Origin: Podarcis liolepis
Lineage: Eukaryota
Reading direction: 5' to 3' (one strand)
NCBI GenBank assembly: GCA_965112155.1
Contig: OZ218102.1
Length of the DNA: 64,000 nucleotides
Shown here: positions 1-64,000 of the stretch, piece after piece
How the letters are laid out: each line of letters starts with the position of its first letter
How positions within the stretch are numbered: position 1 is the stretch's first letter
The notes under the pieces: model-generated
Databases searched by the model: none
The model's input: the letters and a program-made list of their open reading frames with translations, nothing else
Told to the model about the DNA's origin: nothing
Made by a program: the position numbers and the translations under genes

Positions 1-257
1 CAAGGTATTCTGCGGAGAACGCAGCCATCCAGCAAATAGTTGCTCGTCACAACAAGGCAGCTTATCTGGGAATGAACGACTTGCAGTCAGAAGGCACGTT
101 TGCCCACCTGGACGGCAATGAAGTCAATTACACCAACTGGGCAAGCGAAGAGCCAAACAATGCTGGCGGGAAGGAGGACTGCATTGAAATATTTCAGGAT
201 GGCAAGTGGAATGACAAGTCCTGCACAGAAAGACGGTTAATAGTGTGCGAGTTTTAA
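1..257 (+). CDS. Collectin gene 1, terminal CRD exon (5' part lies outside the window); SP-D/MBL-like
   Basis: Open frame from base 3: RYSAENAAIQQIVARHNKAAYLGMNDLQSEGTF...EPNNAGGKEDC...WNDKSC...IVCEF*. It has the EPN and WND motifs and the collectin C-terminal CEF. Confidence 0.92.
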   Translation, partial: RYSAENAAIQQIVARHNKAAYLGMNDLQSEGTFAHLDGNEVNYTNWASEEPNNAGGKEDCIEIFQDGKWNDKSCTERRLIVCEF

Positions 258-3200
258 TCTTGGCTGCCAACTTCTGCCCTGTTGGAAGATATGCAAGATC
301 TCTGATCGTATTTGGGAATATCCAGTGTGAAACCTGTTAGGGAATGGGGACTATCCACTGGTCCCCGGTTCCTGTACAAAGCAAGAAACCATCTCCTCCA
401 CTCTGTCTGTATTTTGAAATAGTCCTCTTTTTACGCAACTCAGGCATCCATTTCAAGAGACACAACCCACACTAGCCTGTTTGCTCATTACGGTACCATC
501 TTGCTCACTCTGAAGCCACACAACACAATAGCAAACCCGTGCATTTCCACTTGCTCATTCCATCTGCGATTTCCACTTGTTTATTCCAGCATTGTTTTTC
601 CCTAACCTGATTTATGACATCTGAACACTGGGAGTGACTTAACCTGCAGAATCAGTTGGGAAATCTTTCTGTCCCTCCTCCATTTTTGGCATTGATTTCC
701 ACCATTTCCTGGCCTTTCACTTTCTGAAATCTCAGGTACTTCACCAACTTCCCCTCATTATTGTTCCAGTTGTTATGGAACAACATTTTTCTTTTGCATT
801 TCCCCCAGGGATATTTCAAATGTGTACTTATGCACGTGTGTACAATACAGTGTCCTACACGCGCAGAGCCGCGCACCTCTGCTTCTTCTCATTTAATTTT
901 TGTTACTTTAAATATGTGACACAAATAGCCACACAGGCAGTAGCAGAAAACCTGGCACTGGGAGAGCTGGTGTCACTGTGTTCACTGTTACAGAAATCCT
1001 TCCCCAACACCATCAAAGACTACATACCTTTCAACATTACTCCAATGAAAATAGGGAACTCCTAAAGAGAAGCAGGATATTCTGGGATCAAATCAGAAAC
1101 CAGGACAGCTTCTGTAATCTGGGACTGTCCCTGGAAAATAGGGGCACTTGAGACTACCAGTTGGCAAAAATGTATCTATACATTTGCACCAATGCGACTC
1201 ACAATATTGCAAAAAGTGTGCTAAGCAGGTACCACCTGCTTTGCCTTCTCCCTAATGTTCTCGTTTCCTACTTGTATGGATTTTTAAAAAGAAAGGATAT
1301 AGGATTTTTTTTTAAATGACCCCATGAAGTGGTAACTATTTTACTACTTCAGATGCAGGGAAAGTTGACTTTTGCCAACTTCGTGCTCAAATTCTACCAA
1401 AATTGAAGTAGTGGGTGCAGAATAAAACTTGCAAACTAAGGACTCAGCTAGATTGGTAAAAAAGTGTTTTATATGTGTTGTATATGCGATATAACACTAT
1501 GGCACCAGATGGCGCTGTCGAGTCCCATCCTTTCCAACCGGGTTTCCCTGTATAAGTTAACAAAAGAGTGTGCAAGATTAAAATAAAAGATATACAGAAA
1601 TACCTTTGGTTTGTTTGATTTAGTTCTGAATCCAACGTTCCCTCAAGTGAAATTTGTCTTTTTAGTAGCAGCCAAAGCCATATTATGTTGCAACATTGTT
1701 GTGTAATGCTGTGCTTTAAAAACGAGGGGGGGGGGAATATTTGCTTTGACAAATAGCAACTTCAATGATATATTGGCAGTTTCCCGAGATAGTTCTTGCT
1801 TCATCTGGACGTTTCTTCACCTGAGAGCCATTGCTACATATTTTGTACATGGGGGTAGGGTCAGGAGATGCAATTCCCACAAGAAGGTAGAGAGTGGGTG
1901 GGTCCAACAGGCCGTAAACCACTTTTAAGTGATATGGGGCTGGGAGGTAATCAGATTTTGCTAGGTTGTACTCGGAGAGGATCTGCAGAAGGTAAGCTAG
2001 TAATTTTTCCTTCACTGTTGTATAAATCATGACTTTTCACAAACTAACCTGCAATGTTAATACCCTGTTAATCTGCTGTGTTGCTGCTGTGCCAAAATCT
2101 TAATCACTTTTGGCAGAGTTAAAAGAGGGATCGCAGGGAAAGTAGAGGTTCGTATTTCAAGGTTGGCCGTATTCCCTGGTGAAAGAACAGTGGGGCCTTG
2201 AGCCATGCCATAGACTTTGAGCCCAGGGCATGGCCTGGGGGAACATGATGCAGCTAAGCAGGTCTGAGTTTGATCAACACCAGGTTGGGAGACTACCTAG
2301 GAACCCCATGTATTACAACAGTTTACCTACCCTGGTGCAGAACAATCCAATCTTTAAGATCTTCCAAAGAGACCATAGTGGTCATTTCATGGCCAGCAGA
2401 CAGTTATCGCATGGTGACAAAAGAGTCTTCTCAGTGGTAGTACCCACCACTGGGATGTCCTCCCTCAAGTCATTTGTGATTGCATGTCCAACTACACTCA
2501 ACCTTCCCTTGTCTCTCTATTCTAAAACCCAAGAGGACATTATAAACTTCCTCCCATGGCTCCCAGTACTTCCACTTTGTCAATCAGTTGGTGAGGACCA
2601 GGTCCAAGATAGATTGTAATATGGGGGGGGGGGGAGTATTTGCCAACTATTGGCTAATAGTTATTTATTTTGCTATCTGGTGATGTGAGTGGTCACTTAC
2701 TAATTTTCTTAAACAGTTAAATACATACGGGACACTTCTTTTCATATAGATACACTCCTATTTATACAGACTGATATATCATGTATCTAAGTTTGAACTT
2801 GCCAAAACTACCAGTACCCCCAAGGATTAAATCTGACATGTTTTCATTTTATTTCTCTCCTACAAAATCCAGCTTGACCAAGCTTATTACCCCTACTCCT
2901 GAGTTATGCACCCAAACAGGCAACAAAATAAGCTACAGCAGGATTTTGAAACCTGACACTGGAAGTCTGCATCAATACCTGGCATGGGTATAAAGGAATA
3001 ACAAGGAACAAAGCAATCATGTTTCAAAAAATAAATAACTCTGCTGGATGGATGAGAGTGAGGGTGGGAAAATGAAGTTGAGCATCTTGGCTTCAGCTCT
3101 GCAAATGCATTATACATATAGAGAGCAAACAAGTCAGGATTAACACTGACTGATTGGGGTCAATTGGCAATCGGTTCTTAGAAAAGCCGCTTCCTTACAA

Positions 3201-3447
3201 CCCAGAACGACCAAGCAGCCAAAATCAGTGTCAGGAGTGGCATTCAGCAGGGTGAAGGAAGCAGCCTTAATTTGGGGTGGGTCGGTGAGGGTGGGGGGAG
3301 AGCAGTGGAAAAATGGGACTGGTGTCTGAATGGTGCAACAAGATCTGTAAACGTGCTGGCCCTTGGGATGGGCTCCACTTTAGGCAATGGTATGACTTGG
3401 GCCAGTGATCAGCATGAAGCCATTCATATGAAAGGGTGTCACTACAC

Positions 3448-3582
3448 CAGGCATAGGCAAACTCGGCCATCCAGATGTTTTGGGACTACAATTCCCATCA
3501 TCCCTGACCACTGGTCTGTTACCTAGGGATTATGGGAGTTGTAGTCCCAAAACAGCTGGATGGCTGAGTTTGCCTATGCCTG
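3448..3582. mobile_element. Palindromic hAT-type MITE (related copies near 3690, 4396, 6422, 7900, 32947, 33225, 34380, 43022)
   Basis: Long inverted arms around ggactacaattcccatcatccc; TSD cactacac/cactatac. Confidence 0.75.
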
Positions 3583-4552
3583 CACTATACTATGTAGATA
3601 GGAACAAACCTGGCACTGAACATCTGGGGTCAACAAGGACAGTGAGCATCTTTAACCCCAACCCCAATGAAGTCTATGGATGCATTTGATGGGGAACCGG
3701 TTGCCATCCAAATGTTGTTGAACTCCCAACTCTCATCATCCCTGAGTACTGGCCATGCTGGCTGGGAGTTGAAGTCCAACAACATCTGGATGGCCTCAGG
3801 TCTCCCATCCCTGCCATAGCGAAGAAGAAATTGTCGCATGGGGGGACACGGCTGTTATGAGAATAAGTCCTGAAGAGACCAACTGGGTTGTGAGTCCTGG
3901 AAGATCTGTTCCCTGCCTTGTAGGCCTTTTCCACCTGGCCTGGGAAGGTGGAGTTCGGACTGACTCCAGCTGCAGAAGCTGAGGCTGCTGAACCGATTCT
4001 TGGGCTGGGTACTATTTTTGTTGGGGTGTGGGTTGTTGCTGCTAATTTGTTGGTATTTTTCTTTTAGATCTTGTGATTTATGTGGAAATGGTTTAGTTTG
4101 GCTGTGTGCTTTTTAACTTTATTTATTGTCTAGGACTACTGTTGTTATGTTGCAGATTTATGATTTTTTTATGTTGTAAGCCACCTTGAGCATGGTTTGA
4201 ACTGTGGAAATGTGGCATACAATATGGAAAGTAGATGCGTGACACACCTGAGTCTGAATGGACCCCACAGCAGGGTGCATTGTGACTTTGTACAGGGACA
4301 GGCAAGGTCCCTGGGGATGCCACAGTGTGTGAACCCCTCCCTTCGCCCCCTCAACTAGCATGATGGGAGCCATTTTGCTACTAATAGTATAAACCAGTGT
4401 TTCCCAAACTTGGGTCTCCAGCTGTTTTTTAGACTACAACTCCCATCATCCCTAGCTAGCAAGACTAGTGGTCAGGGATGATGGGAATTGTAGCCCAAAA
4501 ACAGCTGGAGATCCAAATTTCAGGGGGGAATGCTGATATAAACTGGGATGTA

Positions 4553-6335
4553 CAGCGGCGTAGCGTGGGTTGTCAGCACCCGGGGCAAGGCAAGTAATTT
4601 GCGCCCCCTAACCCGGGGCAAGGCAAGTAATTTGCACCCCCTAACCCGGGGCAAGGCAAGTAATTTGCACCCCTTAACCCCTAACCTGCCGCCGCTGCCA
4701 GCTTCTTCTTGCTGCTGCCTGGTCTGGTCTGGTGTGGTTCTCTCCTGCGCTCAGCGCTGCGCTGGGTGGCTGCTGCACTGTCCCTCCCCCAGATAGTCCC
4801 TCGCTCTCTCTCCGCACTGCACGCCTGGCACCCACCCCCTCCACAGTGGGCAGCGACCTGGCGGCTCGGATCGGATTCGCACAGCCAGCACTGCAGTTAG
4901 AGAGAGTGAGCCAGGTAGGGGCAGAGAGCTGAGAGTGCGAGCGCCCCCCCCAAATGTTGTGCCCGGTGTGGCCGGCCCCCCCTGCACCCCCCACGCTACG
5001 CCACTGCCTATTACGCTGTCAGTGAGCCTGCAAGTAGAGCTTATCGCTAAATCTCTAATTCTAGGAAGGCTCCTCTACCCTATGGGGGAAGACCTGAAAA
5101 GGCAGCTAGGCGGGAGGGAGCCACACATCCCCCCACACCTCCCCAGAGCCACTTGCCCCCCTTTCTGCTGTGGGCAAAACCAGTCTGGAAATCACTCACT
5201 AAGTGACTTTGGATCCCTGGGAAATCACATACGAGTCACACTCATCTTTGATCTGCACCTCAGCATTGGTTTTTCCAGGTGCAAAGGAAGAATCCTGCAA
5301 TGCACACACCACCCCCACCTCCTGGCATCTCCGGAGCAGGGTGTGGGGTATGGGATGGAGAGAGAGGAGAGCCTGTCTGGACAAGGTGCCACCAGGGTGG
5401 GGGCAGGTGCCAGTCCAGATGTCTCCCTACCTTCCCCTGGTCCTCAGGGGGGAAGTCTCTAGGGCTGAAGGTGAAGGAGTCCGGGCTGGTGTTGGACTCG
5501 TGGCTTTTGGTACCCCCCCGAGGTGGTTTTGCTGGTGGGCAGCGGCTGAGTGCTGGGCTCTGGGGCTGAGGTTCGAGAGTTGGGGTGAGTCTGGCTGCTG
5601 TTGCTGGCTGGCCAGGTGCTGGATGCCGACTTGGGGCTGCTCGGCGGATGGCGGGGAGTGCCGAGTTCTGGCCTGGTCCCAAGGAATGACTGGATGTCAG
5701 CGGTGGTCGGCTGGCGAACTGTGCTGCTTCCTGGAGGAGCACTGGGCGGCGGAGGAGTCGCGGCGGAGGGCTGGGCGCTCAGAGGAGCAGTCGCCGTCGG
5801 CTCTTCGGTGAGAATGGGCGTCGCCTCCGTCGGGCCGCACGTCAAATGCTGGCAGGTCGTTCTCTGGGAGACAGGGAGAGAGAGTCACCAGGGCCGGCTG
5901 CTCGGTGGTGCGCTGCAGTCAGCCCAGGGGGCGCTGCGCAGCGACGGCGGCCTAGAGAGCCTTCGCCCGTTCCTGTTCGACGGCTGTGCAGGCACCTGCT
6001 TTGGCGGGAACTTACCACCCAGGGCGTGGAAGTCTTTGGGGAGTGCAGGGCGCGGCGAGGCCCGGCGGCGCGTCGGGGTGCGGAGGCTGCCCGTGCCGGC
6101 CAGGCGTCGGTGGCGGCGTCAGCGCTGCTGCAGCGGCTGCTCCTCCTGCGAGCAGTGAGTGGAGCGCAGCCGCAGCGGCGGCGGGGAGCGCGCGCGCGCT
6201 AGGGCGCAAGGCTGGCGGTGGCTGTGGGGAGCCCGGCGGAGGAAGGAACTTGTCCCTTCCCTCTGGACTCGCGCCCCCCCAGATGTTGCGCCCGGTGCGG
6301 CCGGCACCCTTGGCACCCCCCACGCTACGCCACTG
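4553..6335. mobile_element. Composite non-autonomous hAT-type DNA transposon with GC-rich captured cargo
   Basis: TIRs cagcggcgtagcgtggg / cccacgctacgccactg; exact 8-bp TSD gggatgta at 4545-4552 and 6336-6343; an extra internal right end at about 4940-5006. Confidence 0.85.
4578..4676 (+). repeat. 3 x 33-bp subterminal tandem repeat
   Basis: Unit acccggggcaaggcaagtaatttgc(g/a)ccccc/tta. Confidence 0.9.
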
Positions 6336-6421
6336 GGGATGTAGCAGGGAGGGGCTGTGTGCCTGTTCTCCCCTATGCAGTTTGAAACTTCACCTGTTCA
6401 AATGAAAGCCTGGAGATAGCT

Positions 6422-6557
6422 CAGGCTTCCTCAAACTCAGTCCTACAGATGTTTTGAGACTACAATTCCCATCATCCCTTCCCCCTGGTCCTGCTAGTTA
6501 GGGATCATGGGAGTTGTAGGCCAAAAACATCTGAAGGGCTGAGTTTGAGGAAGCCTG
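6422..6557. mobile_element. Palindromic hAT-type MITE
   Basis: caggcttcctcaaactc...gagtttgaggaagcctg; TSD agatagct/aggtagct. Confidence 0.75.
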
Positions 6558-7228
6558 AGGTAGCTAAATTCACACATAAATAGGCCCAGCAGTTGGTATT
6601 AGCCGTGTCATGCCATAATTGAAGCCATATAAACTCTGTTTGCTATATCCTGAGGACTAACAGTGCATTGCTATTATACAAGCCCCCATTGGTAAACACT
6701 CGGCAAAATCTGGCTTGCCACCCTAGATGGATTTCCCATAAGGGTCACCCACCTTCTGTTCTCATGTACATAAATATTTTATCTGAATCAACTAAGCTGC
6801 TGGCGTTGCCAGATGTCAGAACTCTTGATTTCCCAGCACATACTCCAACCCACTTCACAGTGGCCTTAAAAAAACCCATTTCCTTATTTACAGGAACAGG
6901 GTGAGCAGTTTAACACACATGTATCATCAGATTAGCCGACCTTTCCCACATGGATAAATGTCACGTCAAACATTGGGCAATAAAGAGACTAGAGTGATCT
7001 GCCTAATAATCCCATCGGTTCAAACCTATCAAGATTTCTGCTTGACTCTCTCACCATGATTGTAACATAGCTAGAGTTGTCCTCATAGGTATCCATTTCT
7101 TTTACTCTTGTGCAGGGATAAAATAATTAAAACCAGTGCTTCTCAAATCCCACCCCCCATATACTAAAGGGGCAGTCAGCCATCTGTAGGGTGTCCTGAA
7201 CCCCTGGCCTACCTGGCGGCAAGTCACT

Positions 7229-7902
7229 GTGCCACGTCCAAAGCTCAAAGTCCAAGGGTGAAGTCCAAAGTCTGAAGTGAAGTCCAAAGTCTGAGGGTCA
7301 GGAAATGAGGTTCAGGGTCCATCCAAGTAGCCAAGTCTAAAGTCCAGCAATCATGGTACAGTCCAGAGTCAAACCCAAATCACAGTCCTGTAGAAATCCA
7401 GGAGTATCCAAGTCAAGGTCCCTCAACATGGGCGGTTCAACAGACAAAGCACCTCAGTTCTGCTTACCTTTGGTGCCTTGCATACTGATTGCAGCACCTG
7501 GGCTTGATGAGCAATATGACCCTCACCTGTTCTAAGCCTACTCCAGCAGAGGAATCACACACATTCTCTCAGAGCTAGCGAGGCCCACCTGGCCAGCTTG
7601 GGAACTGGGCTGTGGGCCCTTGCCTGCCTCAGCCTCCTAGAGCACATCTCCCACTGTTCCCAACATCTCAGAGCTCGCTGAGTTCATAAAAACAGGGGCC
7701 CTTCTGGCTCTGGTGATGGGTCCTCCTGCTTTGGTTCCTGTGCACTGACCCTCACCCCCTTGTCATCCTCCATTACCCTGTAAGGCCTTCTTACGCCAAC
7801 CTCTCCATCCCCATCCCCTGCTTGCCCAATGTGTCCCAGTCCCAGCTACACCCCTCAGCAGGAGCCCCTTCCTCCTCCCTGTTGTCCTGCCAGTTCATGG
7901 CA
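7229..7902. mobile_element. Possible solo LTR
   Basis: tgcca...tggca termini and internal short aagtccaaagtc repeats. Confidence 0.3.
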
Positions 7903-9087
7903 TCTGTCCACAGGTAGTTGGACTCCAGCTCTCATCATCCCCAAACAGCATAGCCAATGATCAGGGAGCATGGGAACTGAAGTCCAGCAACTCCTGGAGG
8001 GTCACAGGTCAATTGCCCTCGTCTATGGTGAACATATAGCAAACTTTCGATTTTGTGGGGGAAACCACTCCAAACCATTTCCAGGAATCAAACTGATGAT
8101 TAACTGGTTTTGCAACTGCTGACCTAGTTTGTTATACACATACATCTCCACCTCTGTAATGAAGCTGTTGCAATGGAAAGAGCAAGCAGGTTTTTACTTC
8201 TTGCTAAAGTCCACACAGTGGACTTTTCAAGCACATGATTTCACCCAAAGAATCCTGGAAACTTTAGTTCACCTTCAAAGAGCTACAGTTCCCAGCACCC
8301 CTTAATAAACTACAGTTCCCATGAGTCTTTGGGGCAAGTTATGTGCTTTATATACATGGTGTGTACCCGGCCACTGAATGGCTTGCTAGTATGTCAATAC
8401 TGTGTGAGAGCAGGCTCGACCACTGCAGTCTTCCAGTAATGGAGGGCAATGGAGAAAGACCAGTGGCTCACTTTCTCCTGCACACATTTGACACTAATTG
8501 CCTGAAGAGGACTAATGTCCCCTGAGCATTGTAGGTCATGCTAGGACCTGCTGCCACATTTCTGCTACTTTCCCCCCCCCCACAAAAAAACCCTCATGTT
8601 CACTCTGATTTGAGGTGGGGCAGTGCGAGTAAATAGCAATGTGTTCTTTGCATGAATTGAAACCTATGCCACAGGTGAAGTCAGGTTTACCCTTCTCTTG
8701 CTATTTATTATTTTAAAAAACCATTCATACAGGCAATAAAGCACTGGATAACATGCCATCTAGTTTGACCCTAACTGTGGCAAATAAGCCTGAGAAATCT
8801 GAAGATCCTAATCTATGTTTTAAGTATTTGCCTTGCAGAACTTGAAACCTGTGACCCCCGCTGTAAGATCTTGTTTCCACTTTAGCTTAGGATAACAATG
8901 GCCCAGTTATGAGGTGGCAAAACCTGAGTCAGACCAAACCAAACTAGACTGCAAGTGTGTGATAGAATTTGCCCCTGAGGAAAAAAGATTCCTATACACA
9001 AATTCCTGGTGTGTGAGAGAAAACTACTGAGGACCTTTTTTGGCTGTGTGTGTGGAACTCTCTGTAGTGAAGAGGATTCAGTCATGT

Positions 9088-9160
9088 AAAGGTAAAGGGA
9101 CCCCTGACCATTAGGTCCAGTCGTGAACGACTCTGGGGTTGCTGTGCTCATCTCGCTTTA
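9088..9160. mobile_element. Sauria SINE fragment
   Basis: aaaggtaaagggacccctgaccattaggtccagtcg matches the end of the copy at 19912. Confidence 0.75.
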
Positions 9161-9260
9161 TGTAAGCTCAGATGTACTATCTGGCATGGCCCCAGGCAGA
9201 GATGTCGCCCTCAACTGTACAAATACTGTTGTGCTTTGCCTTAGATCTCATCATTGAGAA

Positions 9261-9462
9261 ATGCAACGCCATGTCCTCTGCATTCTTGTGCTGGGAGCGT
9301 CATCGGTGAGAATGTCAGATCCGGAGCAATGCAACTGTGAAGAGAAAGTGCCAGCCTGCATGGTTATTCCTGGAAGCAATGGAGTGCCAGGCATCCCTGG
9401 GAGCAATGGACTGCCAGGAAGAGATGGGAAGGAAGGTCCTCAAGGTGAAAAGGGAGAGCAAG
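9261..9462 (+). CDS. Collectin gene 2 (MBL-like), coding exon 1: signal peptide, Cys-containing N-terminus, 10 Gly-X-Y triplets
   Basis: Acceptor ttag at 9244, ATG at 9261, MQRHVLCILVLGASS...GLPGRDGKEGPQGEKGEQ, phase-1 donor g|gtatgg. Confidence 0.9.
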
Positions 9463-9789
9463 GTATGGCATAAGGAATTTCCAAGAGTTATCCAATGGTA
9501 GTCATAAAATCATAGAACTGTAAAGTTGGAAAGGACCTTGAGGGCTATATATTCAACTCCCTGCAATGCAAAGATCTCAACAAAAGCCATTTCCGACCCT
9601 AGGGAGGAGGTGGGGCTGTGGGCTTCCAGCCCCCAACTCCCGCACTGAGGCTGGCTCTCAGCCTCACGCATACAGGGGGAATCCTCTGCCGCGTCATACC
9701 CTGGCCAGCCTATCGGCTGGCTCAGGGGGTGTGGCTTGCCGCTCTTAAGGCGGTAATCTTAATGACAGATTACCATCCAATGAAGGAGA

Positions 9790-10080
9790 GACCACATCCT
9801 CCCTCGGGATTCCATTCTACTGTTGAACAACTCTTACTGTCAGAAAGTTCTTCCTGATGTTTAGCCGGAATCTCCTTTCTTGTAACTTGAAGCCATTGGT
9901 TTGAGTCCTACCCTCCAGAGCAGGAGAAAACAAGCTTGCTCCATCTTCCATGTGACCTCCCTTTAGATATTTGAAGATGGCTACCAGATCTCCCCTGGCT
10001 CCTCTTTCCCTGGCTAACAGACCCAATCCCCTCAATTGTTCCTTATAAGGCTTGGTTTCCAGACCCTTGGTCCTCTTGGT
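9790..10080 (-). mobile_element. CR1 LINE 3' fragment in gene 2 intron
   Basis: Peptide ...GFKLQERRFRLNIRKNFLTVR is the CR1 ORF2 C-terminus. Confidence 0.8.
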
Positions 10081-10387
10081 TGCTCTCTCAGTATTAGGAG
10101 GAAATCAAAGCACATGCCTGGCATGGAGGAGGCCCCATGTTCCATCTGTGGCTTCTCCACGCAAAAGGGATCTCAAATAACACGACTAGAAAAGACTGCT
10201 GGTCACTCTCCTCCAAAGAGGAGAGCACACTTGGGCAACAATGAAGACCCCCAGTTTCCCGCAGAATGTCCTTTCAAATAACTATTTGTTGGTGTAGTCA
10301 TATGTTTAACTATAACCCAAGAACGCCCATGCATTATGTTGCTCATTTGTTCATCTTTTTCTGTTTATCCATTGGATTAAATGGCAG

Positions 10388-10477
10388 GTTTACGAGGAAT
10401 GCAGGGACCCCCAGGAAAAGCTGGGCCTCCTGGCCTTAAAGGGGAAAGTGGTCAGAAAGGTGACTGTGGAGGAAAAG
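10388..10477 (+). CDS. Collectin gene 2, collagen exon (90 nt)
   Basis: gcag| GLRGMQGPPGKAGPPGLKGESGQKGDCGGK |gtaagg; phase 1-1. Confidence 0.9.
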
Positions 10478-10877
10478 GTAAGGGATGTGGACAACTGCAG
10501 ACACACACAAGCCAAGAGATTTTACTGAAATTTGTCTGGGTTTTATACACAAAGCTAATAAGAATCTAAACTTTGTGGTTCCATATGAAAAGTAAAACAT
10601 TCCAAACGATGGGATAGGATATGTCTTTATTGAAATATAAGTGTATTAAAGTCTAGAGTTGCTTTAGATATCTGTCTTAATTAAAATGGCAAATTGATTA
10701 CAGCTGCAAAATCAGTCTGGTTAAACTGAGGCTTTGTACTCCCATGATTCTTTAGAACTGCTACTTCAATCAACAACAGAAATGTTTCATTTATTGATTC
10801 AAGCAGATTCTAGTTGATGGAAGCAAACAGTCTCATATAAAGTCCCATGTGACACTACCAATTCATACACATACACA

Positions 10878-11027
10878 TGAGCTGGGATAGCTCAGCCTGT
10901 AGAACATGAGACTCTTAAATCTGAGGGTTGTGGGGCTGAGTCCCACCTTGGACAAAAGATTCCTGCATTGCAGGGGGTTGGACTAGATGACTCTTGTGGT
11001 CTCTTCAACTTTACGGTTCTATGATTC
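10878..11027 (+). mobile_element. tRNA-derived SINE with CR1-type tail (other copies about 13080-13212, 20570-20710, 27626-27760)
   Basis: gatagctcag A-box head, then ...cattgcagggggttggactagatga...ttctatgattc tail. Confidence 0.7.
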
Positions 11028-11457
11028 GATGAGCAAGGAAGTATGGTGCCATTTTTTTCAGCCTGCTATGATTCTGGCCTCAACATCACTATGGCTAGGT
11101 AAGGGAGGTGATTTGTTATAGTTTGAAAATAGTTTCCTTGTTCCTTGATGGATGGTTCATTGTGTACACTATCAACTTTATGCACCTGATGAGGTGAGCT
11201 CTTCTGAACCACAAAAATGCATGCGACATTATATTTGGTAGTCTTTGAGTTCTGCCAAGACACTGCTGATTTTGCTGCAAAGACTTAACACTCTTCAGGA
11301 ATTAAGACAATGAGAAACTGAATGGGGCAGGGAGACGGTCAATGGTGGATTTGAGATTTGTCACTTCTGAAGCAGATTCTTCCTTTGTTCTTCTTTTGTA
11401 ATCTTTTATACTTTAACACAAGCAGAACAAGAATGATACTGTCCTTTTGCCTTTTAG

Positions 11458-11541
11458 AACTTGAGCTGCTCAAAACTCAAATCAGTGATTTACAAGGAGA
11501 GCTGAAGGCTTTGCAGCTGACTGCAAGCAAAACCCAGAAAG
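11458..11541 (+). CDS. Collectin gene 2, neck (coiled-coil) exon (84 nt)
   Basis: cttttag| ELELLKTQISDLQGELKALQLTASKTQK |gtaagc; heptad leucine pattern. Confidence 0.88.
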
Positions 11542-11764
11542 GTAAGCTAGTTGTTTGTGTACCTTGATGAAAGATGTACGGGTTGCCATTAATATCATCC
11601 TCTGACATTACACAGTCCTTAATGCAACCAAACCACTCATTTGAGCAACTAAATATACAGCAATTGCTGTATGGATCAGGCCCAGGTCCTAAATTTGGGC
11701 TATTAATGACGAAAGCACATTTGAAATAATTAATTTTGATTGTATTGTCTGTTAGCCATTCTAG

Positions 11765-12135
11765 GTTACATTTTCTCAAACAGCACAAGAGTAGGAGGGA
11801 AACTATTTGTGACTAATGGAGATGACGGTGATTATGAGACTTCAAAAGCGACGTGTAACCATTTTGGTGGCCAGGTTGCTTCTCCAAGGAATGAAAATGA
11901 AAACAACGCTGCACTGAAACTCTCTGCAAAAATGGGAAGAAAAGTATTTTTTGGAATGAATGACCAGGAGACAGAAGGCATCTTCAAGCATCTTAATGGT
12001 GAAACAATGGAATATTCAAACTGGGCACCAAAAGAACCCAATGGGGTGGAAGAGGACTGCATAGAATTGTATCCAGATGGCAAATGGAATGACATCTCAT
12101 GCAATGTGGCTCGGTTAATAATGTGCGAATTTTGA
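11765..12135 (+). CDS. Collectin gene 2, CRD exon
   Basis: ctag| GYIFSNSTRVGGKLFVTNG...EPNGVEEDC...WNDISC...MCEF*. Spliced CDS is 747 nt in frame. An alternative in-frame acceptor 9 nt upstream is possible. Confidence 0.88.
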
Positions 12136-12600
12136 TCTGACTGTCTTTATGGGTGTTTATAGATATATTAAAGCAAAATTCAAAAATCTGTTAATTTTAT
12201 TATTATTATTATTGCTTTTAATTTTTATTGAATTTACTTGATAACATAACATTATTATAAATGGTCTTTTGAAGAAGAAAAAAGATTACAAAACAATGTC
12301 AGTTCAAAATACAATACAATTCACCATATACTCCTACATATATACACCTAAGACTTCCCACCCCACCCCCAATGCCTTTACCTTTTCTATTTTCCTGTTG
12401 TACAAAACTTGACATTAAACTAAGTATACTATCTTATAATTTCTTACTAATTTTTAGAACCTTTTCATTCATATATATAGAAATCATTCAAAAATCTGTT
12501 TAGCTGACCGAATCACCTAGAGAATGTCAGGCACATTGTGTACCAAATTCCAAAGAGTAATAGGATTGCTGATAGTATAGAGGCCAAGAAGCTAATAATA

Positions 12601-12815
12601 CAGTCGTACCTTGGATCCCGAACACCTTGGGACTCAAACGTTTTGGCTCCCGAACGCTGCAAACCCAGAAGTGAGTGTTTCGGTTTGCAAACGTTCTTTG
12701 GAACCCAAACGTCCAACACAGCTTCCACTTGGCTGCAGGAGCTTGGTTGTCAAACATTTTCGGAAGTCGAACGGACTTCCGGAATGGATTCCGTTTGACA
12801 ACCAAGGTACGACCA
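12601..12815. mobile_element. Tc1/mariner-type MITE
   Basis: ta|cagtcgtaccttgg...ccaaggtacgacca|ta. Confidence 0.65.
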
Positions 12816-13537
12816 TATATTGGACTGTTCCATTGAATTTGTAGGTTCGCTACATTTGGAATAATACGCTGTTCCATCACTGTTTCTATACTTTCCTTAC
12901 TATATTGTTATCTTGAAGTTACTGCTTTAGAGTGATAATGATACAGCATTTACCTATGTGATTAGCTAATGACATCCGGGCATATTTGACCATTATTGAA
13001 ACAGTTTTTACTGCCCCAGTTCATTATCATTTCATGCCTCTCCACCACCTGACACACATCTTGCTCCTTATCTGTTCGTAGAATTGCAGAATGGAAGGGG
13101 CCACAAAGGTCATCCAGCCCAGCCCCTTGCAATGCAGCCCCCAAAGGGGGGCTCAAGCTCAAGACCCTGAGAATAAGAGTCTTGTGTCCTACTGACTGAG
13201 CTATCCCAGCTCCATTGCTTTTAAAACAATCTTGAGCAGCCACTCTCTTGACATGATTTGGGGACCATCCTTTTTCACTCAAAAGAAGCAAACTCTTCCG
13301 TTTTGAGCAATTTCGTTGTGTGGTTCTTGCTACAGGTAGGGGTCTAGGTTTTGGCAAACAGAGCAAGACTTGGGGAGCTGGGGCAAGGTCTAGGCTGAGG
13401 TAAGGCAACAGTTGCAAGATTATATGGCACTGCTTCACCCAGGGATCCGGTTGAAGGGTGCACAAAGACAGAGTTTCAAATGTTTCAGCAGCAATAATCC
13501 TCTAACTGAGGTTTAAGCAGGACCTACCTTCTGTGAG

Positions 13538-13890
13538 AGACGCGAGTGGCACTGTGGGTTAAACCACAGAGCCTAGGACTTGCCGATCAGAAGGTCGGCG
13601 GTTCAAATCCCCGCGACGGAGTGAGCTCCCGTTGCTCGGTCCCTGCTCCTGCCAACTTAACAGTTCCAAAGTGTGTCAAAGTGCAAGTAGATAAATAGGA
13701 ACCACTCCGGCGGGAAGGTAAACAGTGTTTCCGTGCGCTGCTCTGGTTCACCAGAAGTGGCTTAGTCATGCTGGCCACATGACCCGGAAGTTGTACGCCG
13801 GCTCCCTCGGCCAATAAAGCAAGATGAGCGTCGCAACCCCAGAGTCGTCTACGACTGGACCTAATGATCAGGGGTCCCTTTACCTTTACC
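13538..13890 (+). mobile_element. Sauria SINE, near full length
   Basis: Typical body ending in (accttt)n; ttctgtgaga appears on both flanks. Confidence 0.8.
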
Positions 13891-15254
13891 TTCTGTGAGA
13901 GGATCCAAAAGAAAGCCACCCATTGAAGCCTGCACTTTCGCAATGCCGTTCTCTGGCCATGTAATGTGTGCAAAAATGGATATACTAAGGTAAAGCGGCC
14001 ATAGAAATGTTTGTCAGTGGAAAATAACATACAAATGTGCATTATATTAGGCACCAGCCCAGCCCTCGCCACTGATGCTGTCTGCTAGGCACGGGACATG
14101 GAGTGTTCACGGGGCTGCACTGCGCTGCTTGCCTGCCCACACAGCTGGAGCCTGGCCGGCCAAGACAACCCTTGGTGGATGCATCACCCTAACACTGGCC
14201 GGGCAGCCATTCAGCGAGGAGACCAAGGTTGTAGTGGCAAGGCCAGGCTGGGCTCCAGGGCCCAGAGACCCCTGGTGGCAGGCAAGGCAGAATGGGGGTC
14301 TCTGCATTGGGCATCTGCTGCACATGCCTCAGAATCATGCACCCAGGGCTACGCTCCCCCCATGTCCCCCAGGCTACAGCCCTGACTGGGATTCTGGTCT
14401 TTGTAGGGAACACATTTAAACCCACAACTCAAGGAAATTAATCTGCAAATATCAACCAAACCATCAGATCATATACATACACTTAATCTGAGGGGTTGTT
14501 ACTTTATGACAAACACAATGATCCAATTTAAGCATAATGCATAGCAATATCAGTATTTTCCCTTTTCATCCTCATGTGGCCTGTAAGACACCTGAGCATG
14601 ATTATGAACCATTGATAGGAATATCATTTACGTTGAAGAAGAAGCAACTAGGAAGAAGCAACAAGCAACTTTTTCTTTCTTGTTTCCCTTTGGAGCAGAA
14701 AGTTGCAACCACTGAAGAACATCAGTCTTTTCAGTTAGCAGGTGTAAAAGAAAATTCATGTAACTCCCAGGAAAAGAGTCAGAGGACCATGAGTAGGACA
14801 TGTTTGGCTCTTCTATTTCCTAAAAACAAAATGATAGAAACAGTTTTCCTTTTAAGATATGGGAAAGGGGCATTAATGAGGAACCAATAAGCATAGAAAA
14901 ATCCGCAGAAATAAAAAAATTACCCCCCCCAATAGTTTGGCACATAGAACGGTACAATATCACAGGGTGTAAATAATGATAAACAATTCTCCAGCCAGAA
15001 TGTAGCCATGGATAAGATTATCAATTTACAAAATCAAATAATGGTTAAAGAAAGGAATACTGTATTAAGATCAGGATAAGGCATGGCAGTTGGTTCTGGA
15101 AGGAAACACACCTGTATAAAGGCACCTTGTTTGTTACTTTTACAAGAGCTATTCATATACAAATCAGGGTGAAGGGGGAGAATAAGGAAAAGAATATCCA
15201 CTAAAGTCCCATGGAGTTCACTTTCGGAGGTGGGTGTTCAATAATAAACTAATA

Positions 15255-15488
15255 CAGTGGTACCTTGGGTTACAGACCCTTCAGGTTACAGACGCTTCAG
15301 GTTACAGACTCCACTAACTCAGAAATAGCACCTCGGGTTAAGAACTTTGCTTCAGGATGAGAACAGAAATCATGCAGCAGCAACAGCAGGAGGCCCCATT
15401 AGCTAAAATAGTACCTCAGGTTAAGAACAGTTTCAGGTTGAGAACAGACCTCCAGAACGAATTAAGTTCTTAACCCAAGGTACCACTG
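15255..15488. mobile_element. Tc1/mariner-type MITE
   Basis: TA-flanked, TIRs cagtggtacct...aggtaccactg. Confidence 0.85.
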
Positions 15489-17627
15489 TACAGCAAACAA
15501 TGGTTACAGCAGGGAAACCTCCCAACACAGACACGAAGAGAACAGCATTTCTTATTGATCGCAAAATAATAATAATATTCTGGGCGCTCAACCCTCTTTC
15601 TGCTCTTTCAACTTTTCAGCTTAACAGCTTATAAATGATTTTTAAGAGAACATATATGCCCTTGGCCAGCATTGGGAAAAGAGGTTTTCCAGCTTTTATC
15701 GGATCACAATGAATTTAAACCTTTTGTAAATTTTCAGAATTGATACATGCAGAATACTTTCCCATGAATTTTTGGAATTTTGACTCTCAGAAGGCATTTT
15801 TGTGGTATTTTCAGAATTCCAACCCTCAGATCATTTTTATTTTATTTTTTTACAAGAGAATAGATTAACAGTGTACATATTGTGCATATTCACATATTTT
15901 AGATGATATTAGAAAGGGGAGGGGGTACAATTGTTCACTTTATACAGTAAAGCTCTTAGAGATCTTGAATTTTTTGTTTCAAAAAGTGCAAAATGTTAGG
16001 AAACAGTAAGCATGGCATAAAATAATCAAAACATTCCAAAGATCACATTGGGATAGAGGAAATACATGTGAACTGTGCATCCTCATTACAAACTTTTGAA
16101 AGAATGTTATCTACAAAAGCCAAGCATATAGTATGTATGACAACATACTTATAAAATTAGCACAACCTTTAAACTTTAGAAAGAGTCAGTCTAAACAAAG
16201 AAAATCTGGAATATCAAGATGTTTGGTCTAACATACCTGTCCAAAACGTACAGCAAACAGAAGGTAGTCTAGGTTCTTTGGACGAGGAATTAATGAAAGA
16301 AATGGAGACCAGTTATCATAAAAACCATATTTGGTAATGTCACCTCTGACTACTATAGCACTGTTGTGTTAGTTTGCCTACAAGTGCAAATGCTATCCAA
16401 ATGCTATCATACCAGTTTTACACAGTTAAAAATCTCTTCTCCATAAGAATGTGATCAGTATCTGGGCCGCTCCCAGGAAATGGATTTTAATTAATCACTT
16501 AAATAAAATACATTTATTTGCTCCTCAAAATAATGATAACAAGGTCAAGCCTGGGTCTTTAACCACTGTAAAATTCAGAATTTTAGAAATCACACAGAAT
16601 ACATCATCTCAATACTTGCTTACTGCCTGACACTCCCACTATAAGTGACTATAAGTCCCATTAGTGGAGCACCCCCAAGACAGAAAACCAAGCCACAAAT
16701 ATTATGTGCTTGCTACCACCAGTGGATTGATTTAAGTAATTGCTCCTTAACAAGTACTGTAAATTGTTCAGTAATGAGTTAACAATTTGTTTTGAATTGT
16801 TTACTTTGAGGTGGCAAGCTCCATTGTTCTCTGCATGTATTTTACCACCACTGGACAATACTTCCTTTGTGTTTCGCTTTCTTGGATTAACAGCGTCTAT
16901 AGCAGGAACCCGGAAACCATGCTCTTGAGAAGTCCCACTTGAAAGCAACAGACCTGCTTTGATAGTTTGACGATCGTGAAGCAAAATATTTATGGTTAAA
17001 ATGCTTTGCATAAGAAACATGAGCTCTTGTTACATAACCCTTGGTCTATAAATGGAATCCTGAATGCCTCCTAAATTAGTCTTGCTAAGACTTTTGTGGA
17101 ACAAAACGGAAATTACAAAGGGACTGGACTTTTGATATGAACTCCAAACATGGACCAAACAAAGAATCCTAACAGGTATAAATGATTGTATATTATTCTT
17201 TCAGTGTGCTAAAATCAACAGGGACTTATTGGACCGAAATAGTCTAAATGCATTTGATTACTGTATAGATTAGCAAAATGCTTGTGATTATAACGGGAGT
17301 GAAGGGAAGGTGGAAACAGGTACCATATATTGCAGGGCCCCCAGGAGGCTGTGCTATATTTCTTGGTACTCTTTTTGTACAAGGAGGGTCCTACTGTGCT
17401 CAGTGGAACTTAGTCCCATGCAAGCATGCATAGGAGTTGCAGCCAGGCCCCAGATAGGGCAGCATTTCACCATCACTTCAGCAATTCCCCGAGATGCAGA
17501 AGTTAGGCTTTTTTGCATAGGAAGGAATCACACCCATTCACTTGGGATTAGAGAAAGTATACATCTGTATTCTGTAGGGTGGCCAGATGCAACAGATGAC
17601 AGGGCTTCCTCACCTTTGTGTTGCTGA

Positions 17628-18420
17628 TGTTGTTGTTTAGTCGTTTAGTCGTGTCCGACTCTTCATGACCCCATGGACCAGAGCACGCCAGGCACTCCTG
17701 TCTTCCACTGCCTCCTGCAGTTTGGTCAAACTCATGCTGGTAGCTTCGAGAACACTATCCAACCATCTCATCCTCTGTCGTCCCCTTCTCCTTGTACCCT
17801 CCATCTTTCCCAACATCAGGGTCTTTTCCAGGAAGTCTTCTCTTCTCATGAGGTGGCCAAAGTATTGGAGTCTCAGCTTCAGGATCTGTCTTTCCAGTGA
17901 GCACTCAGGGCTGATTTCCTTCAGAATGGAGAGGTTTGATCTTCTTGCAGTCCATGGGACTCTCAAGAGTCTCCTCCAGCACCATAATTCAAAAGCATCA
18001 ATTCTTCGGCGATCAGCCTTCTTTATGGTCCAGCTCTCACTTCCATACATCACTACTGGGAAAACCATAGCTTTAACTATACGGACCTTTGTTGGCAAGG
18101 TGATGCCTCTGCTTTTTAAGATGCTGTCTAGGTTTGTCATTGCTTTTCTCCCAAGAAGCAGGCGTCTTTTAATTTTGTGGTTGCTGTCACCATCTGCAGT
18201 GATCATGGAGCCCAAGAAAGTAAAATCTCTCACTGCCTCCATTTCTTCCCCTTCTTTTTGCCAGGAGGTGATGGGACCAGTGGCCATGATCTTCGTTTTT
18301 TTGATTTTGAGCTTCAAACCATATTTTGCACTCTCCTCTTTCACCCTCATTAAAAGGTTCTTTAATTCCTCCTCACTTTCTGCCATCAAGGTTGTGTCAT
18401 CTGCATACCTGAGGTTGTTG
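17628..18420 (-). mobile_element. RTE-BovB LINE, 5'-truncated (RT C-terminal half)
   Basis: INNLRYADDTTLMAESEEEL...LELWCWRR-type motifs (FELWCWRRLLRVPWTARRSN), with a (CAA)n-like tail. Confidence 0.92.
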
Positions 18421-19405
18421 ATAGCTGATAGGGGCATGCAATTTACACTTCCTGAAATCCCCACTTTTGCACGACTATTAAAACTACAGGAGCCCAGCCC
18501 TCTTTTGCAGCTGACCATGCTAGCACCCAGGGACAAGAATGGGGTAGGAAGTAAACCCTTATTGCTAGTGATAATAGTTTCTTGTAGGACAGCATGATTT
18601 CTCTGGGGGTGGGGGGTGGGTGGGAATCACAGCCTGTTTGCTTTGATACACAGAACTCAAAGGATGCAATTGGGAGATTTCAGGATCCAAAACTTGGGCA
18701 TCGCTGACGAAAGCAGCGATGCATATTACAGATACTTAGAATTTTATTTTCTTTATCCAAACCTTACCATGTAAAGGCTGTAGAAAACAGGTGGCACAAG
18801 TTATAACATGACTGGCACAACAGGCTGGTGTACTATGGTGCTGAAACTGCACACCTCGCCTGACTCAGCAATGAATTAATTCTTTGCGGTACTTCCTGTT
18901 TGTGCCACACGTAAGGACCTTTGGGCTCTTGTTCTAATCTTTGGGTCACCAACTTGCTCTTTTGTAAGGTCCCAGTTTCCCCTAGTTCTCCCCTTTCAAC
19001 AGGGCATCAAGCAATGTTTGCTGAACCTTGTCTTTCCAGATCAGAACCTGAAATCACAATCCTGAAAATCCATATCTGTTCCGATTCTCTGTCAAATATT
19101 GTCCATCTCCTTCTTAAAATCAGAAGCTGCTAATTAGGATAAAGGTCACACCCACACCATAAATTTAAAGCACATTTAGAGCACACATCTCTAAAAAAGA
19201 ATTGTGGGAACTGTAGTTTCTTAACAGTGTTGGGAACTTTGCTCTGTGGGTGACAGTCTACTGTTTCCAGGATTCTTTGGGGGAAACCATGTGCTGGAAA
19301 TGTGCTTTCAGTGTATGGTATGCATGTGACCAGAGTTTAAGTTGTCTTCTTTTCTAATGACGTTGTGCTTGTTTCTGTCCTCACTTTAGACCATACATCC
19401 AGACA

Positions 19406-19571
19406 ATGCTGATACTTCTAATACTTTCTCCATTGGTAAGGGGAGCATCTCTGCAGAGAACCACCAGCTCTGCTCCAAGGCTTTTTCTGCCAGGATGGGT
19501 TCCTAATGCTTGTACATTAGTTATATGTGCATCTGCTGAGACCAGACCAAAAGGAGAAGAGGGAGATCAAG
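19406..19571 (+). CDS. Collectin gene 3 (SP-D-like), coding exon 1
   Basis: Acceptor tttag at 19389. MLILLILSPLVRGASL...VPNACTLVICASAETRPKGEEGDQ resembles the SP-D N-terminal ACTLVMC motif. Donor g|gtacca. Confidence 0.82.
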
Positions 19572-19911
19572 GTACCAGAACATTTATGGGGAGGGTGTAC
19601 TCTCTTTTTGTGCACTTTGGGGTAAATATGGGGTAAATAACTTCTATATAAGCTTGATCCACTCTGTTCTCATACACAAGCTTGGAGCAAGTATGTGTGG
19701 GCTCTTTTTTTTTTGCCAACAACAATAGATCAAAGCCCCTGTGACAGGAAATGGGGGACAGGGCAGCTTCCTGTTCCTTATAGCAGCAATGTCAGGGAGA
19801 ACTATTTTATGGTAATATAGCATTTCATAAGGCTAGAATATCTAACTACTGTAATTTAGGTAAACCACAGGCTACTTCATCACATGCACTAAAATAAAAC
19901 AAAGACACATA

Positions 19912-20240
19912 AAGGTAAAGGGACCCCTGACCATTAGGTCCAGTCGTGACCGACTCTGGGGTTGTGGCGCTCATCTCGCTTTATTGGCCAAGGGAGCTGG
20001 CGTACAGCTTCCAGGTCATGTGGCCAGCATGACTAAGCCACTTCTGGCGAACCAGAGCAGTGCACGGAAACGCCATTTACCTTCCTGCCGGAGCGGTACC
20101 TATCTATCTACTTGCACTTTGACATGCTTTCGAACTCCTAGGTTGGCAGGAGCAGGGACCGAGCAATGGGAGCTCGCCCCGTCGTGGGGATTCGAACTGC
20201 TGACCTTCTGATCGGCAAGCCCTAGGCTCTGTGGTGTAGT
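19912..20240 (-). mobile_element. Sauria SINE in gene 3 intron, flanked by a 63-bp direct repeat
   Basis: Reverse complement of the 13538 copy; flanks 19849-19911 and 20245-20307. Confidence 0.85.
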
Positions 20241-21073
20241 GCTTCTGTAATTTAGGTAAACCACAGGCTACTTCATCACATGCACTAAAATCAGACAAAG
20301 ACACATATAGCAGATCAAATAAGCGAAAAGCTCCTGCCACAATGCTCAAGCTGGTGTTGAACATGCTACAGAAGGATTGAGGGACTTGCAGCCCACTGAT
20401 TAAATGCAACCCACCAGTCTTCTCAGTCCATCTTGCCAGGCCCTACCCATGTCCTGCCACTCACCCTGTTCTGTGCACTCGAGTGTCCTTTGCTCAGGCT
20501 AGCAAAGGGTACCAGGCTTCTGATATTGGACTGGGGAAGCCAAGGGATAGCTGGATAGTTGGTAGCTATTCCAACTGATGGATTGCTCCATTGGTTAGAG
20601 CATGGTGCTGATAACGCCAGCTTTGCAAGTTTGATCCCCAATATGAGACATATTCCCGCATTGCAGGGGGTTGGTCCTCAGGGTCCCTTCCAACTCTTCT
20701 GTGATCTATGAACACTGCACCAATCTGCTTTCTTGGTGGCTGGTACTGGAGCCAATCAGACTGGCAAAGCAGGAAGAGGCTGGTCTGCTTCACAGCTCCC
20801 TACATCTCTGTGGCCCTTCCACAGATAGAATAATAAATGCCTGAATATGGAGGACTATGGTATCAGCACTTAACTAACGGACAATAGTATAGGAGCCAAA
20901 GAACTCTGAGGCACAATTCTCAAGTAAAATCTCATTGGAGACAAGGTGACTGTTCTGACAAAAGAGTGTGGAGTACTGCCTACGTAACCTCAAATGATAG
21001 GCACTATAAAACAGAGTTGTTGTTGTTGTTTTTAAGTCGCATATCAGTTAACTGATTTGGGTCTTCTTTATAG

Positions 21074-21190
21074 GATTACCAATACCCCAAGGACTACAGG
21101 GTCCAGCAGGACCAACTGGCATTCCTGGTTCAGAAGGAGATAAAGGCTCTATAGGTGGAAAGGGATCAAGTGGAATCAGTAATCTTCCAG
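21074..21190 (+). CDS. Collectin gene 3, collagen exon (117 nt)
   Basis: ttatag| GLPIPQGLQGPAGPTGIPGSEGDKGSIGGKGSSGISNLP |gtaaaa. 117 nt is the typical collectin collagen exon size. Not in the ORF track. Confidence 0.85.
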
Positions 21191-22149
21191 GTAAAAGCTG
21201 TTGTTGTCAGTTATTATTATTATTGTCATCAGCAACAACACAGCTAGGCACTGTACAAAAATAAAAAAATAATGAGCCCTACCAGAGATTTATAATCTAA
21301 AGGGGGGGGGGCTAAACTTTTTTTCCCTCGATGTACAAAGTACCAGGAGGACAAAGATGATGACAACAATTCATTCTGCTCTTTTTCAGTCTACAAAGCA
21401 ATTGACACCATTTTGCTCATTTATTATCAGAATAACCCAGTGAGGTAATCAAGGGTGAGAGCTAGTAGTCCATCCAATATGAATTGCATTGTTTGACCTC
21501 CTTATGTTTTTATTTGGTCAAAGTGAAATGTGTCACTGTATAACACATAACTGGCACATAATCAGCAAGAAAAGTATTAACATAATTACAATTGCTCCAA
21601 TCAAATAGATTGGAAGAAAGTGTTTTCTTCTACAATGTGCAAGTATATTGAGGATCGAATTTCAAAACTGCCTCATATTGAGATTAGCAAAAAAAGTGAT
21701 ACAAAGACTTGAAGTTTAGGCCGAAAGTCCACAGACACTTCTCAAAGTCAAGAAGTGAGGAAGAAATATATCCCTTTGGTTTCTGGGCCAGTCATGACTC
21801 CATGAGGAAAGATGCTCTCTCCTTCTGAATCAACTCTCTTCCTCTAAAAAATAAAATGCCTCTGTATGGTTTCTACCATTGCTATTTTTCTTGAAAAAGA
21901 AGTGTCAGAACTCACCATGAACGCCTCCCTTGTTCTCTTATATTGGCAATGGCACTCACCTGAGAGGTATTGGAACTGAGTTCCCGCAAGTTCCCGCAAG
22001 TTCCAGCTGGGGGGGGGGAGCCCTGATTACTACTAATCTGGTGTGCACATGTGGACATTTCTCAGGGGTTCTGGAGGGCAGTTGTCAGCTTTCTTCCCCC
22101 GATGTGGTGATGTCAGTGTGTGCAAAAAGAGAAGCCACGTCCAAATACT

Positions 22150-22446
22150 GACCACCCCTATTGTTCTACCCGGACACTGAGGTCCAGTGCCGAGGGCCTT
22201 CTGGCAGTTCCCTCGCTGCGAGAAGCCAAGTTACAGGGAACCAGGCAGAGGGTTTTCTTGGTAGTGGCGCCTTCCCTGCGGAACGACCTACCACCAGATG
22301 TCAAAGAGAACAACAACTACCAGACTTTTAGATGCCATCTGTTTAGGGAAGCTTTTAATGTTTAATAAACTATTGTATTTTAATATTCTGTTGGAAGCCG
22401 CCCAGAATGGCTGGGGAAACCCAGCCAGATGGGTGAGGTATAAATA

Positions 22447-22487
<41 letters not shown>
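22150..22487 (+). mobile_element. L2/CR1-clade LINE 3' fragment with (ATT)n tail (related copies about 32560-32945 minus, 49770-50200 plus)
   Basis: Peptide TLRSSAEGLLAVP...QGTRQR(A/V)F..VAP is shared by the three copies. Confidence 0.75.
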
Positions 22488-23264
22488 GTGCAATCTTAAG
22501 AGCCAACACACAGGGCTACTGGTCCTTAGACAGGAGCACTTTCTGAGCTCTGGGAGAAAAGAAACTCCACAGCAGACCCTGTCCCAATCCTAAGAGGAAA
22601 ACCTCTTGGCAGTTTTTCTGAGTCCTCTCCCTTCCCCTTTCCCCAGAGGGCTTCAGCTGGACCTACTATTGTCCTGTTGCAAGGCAAAAACTTGCATAGC
22701 CTCTCCACAAAAACCTCTTTCTCTTCCCAAAGTTGGCCGCACAAATCTGTCACTTGCAATTATTAACATGAGGTTATTTTAATTCCATCTCCAAACAAGA
22801 GGGCATTTAGTTCAACTCGCCATCCAGGAAGTTAACAAAATTTGCACCTGAAGAAAAATTTCCAAGTGAACCAGCCAAGATAAGTGAGCTCAGAAACTAT
22901 TTGTATTACATTTCCTTCCTACAGAAGGCAGAACAGGAGAGAAATACTGAACATTGGAAAACAGAATAGCTATTGTTTCTGTTGGCAAATGCCCTTCGAC
23001 TTCTTTAAAGAGGAGGAAGTTTATTCTGCTTCTTGTGTACAGTAAAAAAATATTTGAATAACCTAAAAGAATGAGCAACTGAGGACCACTTGGCACATTA
23101 TAGTTTTACAGTAGGTGCACTGTTCTCAAATGAGGGACTCTGTGCCAGCTCTGTAGCTACATGAAAGCTTGGCCATAGATTGTTATCCATACATATTTTG
23201 AAAAAGTTCACTTCCGGAATTTGCAGTTGATCAAGAAATCTAATGCAACTATTTTCTCATTCAG

Positions 23265-23348
23265 AGCTGGAAAGCCTTAAAACACAAATAAGGGGCTTGG
23301 AAACAGAGTTGGAGGGTTTGAAATCTGCCATCACCAAAACTCAAAAAG
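23265..23348 (+). CDS. Collectin gene 3, neck exon (84 nt)
   Basis: ttcag| ELESLKTQIRGLETELEGLKSAITKTQK |gtaaga; clearly paralogous to the gene 2 neck exon. Confidence 0.88.
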
Positions 23349-23884
23349 GTAAGAAAGGGAAATTATTGCTTGCTTTTGTTCAAATAGGCTGATATAGCTT
23401 CAAGTTGACTATTTCCCCCCAAAATATTTTATTAAAGTTTTCACGATACAGTAAAATAATACCTAGAACAAATAGGATCAGAAAGACAAAATTAAAAGAG
23501 AAAAGAACAAGAGAAGTTAAAGGGGAAAAGATGAACCAGATAGATAAGAACATTAATAATATCAATTATCATAATCATAATAAAAAATAAAATTATATAT
23601 CTATCATAATTATACCTTAATCTTCACCTACAAAGTGAGTCTTCTCAGCTCTTGCCATCTCAAGTTTACTATTGATGCAATTTGAGTTCACAAAAGTGAT
23701 GGGGAACCCGTGGCCGATGGCCATCCATACGTTGTGCAACCACTACTCCCATCCTCTCCTCTGCTTTAAACCACACTGAGAACCATTCTCCTTCCACTGA
23801 AATATAAAATGCTGCCCGTACCATCAATGCACCTGGAGTTTTACAGTATTAGATTGAAAGCCTTGCAATCCTGTCTCTTTCTAG

Positions 23885-24258
23885 TTCTCCTTGCCCCCAA
23901 CGGCGTGATGGTTGGTGAGAAGGTATTCAAAACAGATGGATCCAGAGGTGATTATGATGCTGCGCGTGAGACCTGCTTGCGCATGGGTGGCGCACTTGCC
24001 TCCCCAAGGAATGTGGCAGAGAACAGCGCCCTGCAAAAAATAGTGACCTGGTATAATAGAAGAGCAGTCCTTGGGATCAATGACATGGCGACAGAAGGCA
24101 GGTTTGAGTACCTGAATGGCGACGTCATTGGGTACTCTAACTGGGCCCCAGGAGAACCAAATAATCTTGGCAACGAGGACTGTGTAGAAATGCATCAAGA
24201 TGGCAAATGGCATGACAGAGGCTGCATACTTGAGTGGTTAGTCATTTGTGAATTCTAA
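23885..24258 (+). CDS. Collectin gene 3, CRD exon (EPN / WHD)
   Basis: ttctag| VLLAPNGVMVGEKVFKTDG...EPNNLGNEDC...WHDRGC...ICEF*. Spliced CDS is 741 nt in frame. Confidence 0.9.
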
Positions 24259-24959
24259 AATCAGGAGGTGCAGGGGTGGCCATGTTTGTGAGGTGAAGGA
24301 ATAGTTTGTTCTAATTCTTTCAAAATTCAGTACCCCTCTAGCTTGAACAGTAAGTTGTGCAAGTGATATTCAAGATGCTACTTTCCTTTACCTGACTGTG
24401 TGCAGAAAGAATACGGCAAATTTAATGTGAGGCTTGTGATTTCTAGTAAAGCATGTCCAAGAATAAAAAATACATGCTATGAGTACACAGACATTCAGGC
24501 AACATCCATCCCCATGGTAACAACAAGGAAACTACACTGGAACGCCCACATGCCCTTTCAACCAGTCCCAAAAATGCAAAACTGCCATTTTCTTCTCTAT
24601 AGCCCAATTCAAGGAATTGTTCCTCACCTGCACAAGAACATATAACAAAGGCTACTCCAGCTCAGACCATGGCGTAACTTCATAAGGCGCTCAAGGAATC
24701 ATACCAGTGATTCTAGTATTCAGATTCAGGAACGTTGCTCTCTGTGCCAGCACAGGAGCTTGCTGAAGAAAGAAATAGCAGAGCAACAACACTCACCATC
24801 ATTTCAGGTGGTCAGCGGTAATTGAAGCTACCAACACAAGAGGCCAAAAGACTTCCAGTTGATCCCATAAGGCTACTGACTCTGACATTTCTTCCAGGTT
24901 TGTGATATTTGTTTCTCGGACATAGGTTGGGTTGTTCCAGAACTAGCTATCTCTTGTTG

Positions 24960-24960
<1 letters not shown>

Positions 24961-25009
<49 letters not shown>

Positions 25010-25560
25010 TTTCTTCCTTTCTTCCTTTCTTCCTTTCTTCCTTTCTTTCTTTCAAATAATTTTTATTGGAATTTTATTTACAACATAACATAACCCCCCC
25101 ACCCCCCAATACACAATCCACCCTCTTTAAACGTGAACATAACATACAGTGAGCATAACATACAATACAAACAACGAAATAAAAGACTTCCTTTATCCTG
25201 TACCTGGCCTCCTTATTCACGTCTTATAAACTGTTTCCTTTATGAATAATTATTAAGATTTTTCTAATTATAACTTAAATATCCACAAAGTCTCCTGCAG
25301 ACATTAATCGAAACAAGTCCAGGTATGTATTTTGGGGCACTGTTTTGTGAAGTATTCTCTGCATTTCCCCCATGCTTTTTGAAACTCTTATCTAGTGTGA
25401 TCTCTAATTGCCTCTGTTAATCTAGCCAGTTCAATATACCCTAACAGTTTGTCTTGCCATTCTTTTTTTGTTGACACAGTTTCTTTTTTCCAGTTTTTAG
25501 CAATTAGGATCCTTGCCGCTCCTGTGGCATAGAGGAATATTTTCTGATTCTTGTTGTCTT
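24961..25560 (-). mobile_element. L1/Tx1-like LINE 3' fragment with (CTTT)n/(CCTT)n microsatellite
   Basis: KIFLYATGAARILIAKNWKKE...LARLTE resembles the squamate L1 ORF2 C-terminus. Confidence 0.6.
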
Positions 25561-26144
25561 CTTTCAACCAGTCCAACAGCCCTGCTAAACTTCTGACCAT
25601 CAGAAGCAGGACCTTATTGCTCACCAGTTTGGGGATACAGAAAAACCTAGGAAAAGTGGGCCACTTTTGCATAGCAGAATATCTATCCTTCTTTGTATTC
25701 CTGGGACAGCTTGCATTGTCAAAGTATGCTGCATAAGGCAGAGATGAAAAAATCCATGCTTTTAAACTGCCTTCTAGCTGTAATCCCAAATGTTTTGTAT
25801 TATTACCAGACATTAGGTCAATGGAGATGTCTTTATAAACCACAGACCTTGCAAGGAAAAGGATATTGGATCCCTGAGGGTACTATGATTGTGAAAAGAA
25901 CCTGTTGCCAAGATATGGAGACTCGCAAGTAATCTTGTCAATGGAGGCATAGTTCACTGGGTTACATTGCCAGCTCTAAAATGTGGATATAGTACAGATT
26001 AGTCATTCCACACCTGTCTAATCTATACAGCCTGGTGCAGCCCATGTCATCCCTCTTGCCTGAACCGTCTTCTCCTACACTTACTCCAGTGATGAGTAAG
26101 AGCTAAAGTGCAGCCATAATGAACGAATCAAACATGGTTCTATA

Positions 26145-26280
26145 CAGTGCTATTTTTCTAGAAAGAGATCTCGCAGAACTCACCATGAACTCACTTTGTT
26201 CTCTTACAATGGCAACAATGCCCACCTGAGAGGTACCAGAACTGAGTTTTAGCAAGTTTTGGCTGGAAAAAAAGCCCTGG
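26145..26280. mobile_element. Short hAT-like MITE (other copies about 21880-22025 and 53415-53560)
   Basis: Shared core gaactcaccatgaac...gttctctta...cccacctgagag; termini cagtgctattttt / aaaaaagccctg. Confidence 0.6.
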
Positions 26281-27499
26281 TACTTTATGATGCCACCTTC
26301 AGAGTCACATTATGAGTCAGTCAGCTGTATCAGTCTTTCAGATCTTCCCTCTGACTGAACAATACTGTAAGTTAAAGCCCTAAATACTCACCCTATCTTG
26401 CTGAGGAGCATTGCACTTTCATCAGCAAACACATGTTCCCTGTAAGGCCAACTTCAGGTAAGGACAACCCTAGGTTATCTCAAGGTCATCTTTGTTATCT
26501 CTGTCATCTCATGACATCCTCAGAAAAACACTCCATTGAGAGTGCCAGTCTTTTCCTCTCTCTGAGTTGCAAGGCTTAACAAATATACAACAGAAGCAAA
26601 ACAAAACCACTCCAATGTCCAGCATCTGACAGATCAAACAAAAACACAAGAAGAGTTGCTGGATCAGGTCAACGGCCCATCTAGGATTAAATTCTACAAT
26701 TAAACAAATTAATGCCTTAGATCCACCTGAAACTTCAAATCTAAATAATACATATCTGTACATAACTTCAAATCTAAATAATGTGTATCTGAAGAAGTGT
26801 GCATGCACACGAAAGCTCATACCAAGAACTAACTTAGTTGGTCTTTAAGGTGCTACTGGAAGGATTTTTTTTATTTCAAATCTAAAGTGCATTTCAGAAC
26901 CTGATATTTTCTCGATACTACACAATGGAGTGGTAGGTCTCTGAAAGAAGGAACTTGCCCTATGTTCTTGAGCAACTAACATGTTTTGAATTAAGGAACA
27001 GTCATTAAAATAATAGATTTCTGGCAGTTGGAACCTCAAGATGAACTAGTTGGTCCATGCATGTGTAAGAATGGTTATCATGCATTTATTTTACCCCCCC
27101 CCCCACTTCTTTCCACGTGATGTGTGTCATGGCAATGACAATGGATTATATTTGTCACTAACAAACATGGGCCAAGGTCCAAAGAGCTTGAGCAGATTCT
27201 CTGCAAACATCACAAGCTACCTTAGAAAGCCTTCTTGGTTTCAAAGGTGGTTTGCTGTTTCAAAGGTGGTTTGCTATGAAGAGCTGCTGTTTGAGAAGCT
27301 CAAGGACCAAAACCCCTGTTGAGACTATGGTGGCCCATCATGTAACATGAACATTGAAATAGAAGGGAAAAAGGTTGTTGCTAAACATTCTGAGCTTTGT
27401 GCGAGAGCGTCCCAAGATGTTCTTGTCTCCATTCCAAGCCTCTGTTGCCTAATGGGCATGCGTGTGAATAATCCTTAGATCTGACTGTATAAACCATTA

Positions 27500-27840
27500 C
27501 TTTTCTTCTCTTATGCTGCCTTCGCTTTGACAGGAGTGGTAAATAAAGTTGGAGACAAAATATTTATTACCAGTGGGAAGGAAGCCTTTGTATTATTGCC
27601 GGTTAGTGCAGTTATACCTGAAAACTCTGAGTTAGCTCAGTCGGTAGAGCATGCGACCCTTAATCTCAGGGTCATGGGTCTGAGCCTCATGCTGGGCAAA
27701 AGATTCCTGCACTGCAGGAGGAGATAACCATCGTGGTCCCTTCTAACTCTGCAATTCTATTAATCTGTTACCCTGTGATGTACTTTGTGATATACTCCAC
27801 ATTCATGAAAGTCCCCCAGCTGGGGTAGCCATGTACATGT
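27500..27840 (+). pseudogene. Degenerate SP-A-like CRD exon, interrupted by a tRNA-SINE
   Basis: AFALTGVVNKVGDKIFITSGKE aligns with SFTPA VLLLKGMINKAGDKIFATNAK. The acceptor context ttttcttctcttatgctg has lost its AG relative to SFTPA tttttcttctctgttgcag. There is a remnant VIPENSE before the SINE and IHESPPAG (vs IKESPIPR) after it. Confidence 0.6.
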
Positions 27841-29289
27841 CATCAAAAAAAGAGTACAAAAGATGACACACATTTGCAAAAAAACTTGCAATAATTTGGA
27901 TATAAACAGAGCACACCTCACCATGGTGGGCTTGTGGGGAAGACTGATCAGGCGAGCTGTGTCAGTCTGCTGCTCAGGGTGCTGCTACCTATTCATGGGT
28001 CCCTGCTCTCCATCCTTATGGTGATTTATACTTGAATCAGGCTACCCTTCCAAAAGGGTACCCTTTCCAATAAAGGGTGGTTCTCTGTAAAGTAGGACCC
28101 ACAGCCACCCTACTTCCAGGCAGTGCCTGATCCTAAGATGTTCCTGCTCAATGAAAAATAATGGGATTTGTTTTACTTTGCTTGGATCTACAAGGGACAT
28201 GTTTAACTTTATTAGAATGATATATCTAATATCTAATAATATCTTATTTAGAATGGTATATTAGATATATCATTCTAAAAGGTTACAGGGCAGACTTGTA
28301 GATTAAAAGCGTTTCTTACCTTGTTTTGTCTGTCAAAACGTCATTTCCCTATTGCTGGTTCCTGGTTGCTCTGCAGAGCCCTCTGGTGTCTCATTTTAAT
28401 AACACATTATGAACATTAAAAGTGGAACACAATGTGTCCATCTACGTTATGAAAACCATTTCTTAACCCTTCCTTAACTTTATAAACCATGAGTGTAGAT
28501 CCACCCTTCTTCTTTCTCAGGTGTGGCCATCCACTCTACCTGAACTTGCTCTTTTTGTTCTTGTGTTTTCGCCTTAGGTTCCAAAACACTTCTCAGGGTG
28601 GAAAGAAAGAAAAAATACTTCCCAGGTTCCAATTTAGATTCTGGTGTAACAGCTGGGATGGCATCAGCTACATCCAGCCTTTCTGAATAGGGAATATCCT
28701 CTGTGACCGGAAACAGGGCCTAGTGTTGAAACGAGGATAGATATCTGTTCACCACCCACCCTCTTTTCCTCAGTTTCAACTGGCTTTAAAGCTACTGCTA
28801 GCTTAATCTTTTGCAAAGAGCTTTATGGCCTCTCCAGATATTCTGGAACTCTGCTTAACTGCATGGAGAGGTCATATGTGGATTTAATCATCATTACTTT
28901 TGGGAAACTTGGATGGTTTTAACAAAAACATGTTTACTTCCCTTTGGTTTCACCTATCTTACTTATCTGAGAGCTTACAAGGAAGGTTACTCTGAACAAA
29001 CTCATCAGAAGGTTCAAAAATGGTTATAGATTGACAGCCCAACCTTTCTGATAATGCTGCAAAAAGTATAAAGCATTTTAGATTTCTGTATTTCTATAAT
29101 GCATAATATAACAGATTTCTGTATCACAGTTCTATAAGATGTCTGTAGATCTATTTGCTGGAAGCAGCACTTCCAGTGATTATATGAAAGGGCAAATTCT
29201 AGAATTTGTCCCTGTTTTCCAGTAAATTGACTGGGGGGGGGAAGGTTATGCTGAAACACCTCATGCAGTCGTGCCAGTAAGTGCTGGTG

Positions 29290-29473
29290 TATAAAGTACA
29301 ATTTTGCAATCCACAGAGATAAAATAAAACATACTTATCTATGGGATTTTTCTACTGATTTTTTCCCCACCATTCTAAGCAAAACAGAAATCCTCCCCTT
29401 TCTTGGCTAGCCTTCATCTCTCTTCAAATCAGCTGAGCTGCTTCATTTGATCAAGGAAACATATGAGGAACCG
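29290..29473 (+). promoter_or_regulatory. Possible TATA box and non-coding first exon of gene 4
   Basis: TATAAAG at 29290 and a strong donor ccg|gtaagt at 29473, with an acceptor at 30405 just before the ATG. Confidence 0.35.
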
Positions 29474-30414
29474 GTAAGTAATGCTGCTTCAGATTAATGC
29501 TGGATGAAAACTTTGCTTGTTAAACTCCTCCAGTTCTACAAAATAGTTTAATCCATCTGCTGTTTCCCCATTCTCAAAATAAGCCTGAATGTAATCCTAA
29601 ACCCATTTACCTGGGAGTGAGAAAGTTTGAATTCAATAGAACTTATCTTGGAATAGACAAATCTAGAAGTGTGCTGTTAGTTGATTTACCATTCCACTTT
29701 AAATTACTTTAATTTGTGGGACTGAATTAGAGGCATGTTTTTTTGGATGTTTGCCTGTGACAGGGAATGCAAATAAAATATTAAATGTCTTCCTTACAAT
29801 ATGCAACAGGCTTTATTTTGTTGGCGATGAAGAGTTGGTAATATGGGCATTTATTTAAATTTATTTGATTAAGCAATGGATTGGTTCAAAGGCAGACAAT
29901 TAATCAGATAAACTTGTCTTATTTGACACATCTGTTTTAGTATGACAGCTGAAATACTATTTATAGTAGTGGGGGTAGGAGAGCTGGGGGGGGATCACAT
30001 CTGGCAACCAATGTGCCCCTTTGGACTCAGATAGTACATGGGTAGATGAGTCTGAAAAGCCCAGGACACAAATTTTTATGGTCCTCAAGCAGCCACAGTG
30101 GCTCATTTACCAGAACTGTAGTTCTGTGCAGAACCTAGAATTCTCCAACCAACAGCATTTGTCTCACACAGCTATAACACCAAGATCATTTGGGTAAAGT
30201 AACAATTGTTCAGAATTCAAATTGACCAATGTCCTTCAATGGTGCAAAACACACCGACAGATGGGCTGATGGCTTTCTGAGAGTCTCATCTTAAGAGGCC
30301 AAGACAGAGTCCTCTCTCACTGGCAGAGAAAGAACAGCAGAGTGGCCATAGGCAACCTCTAAAAGATCTCAAAATAATTTCCTCTTAACTGGTTATCTGT
30401 CTAAGGTATCAGCA

Positions 30415-30580
30415 ATGTATCTTCGAATTTTCATCGCCCTGATGCTGGGAACATCGCTGGCGTTGGCCGCTGATTCTGAAACAAACACTTGCACAGTAAT
30501 GGCATGTGGCAACCCAGGAATCCCTGGTTTACCGGGAAGAGATGGGAGAGATGGTCCCAAAGGAGAGAAGGGAGACCAAG
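30415..30580 (+). CDS. MBL2: Mannose-binding lectin (gene 4), coding exon 1
   Basis: [55 protein letters not shown]; donor g|gtatct. Not in the plus-strand ORF track. Confidence 0.85.
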
Positions 30581-31920
30581 GTATCTCCATATAGTTATAT
30601 GGTAATCTTTGGCACCTTATGATAGCTCATCTATATCTCAGCTGGGTTTCTCATGTATGTGTGTGACTTGGCAGGGTGGTTACACATTGCTATGTATTTA
30701 ACCCTTCTCTCCCCCACCCTTCCTCTATTTGCTTACATTGACGTCATACTGTTTTCCAAGGTCCCAAAAGGCATGGGGACAGGGTGCAGACTGTCTCCAT
30801 GATTCTGAAAAGCAAGCCCTGGATGTTTTTGCTTTGAGTGGTGGCTGGGTACTTCATAGCACTTTTCCAAGCTCTTTTCTTTGAGCATTGGAGATGGAAG
30901 AGAGAAGTGACTAAATAGCTTTCCTTGTCCCTGTTGGTGGCAAGGGAAAAATAGGTCTAAAAAGGGAGGATTCCTGGATGCCAAGATCCCAGTTTGGGGC
31001 TGATACTCTTTGTTGAGCAAACCCTAGCAGATATTTTAAATCGCAACATATGCAGGAAAGTAAAGCATGTAAATATAGGCTGTTAGACCTTTGAAATATC
31101 CCCTTGTGAGTTCCAAAACTCCTCTCTTCCCTTAACATAGAAAAGACCACATGCTTGGTGAGTTAAAAGTGGCTTACTTGCAAACTCTCCAAAGGTTGGG
31201 TTCATGTGCTTTCCATACATCAGTCGGAACACACAGGCAATAAAACTTGGATTAACTACACTAGTGAAAGTTCCTACATTATTAGTATAGGAACACAAGA
31301 AAGGCTTGTTAGAGCCATGCGGTCTGAGCTTGGAGCAACCAGTTCTAAACCTATTTACACACTGAGCTTCTCAGACAGCTTGAAGGTGGATTTGTAGTGC
31401 AGAGATCCTCTTGGGAAGAGAGAGAAGGGTCTATGTGATGGGGGGAGTGATGCACTTGGGGGGGGGAGAGCGCATTGTCTGGGGAAAGGAGAGAGGCAGA
31501 AGGTATAATTGTATGTGAAGCTGTGTATATGTGAAATGTGCGAGAGAGACAGAGGAGGCAGGAGAGGGAGATATGCCTGGTCTGTATTTATGTGCTGAGT
31601 GCATGTATGCACTGTGTAGTGGGAAAGAGATTGTGGAGCAAAGCAAATCTAGGCAGAGCTGGTGGGGAGTCAGGGAACAGAGTGAGCAGGGTAAATATAT
31701 AGGAACCAGGAGGATAATAAACAATTGTGATGATTTGCAGTGGCATCAGAACAGAATCACAATTATCAGCTGAGTACAAGGTGAGCGCTAGGAACATCTT
31801 GTCATGAAGGCTGCCATCAGGAGTGTGAATGTGTATTATTTAAAGTGACCTTTTTTCCTTGTTGGCTGTTTGTTACGGGGGAATAGTATCCAAAAGCTGT
31901 TTCTTTTTCTCAAACACAAG

Positions 31921-32028
31921 GAGTCCAAGTGAGGGGCCAACAAGGTTTTCCTGGGAAGGCAGGGCCTCCTGGATTGCCTGGAATTGCAGGGCCCCCAGGC
32001 CAGAAAGGACAAAAGGGAGAAATGGCAG
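31921..32028 (+). CDS. MBL2: MBL collagen exon (108 nt) with kink and MASP-binding motif
   Basis: acaag| GVQVRGQQGFPGKAGPPGLPGIAGPPGQKGQKGEMA |gtaaga. Confidence 0.85.
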
Positions 32029-33754
32029 GTAAGAAATCAACTTTCTGGTGCTTAATTTTGCTTTCAGGAAGACATGAATGTGCACTTCAATACCAACATA
32101 ACCTCTTCTTTGTGAATGCCAGTGAATGGTTTGCATGATAATTATTCTTCAGTGAAAGCTTTGCTTAGAATATCATAGGGCCAAAATGTATCCTGTGGTC
32201 CCCAAGCCATTGCATCTGAGAATACATCAGTGGGTTCATGTAGAAGCACCATTTATGTCAACCAGTGTCACAATGGGGTTAGGGCATTCAGAGCCATCCT
32301 GTTCCCTATTATTCAAGTGGCACCTTTTAAAGATGCCATTGTCATTTAAACAGGAGTGGCTTGTGGATAAACTAATGTGGGGGCAATTCATACAATGATG
32401 TCTTCATACCATCACAGCATGAACCTGGCTACAGCAGACCCACATAGAGCAAGCACATTGAGCCTGCTGGATGTATAAACTGAACCACAGAAATCTGAAA
32501 GTACTTCATGGATAATCTACTGTAAATCAGGAATAATAAGTATTAATAATAATGTTATTATTTATACCCTAGCCCAACCAGCATCCAGCACATATGGAAA
32601 CATAATAAAACATAGAACATTAAAAAACTTCCCAATACAGGGCTGCCTTCAGATGTCTTCTAAAAGTTGTATAGTTATCTCCTTGATATCTGGTGGGAGG
32701 GCATTCCACAGGGAGGGCAACACTACCAAGAAGGCCCTCTGCCTGGTTCCCTGTAACTTCGCTTCTTGCAGTGAGGGAACCAGCAGAAGACCTTTGGAGG
32801 AGGACCTCAGTGTCCAGGCTGAACTATGGGGGTGGAGACGCTCCTTCAGGTATACAGGGCCAAGGCCGTTTCGGGCTTTAAAAGTCAGCACCAACACTTT
32901 GAATTGTGCTTGGAAACATACCAGAAACCAGTGTAGATCCTTTAGGACTGTGATGGCCAAACTTGGCCCTCCAGCTGTTTTGGGACTACAATTCCCATCA
33001 TCCCTGGTCCACTGGTCCTGTTAGCTAGGGGTGATGGGAGTTGCAGTCCCAAAACAGCTGGAGGGCCAAGTTTGGCCATCACTGCTTTGGGACCACAACA
33101 GGAGCCCAAGAGAAATGCTTCCAAGAAAGTCACAGACCTCTCTATGCAGCTTAATCTGCTACTGAACTGGTCCTATAATTAGATTAAACATTAGTTTTTT
33201 TAAAAAAAACCTCCTTTCCTGTAGTTCAGCCTTCATCTGCCTGGCACCATCCAGATGTTCTGGACTACAATTCCTATCAGCCACAACCAGCACTGATAGT
33301 TGTAGTCCAAAACATCATGAGAACACCAGTTTGGCAAGTGCATGCCTGATGCTTCTTGCTTCTGCCCCCAGTGAACAAGCGGTCCCTATCTGTCTTCTTA
33401 CTTCACTATATTTTGCATCTCTCTTTTAGGCAGGAGGGCTTCTGTGTTTGTGAATGTGAGCATTTATGCCCCAAGGAATAGGCTGAAGGCACATAATGCA
33501 GGAACATTGGCTGAAGCTAAGTAGCACTGGATCTAGTCAGTCCCTGACTAGGGCACCTGGGACCCTCAATGCCTTCAGCTATATTATGGAAGAAAGGCAG
33601 GATATAAATGTCATATAAAAATAATTGATACACGGGTGACAAAGGACAGCAGGTAGTACAGAGTCAGGAATTGTTAAGGGTCTGGGTGGCAACTTTCCAA
33701 TATAAATCATTTGTGCTTAACCATATGAACCATATCTTCATTTTCTCACCTTAG

Positions 33755-33838
33755 CCATTACTTCTACTCAACAACAATTAACTGCTTTGGAAAAGAAAAT
33801 CCAAACTCTTCAAGCTGACCTTACCAAGTATAAAAAGA
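33755..33838 (+). CDS. MBL2: MBL neck exon (84 nt)
   Basis: ttag| AITSTQQQLTALEKKIQTLQADLTKYKK |gtaaga; resembles the avian MBL neck as I recall it. Confidence 0.85.
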
Positions 33839-34716
33839 GTAAGATGGAATATGCATTTTCAATGCTTGTTCTTATATTTGTTTTTAAATGGTTGCTTGTG
33901 TTGTGTGTGTGAGTGCGAGTGCAAAAACAACAAGCTAATAGCGAGGTATGCATGGACTCTTTGGGAGAAGCCCTAACTGTTTAAATGGTATGATACAACT
34001 TTCAATGTATAGTACAGATGGGCCTAACTAAGATTTGCCCATATAAAGGAGTCAGTCTGTGTTGTCAATAGCTCATATGTTGCAAACTTTCTACTATCGT
34101 CTCATCTCTTTATATTACTTAGAGCCAGGTTATGCTCTCCACACTAAAAGTGAGGTGATCATGTCATCCCATGCAGATTTTACAACCAACAAAATCGATC
34201 CTTTATTAATCAGCTTGTTCAACATTCTGTATGTGTGAAAAAACAAAATTTGGGTTGAGTGGGTGCTAATCTGTTTTGCTTTTGAGGTGGGACAATGGAA
34301 CTCAAAGCTCTGATTATTGTGGTTGGGGTGTGGAGGAAAATGACAGATTTTCCTCAGTGTGTTGGATATTGATGAACCTAAAGAGCAGCCTCCTACAGCC
34401 TGGAACCTTCCAGGTGTTGTTGGACTACAACTCCCATCATCCTTAGCAACAAGCCATGCTACCTGGGGCTGATGGGAGTTGTGGCTGCAGTCCAAAACAT
34501 CTGGAGGGCAGCAAGTTGGGGGAGGTTTATAAAGGGCATGGCTTATCCAGAATGAATTGCCTTTATATCCCATTTATTTCATTGGGAAGCATATAGTCAA
34601 CTGTCTACCATTCAAATTGGTAGTAGTGGGTAAGTGTGGAACAGTTACTATTCAGGTTGCCCGCAATTATTTCTCATGTGCTTCTCACTATGCTGTGTTT
34701 TTCTCTCTCTGTCTAG

Positions 34717-35090
34717 TTGTGATGTTGCAGCAGGTGAAAGTCGGAGAGAAATTTTTTGTTTCAACTGGTCAAGAACTAACTTACTCCAATGGAAAAAGAC
34801 TGTGTGAAAATGGAGGTGCAGCTCTTGCCACCCCGAAGAACGCAGCAGAAAATGCAGCCTTGGCTGAAATAGTAAAGAGGAATTCGAAGATTGTTTTTCT
34901 CGGTATCAACGATATCCAAACTGAAGGGAGATTCGTGTATGTGAATGGGGCACCCCTAAGTTACACAAATTGGAAACAAGGAGAGCCCAATAACTCTGGT
35001 AATAAAGAGGACTGTGTTACAATAGTTGAAGATGGACAGTGGAACGATTTGGATTGTGAACGGAAAACTCTGACTGTTTGTGAACTGTAA
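34717..35090 (+). CDS. MBL2: MBL CRD exon
   Basis: gtctag| IVMLQQVKVGEKFFVSTG...EPNNSGNKEDC...WNDLDC...VCEL*. Spliced CDS is 732 nt. Orthology is inferred from recalled similarity to bird MBL. Confidence 0.85.
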
Positions 35091-35902
35091 CTTCTCCACC
35101 CCCACCCCCAAAAGATGCTTAACCCTGTGGGTGCCTGTGCTCACAGTTATTAACTTAATGGCACAGCAAATCTGCAGTTTTTAAGTTTGAGGCGGAGAAA
35201 GAGGTGGTTTTTAAGATAGCTAAAAGTAGCATGACAGAAGGGTTATTTTCTGCTGCTCTGCACACACAGCTTTTGTGCCACAGTAATCTTTGGTCAAAAG
35301 GATTTTTCAGCTTCTTGAAATGTTACAAAAAGCTGCAAAACATATTTAGCCGAATGATAGAGAGGGCAACAATGCTTCTATTGCACACCACTTTCGACCT
35401 GGGGGAGGGGACTCCTGTCAGTCTGCCAACCTCAATGACGGATGTGCCATTTTAGGCTTAAGAGTGCTATATGCAAAACCACCACCACCCATGAACCCTA
35501 TTAGTCTAATTTGCAGAATATTCAAATATGTTATTAATTGTGGGAAACCATTTAACCTCATCAACATGCCTCATCTATGCCTAGATGTGCACCTGCAAAG
35601 GCTGGAGATCTGCCCTTCTGTTTTATTGTTGTCGTTTTCACAAATTTAAAGCTGTGTTTTTCATGAATCTCTTTCATGTACTAGATTCTGTTCTGGTGTA
35701 ATTGCAGCCATGTGATGAATAAGTAAAACAGTCCATATGTTTTAGGAGTAGCAAGAGTATACTTGTGTCTAGAGTGCTACATGCAGTGTGTGAAATGTAT
35801 ATTGATTGATTTCTAAGTACAGGTACACTGAGAGTACATGCTGCAGAGGACGCTGGTTGGTTCTAGATTCTTGCAACATGAGTTAGGTATTAAAAGAGAT
35901 GA

Positions 35903-36065
35903 GCCAGTGTGGTGCAGTGGTTAGAGTACTGGACTAGGGCCTGGGAGACCAGGGTTCAAATCCCCACATGGGCATGAAGCTCACTGGGTGACCCTGGGCC
36001 AGTTACTGCCTTCTCAGCCCTACCCTACCTCACAAGGTTGTTGGGATTAAATGAGGGAGGGGAGG
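35903..36065 (+). mobile_element. tRNA-derived SINE (Squam3/MIR-like); related copy 60445-60690
   Basis: gccagtgtggtg(c/t)agtggtta head, B-box ggttc(a/g)aat, and gggtgacc(c/t)tgggccagt core. Confidence 0.65.
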
Positions 36066-37798
36066 TCTGTGTGTGCCAGCACAACACTAAAGTCAATAGA
36101 ACAAAGCAACCCAAAATCAGAACCAAGAGTAAATGAAATTTTGCCCACTGTCACCTGCATTAATCATACTGAGAACTAGAACAAATCTCATAGGGCAAAA
36201 CACAACCACCATAAAAGCAGAGACTGACATATTTCAGGTGATGGTTTTTTAAGGCTCAGATCACAAGGAAATTAGCCTACCTAGCAGGCAAGCCTCCCTA
36301 GGCAACAACCCTCTCGCTCCCTTTTGGCCATCTCCTGTAGTTCAGACAGAAAGGTCACATAGAGGTGGGCCTCTATATATGTTCTAGGGGCTTAGGTATA
36401 TATGAAAGAGGTCTCAAGCTATGTAGGACTCTATAGGTCAATTTGATTTTAGCAAATCCAAGTCTGAAACTAATTTAGTGGGTCCTAGAGTAGAAAATCC
36501 CTACAGGCATTCTCTACAGAATTCCTTTGAGATTGGCACATTTTCTCAATTTGGGGGAAGGATTATATCTCTCTAGTATGCATGTTGCCCAGGTTTGGCA
36601 CCAAAGTGGTTGGTTTTTCACAGGAATGGGGAACCTTAGACACATTTGGCATTTAGAGGCTATTAACAAATATACAAGTAGAGCAAAGGCCGAGAAAAAC
36701 ATTGTAAAGTAAGTCTTTAGCAAATCCACTGCCTCACATCAAACTGAGGGGGGTGGAATACCTATAAACCAAAAAGGTCTTTCAGCTTGCAGCTCCTGGC
36801 TCCTCTCTGCGTCTCTCACTCTCTGTTTCCAAATCATTCCTATAGTTCTCTTCATAAGCAAATCTAATTTGGTCCCTCCTTCAGCTGGAGGGGCAGATGA
36901 GTCATTTCCCCGTCTCAGTTCTGGAATTGTCTAGAATGGAAATTGCCTAGATCAAATGTGAATGAGTTTCACAATTTGGACAATCTTCCAACAATTCGTT
37001 CCCATAAACAATTTGCCTGACAAAAGGTATGGCCTGCATAACTCTCACCACTTGTCCAGCATTCATAATAATGTGATGAAGGAACTTGTACAGAACTTAA
37101 AAGAACAGATTAACTCAAGAATTGTTAACAAGGAGAAAATTCAAAGTAGGGTAATTTGCAGCCTGTCACAGTTTGACTTAAATGTGTAAGTGTGTGAATT
37201 CAAACCCTATTCATTTTGGTGGACTGCTCTAGAAATATCGGAAGTCCTATCTTCAATTTATTTCAATACCTCTGTCTCATAATCATATCTACCCATAATC
37301 CCTGTAGGCCAATCCTCATCAGCCTGTTTTATTACTACATTAGCATGAGAAGATATTTCTGCTCAGATTAAGCCAATTTCTTCTTAACACTCAATGCCCC
37401 TTGAACATACTCCCAGCACTGTGTGAAAATCTTTATATGTGGGCAGCTCCTACATGCCTGGGAGAATGTTTAAATGGCACAGCCAAATGGTCCAGGGTTG
37501 ATTGATTCTCACAAAATTGTCACTGTGCTGGGAGCAGTGAAGTTGATTGTATAGGAAAAGACTCATGCGTTCAGGCATTGTCCATGCGGCTGGGTTGTTT
37601 TCAGCATTCTTCCAGGCAGCCATCTACAAAGCTGTCTAAAGACAAGCTGTGCTAAATAAATACATTTGAACAACATTATGGTGAACTACTATTTCTTTAT
37701 TTTTAAAGGACACATTGCATGCTTATGCAGAACATCTTTGTGTCCATGTCCATGTTCTTTCTGTGGGGACAGTCTGAACATTCTCTGATCCAGTAGAG

Positions 37799-38049
37799 CA
37801 TGGGTAGGCCAACTAAGGCCTGGGGGCCAGATCCAGCCCAACCGCCTTCTAAATCCAGCCCGCAGATGGTCCGGGAATCAGCATGTTTTTACATGAGTAG
37901 AATGTGTCCTTTTACTTAAAATGCATCTCTGGGTTATTTGTGGGGCATAGGAATTCATTCATTTTTTCTCTCCAAAATATAGTCCAGCCCCCCACAAGGT
38001 CCAAGGGACAGTGGACCGGCCCTCTGCTGAAAAAGTTTGCTGACCCCTG
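37799..38049. mobile_element. Non-autonomous hAT element
   Basis: Exact 8-bp TSD cagtagag; termini catgggtagg / gctgacccctg. Confidence 0.85.
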
Positions 38050-38770
38050 CAGTAGAGTGTTTGCAAGGCAGCCATAGCTATGTAAGCATAGTCCCTGAAA
38101 AAAAGAGGTTGTTTGATGGGGAAGCTGGGTAGGGGGGTTAATCCTGCACCCTGTGTCACTTCCAAAAGGACTGATTGGCTGGATTTCACTGTTGTTAAAA
38201 TGGATATACTGTACATGCTGATCCCTGCCCGTTGGGCAGGGAAGGGTGAAGTTCACACATTCAAGTTCACACACTCTTCATTTCTATCTGAAATCCTCTA
38301 TTTAGCAAGGGATAGAAGCCTGATCTCTATATGATCAGATGACCTGGGGTAGTTGTGATTAACCTCACTAGCCTTCCCGCCCCCGCCCCCCCCACGGTGA
38401 CCCTGCTTTTGTTGTTCCTTGTTAAATCAGTTTTGTTTTTATTTGCTTGCTTTTGCTTTCATGGTTTTTGATGGCAAGCTCCATTTATATAAAGAACGTC
38501 ACAGTCATTAAACTTTATAATGCATTATATCATTTCATAGGTTGCTTCCCCAGTGAAGAGCTCACATGGGGAACATGTGAGCGTAATTTTGTCTTTTCTT
38601 GTGAATTTTGCAATCCATCGCATAGTTTTTTTATTAAAATTTTCACAATACAATACAATTATATCTAGAACAAATGAAATAAAAAAGAAAGAATGAAGGA
38701 GAAATAACAAAAGAAAAGAGAGGAAGGCAAATGAATAAAGAAAAGAGAAGAGAAAGACAACAGAAACAAT

Positions 38771-38773
<3 letters not shown>

Positions 38774-38810
<37 letters not shown>
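38774..38810 (+). repeat. (CA)n microsatellite (others: (GT)n 39498-39532, 54875-54915, 61136-61158; (ATC)n 44756-44786)
   Basis: Seen directly in the sequence. Confidence 0.95.
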
Positions 38811-38812
<2 letters not shown>

Positions 38813-39496
38813 TCTTTATTCTAATTATACCGTAATCTTCTGTCAGCTCCCATCTTGGAAGTTTCCCTCTTTCCTCTGCCTCACACCCTGAGAAAAACCC
38901 ACTCTTGCCTGCCTCCCACACAGCCCCCTCCCTTCTAAACATCACCTTCCTGAATTTTGCAATCCAGAAGGCGAGCGACATAATGAGCATGGACCATGTG
39001 CTGCAAAGGTGTCTGGTGGGGGGGTGCACATCAAACTTCAGGTGCCTTACAGCAACTTCCTGTAAGTTGTCTGGTTTCTTTATAAAGAGAAATATAATCA
39101 AAAGTGGCGAAACTGCTAATTGCTCATTGTTGGCAAGCTGTTCTTTTCAGAAGGTGCCAAAGCATCTCAGAGAGAGGATAATAGAGGGCACCTGATTCGC
39201 TTCATGATGTGCTACTTCTCGGAAAATGCTATCAGCATGACTCAGATGTGTACTGAACACTTTGCTGCCTGAACCAACAGCTCTTGTTCTTTTCTTTTCT
39301 TTAAATGCAACTTAAATAACACAAAGGCTGGATGTTGCTTACTCTTCCAAGCTGTTAGGCTTTCTGGAAAGTCCCTGCTGGTCATTTAATTTCGCATTTA
39401 ATTATACATTTGTTGTATTAGCACTAATCTGAGCCTGTTCATATGGTGCTAATGGAACTCTTGCAGGAGTTCCGATTAGTTAGTTTTTCAAAAGGG

Positions 39497-39534
<38 letters not shown>

Positions 39535-40096
39535 GGAGCTTCAGTGTGTGACTCAGATAAAGATGAGCAAAGAGCCATAGGCAAGCTTGAAGAGCTGTCA
39601 TTTCTTGAGTGATTATGAAAATTCAAAAAGCCGTTTTTTCTATATTGCTAGTTACAACCAGGAAATGGGAAATTGCCATAATCCTCACAGTATGGTTTAA
39701 GGATTTGCCCAAACAATCCATCAAATCTGTATTATGCTCTTTGTTAAAAGAATCCAGGAAAAGGTGCTTCTGTTCAGACACCCAGGTGGGGCTAGAGCCA
39801 TAGTGCTCCTCAAGTCGGCGATCCTGGAGAGGTGGCGCCTGTCTGATGTATGTCATAGGCCTCTTATGTGCTGACAGACAGTTGCTTGCCTAAACACCAG
39901 TCAGCAAAACCCACTGCTTATGAGAGGAGATTTGATGTTTGGCAAGCACCATAGTACCCTCACTCTATATCCATTGGAAAGATTCATTCTTCCAGGCTTA
40001 TGCTATCTAAAACTTACAAAGTGCACAACAATAACCACCACTGTCTTACAGCAAATGCATCAGTCCTGAAAAGCATATGGGACATAGAGACAGGAC

Positions 40097-40454
40097 CAGG
40101 GGCAGAGGAAGGGGGGCGGTGGGGGCGGGCCGTCCTGGGTGTCACCACTGAGGGGAGTGACAAAATGCCGGGAAGCACTCGCCACAGGGCCTGCAGCGCG
40201 CCCGAGCCACGCATCCTTCCTGGGAGTGACAAGGTGGCTTGGGTGCCAGCAGGCTCCATGCTGCCCCAAACAGCCCACCCACCGCCTCCCCCTCAACTGT
40301 AGGGTGCCTGAGTGGGAGGAGGCAGTCAGACTCCTCGGAGGCCCTGTGGAGCATCCTGCCCCGGATGGCTCCGCCCCTGCAGGCAGCTGGCCCCTCCCCT
40401 GGGTGCAGGGCACGTGCGCCGCCCCAGGCGCCTGATCGGCTTGCTCTGCCATTG
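40097..40454. mobile_element. GC-rich hAT-type element with an internal extra right end
   Basis: Exact TSD gacaggac (40089-40096, 40455-40462); termini caggggcagag / ctctgccattg; internal gctccgcccctg ending at 40379. Confidence 0.75.
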
Positions 40455-43400
40455 GACAGGACAAGGAGGACCTGAAACATAATGTTACAGGGTGGAATGC
40501 TCCTTTTCGCTGTCTGTGTGTTCGAGTCATTCAGCCCACACCCTCTTTCACAATACAGGCACCTCTCCACTTACATGCATTTGACTCACACACGACTGTC
40601 TACACATGGTGCCATGAAATAATTAAATCAATATAAAGTGCAAAAAGTGCACACACAAAAATAGCCCAAAAGAGCAGGAAAACTGCAAAAATGGCACAAA
40701 AACCCAAATGGCTAGCAATCCCAGGAGCCTTTGCAACTGCAATCCCATGAGCCTTTGCATCATCCCCTTGTCGTTTCCACACTGTCCCCAAGCAATGAGG
40801 AAGACTGAGAGCCACCATTGCCACCATTCATGCCAATCTGGTAAGTGCTACTGGCTGGGTTTTTTCAAGGGTTTTTCAAGGGTTTCCAGAGGTTTAGAGG
40901 GTGTTTACAGGCTTTTTAGATGGTGTTCTTCACTACACTATTTCACATATCCACATGGTACCTGGGAATGTAACCCCCACATAAGTGAGGAGACGCCTGT
41001 ACAACATCTCTCCTCTCCAAAGTCTTCCATTTCCCCAACAGCAATCAGTTGGCATGCTCAGTTCTCTAAGTGGGCTGTTTTGAGAGTTGCCCCCCCCCAG
41101 CCCTTTACGGGTTTCCCCCCTAAATATTTTCTGCACTTCAGTGACCATTGAGTACTCTGAGCCTGCTAATATCTCCCTCAGGCAGCGTGTATGGTGCCCT
41201 CTGGGTACATCAGGACCATCTTCTGAACTTTGGAAATAGAGGGGATGACTCTATCTAAAACCACCCACCTTATCAAAGTTCCTAAAAATTTTCATCCATA
41301 AAAAACAAGCCTAAAAACAAAGCTGGTTTGCACCAATGGACTAATATCCTTCTTCTATGAAAAACTTTCTTTCAATTAGCAGATTATATTAAAGCCTGGA
41401 AGGCAAAATTATGAATTACACAGACTGCAAGAGCATATCCATTATAGGGACCCCCAGGCGTTAGAACAAGGCAACTAATAATAGCCAGATAGTCAAAAAG
41501 ATGGATTATTATTCAAAAATGATCTGATAATGGAAGAAAAGGCATAGTGAAGAAATTGAGCACCATTGTTAAATGGAAAAGGATATCTTATCTAACATAT
41601 TGGTATTATATGTATCTTTTAGATTTTTTTGTTACATGAACAGGTAGAGCAGAATGATATTTATTTTAACATGGATATCTCATCTACAGAGTATTCCCTA
41701 TTCACCTCATGGAGTGGGTCAGCTGTGCTGCAGAAAAGAAAGGGGTTCACAGAGCTTGCCCTCACCCCCTGCTGAAGCAAACAACAGGACATCTAGAAAA
41801 TGTTCAGACTTCACCTTGGGTAGTTATCTAGTGTGAAGGCTATGCTTTCCCTTCTCTCAGAAAGACCCCACCCTAGCCTTCTGCCTGGCTCAAACTGGGC
41901 TTTGGGAAGGAAGATTCAGGCTCTGGCAGGGTCCTAGAGCCCTCCTCCCCCAAACCTGGTAAGTGTTTTCCCGGTTTGGGGAAGGAGACAAGAGGACTCT
42001 AGGAACCTGTCAGAGCTCTCATGCCTCCTTTGGGCAAGCCAAGCACTTACTGGGCTTTGAGAAAGTGCCCTCCTCAGCTGCATGCCCAGTGTGGCTGCAT
42101 CACTCTCACTGCCCTAAATCTGCTTCTGCCACAGCTGATGAGAATGCCCAGCATTTTATCAGCAGTTCACATTCCAGGGATTCAGAGGCAAAAGGAGATA
42201 TCATAGTATCACAGGACCCAGCCAGTTAGCGCTATCCATGAAACAGCATTACGGAAGAGGAACAGGTAGCTTGAACTGAACAGCAGTGTGGCTGCTTCCA
42301 GAGCAGCTCCATCTCTCCAGAGAGGTGATTCTGCTTTCACTGTTTGTTGAGAGAAATAAGAATGAGATGTAGCTGCATCTCAAGATCTTTCCCATGTTGT
42401 GTACAAAGCAGGTTTTTATTTGTTTCTAACTGTTTGGCTCTTCTATGGTCTTGGGACGCATGAGTACTTCTAACAAGGACACTTGAGTTTCTTCTGCTGC
42501 TCTCTTCCCTTTTATAAATATATTCCCATTTTGCAACTCACAAAGTGGTTTCAGAAGAACACAGCAGGGGAGGATTCTGAGATATAAATGCATTTTCTGC
42601 GTTCCATTCAACCTTCTCTGCTAGGAGAACGTGAGCTTCGACAGCCTCAATAGCTAAAGGTCAGCCAGCAGTGTCCTCTTTCTGCTTGAATCATCAAGAG
42701 CAGTACACAGTGAACACTGTGTCCTTTTTGTTCACACTCAAGTTGAGAGTATTGTTTCCCAGAAAACTGATGGCACACTTGAACTTTATGTCTTCTCCCT
42801 ATGTGAGACATTTTTAAATGTTAATTGCCCTTTGTGGCACATGGTTACACTAATTAGCACAGGAAAAGATGTGTAGATACAGAAGTCAGTACAAAACTGA
42901 CCCCTTTGGATTCCCATAACCATCATGTTAACCCAGTTTTCCTGAGGACCACAAATGGCCCGATTTATTTATGAATGGAGCATTATGGGAGCTGCTAAAG
43001 TGTATCAGAAGATCCCTACCGCAGCCTTTCTCAACCTGTGGGTCCCCAGATGTTGTTGAACTACAACTCCCATCACCCCTAGCTAGCAAGGCCAGAGCTC
43101 AGGGATGATGGGAGTTGTAGTCCAACAACATCTGGGGACCCACCCACAGGTTGAGAACCGCTGCCCTACCAGATCAGACCAAAGGCCACCTTGAGATTGC
43201 TTACACTAAATATTTCAAATAAATAACTAGTAGGCAAGAGGAAGTCAGAATCAAAGAGTATTGCTCTGGGGCAATTCAGATTTTGCCCAAGGTGGTGCAA
43301 GATTTCTCCAAAGTCACCCAAAGTGAATTAGGTGACCACCAAAGCCTACTTCCCAAGGTAGTCAGTAAATGCCAACAGTCTCCAAATATCTGTTAAAATT

Positions 43401-43499
43401 GGTTGCATTTTACTACCAAGCTTTCCATACAAGGTAAATGGCAGGTGGGGAGAGGGACAAAACTGGCCACCTCATTGCTCACCCCAACTCTAGGTCATT

Positions 43500-44060
43500 A
43501 ATGAACAATTTAAAAAGCATTAATCCCAGGAAAGATCCTTGAAGGAGCTAGCTCACTGTGACATCCGTCCATTTATTTTCAACCATTTGTCAGCCATAAG
43601 GGGACCCTTTCTTTTATCCCATAGCTATCACATTTACTCAATAGCTTTTGGGGGGAAACCATGTTAAAAGCTTTCTGAAAATTCATGTTCTGAAAAACAT
43701 CTGGATCATTGTTATCTGTACACTTGCTGACAATCTCAACCTTTAGCGAGGCAAGGGGAACCTTTGCAGAAGCCATGCTGATTTCTTATCAGCGGGACTT
43801 GTTCTTCTATATGATTGATAATTTTATCTCTAATAATATTTTCCACCAATTTACCTAGAACAGATATTAAGCTAAATGGCCTGAAATTTCCTGGCTCTCC
43901 CCTTCCTCCCTTTTTAAATCAGTACATTGGCCACTTTCAAGTCCTCAGGTACAAAGGCCAACATGAGGGATATGTTCCATATTTTTGTTAGATGATTGGA
44001 AATTTCGCATTTGAGTTCCATAAGATGTTTTTGGTGGACTCCACCTAGACCCAGTGAGTT
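43500..44060 (-). mobile_element. Old CR1-clade LINE fragment
   Basis: Degenerate RT peptide NFQKAFNMVSPQKLLSK...GIKERVPLWLTN. Confidence 0.6.
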
Positions 44061-44594
44061 GTTAATTTCTAATTGTCAATGAAACTTTAACTTTCTTCTC
44101 TTGTCTTGTATCCTTTGAATAAGGAGCTGGTTCTTTGGAATCTCTTTTGTGGAATCTCTTCTATATGTTTGACAAACCCTTATGTTAAGGTTACCTCCCC
44201 TGTGGAATGTCAGGACAGGGTCCTTCACTCCATGTTCCTGCAGTGTGTTGCAGGAAAATAGTTCCAAAGGATGAAAAGCATGATGTGTTAACTGTAAAGG
44301 GACTGAGTTTCATGTAAGTCCTTCAATTTTTTGAATGGCGTTCACCCTCCCTCAATGCGTAAATCTTTATATCTTTTTATTGAGGTTTTGGTTCTTTAGA
44401 ATCACCCTCTTTATTCCTGCAGATTTTCCTCCACGTTTTGCTAAACAAATCTTTAGATGTTTCCCACTCCTGTTTTCAAAGGAAATGTCATCACTTTGTC
44501 CTTCATAATATCTGAAGTATTTACCAAGCAAATGGAGTGCATTAATAAAACAAGGACTCCTTCAAACCCACCCTTACCAAACTTCCATCTACGT

Positions 44595-44702
44595 CCACAA
44601 GTGTATATCAAATTTCTACTTGAGTATGAAGCCAGCTGTGCAGCTACACTGTATAAATTACATGGTCTGAAACCTTCTTTCCTATCCAGGTGAAACACAA
44701 GG
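44595..44702 (+). promoter_or_regulatory. SFTPA proximal promoter and short non-coding exon 1
   Basis: NKX2-1-type CAAG cores (CAAGTG at 44598; CTCAAGTA on the minus strand at 44617-44624), TATAAA at 44652, donor gg|gtaagt at 44702. Confidence 0.55.
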
Positions 44703-44754
44703 GTAAGTTGACTTCAGTTAACATTTAGCGGTCAAGATTACCGGCTGATATACC

Positions 44755-44786
<32 letters not shown>

Positions 44787-45055
44787 TTGGAAATATTTCA
44801 TCGCAACATCTTGTATCGTCATTATTTTCTTTTGTAATATTGACCTTCGTCTGTCTTTGTTCGAGATGAGCAGTATTGGGGGGGGGGGGAGACACCTCAA
44901 ATGACCGAAACAAAAATTATTTAACATTTGAAGTTTCACAGTTTAGAACTAACGGCTTTCACTATTTTTTAATGAATAATATGACTGAGCTCATTCTGAG
45001 AGAAATGCTGTGCTATTTTAAATGTATGCTCTCTTTCTTTTACAGCTGGTCAGAA

Positions 45056-45236
45056 ATGAAAGTCTTGTCCCAGTTCCTTCATGCGGCAGTAGTAGTCGCC
45101 GTTTTTACTCTTCCGTGTCTTGGACAGGCAGGAGAAAAATGTGCAGGAGTTCCAGGCATCCCGGGGACTCCGGGGTCAAGTGGGGTGCCTGGGAGAGATG
45201 GGCGTGATGGGATGAAAGGTGACCCAGGACCACCAG
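45056..45236 (+). CDS. SFTPA: Surfactant protein A (gene 5), coding exon 1
   Basis: Acceptor tacag at 45045. [60 protein letters not shown]; donor g|gtatca. Confidence 0.9.
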
Positions 45237-45489
45237 GTATCAACTTGTTGTTATTATAATACAAAGCCTAGTATTAAAAATTGCTGGTAATAAACTAGTA
45301 TTGCATCTTACAGACACCTGATTGTAGACCTATTCATATCAGTGTTCAAATAACAGAGTGTCAAAAAAGGCCCAGCTCCTTTACCTTTTGTGATATCCCC
45401 CTTAATTACAGTTTTCAGAGAGCTATGGGGAGGGAACATGATTTGGGTAAAACTGGGGTGGGGATCAGGGACCATTAAGGATCCCACAA

Positions 45490-46585
45490 ACAAGGTGCCC
45501 CATGATATTCTTGTAAAGAAGCTGGTAAAATGCGGTCTTGACTATGCTACCACTCAGTGGATTTGTAACTGGCTGACTGACCGAACCCAAAGGGTGCACA
45601 TCAATGGTTCCTCTTCATCCTGGAGAAGAGTGACTATTCTGTCTGTCTTATTCAACATCTTTATCAACGACTTGGATGATGGACTCAAGGGCATCCTGAT
45701 CAAATTTGCAGATGACACCAAACTGGGAGGGGTGGCTAACACCCCAGAGGACAGGATCACACTTCAAAACGACCTTGACAGATTAGAGAACTGGGCCAAA
45801 ACAAACAAGATGAACTTTAACAGGGAGAAATGTAAAATATTGCACTTGGGCAAAAAAAATGAGAGGCACAAATACAAGATGGGTGACACCTGGCTTGAGA
45901 GCAGTACATGTGAAAAGGATCTAGGAGTCTTGGTTGACCACAAACTTGACATGAGCCAACAGTGTGACGCGGCAGCTAAAAAAGCCAATGCAATTCTGGG
46001 CTGCATCAATAGGAGTATAGCATCTAGATCAAGGGAAGTAATAGTGCCACTGTATTCTGCTCTGGTCAGACCTCACCTGGAGTACTGTGTCCAGTTCTGG
46101 GCACCACAGTTCAAGAAGGACACTGACAAACTGGAACGTGTCCAGAGGAGGGCAACCAAAATGGTCAAAGGCCTGGAAACGATGCCTTATGAGGAATGGC
46201 TAAGGGAGCTGGGCATGTTTAGCCTGGAGAAGAGGAGGTTAAGGGGTGATATGATAGCCATGTTCAAATATATAAAAGGATGTCATATAGAGGAGGGAGA
46301 AAGGTTGTTTTCTGCTGCTCCAGAGAAGCGGACACGGAGCAATGGATCCAAACTACAAGAAAGAAGATTCCACCTAAACATTAGGAAGACCTTCCTGACA
46401 GTAAGAGCTGTTCGACAGTGGAATTTGCTGCCAAGGAGTGTGGTGGAGTCTCCTACTTTGGAGGTCTTTAAGCAGAGGCTTGACAACCATCTGTCAGGAG
46501 TGCTCTGATGGTGTTTCCTGCTTGGCAGGGGGTTGGACTTGATGGCCCTTGTGGTCTATTCCAACTCTATGATTCTATGATTCTA
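45490..46585 (+). mobile_element. Young 5'-truncated CR1 LINE in SFTPA intron
   Basis: Open ORF2 (KFADDTKLGG...RPHLEYCVQFWAP) ending at 46508, with an (attctatg)n tail. Confidence 0.93.
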
Positions 46586-47597
46586 AACACACACACACAC
46601 ACACACATTCATCAATTTGATCATGAGAGCTCCTTTCCACATAAAGTGGGCCTAAAAAGATTGATGAGGGCATTCTCAGGATACTGCCAAAGAGAACAGC
46701 TGGCTGTGAATTACAAGAAAACTAAAGTCATGGTGTTTTCAAGAAACTATGGTCCCACTGGTCTCTAGTAATGTTCAGATTAGGTCTGCATAACTTGTGA
46801 CCCACCAAAAAGAATTGAAAACTGACTCACCAGAGGTTTGCAGGACACAACTACAACATCTCTGACCGATGGCTGTCCAGCACCCTCTGCTCAAATGCAT
46901 TCAGTGAAGAAGACCCACTACATCCCAAGGCAGATTGTTGCACTGCCGTTTGGAAGTGCCTCCTAGTATTTCATTTCTCCTAATGCTTTAGGACAGAGAA
47001 TAAGCCTACCCCATCTTCTGTGTGGTATCCCTTCCGATATTTGAAGACTGTCTTCATGTCTCTCCTTATGCTTGGTCACAAATAAAATTGGATTGGGTAA
47101 TTCAATTTATCAAGCAAATAAAAAATGTTAACTATGTGAATTATCAGGCAATGCATTCAAGAAAGGAGATTTCTTAGTTTGGTTCTACTTTTGTACTGGA
47201 AGGGTGATTTCCTGAATCTTTCCAAAAAAATACTTTGGGAAAGAAAGAATAACTAAATTGTTCCTTTTTTATGTGATCAAAATATTCAGTGAGCAGCTAA
47301 GAGATATTCAGTGATTTGTGTGCACGCACTAAAAAGGTTAGCTGATGTGTCATCATATTTCATTGACCATGAAATAAGGTTTTTATATCTTCAGGGACAA
47401 GAGATACTATAGTAAGATTTTGGTTTCTGAGTCATCATTCCAAGGAGATTGGACTATGGTATTGAGTTACGCAGACTGTAATGCAATCTGCTTCCTTGAA
47501 GGGCACCTGCAGCCTTGAAATTATTCTTTAGTCTCCACTTCTACAGTGTACCATTGAGGAGTGCCTTGTATATCTTTGTTCTTGTGTTTCCTTCTAG

Positions 47598-47708
47598 GTC
47601 CAATGGGCCCTCCTAATGGTCTGCCAGGTGCTACTGGAAGAGATGGACTTCCTGGTCCACCAGGGCCAAGAGGTGAACAAGGAGAAAAGGGAGAGAGAGG
47701 CCCAGAAG
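47598..47708 (+). CDS. SFTPA: SFTPA collagen exon (111 nt)
   Basis: ttctag| GPMGPPNGLPGATGRDGLPGPPGPRGEQGEKGERGPE |gtaaaa; SP-A-type GPMGPP and kink. Confidence 0.9.
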
Positions 47709-48568
47709 GTAAAAAGGAATTGCATAACCTATAATATAATATAATAGCCAGGAAAACTGTTGTGACAAGCTTCCCTGTACACTTAGGCGATACTATTATT
47801 AATTACTTTTGGGGATGAGGAATAAATTTGATCCATTTCACATTACAACATGTGAACTGAAACACAGTCATCTTTTGACATTCACTCTTCCCCGAATTTT
47901 GTAATATAAGTCTAGCCAAGTAATGTACTGTGTACAAAATGCATATACTAGGGTAAAGTGTATATAAAGATGTATATATTCATGAATATGCTTGCAAATA
48001 TACATTATATTAGACATTGCTTCACAAAGATGTGTATATTAGGCAATCCATATACAGACAAAAATACGTATCTTAGGGTAAATTTGCACCAAAATCCTGG
48101 TGAATTTTCGTGGGGATTTTTTTTAAAAAGATAAATAAATTACAAACCGATGTAAAAAATGTGCAGAACTGAAATTGAGTTTGGAAAAATCAGAAACTGA
48201 AAGGAACCAAAATTGAAACCATCCCTAATTGCCTCAAAGCTAATGTTGAATCGACTCAGATAAATGAATACCCCAAGCATAATAAAACACAATTCATGCT
48301 ATTATAAAGGTAAGGGACTAAGCCTCTTCATCCCTGTTTGGCCTTCTACAAAGACTGGTCTGTGCCTAGGACAGCTACAAGATCAAGTAAACACAGTGCA
48401 GACAAGGGCTTTCAATCTGTTGGTGAAATATCTGGCTCACCGCACAGACACAGATTAATTTGTCAATTACACTTTGGTACAATGTCTCTTGAGGTTAAGC
48501 ATATGCCTTATGCATCATGCTTCAGAGACTGATTTTCAAAATGATACCAAACTGTTTGATTGATCATA

Positions 48569-48792
48569 CAGTGGTACCTCAGGTTACATACGCTTCAGGT
48601 TACAGACTCTGCTAACCCAGAAATAGTACCTTGGGTTAAGAACTTTGCTTCAGGATGAGAACAGAAATCGTGTGCCAGTGATTTGGCAGCAGTGGCAGCA
48701 GGAGGCCCCATTAGCTAAAGTGGTGCTTCAGGTTAAGAACAGTTTCAGGTTAAGAACTGACCTCCAGAACGAATTAACCTGAGGTACCACTG
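48569..48792. mobile_element. Tc1/mariner-type MITE (same family as 15255)
   Basis: TA TSD; cagtggtacctc TIRs. Confidence 0.85.
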
Positions 48793-49344
48793 TATAAGAT
48801 TTACCCCAACGTCCTTTTGAAAGGTTCATGCTTTGCTTTGAATTGCTTTTGATTGAGTTAGCTCCACCCTCATGTATATATTATCAATAGGCAGCTAATG
48901 TAGGACTTAAAAGAAAGGGGAAAAAATGAGGATGCACCACAATTAGATTAGGCTTGTTCAGAATCAATGACTTTGAAAGTGGATTAGAATTCATGCAGGA
49001 TACCTGCTACAGATATTACACTCCCATTTGTGTTCAATTCATTGACTCACCTATCATTGGACAAAATAAAATGCATTAACCGTTTTATAGGTTTTTATTC
49101 TCTAGCTTAAAACTAAATGGTGAAAGGGAGATTTCTGTCTTTGATATGCTAGGAATAAATCTTACTCCAGAAGGGATTTTTTGGTGGTCGTTGATAAATT
49201 CAAGATCAACAAATGGGCTGAATTATTCCTCGCTGAAAATGAAACACGTGTCCTTCAAAAATGATTTACAGCAAGAACACTGGATTTGCTGTAGTCAATG
49301 AAGCACAGTTCAACTCAGTTTTTTCTTCTTATTTTAATTGACAG

Positions 49345-49422
49345 GCCGTCCTGCTTCTCTTGATCCAGAAGTACAGGAAGTCCTCAGAAGTCTGAATCAA
49401 AAAATATTGAGGCTCGAAGGAG
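49345..49422 (+). CDS. SFTPA: SFTPA neck exon (78 nt)
   Basis: gacag| GRPASLDPEVQEVLRSLNQKILRLEG |gtaatc. Confidence 0.9.
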
Positions 49423-51173
49423 GTAATCTCTTTGTTTTTACCCTTCCTAATACTGCTGAAAACCAATGTTAAGAATAACACGGGAGAGCCTGACTTATTT
49501 TCTTTTGTGTAACTTCAAGCGACAGCTTCAAGAGAGTTAAAAGTGGTTTGAGAGAAGCTCACTTCCCTATTGCATTCACACATTTATTTTTTCTCTCTGC
49601 TGCCTCTAAAAGAACAAACAACCCCTACCCTGTTTACCAAATGTGAACATAAGGTGAGCGTCCACACCAGAAGGAGCAATCCCTCTTTCAAACTATCTTG
49701 GCAAGGGGTAGGGAGAGAGAAATTCTATTGCCTATCACCAATCAAAATTTAACATAACACCAGTCTTGAGAAACCTACATTGGCTCCCAGTATGTTTCTG
49801 AGCACAATTCAAAGTGTTGGTGCTGAGCTTTAAAGCCCTAAATGGCTTCGGCCCAGTATACCTGAAGGAGCATCTCCACTCCATTCATTCAGCCTGGTCA
49901 CCGAGAACAAGCGCTGAGGGCCTTCTGGTGGTTCCCTCCCTGCGAGAAGCAAAGTTACAGGGAACTAGGCAGAGGGCTTTCTCGGTAGTGGCGCCCGCCC
50001 TGTGGAACGCCTTCCCATCAGATGTCAAAGAAATAAACAACTATCTGACGTTTAGAAGACATCTGAAGGCAGCCATGTTTAGGGAAGTTTTTAATGACTG
50101 ATGTTTTAATGTACTTTTAATCTTTTGTTGGAAGTCGCCCAGAGTGGCTGGGGAAACCCAGCCAGATGGGGAAACCCAGCCAAATTGTTGTTGTTGTTAA
50201 AGCTGAAGATTGTTATACCCCCCCCCTCAAAAAAACTCCTGCAATAATATGAGAGCTGGTTTTAGGAAGTGGCCTGAGCCACACTTTTCGGATTAACATG
50301 CAGATTAAAACCTAGCTGCCCATCTGCTTTTGCCCTTCCATAATATGTCAACACAGTATTTGGCTCAAAAATAATCATACAAAAATCAGTTTGTTTGTTT
50401 GTTTTTAACGTCCATTTTGAGTTAAAATACATCTAGGCTGCAAACTTAAGTCACTGGAGAGGGGTGGAGCACTGAAGGGGGTTGATCTGCAACATTCAAT
50501 GCCAATTGGGCTCTCACTGAGCCAGGAGTGATCTTGTACTTCTTCTCCCTTCTCCAAGTCCCTCCCCCTGCCCCCCACCCACCCCATCGCGACACCATTG
50601 CCTGGGTTGGTGTAGCTTTCTTTCTGGTTTGGGGGCGAGTCAGGCGACTGAGAAAGCATTTGGTTCCTCAGATCCAAGTCTTCTTTTGGGCCCCTTCTGG
50701 CTCTGTTGATATTGGTGCTCTGATGTTCATAGAGTAAGGGCCATGGGAGTTTCTGCAGTAGCAGAAATGAGGAATCGGACATCGAACCTCGCTCTTTGAG
50801 GTTGGAGCTCTGTCCATCTTTACAAAGGGAGATCTGGTGCTTTCTACGGGGCTTCAGGACATCCTCCCTCAATTTGCATTTAGAGAAAGAAAGCATTTTT
50901 AAATATAGATTTTAAAATGTATTTAAATGCACATTTTGTGCATTTATATGTTTTTTAGAAAAAATGGAAATGCACAGTAATGTGGATGATGTGAGATTGA
51001 GACAACACACAAAAAAGTAATATGGCCTGGAGAAAGATTGATTCACCCATTCCTAGTTTATACCTGCATGTTCTTCACTTAATGCTATAAAATGTAGCAG
51101 TGGCTTGCATGCATCAATTTTTGTTGCAATATAGTACAAAATGGATCACCATGATTTTTCTTCTCTGTTGCAG

Positions 51174-51550
51174 TGCTTCTTCTCAAAGGAATGATAAACA
51201 AAGCAGGAGATAAAATATTTGCCACCAATGCAAAGGTAGTTGATTTCGAAACCATACTTCAAACATGCCAGAATTCTGGGGGTTCTGTTGCCAAACCCAT
51301 GAATGAAAAGGAGAATGATGCTATTTTGGAAATTGTGAAAGAGAAAAACCAATATGCCTACCTGGGAATTAAGGAGAGCCCTATTCCGAGAGAATTTGAA
51401 TATTTAGATGGAATGGCTGTCAATTATACAAACTGGCGTCGATATGAACCAAATGGCAAGGGAGCTGAAAACTGTGTTGAGATGCAAACGGATGGATCCT
51501 GGAATGACAAAAAATGCAACCAGTATCGTCTCACTGTCTGTGAATTCTAG
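51174..51550 (+). CDS. SFTPA: SFTPA CRD exon
   Basis: ttgcag| VLLLKGMINKAGDKIFATN...YAYLGIKES...VNYTNW...EPNGKGAENCVEMQTDGSWNDKKCNQYRLTVCEF*. Spliced CDS is 747 nt (248 aa). Confidence 0.92.
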
Positions 51551-52041
51551 TCAGATTCCTCCACCTACATTACAATCCTAAACCAACAAAACAGCCTTGG
51601 CTTCTGGGAATTGTGGTTCTGCAGATAAAAATCAGATTTTTTTTTTTTTTTACCCACATCTGCCACATAAAATCAAGAAAATTAGGATTTCCATGCTTAG
51701 GAACATTTACAAAGATTTTCTCTTTTTTAAAGATTTATCTGTTAAATCTAAAGCAAAGTGGAATCACTGATGTTCAAATGCATATTCAAATATACTGAAA
51801 ATGCGTGTGAAGTTATGTGTTGTCTTTCGTGATTTTTGCATGGATTTTTGGCTTTCAAGGCACAGGTGTAGCTGGCAATACTCCACCATCAGTCACAAAG
51901 AAATAGATCTCAGCATAATTTCCTAGTATTTCATAAAACATCTAATTGGTATTTAGTAAATATAAGACGTGGTATATTTATCCCAACTAGACAAATGAAT
52001 AATGGAACATGAACCACAATTCTCCTTTAAACAATTCTCAC

Positions 52042-52251
52042 AATTGTTAATACAAATCATCTGCCCCCAGGGCGCACAAAGATGGCTCTTGTGTTTTGAG
52101 CCACCTCATAGCAGAGTCCTGTCTTAGTCTCACAGTGGGATCCTGTCTTTGGACACAAGTGCCACTGAACTCAGTGAAACTTACCCCTGAGTAAACATGC
52201 AAAGATTGTGCTTTGACTCTTTGATCCTTTGGGGCAGTTGCTGTTTTGCTT
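52042..52251 (+). repeat. 210-bp segment duplicated at 54407-54616
   Basis: Identical by eye over the full length. Confidence 0.9.
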
Positions 52252-54870
52252 CTCAGTTAGTCAATATCCTAGTGGTGCAGGGGTAAAACTGCTATCACAT
52301 TTGCAAAGCTAAGCAGGGTCCAGTATGGTTTCAAATTGAATGGGAAACCCCTTGTTGAACTTCCTGCATTGCAGGGGGTTGGACTAGATGATGCTCAGTG
52401 TCCTTTCCAACTCTACAATTTTCTGATTCTACTATGAGAGTGATGACAGTGATTCCCAATTCCAGTCACAATAGCCCTCAATCAGGAAATAGTACCTTAC
52501 ACCATTGCGAGGAAGGACAAGGGCAGCAGTCATGTGACTCCCCACCCCCAATATTCTGAAATGGTGCAGTCCAGGAAAAGCTTGTTTTCCTGTGATTCTG
52601 CTATTTGGATTAAACCAGCCCTGAGCCTATTGGGAACAGGGGTTTAAACACACTTCTTTAGCACTTGCGCATATGAGTGTCTAGAGCAGCAGCTGATAAC
52701 AGCAGATGTGTGACCCAATATGTTATTTCATTATGTTTACAATGGCCAGTTAATGGACAGCTTAGCCTGAAGGAAGGGTGTACTTGGAGGACTTGCCTGT
52801 CAATCATTAATAAAATGTATTGAAATAGCAAGGATGAGACTACTATACTACACTGCACAACCTTTAAACAGCCTGCAAATGTTGAAGGGCTCGCTCCTTC
52901 AGAATGTTGAATGTTGCATCCTGATATATCAAATAATGCTGTGCTTTTGATGATGATTATGAGTCTCCTTTTTTCTATTTACACTATTTCAACTCAAAAT
53001 TAAAATTAAAAAAACCAGACCAAAGGAAGAACACCCCCAAGAGCTGATGTGAATTCTTGCCTGGCAAAGTCAAAGCAGCAGCTTATGCTACCAGGATATT
53101 TCTTGCATAGCCAGCAATCTGAGTTCAGTATTTCTTCAGGGACACTTGTTTTAGTATCGACCTAAAACAGCAATAGATTTTGATTTCCCGTTACCTTGGG
53201 AAGATATGCTGCTTTCTTTTTTACTTTTTTTTAAAGGAGCCTTTTACAGGCCAGAAAGTTTCCATTTCATCTTTAGGAGAAAGAGAGGAAGGACGGAAGG
53301 AAGACAGACAGACAAAAATTGACAGGAAAATTTGGATTAAAAAATGAAGTGTTCTATACATCTGTCTCAGCAATTATAAATAGTTGTGCTGAAGATATGT
53401 TATTGCTGTACCTGCAGTGCTATTTTACTAGAAGAGGAGGTGCCCAAACTCATGATGAACGCCTCCCTTGTTCTCTTAGAATGGCAATAGTGCCCACCTG
53501 AGAGATGCTGGAACGGAGTTCTGGAGTGTTCTGGAGAGTTCCAGTTGAGAAAAAGCCCTGTGCACCTACCTGGAGTTCTGTTGCAGCAGCTATGGAGATG
53601 TGTTAACCATAACCACTCTTGGTGACGTGTAAACAGGGCATTAGTGACCTTTTGGCTCTTCAGGAACAACAGAGACATAGGTGGGCAGCCAGAGGTTTTA
53701 AAGGGCATCACAATTCCTGCCTGCATGACTCCCATGACCCTACTCCGTGAACACATGAATAGTGAACATATGATGGAGGAGAGAGAGCACGCCTGCTGTT
53801 TCCACCCACAAAACTGAGCCAACCTACTGGCCCTCCTCCAAAGTCTGCGCATTAGAAAAAGCTAATTAAATATTACATGTATAATCGGTAAACAGTATTT
53901 GCCGAGAGGAATAATTTCCAGTGGAATGTTTGAGAAACAGGATGTTCGCTGCATTGAAGAGTGCTTGGGAACTTGTCCAAGTACTGTTGCTTTTAATGAG
54001 AGGAATTCTATTATGAGACATTATTTGTAAAAGGCTTAATTCCACACTGCAGAGAGAGCAGAGCTTTGTTTACAAGGTGCCTCAATACAGAGAGCTCTGT
54101 ACTTGGAGAACTTATATATGAGGGCTTTCTGCCTAGCCACATATGACTCAATTGAGTAATCTAAAATTGTTTCTGAAACCAGATCCCAACAGATACGGGC
54201 TGAGAAGTGGAGGCTGCAATCCTATATATGGTTACCTGGGAGTAGGGATGGGGTTCATTGCTTTTCTCAGTCTGCTTTTGTGGCTTTGTCATGGTTGCTT
54301 GGTCCATGACCACACTGAACTGCTCATCCAGTGCTGGCTTATTCCGCAGCCTGAATGCGGACATTGAACTTGGTTCTGATGTCGATCTTTACCATTTTGG
54401 CCGAAAAATTGTTAATACAAATCATCTGCCCCCAGGGCGCACAAAGATGGCTCTTGTGTTTTGAGCCACCTCATAGCAGAGTCCTGTCTTAGTCTCACAG
54501 TGGGATCCTGTCTTTGGACACAAGTGCCACTGAACTCAGTGAAACTTACCCCTGAGTAAACATGCAAAGATTGTGCTTTGACTCTTTGATCCTTTGGGGC
54601 AGTTGCTGTTTTGCTTTCTCTGGGGGTTCCCAGTGTTTCTTAAAGCAATAGTAAGTTCTTATAACTTGGAGTTTCTCCAAACTTCTGAATCTGCTCCCCC
54701 TTTCTAAATCTAAATGAATCTTACTGGCACTCCTCCGCTCAGTACAACTCTTCTGCAAACATGTACAAAATTAAAATGCTGGGGTCATAAAATACTATAT
54801 CAAGCAGTATTTCAGAAGAGAGGTGCAGCCCCTTCCCTCTGCCCTAAAATAACAAATATTTTTGCTTGTG

Positions 54871-54917
<47 letters not shown>

Positions 54918-55196
54918 AACATTTGTATCCCACTGTTCCTTATATGGTGGGAGGCTGTGGTGGCACTATCTATAAGCAGCAGCTCACATCAATATTTGAA
55001 ATATAGGTACATTGTCTTAACAAAGCAATTTAAAAGATGCTAGAGATTGTCTTAGTCATTTAAAACCACTAAAATCTATAGGATCAACACCTACCATTTC
55101 AAAGCAGGTAAACTCAAAGCTTGCTTTAAATGCAAAGATGGCAGAAAACGGGCAGAGAGAGAGTCAATTGGGCATCTATTGGAAGAAAATCCCATA

Positions 55197-55432
55197 CAGT
55201 GGTACCTCGGGTTAAGAACTTTATTTGTTCCGGAGGTCCGTTTTTAACCTGAAACTGTTCTTAACCTGAGGTACCACTTTAGCTAATGGGGCCTCCCGCT
55301 GCGCTGCCGCCGCACAATTTCTGTTCTCATCCTGAAGCAAAGTTCTTAACCCGAGGTACTATTTCTGGGTTAGCGGAGTCTGTAACCTGAAGTGTCTGTA
55401 GCCTGAAGCGTCTGTAACCCAAGGTACCACTG
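55197..55432. mobile_element. Tc1/mariner-type MITE (reverse orientation)
   Basis: Reverse complement of the 15255 family. Confidence 0.85.
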
Positions 55433-55561
55433 TTGTTTCTGCATGCAGCCACAGAGCTGGCTCTTTCTCTCGTGCATCCGGTCTTACCTAGCCATAGTCA
55501 GGAAACAGAGAAGAACCTTCCCTTCAGATAATGGTAACATATGATAAAGGGTCTTCATATA

Positions 55562-55803
55562 CAGTGGTACCTCGGGTTACATACGCTTCAGGTTACATAC
55601 GCTTCAGGTTACAGACTCCGCTAACCCAGAAATAGTGCTTCAGGTTAAGAACTTTGCTTCAGGATAAGAACAGAAATTGGGTTCCGGTGGCGTGGCGGCA
55701 GCAGGAGGCCCCATTAGCTAAAGTGGTGCTTCTGGTTAAGAACAGTTTCAGGTTAAGAACGGACCTCAGGAACGAATTCAGTACTTAACCCGAGGTGCCA
55801 CTG
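55562..55803. mobile_element. Tc1/mariner-type MITE
   Basis: TA-flanked; same family as 15255. Confidence 0.85.
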
Positions 55804-56459
55804 TAAATGTTTCTGTTTCTGTACACACACTTTTTTTGTTTTTGACTGGGAAGAGTGGCAAATCTCCCAAGTCAGTTTTTTTGTTATGGCTTGTGTGTCT
55901 GTCTAGGGGCGAGGTCTGTTCCATGTCTGAACTAAAACCCGGTTGGACATAGTATAATACCCCTTAATTCCAGAGAAGAACATAACGGTGGTGGGTTATT
56001 GGTTGACATTGTCTGAATGTCAAGGTGGGAAACAGAGCGTTTGACCTAGAGGAGCTGTATGTCTCCCTGTGTTGAATGTTCTAGGTCAGGTGTGTCAGAT
56101 TACTAAAAACCTTTTCATAGGTGTCGATTCTACATCATGTGGGGAAATAATATATACAAAGGTTGTGTGTTTTTATAGAGAACTACTGAGAACAGCTTGT
56201 AGCTTATGTGCACTATGTCATGATTTGTCCTCCCCCCCTCCGAAAATAGCACTGGATATATCATTATTTATTAATTATATTAAGTTGTATGGAAACCCTA
56301 TATTTTGCAAACAATCCTCAGCAGAAATATTTTTCAAAGCTTCATTGTCCTGCTCATTATGTTAGATCTTATTTCAAAAAGTTAGGGAATCAATATGGGC
56401 TGTTGACCATTCCGTCTTTTATGTAATGAAGCAACTATGCAAATAAAATGGAGGGGGAT

Positions 56460-56568
56460 AAATCAAGTTAAGCCAACCGCTATCTAACATGAACATATAT
56501 ATCAAATAACACATACTATAAATGGACCCTTTTAGCGCTTCTGCAGTATTCGGTGTTGGAAGAAGAAG
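56460..56568 (+). promoter_or_regulatory. Probable promoter and non-coding exon 1 of collectin gene 6
   Basis: TCAAGT at 56463, TATAAA at 56517, donor aag|gtaagt at 56568. The TATA-to-donor spacing (about 52 nt) matches SFTPA. Confidence 0.5.
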
Positions 56569-57250
56569 GTAAGTCAAACTGCTCTGTTTTAGGCTGAAAT
56601 CCTATATAAGCCCCATTTAACTTCATGAAATTTCTTATATATGTGGATTGTGTTGTTAGTGTAGCATTAACATTTCTCAGGTTGCATGCTTACTTTGGAG
56701 TAAGGTCATTGGACTCAGTTAAATTTACTTCTGGGTAAAGATGAATAAAATTAGAGTGCTCTTTTAGATTTTCCCTCTTCTTTCAATTCATTCCAATCAA
56801 ATTTTATTGAGAATATCTATTTATTTTTGAAAGCATTTATATATAATGTTTTTAAAAGCTCTAAGAGCATCATAACAACAATCAGTAGAGAAATCCTATA
56901 TAAAGAAGACAGCTGCAGGCGGGAAGGGCATCAATTCATCTTCAAGAAAAATACCATAATAAATGGATCCTTACGGGCACTTACTTCTGAGTTGTGCCAC
57001 CATATTCTCACAAGGAAGTTAGTTTATTAATGTAAATTTTACAAAGATGAGCAGAACCAAGAGCATATAACAAGTGCATACTCCATTGGGGGCAGTGGCT
57101 AGGTTTGCCTTTTATGAACTCCATGTCACCTAGCAGCCAATAACACTCAATAGAATGAGTCGGAGATGAAGGGTGGGAGCAAGCAAAGCTGGGCCGGCTT
57201 CTCAAGGCACTAAAGTAATACAATACAAAGTTGTGACTAGCATCATCATT

Positions 57251-57571
57251 NNNNNNNNNNNNNNNNNNNNNNNNNNNNNNNNNNNNNNNNNNNNNNNNNN
57301 NNNNNNNNNNNNNNNNNNNNNNNNNNNNNNNNNNNNNNNNNNNNNNNNNNNNNNNNNNNNNNNNNNNNNNNNNNNNNNNNNNNNNNNNNNNNNNNNNNNN
57401 NNNNNNNNNNNNNNNNNNNNNNNNNNNNNNNNNNNNNNNNNNNNNNNNNNNNNNNNNNNNNNNNNNNNNNNNNNNNNNNNNNNNNNNNNNNNNNNNNNNN
57501 NNNNNNNNNNNNNNNNNNNNNNNNNNNNNNNNNNNNNNNNNNNNNNNNNNNNNNNNNNNNNNNNNNNNNNN
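57251..57571. other. Assembly gap
   Basis: Run of N. Confidence 1.
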
Positions 57572-58459
57572 CTTTTTTGGGCAAAGGCACACTTGTTTGA
57601 TGAAAAAAATCTCGCGGCACACCACCATTACAGCCCCATGACGTCAGCGCGCAGCGTCACGCCGGGAGGGACGCACGAAAGTTAAAGTTTTCAATTTTTT
57701 TCCCTCCCCCTTGCCGGGGAACCTCCAAGCTTTGGGGGTGGGGGGGGAGGAGGCAGCAAAGCGAGGGACTGAGGGACCCTAACCCTAACCCTCACCGATC
57801 ACCCGGGAAAGCATGCGAACGAGGAGCCCCCGTGTCCTGCTCCCGGCAGCGGACGGCACAAAGCGAGGAGGCCTGGACAAGGCAGCACGCTCCCCGCTCT
57901 CGCTGCATCGGGGCTTTTCTCCTCCAGGCCGCTTTCGAAGTCCCCTTCTCCGCTCCCAAGAGCCGGAGCCGCTGCTTCCAGGCCCTGTCCGAGCCCCGAC
58001 TTGTGGCCTCACTTTGAGGAGCGCCTGTTGCTGGGGACGGGGCTGCATCCCCCTCAGCCGCCGCCTCGCTTCCTTCCAGGAGACCCGACGGCTCCCCCTC
58101 TCCCGCTCGCCCTCCTGCGCCCGCAGCAGACCGAGACCTCCCCGCCCCCGCCCGGCTCGGCCCTACCTGGGCGCCTCCAAGCCCGGCCGGCTCCGCGTCG
58201 CGCTCCACGCCGGGCAGCTGCAGCGGGGGCGCGCGGCGGCCCGGCTGAGCGCGCCCCGGAGCCGCCGCGCCGTCGCTCGCGAGTCCCTCCGAGAGCCCTC
58301 GGGACTGACTCCGGAGTCGCGAGGCGGCGCGTCGCCCAGGGAAGGGGCGGCTTCCCACAAGTCCTCCGGGAAGCAAACGCCCTCGCCCGCCTCCCTCCAG
58401 GCAACATCTCGCGGCACACCAGGCAACATCTCACGGCACACTAGTGTGCCGCAGAACAC
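57572..58459. mobile_element. GC/CpG-rich island between two gaps, with hAT-like subterminal motifs
   Basis: Repeated (g/a)cggcacac motifs at both ends and a cggcacactagtgtgccg palindrome; the TIRs and TSD would fall inside the gaps. Confidence 0.55.
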
Positions 58460-58671
58460 NNNNNNNNNNNNNNNNNNNNNNNNNNNNNNNNNNNNNNNNN
58501 NNNNNNNNNNNNNNNNNNNNNNNNNNNNNNNNNNNNNNNNNNNNNNNNNNNNNNNNNNNNNNNNNNNNNNNNNNNNNNNNNNNNNNNNNNNNNNNNNNNN
58601 NNNNNNNNNNNNNNNNNNNNNNNNNNNNNNNNNNNNNNNNNNNNNNNNNNNNNNNNNNNNNNNNNNNNNNN
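58460..58671. other. Assembly gap
   Basis: Run of N. Confidence 1.
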
Positions 58672-58911
58672 TCTTTTGATTGTAATTTTTTCCCATTGAT
58701 TTTAATATTGTCATTTTATATTGTTGTAACTAGGGATGGGGGGAAATACAATTCAGTTTAAAGGCAAACCTACCCAATTCACACTATCCAGAAGCAAAAT
58801 GGTGAAAAAGGAAATAACAGAATAAAATTATTGTGATGCACCTACACCTGATAAATCTCTCTCCCCACCCCCACCCACCCCCACCCCACTTCATTTAGCT
58901 GATTGAAAAGG

Positions 58912-59002
58912 ATGCCTTCATCCCAGTTGGTTCATATCCTCGTGGCAGTGGCTGCTCTGCTTGTAACCAGTGATGCTCAGGAAACATGTCCACAACTTAT
59001 AG
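58912..59002 (+). CDS. Collectin gene 6 (SP-A/lung-lectin-like), coding exon 1: signal peptide plus one Cys
   Basis: Acceptor tttag at 58898. MPSSQLVHILVAVAALLVTSDAQETCPQLI; phase-1 donor g|gtaagc. Confidence 0.72.
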
Positions 59003-59694
59003 GTAAGCTTGGATATAATCAAGGGCCTGGGGGATGTGAGCAGGAGGATGTGAAGTGTCTGCGTTTCACAACTGAATTTAACAGGAATATGTTCAAGAGA
59101 AAATGATTTCCACATTCTTAAAATCCAAATGCATGCTTTATATGGAGTAAAACTGGAAGGTTACTGATTGATTACATGGTCATATCAAAAGACACATGAA
59201 TCTGGACCATGTGGAAAGCTCATGGTCTGTACCATTTGGACCTGTGCTTTTTTGGATTCCCTCCCTGCTCCCCTGGGAACAGCTTCCCTAGATTGCTTCA
59301 GCATCCTATTCTTGTAGTTAGAGTTTGCCTACAGGACAAACTAATCCACATCTGTTATGGATGTGGAGCCAAACCAAATACTACAGACAAGCAACCTGCT
59401 TATCCTTTCCCAGCATTTCTCCAAAATGTACAAACTTTCTTTTTAACTAAAAGGCAATTGACATTATACAGAGGGATAAGATTCTAGTGTGCTTCTGCAG
59501 ACCACCTTTAAGGTGCTGTGCTTGTAATGCAAATGTTTGAAACCCCTCAAAAGAGAATTCCTTCTTTGTTGCATTTTGGTCAGTTCTAATTTGTGGGGAA
59601 CGTTTAAGTAGTTCTAAAGATGAATGTGAAATAAATGCAGACGGTCTTTAACGTGTGTGCCAGGTTTTCATCCTTCTATTTTTCACTTCAGCAG

Positions 59695-59775
59695 GTCCTC
59701 CAGGTCCTCCTGGACACCCTGGACCACAAGGGTTAAAGGGCAGACAAGGCGAGAAGGGAGATCATGGGATACCAG
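59695..59775 (+). CDS. Collectin gene 6, collagen exon (81 nt, 9 triplets)
   Basis: ttcagcag| GPPGPPGHPGPQGLKGRQGEKGDHGIP |gtgact. No neck or CRD exon was found before the window end. Confidence 0.8.
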
Positions 59776-61467
59776 GTGACTATGGGTATCATCTTTAAAA
59801 TAGCATTTTAGTCCAAGTGTTTGCCTTCAGGTAGATTTTACATGCGTGGAGGTTGAACAAGGAACTGTGTGCCACTTGGCCCTGTCTCTTGCATCGTATG
59901 TCCTACCAGCTCTTTCCACAACATATGCACATTTAGTGCAACGTCTAAAAAGATAAACCTACAAACTGTATGCACCTGGTCTCTCGTATGACTGGAAATC
60001 CTAGTCACACAAATTTATGTTTGTAGGCTCCCTTTTTCAGAGGTCACACTAAATGCTTGGATGTTGGAGTGGAAGTGACGAGCTGTATGGAATTGGGGTG
60101 GAGCCAACAGACATAGTCCTACTCTCCCTAGCATGTGCTTCTTCCAGTCCTAGGATAAGGCTTGGAGATACTTGGAGCTGCCACCTTGCTGAAGCTAAGC
60201 AGGCCAAGGTCTGCTCACTGCTTGGATGGGTGACCACTTGGCAACCTCATGGATGCCACAATGGTTTCAGTGATGGTGGAATAAAGGCAGGATATAACTG
60301 AAAGAAAATAAAAATAAATTTGCTATGTGCATGGAGGCAAAAGTCTGATTCGGATCTTTGTGCTTGTCTAAGGTTGAGATTAGAGATGTTGGGAAATTTC
60401 ACAGTAATTGAACTTGAATGCGAGTTTTGCCATGTTCACTCTTTGCCAGTGTGGTGTAGTGGTTAAGAGCGATAGACACGTAATCTGGGGAACCGGGTTC
60501 GCATCTCCACTCCTCCACATGCAGCTGCTGGGTGACCTTGGGCCAGTCACACTTCTCTGAAGTCTCTCACCCCCACTCACCTCACAGTGTGTTTGTTGTG
60601 GGGGAGGAAGGAAAAGCAGATTGTTAGCCGCTTTGAGGCTCCTTAGGGTAGTGATTAAGTGTGATATCAAATCCAAACTCTTCTCTTCTTTGCCAATTGT
60701 CCAAGCCACTCAGGTTTCATGCAAGTGCTAACAATATTTTATGGTACTAGATTAAAAAAAATAATAATAATCATGAATTTAACGACAATGATTTTGAACC
60801 CTGGCTATTATGCTAATGGTGCTCTGTTTGATGTTTGGAGTTACTGTCTGAGCTGATGTGATGAAATGTATATTCCATTGAACTCTGTGTTATTGAGGTT
60901 TGATGGTAGCCATTAATATTCATATTAATATTCTGTCTCTCTGCATATATTATATGACTGGGATGAGCGGATAAGGTAGTAAAGCTTAATAGTACTAGTC
61001 TGTGCTTTTTTCCTAGAAAAACCATGAAGTTGTTACAGTAAGTGACACACTTTACAACAACAAAAGAGGTGCAGGTACTGAGTACCCCTGAGTACCTCCT
61101 TTAAAAACCACTGGCACTAGTACATAAAGGAATTTGTGTGTGTGTGTGTGTGTGTGTGTTTTTAAAGAAATAATGGTTCTCTGATCATCTCCCAGAAGTA
61201 GCTGAGGTAATCCTACCAATGAAATGGCTCGCTAATCTGCAAAATCACAATTGCTTAGACATTAATGCCCCGAGGAACAAAAGTATCATAACCAGACAGA
61301 GGAGCGTGGAGGAGAGATGGCAGTGGATGGAAGCAAAAATATGGCCTATACTGTAAATTACTACACTGGGTTTTGCATCCAGCATAGTTCACAGTCACAA
61401 TATGAAGTTACGATAAGGACGCATTATAAGTACGGGAGAAGAGAGCACAGCACTACAAGGCTTAAAG

Positions 61468-62192
61468 CATGGGTAGGCAAACTAAGGCCCAGGGGCTGGA
61501 TCCAGCCCAATCGCCTTCTAAATCCAGCCTGTGGACGGTCCGTGAATCAGCGTGTTTTTACATGAGTAGAATGTGTCCTTTTATTTAAAATGTGTCTCTG
61601 GGTTATTTGTGGGGCCTGCCTGGTGTTTTTACATGAGTAGAATGTGTCCTTTTACAGTGGTACCTCGCAAGACGAATGCCTCGCAGGACGAAAAACGCGC
61701 AAGACGAAAGAGTTTTCCATTTTTTGAGTCGTTCCGCAAGACGAATTTCCCTATAGGCTTGCTTCGCAAGACGAAACGTCTTGCGAGTTCTTGCGAGTTT
61801 GTTTCCTTTTTCTTAAAGCCGTTAAGCCGCTAAGCCGTTAATAGCCGCTAAGCCGCTAAGCCGTTAATAGCCGCTAAGCCGCTAATAGCCGCTAAGCCGC
61901 TAATAGCCATGCTTCGCAAGACGAAAAAACCGCAAGACGAAGAGACTCGCGGAACGGATTAATTTCATCTTGCAAGGCACCACTGTATTTAAAATGCGTC
62001 TCTGGGTTATTTGTCGGGCCTGCTTGGTGTTTTTACATGAGTAGAATGTGTGCTTTTATTTAAAATGCACCTCTGGGTTATTTGTGGGGCAAAGGAATTC
62101 ATTCATTTCCCCCCTCAAAATATAGTCCTGCCCCCCACAAGGTCTGAGGGACAGTGGACTGGCCCCCTGCTTAAGAAGTTTGCTGACCCGTG
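61468..62192. mobile_element. hAT element (37799 family) with a nested Tc1/mariner MITE at 61655-61985
   Basis: Exact TSD gcttaaag. The inner element is TA-flanked with cagtggtacctcgcaagacg TIRs and a gccgctaa/gccgttaata minisatellite. Confidence 0.85.
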
Positions 62193-63117
62193 GCTTAAAG
62201 TAAAACTACATAGACAGGGCACAACAACACAATGGAAGACTGAGCAAACTTTAAAACTGGCAAATAGTAAAACAAAGTGTTTTGTTCAGTTGCAAACACA
62301 AACCCCATTAGATTCCAAAAATATAGAAAGAGGTATGTCAGAATCAATGGGACACTGCAAGACAAACAAATCACAATACTCCTGGGGCATCCACCTGGTG
62401 ACTTGTTGATGGGCAATGAATAACAGAAGCAGTACAGTAAATAGTGATACCCATTACATAAGCAACGCCCACAACACTGTCAGGAGAGCTGGAAACAATA
62501 ATGTTATTTTCGCAAAACACCAGGTCAGGCCAAGATCGTACAAATTTAACAAAATGCAAACCACAGCCGACTGAGTCTGAGCTAGAATAAAATGATGAAA
62601 TGACAGAACATCAAACCCCATGCCTAGTGGGGATGGTCACCTTCTCTGGTTTTCACTAAGCACTTTGCCCCTTAACTAAATCCAGTGATAGGTGATCAGT
62701 CTCAATAATAAGGTGGGCACAGACCAGCAGCACATTATTATGAGATCATCAATTTCAAGGGGGAGACATCACGTGCTTTACTTTACAAATCGCTGAGGCA
62801 GCTGCTGGACATTCAAAGCACATCTCCCCTCCCTAAAGGACCCTGGGAAATGTTGTTTGGCCCTCACAGAGCTACAACTCAAAGCACTCTTAACAAACTA
62901 CCATTCCCAGTATACCTGGGCAGTGCATTTTTCTGGGGGGATGCAGGTGTACGAACACCCCAAAACATTTCGTGAATCTAAGTTTGGCCTCATTGAGGGG
63001 CAGTATTTCAATATAGGTAGGAAAATGAGAGTACCCCTAAACATTTTTTTAGAAAAAAAAGCACTGTACCTGGGTGGGTGGGTGCTTTAAATATGTGGCT
63101 TTGTATACAGCCTAAGT

Positions 63118-63373
63118 CAGGGGTCAGCAACCTAAGGCCCGTGGGCCAAAAGCGGCCTGCGGAGGTTGTTTGACCAGCCCACAAGCTGCCCCCAAACTGA
63201 GCCTCCTGCTCTCATGCTACGCTAAACGACGCAGTGCGGCACAGGGACTCGCTTCTGTGGGGGTCAAAAATTGGGTGTACGCAGACGCCGGAAATCCCGT
63301 GTGCGATCCAGCCCATGGAGGGATCTCTGCGGGACCGATCTGGCCCAGGCAAGATAAACCTTGCTGACCCCTG
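63118..63373. mobile_element. Non-autonomous hAT element
   Basis: TIRs caggggtcagcaa / ttgctgacccctg; TSD gcctaagt/ccctaagt. Confidence 0.8.
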
Positions 63374-64000
63374 CCCTAAGTGCTGCAGAAGTCTTTCTCC
63401 CAGCCACATGGAAAGATAAAAGAGCAAGGAACATGAGACCCGTGAGTGTAGGGTGGCATATAAATTTGATAAAAATAAAATAAAATAAATACTTGTGCTT
63501 CTTCTAGCTTGCAAACATAGCACTAAACTGTGGCCTACTGTGAACTGACATGTGGGTCCCCCCCTCTTCACTTTTATTCATTTGCTATTTTATGCACTCA
63601 CAAAACCCGCTCCCCATTTTCTCACCTTCTGGTGGATGCACTCCTTAATCTTTCAACTTCTTTCAGTACTGTTGATGTTTATAAAATTATAAATTTTTTA
63701 ATTGCCCTTGGCTTCAGCGCACTTAAGCTACACAATGTTCCTTAGGCTGTGGTCCAAACCCCTGGCTGGAAGTGGCAGGGCTTAAGGGAGTGGCATAGGC
63801 ACCGCCACATCCACAGCCATCAACCAGGGCGGAAGGAGCAGGGAAGATGCCCAGATTGGGTCTGTTGCTACATTCCCTGCCCCAAAATGCTTGTTTCAGG
63901 GCTGACCTGGGGTGTTCCTCACTAGCAGGGAGCGGGCAGGGCTGACGGGCACTGTCACCTCCTCCAGCTCAGCTGTTTAGTGCTCTGAAAATGTAACGAA

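Follow-up and report, generated by a model that had tools for sequence, protein, structure and literature searches.

The collectin genes at this locus of Podarcis liolepis most probably represent an old reptile repertoire that has stayed largely stable, with a certain turnover at the edges, and not a recent burst, because each of the three extra genes (G1, G2 and G3) forms a squamate clade of its own and a clade made up only of this genome's G1, G2 and G3 is rejected (p-AU 2e-42). The window, that is, the whole stretch of 64 kb which was analysed, contains six collectin genes (G1–G6), all on the plus strand, together with one broken relic (Table 1). An earlier note on this DNA had claimed at least six same-strand collectin genes and a relic in 64 kb, and the gene models confirm it.

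Table 1. Collectin features located in the 64-kb window
Feature	Position	Strand	Exons and remarks
G1, lectin-domain exon, 3' part	1..257	+	EPN/WND; other exons up to 4.85 kb left of window
G2, extra collectin, 251 aa	9261..12135	+	9261-9462, 10388-10477, 11458-11541, 11756-12135
G3 upstream exon, in-frame ATG at 17150	17042..17175	+	spliced contig; matches start of public model P0003
G3, extra collectin, 246 aa	19406..24258	+	19406-19571, 21074-21190, 23265-23348, 23885-24258
Relic, SP-A1-like lectin exon (acceptor region and first ~22 codons)	27493..27584	+	followed by dispersed short repeat
G4, mannose-binding lectin (MBL) orthologue, 243 aa	30415..35090	+	30415-30580, 31921-32028, 33755-33838, 34717-35090
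G5, surfactant protein A1 (SP-A1) type, 248 aa	45056..51550	+	45056-45236, 47598-47708, 49345-49422, 51174-51550
G6, surfactant protein A2 (SP-A2) type, short collagen, 208 aa	58912..64000	+	in-window 58912-59002, 59695-59775

Each of the genes G1–G6 has four coding exons with open frames, and the modelled introns are GT..AG and of phase 1 in 18 of 18 cases. The claim that phase-1 introns occur throughout holds from the signal-peptide exon onward; it fails for the upstream exon of G3, which is joined by a phase-2 intron if the ATG at 17150 is used, as in the public orthologue model. The cluster was also said to run past both ends of the window. On the left it does so, since the start of G1 is 4.85 kb outside the window and SP-D (G0) and one collagen-less member (Gx) are positioned upstream of G1–G6; on the right the claim is true only for the remainder of G6, whose exons for the neck and the lectin domain are found 2-3 kb after the window end and which terminates 3 kb past it. 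A SAM-synthetase gene is located 25 kb downstream of the array. A lectin profile search of 444 kb identified eight lectin domains and no others, and we would regard the locus as the counterpart in reptiles of the SP-D/MBL/SP-A collectin locus, with eight tandem lectin genes, six of them in the window. As a genome-search query G5 produced at least seven matches on this contig and at least one weak match (33%) on another, these counts being lower bounds. Rfam gave no matches over the sequence, and an Atlas search with Gx returned only generic lectin clusters.

Fused public models from other species display the gene order SP-D–G1, G1–G2–G3, G2–MBL, MBL–SP-A1 and SP-A1–SP-A2. G2–G6 share 96-99% identity with existing lacertid models, and are thus already annotated. 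The public label "SP-D-like" covers true SP-D (G0) as well as the three separate clades G1, G2 and G3; a literature search found no paper separating these genes into subfamilies.

The collectin features are present across the array. All seven models begin with a hydrophobic N-terminal stretch consistent with a signal peptide, one to four Cys residues precede the collagen, and a head profile matches all first exons. G1–G6 possess a Gly-X-Y region of 9-22 triplets. The coiled-coil neck exons measure 78-84 nt (neck profile E 1.5e-9 to 0.098, with the lowest support for G1 and G6). Pfam Lectin_C scored above cut-off in the four genes tested (G2–G5), and the lectin domains of G1 and G6 were recognized by profile search. 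The best single-domain matches among solved structures are SP-A, SP-D, conglutinin and MBL. Based upon these motifs we infer that the products of G1–G6 would bind sugars in a calcium-dependent manner and form trimers. Triplet count, kink, MASP motif and ligand motif differ among G1–G6, which bears out the suggestion that each gene has an architecture of its own.

Three of the six genes are known ones. In the phylogenies G4, G5 and G6 fall with MBL, SP-A1 and SP-A2, while G1, G2 and G3 constitute their own squamate clades. G4 (9+10 triplets, kinked collagen, MASP motif, EPN/WND) groups with turtle and bird MBL (99/99 in the 85-row tree and 83/89 in the 51-row tree) and shows 99% identity to a protein named mannose-binding protein-like. 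G5 (12+10 or 11 triplets, kinked, no MASP motif, EPN-G/WND) and G6 (9-10 triplets, no MASP motif, EPT/WND; 98% identity to public model P0163) lie within the tetrapod SP-A clade (100/98 in the 85-row tree, 100/100 in the 47-row tree). The relic is 73% identical in DNA to the start of the last exon of G5 (E 8e-7; nhmmer E 9e-8), and the ten top scores of its peptide are all SP-A rows. A protein match at 14029 to the first exon of MBL (E 0.022) was without DNA support and was dropped.

The extra genes are of a different build. The collagen of G1 runs to 18 Gly-X-Y triplets without a kink and carries a MASP-type motif, and the ligand motif of the gene is EPN/WND; G2 has 20 unbroken triplets, no kink, a MASP-type motif and EPN-G/WND; G3 combines an SP-D-type head with 3+10 triplets of interrupted, decayed collagen, no MASP motif and EPN/WHD. 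In collagen length none of the three fits the database label SP-D, their 18, 20 and 13 triplets comparing with 58 in G0 and some 58-59 unbroken triplets in SP-D generally. Nor is G2 an MBL orthologue, as a G2+MBL clade is rejected (p-AU 0.025) and the kink is missing; given its MASP motif it may work like MBL. Association of the G3 neck and lectin domain with the SP-D clade is absent from the best tree but not rejected (p-AU 0.083); the G3 head is of the SP-D type (100/99). The gene-specific sites are conserved: EPN-G in 19 of 19 G2 rows, EPN-N/WND in 9 of 9 G1 rows, and in 18 of 18 G3 orthologues the calcium-site Asn is replaced by His.

G2 and G3 appear to be transcribed, both being spliced in contigs that resemble RNA; the three contig sets involved were taken as RNA by guess and not by record. 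They place the last acceptor of G2 at 11756, correcting the gene model, and two G2 joints are present in contigs from two of four runs. A single 1620-nt contig links the first and last exons of G3, the 201 nt between them corresponding to exons 2 and 3. One read spanning a G2 joint was seen in a recorded RNA run, of which 12% was read.

The trees began with 167 proteins and were reduced to 85, 51, 50 and 47 rows by dropping isoforms, near-duplicates and the majority of the mammalian SP-D rows. From the 51-row set, on which the clade tests were run, Gx, the SP-A rows, most amphibian rows and a few rows from birds, mammals and crocodilians were omitted as well. IQ-TREE was run under LG+G4, without a mixture model. 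Word-limited searches supplied the orthologue sets, part of which comes from fused models that are faulty; a search of 50% representatives was crowded with multi-domain lectins, 27 of its 150 rows being picked as collectin-like. The sets comprise 9 rows for G1 (7 named genera), 19 for G2 and 18 for G3, each with three gecko genera, and extend from geckos to iguanians. No tuatara row was retrieved for G1–G3, and none of the nine G1 rows is from a snake. Clade support in the 51-row tree is 100/100 for G1, 100/99 for G2 (likewise 100/99 in the 85-row tree) and 98/98 for G3, and among the rows sampled no non-squamate sequence lies inside any of these clades. Nor was a 1:1 mammal or bird orthologue of G1–G3 found among the rows sampled. 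The duplications would predate the split between geckos and other lizards, some of them probably being as old as the reptile ancestor, with the duplicates and their gene-specific sites retained and single-gene gains, losses and exon exchange taking place at the margins.

A recent lacertid or species-level expansion by birth and death under pathogen pressure is highly improbable. It might draw upon the single relic, and upon the loss from this genome's G1 of the Cys-x-Cys that its orthologues carry, but for G1–G6 it is already refuted by the rejection of the window-only clade; moreover, the paralogues are only 30-51% identical to one another and no gene-sized duplicated block exists. The earlier note had proposed a birth-and-death expansion in the lizard lineage; with half of the genes being known MBL, SP-A1 and SP-A2 and the others ranging from geckos to iguanians, that proposal is not supported, although the array is indeed larger than the mammal or chicken set. 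Of birth and death there remain the relic here and single-gene gains and losses elsewhere, but not young lineage-specific paralogues. A 110-kb self-comparison for recent duplication yielded only recurring repeat-like matches, distant exon matches and one exact 210-nt duplicate (52042/54407); intron and flank matches among the paralogues recur at many places, as do interspersed repeats. Turnover in other species includes a duplicate of G2 in one gecko and of MBL in another, duplicates of SP-D and of a G3-like gene in a cobra, and tandem units in a turtle. A further gene, Gy, is found in a monitor, an agamid and a tegu but not at this locus, where tblastn of five intergenic intervals gave no match to a Gy relic.

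All three extra genes might have arisen by duplication of one ancestor on the squamate stem, with separate expansions in turtles and crocodilians, a history that we consider possible but doubtful. The squamate-only clade of G1, G2, G3 and Gy has a p-AU of 0.166, and the purely squamate content of the individual clades is in keeping with it. However, the SP-D-type head and short collagen of G3 recur in turtle and crocodilian genes (the heads group with SP-D and with these short collectins at 100/99 in the 50-row tree), the G1 head shows a weak affinity to a wombat MBL-like gene and a second gene from turtles (84/85, 50-row tree), and the free tree leaves the squamate extras apart. This history is in effect the expansion idea of the earlier note moved back in time. 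Short collectins related to G1–G3 occur in turtles and crocodilians too, which counts against a burst in the lizard lineage; the trees allow a squamate-specific origin without demonstrating it.

It is less probable still, and on the whole unlikely, that every one of the extra genes is of old reptile or amniote origin and has a 1:1 orthologue in turtles and crocodilians, the short clusters of mammals and birds being the reduced state. In the trees turtles do display SP-D, two short extra collectin classes, MBL and SP-A, birds are reported in PMC12077231 to have lost SP-D, and G1 joins the second turtle class in the best tree, yet with support of only 38/37. Moreover, the search yielded only two classes in turtles and one in crocodilians, compared with four in squamates (G1, G2, G3 and Gy), and a clade uniting every gene that bears the Cys-x-Cys head is rejected on the neck and lectin columns (p 0.025). 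The reptile "extra" clade is supported at only 84/93 in the 85-row tree and at 87/76 in the 51-row tree, where it includes an axolotl row; neither G3+turtle+crocodilian (p-AU 0.144) nor G2+turtle (0.376) nor the squamate-only clade is rejected. We hold to an old, largely stable reptile repertoire without fixing the node of each duplication.

Collectin expansion at this locus is already known from cattle, and the array is no new kind of system. The bovine locus on chromosome 28, as described in PMC6061482, carries conglutinin, CL-46, CL-43, SFTPD, MBL1 and SFTPA1 within 260 kb, that is, six tandem collectin genes of which the extra ones are SP-D-related. The bovine extras are nested in the mammalian SP-D clade (167-protein tree) and, by that account, are confined to cattle and a few herbivores, whereas those of reptiles have 13-20 triplets as opposed to 58 in SP-D, form separate clades, bear a MASP-type motif in two cases and range across lizards from geckos to iguanians. 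Likeness to birds lies in G4, which groups with bird as well as turtle MBL, in G6, which groups with the bird gene carrying EPS/EPT, and in the order MBL, SP-A1, SP-A2, also seen in fused bird models; G5 corresponds to the EPN gene of birds, a group which is no resolved clade. Our use of SP-A1 and SP-A2 follows PMC12077231, the names being applied differently in PMC11815655. According to these two papers birds differ in having no SP-D and in shortened or lost SP-A collagen, and no bird row sampled groups with G1–G3. Resolving the reptile genes into subfamilies suggests that the "few members" baseline taken from mammals and chicken is possibly a reduced state.

Little of the innate immunity of reptiles has been mapped, and dividing the genes that databases place under one "SP-D-like" label into conserved subfamilies provides named targets. 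Several lectins feeding the reptile lectin pathway can now be tested for, as can the genes behind two protein-level observations. Snake plasma contains a calcium-dependent mannan-binding protein of 36 kDa (PMC12608831), and PMC8143647 records three SFTPD orthologues in the femoral glands of the marine iguana. The latter is an earlier sign, outside the lung, of several SP-D-like lectins in lizards, obtained from protein where ours comes from the gene locus, trees and motifs.

With respect to function, defence roles are likely divided across the array, the three extra members G1–G3 probably taking different parts in the recognition of microbes by secreted lectins, each product presumably being a secreted trimer driven by its neck. 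Following the definitions of PMC12077231 (MASP motif VGKAGP or HGKIGP; EPN/WND as a mannose-type site), the EPN site of G1, G2 and G4 would confer binding to mannose-type glycans and, together with the MASP-type motif in their collagen, would allow them to recruit MASPs and start complement. G3, having no MASP motif, decayed collagen and His for Asn, might serve as a non-complement agglutinin or opsonin of shifted ligand preference, and G5 and G6 would be lung surfactant lectins, the sugar site of the latter being relaxed. Again on sequence grounds, we offer only tentatively the idea that an ancestral collectin system, larger than that of birds and mammals, has been retained in non-avian reptiles and was cut down in the other two groups. 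It would include up to three separate MASP-recruiting lectins and the mosaic G3, which its SP-D head, the decay of its collagen and an invariant His at the calcium site would set apart as a lectin that works outside complement and has a ligand class of its own, and which may protect skin glands or mucosa. WHD alone does not predict a loss of calcium dependence: in PMC12842671 a bivalve lectin with EPN/WHD is listed as calcium-dependent and another WHD lectin as independent.

Six-frame scans of the window revealed the collagen and lectin exons of six genes, all on the + strand. With neighbouring genome stretches added, complete models were obtained for these genes (G1–G6, from left to right) and for an upstream SP-D gene (G0), the neck exons being located by splice-site scan and homology. 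The reading frame is open in all seven models (7/7), and every one of the 24 introns modelled (24/24) is GT..AG and phase 1, including the 18 of G1–G6 (18/18). Pfam confirmed the lectin domain in the four window exons tested (4/4), and the nearest named proteins of G2–G6 are from Podarcis (96–99%). The array is real, and it is architecturally varied, collagen, MASP motif and lectin motifs differing by gene as the earlier note described.

The locus holds eight lectin domains across 444 kb, in the order Gx (a collagen-less member), SP-D, G1, G2, G3, a relic, MBL (G4), SP-A1 (G5) and SP-A2 (G6). A SAM-synthetase gene lies ~25 kb downstream of the array on the opposite strand; in mammals the collectin locus has MAT1A as a neighbour. 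Gx has a predicted 170 aa in three exons (signal peptide, neck, lectin) and forms a long branch close to the extra collectins G1–G3. Because its lectin domain has a 13-residue deletion and EPS/WHS motifs, it is probably not a calcium-dependent sugar binder. The first exon of G1, 4.7–4.85 kb left of the window (L010), specifies one N-terminal Cys only, whereas a Cys-x-Cys head is kept in 5/5 G1 orthologue rows shown; the single Cys could alter higher-order assembly.

Features of the collectin locus and its surroundings (window coordinates unless a stretch is named)
Feature	Position	Strand	Remarks
Relic	27493-27584		start of SP-A1-like lectin exon, then dispersed repeat
G0, true SP-D orthologue	G000:C5:23664913-23673714 (L009)		371 aa, 58 unbroken triplets, 7 coding exons
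Gx (predicted)	G000:C5:23650337-23652746		31-34 kb left of window, lectin exon in L007
Non-LTR-type reverse-transcriptase fragment	45354-46508	+	G5 intron 1
Non-LTR-type reverse-transcriptase fragment	17637-18626	-	G3 first intron
Exact 210-nt direct duplicate	52042-52251 and 54407-54616		2365 nt apart, between G5 and G6
Copia-type retrotransposon	L025:97-4335	-	1413-aa open frame, ~176 kb left of window

Relatives for the trees were collected by protein searches confined to longer proteins than Gx and by a profile search whose hits were looked up by name. In the trees G4 joins the MBL of turtles and birds, G5 and G6 join SP-A, and G0 joins the SP-D of squamates and turtles; the window genes G4, G5 and G6 are the known MBL, SP-A1 and SP-A2. 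G1, G2 and G3 have a squamate clade each, with three gecko genera in every one and snake sequences in those of G2 and G3. Forcing the window copies of G1, G2 and G3 into one clade was rejected (p-AU 2e-42), and the neighbour order of the array recurs in fused gene models of other species. Judged from the gecko members, the rejected joint clade and the recurring gene order, the duplications are older than the divergence between geckos and other lizards, ~200 million years ago. A recent burst in lizards is not supported; the array is an old, mostly stable reptile repertoire.

Turtles have two short extra collectin classes and crocodilians one, and these fall with G1–G3 in a weakly supported group (84/93). 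A squamate-only clade of extras was not rejected (p 0.166), nor were pairings of squamate extras with turtle genes in topology tests. Turnover is seen at the array margins: two geckos, a cobra and a turtle have single-gene duplicates, in fused models which may be annotation errors. Mammalian SP-A joins the G6 lineage (96/94) and not G5, which differs from a published neighbour-joining tree; the alternative placement was not rejected (p 0.147).

The array is expressed at least in part. Four runs from coded organisms, possibly relatives, were compared with window 8800-24700 (G2, G3), one being recorded as RNA and three being contig sets taken as RNA by guess. In 2/3 contig sets the exon 2–3 and 3–4 joints of G2 occur at the modelled GT..AG sites, and the former is also crossed by a single read from the run recorded as RNA. 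The last G2 acceptor in the contigs, that of the public orthologue, lies 9 nt upstream of the initial model, which was adjusted. For G3 one 1620-nt contig runs from an upstream exon through the signal exon to the lectin exon, and the 201 nt that separate signal and lectin exons match exactly the combined length of exons 2 and 3.

With residues named by rat MBP-A numbering, all five calcium-site residues are kept in the orthologue rows of G1 (9/9), G2 (19/19) and G4 (6/6). The collagen of each carries GKAGP, a MASP site according to PMC12077231. On these motifs G1, G2 and G4 would bind glycans of the mannose type and thereby trigger the lectin pathway. In G2 the loop is shorter (EPN-G) and the residues following WND vary, differences that would tune its specificity. 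G3 is the most distinctive of the three extra subfamilies: it has His for the Asn of WND in 18/18 rows and no MASP motif, and its collagen is shortened further in agamids, geckos and snakes. It would aggregate or opsonise without complement, through an altered site. Some bivalve WHD lectins are calcium-dependent and others calcium-independent (PMC12842671), so the effect of WHD is unreadable from the motif alone. The third EPx residue of G6 takes six states in 14 rows, suggesting a relaxed sugar site akin to the EPA of mammalian SP-A rows. In three gecko G3 orthologues (P0153, P0154, P0020) collagen is mostly replaced by a basic stretch ending, directly before the neck, in an R-x-R-R-type motif that resembles a furin site, at which cleavage would free a bare neck-lectin trimer.

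In a tree of the N-terminal head, of 44 columns only, the crocodilian gene and one of the turtle classes share the SP-D-type head of G3 (100/99). The heads of G1 and G2 are of the Cys-x-Cys kind, as in the second class from turtles and in an MBL-like protein of the wombat. The neck and lectin domain of G3 are sister to those of Gy (96/94), a squamate gene not found at the Podarcis liolepis collectin locus; joining the two heads was rejected (p 0.012). Either G3 or Gy is therefore a likely mosaic, presumably through exon exchange between neighbours. The tegu protein P0021 combines a Gy-type head with a lectin domain of the G3 clade carrying WHD; this may reflect gene conversion among neighbouring genes, or the model may be faulty.

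G1–G3 are annotated subfamilies but apparently uncharacterised, and no paper resolving them was found in the literature searched, most subscription papers being outside its reach. Kunchala et al. 2023, a paper on how SP-A2 evolved, may treat part of the question. Earlier papers describe a six-gene collectin array in cattle (PMC6061482), trees including reptilian SP-A1, SP-A2, MBL and SP-D (PMC12077231), three SFTPD orthologues in iguana femoral glands (PMC8143647) and a mannan-binding protein in pit viper plasma (PMC12608831).

Just upstream of G6 some 0.9 kb (57572-58459) is very GC-rich and CpG-rich, unlike its surroundings, and a second GC-rich stretch occupies about 4500-6500 of the window.
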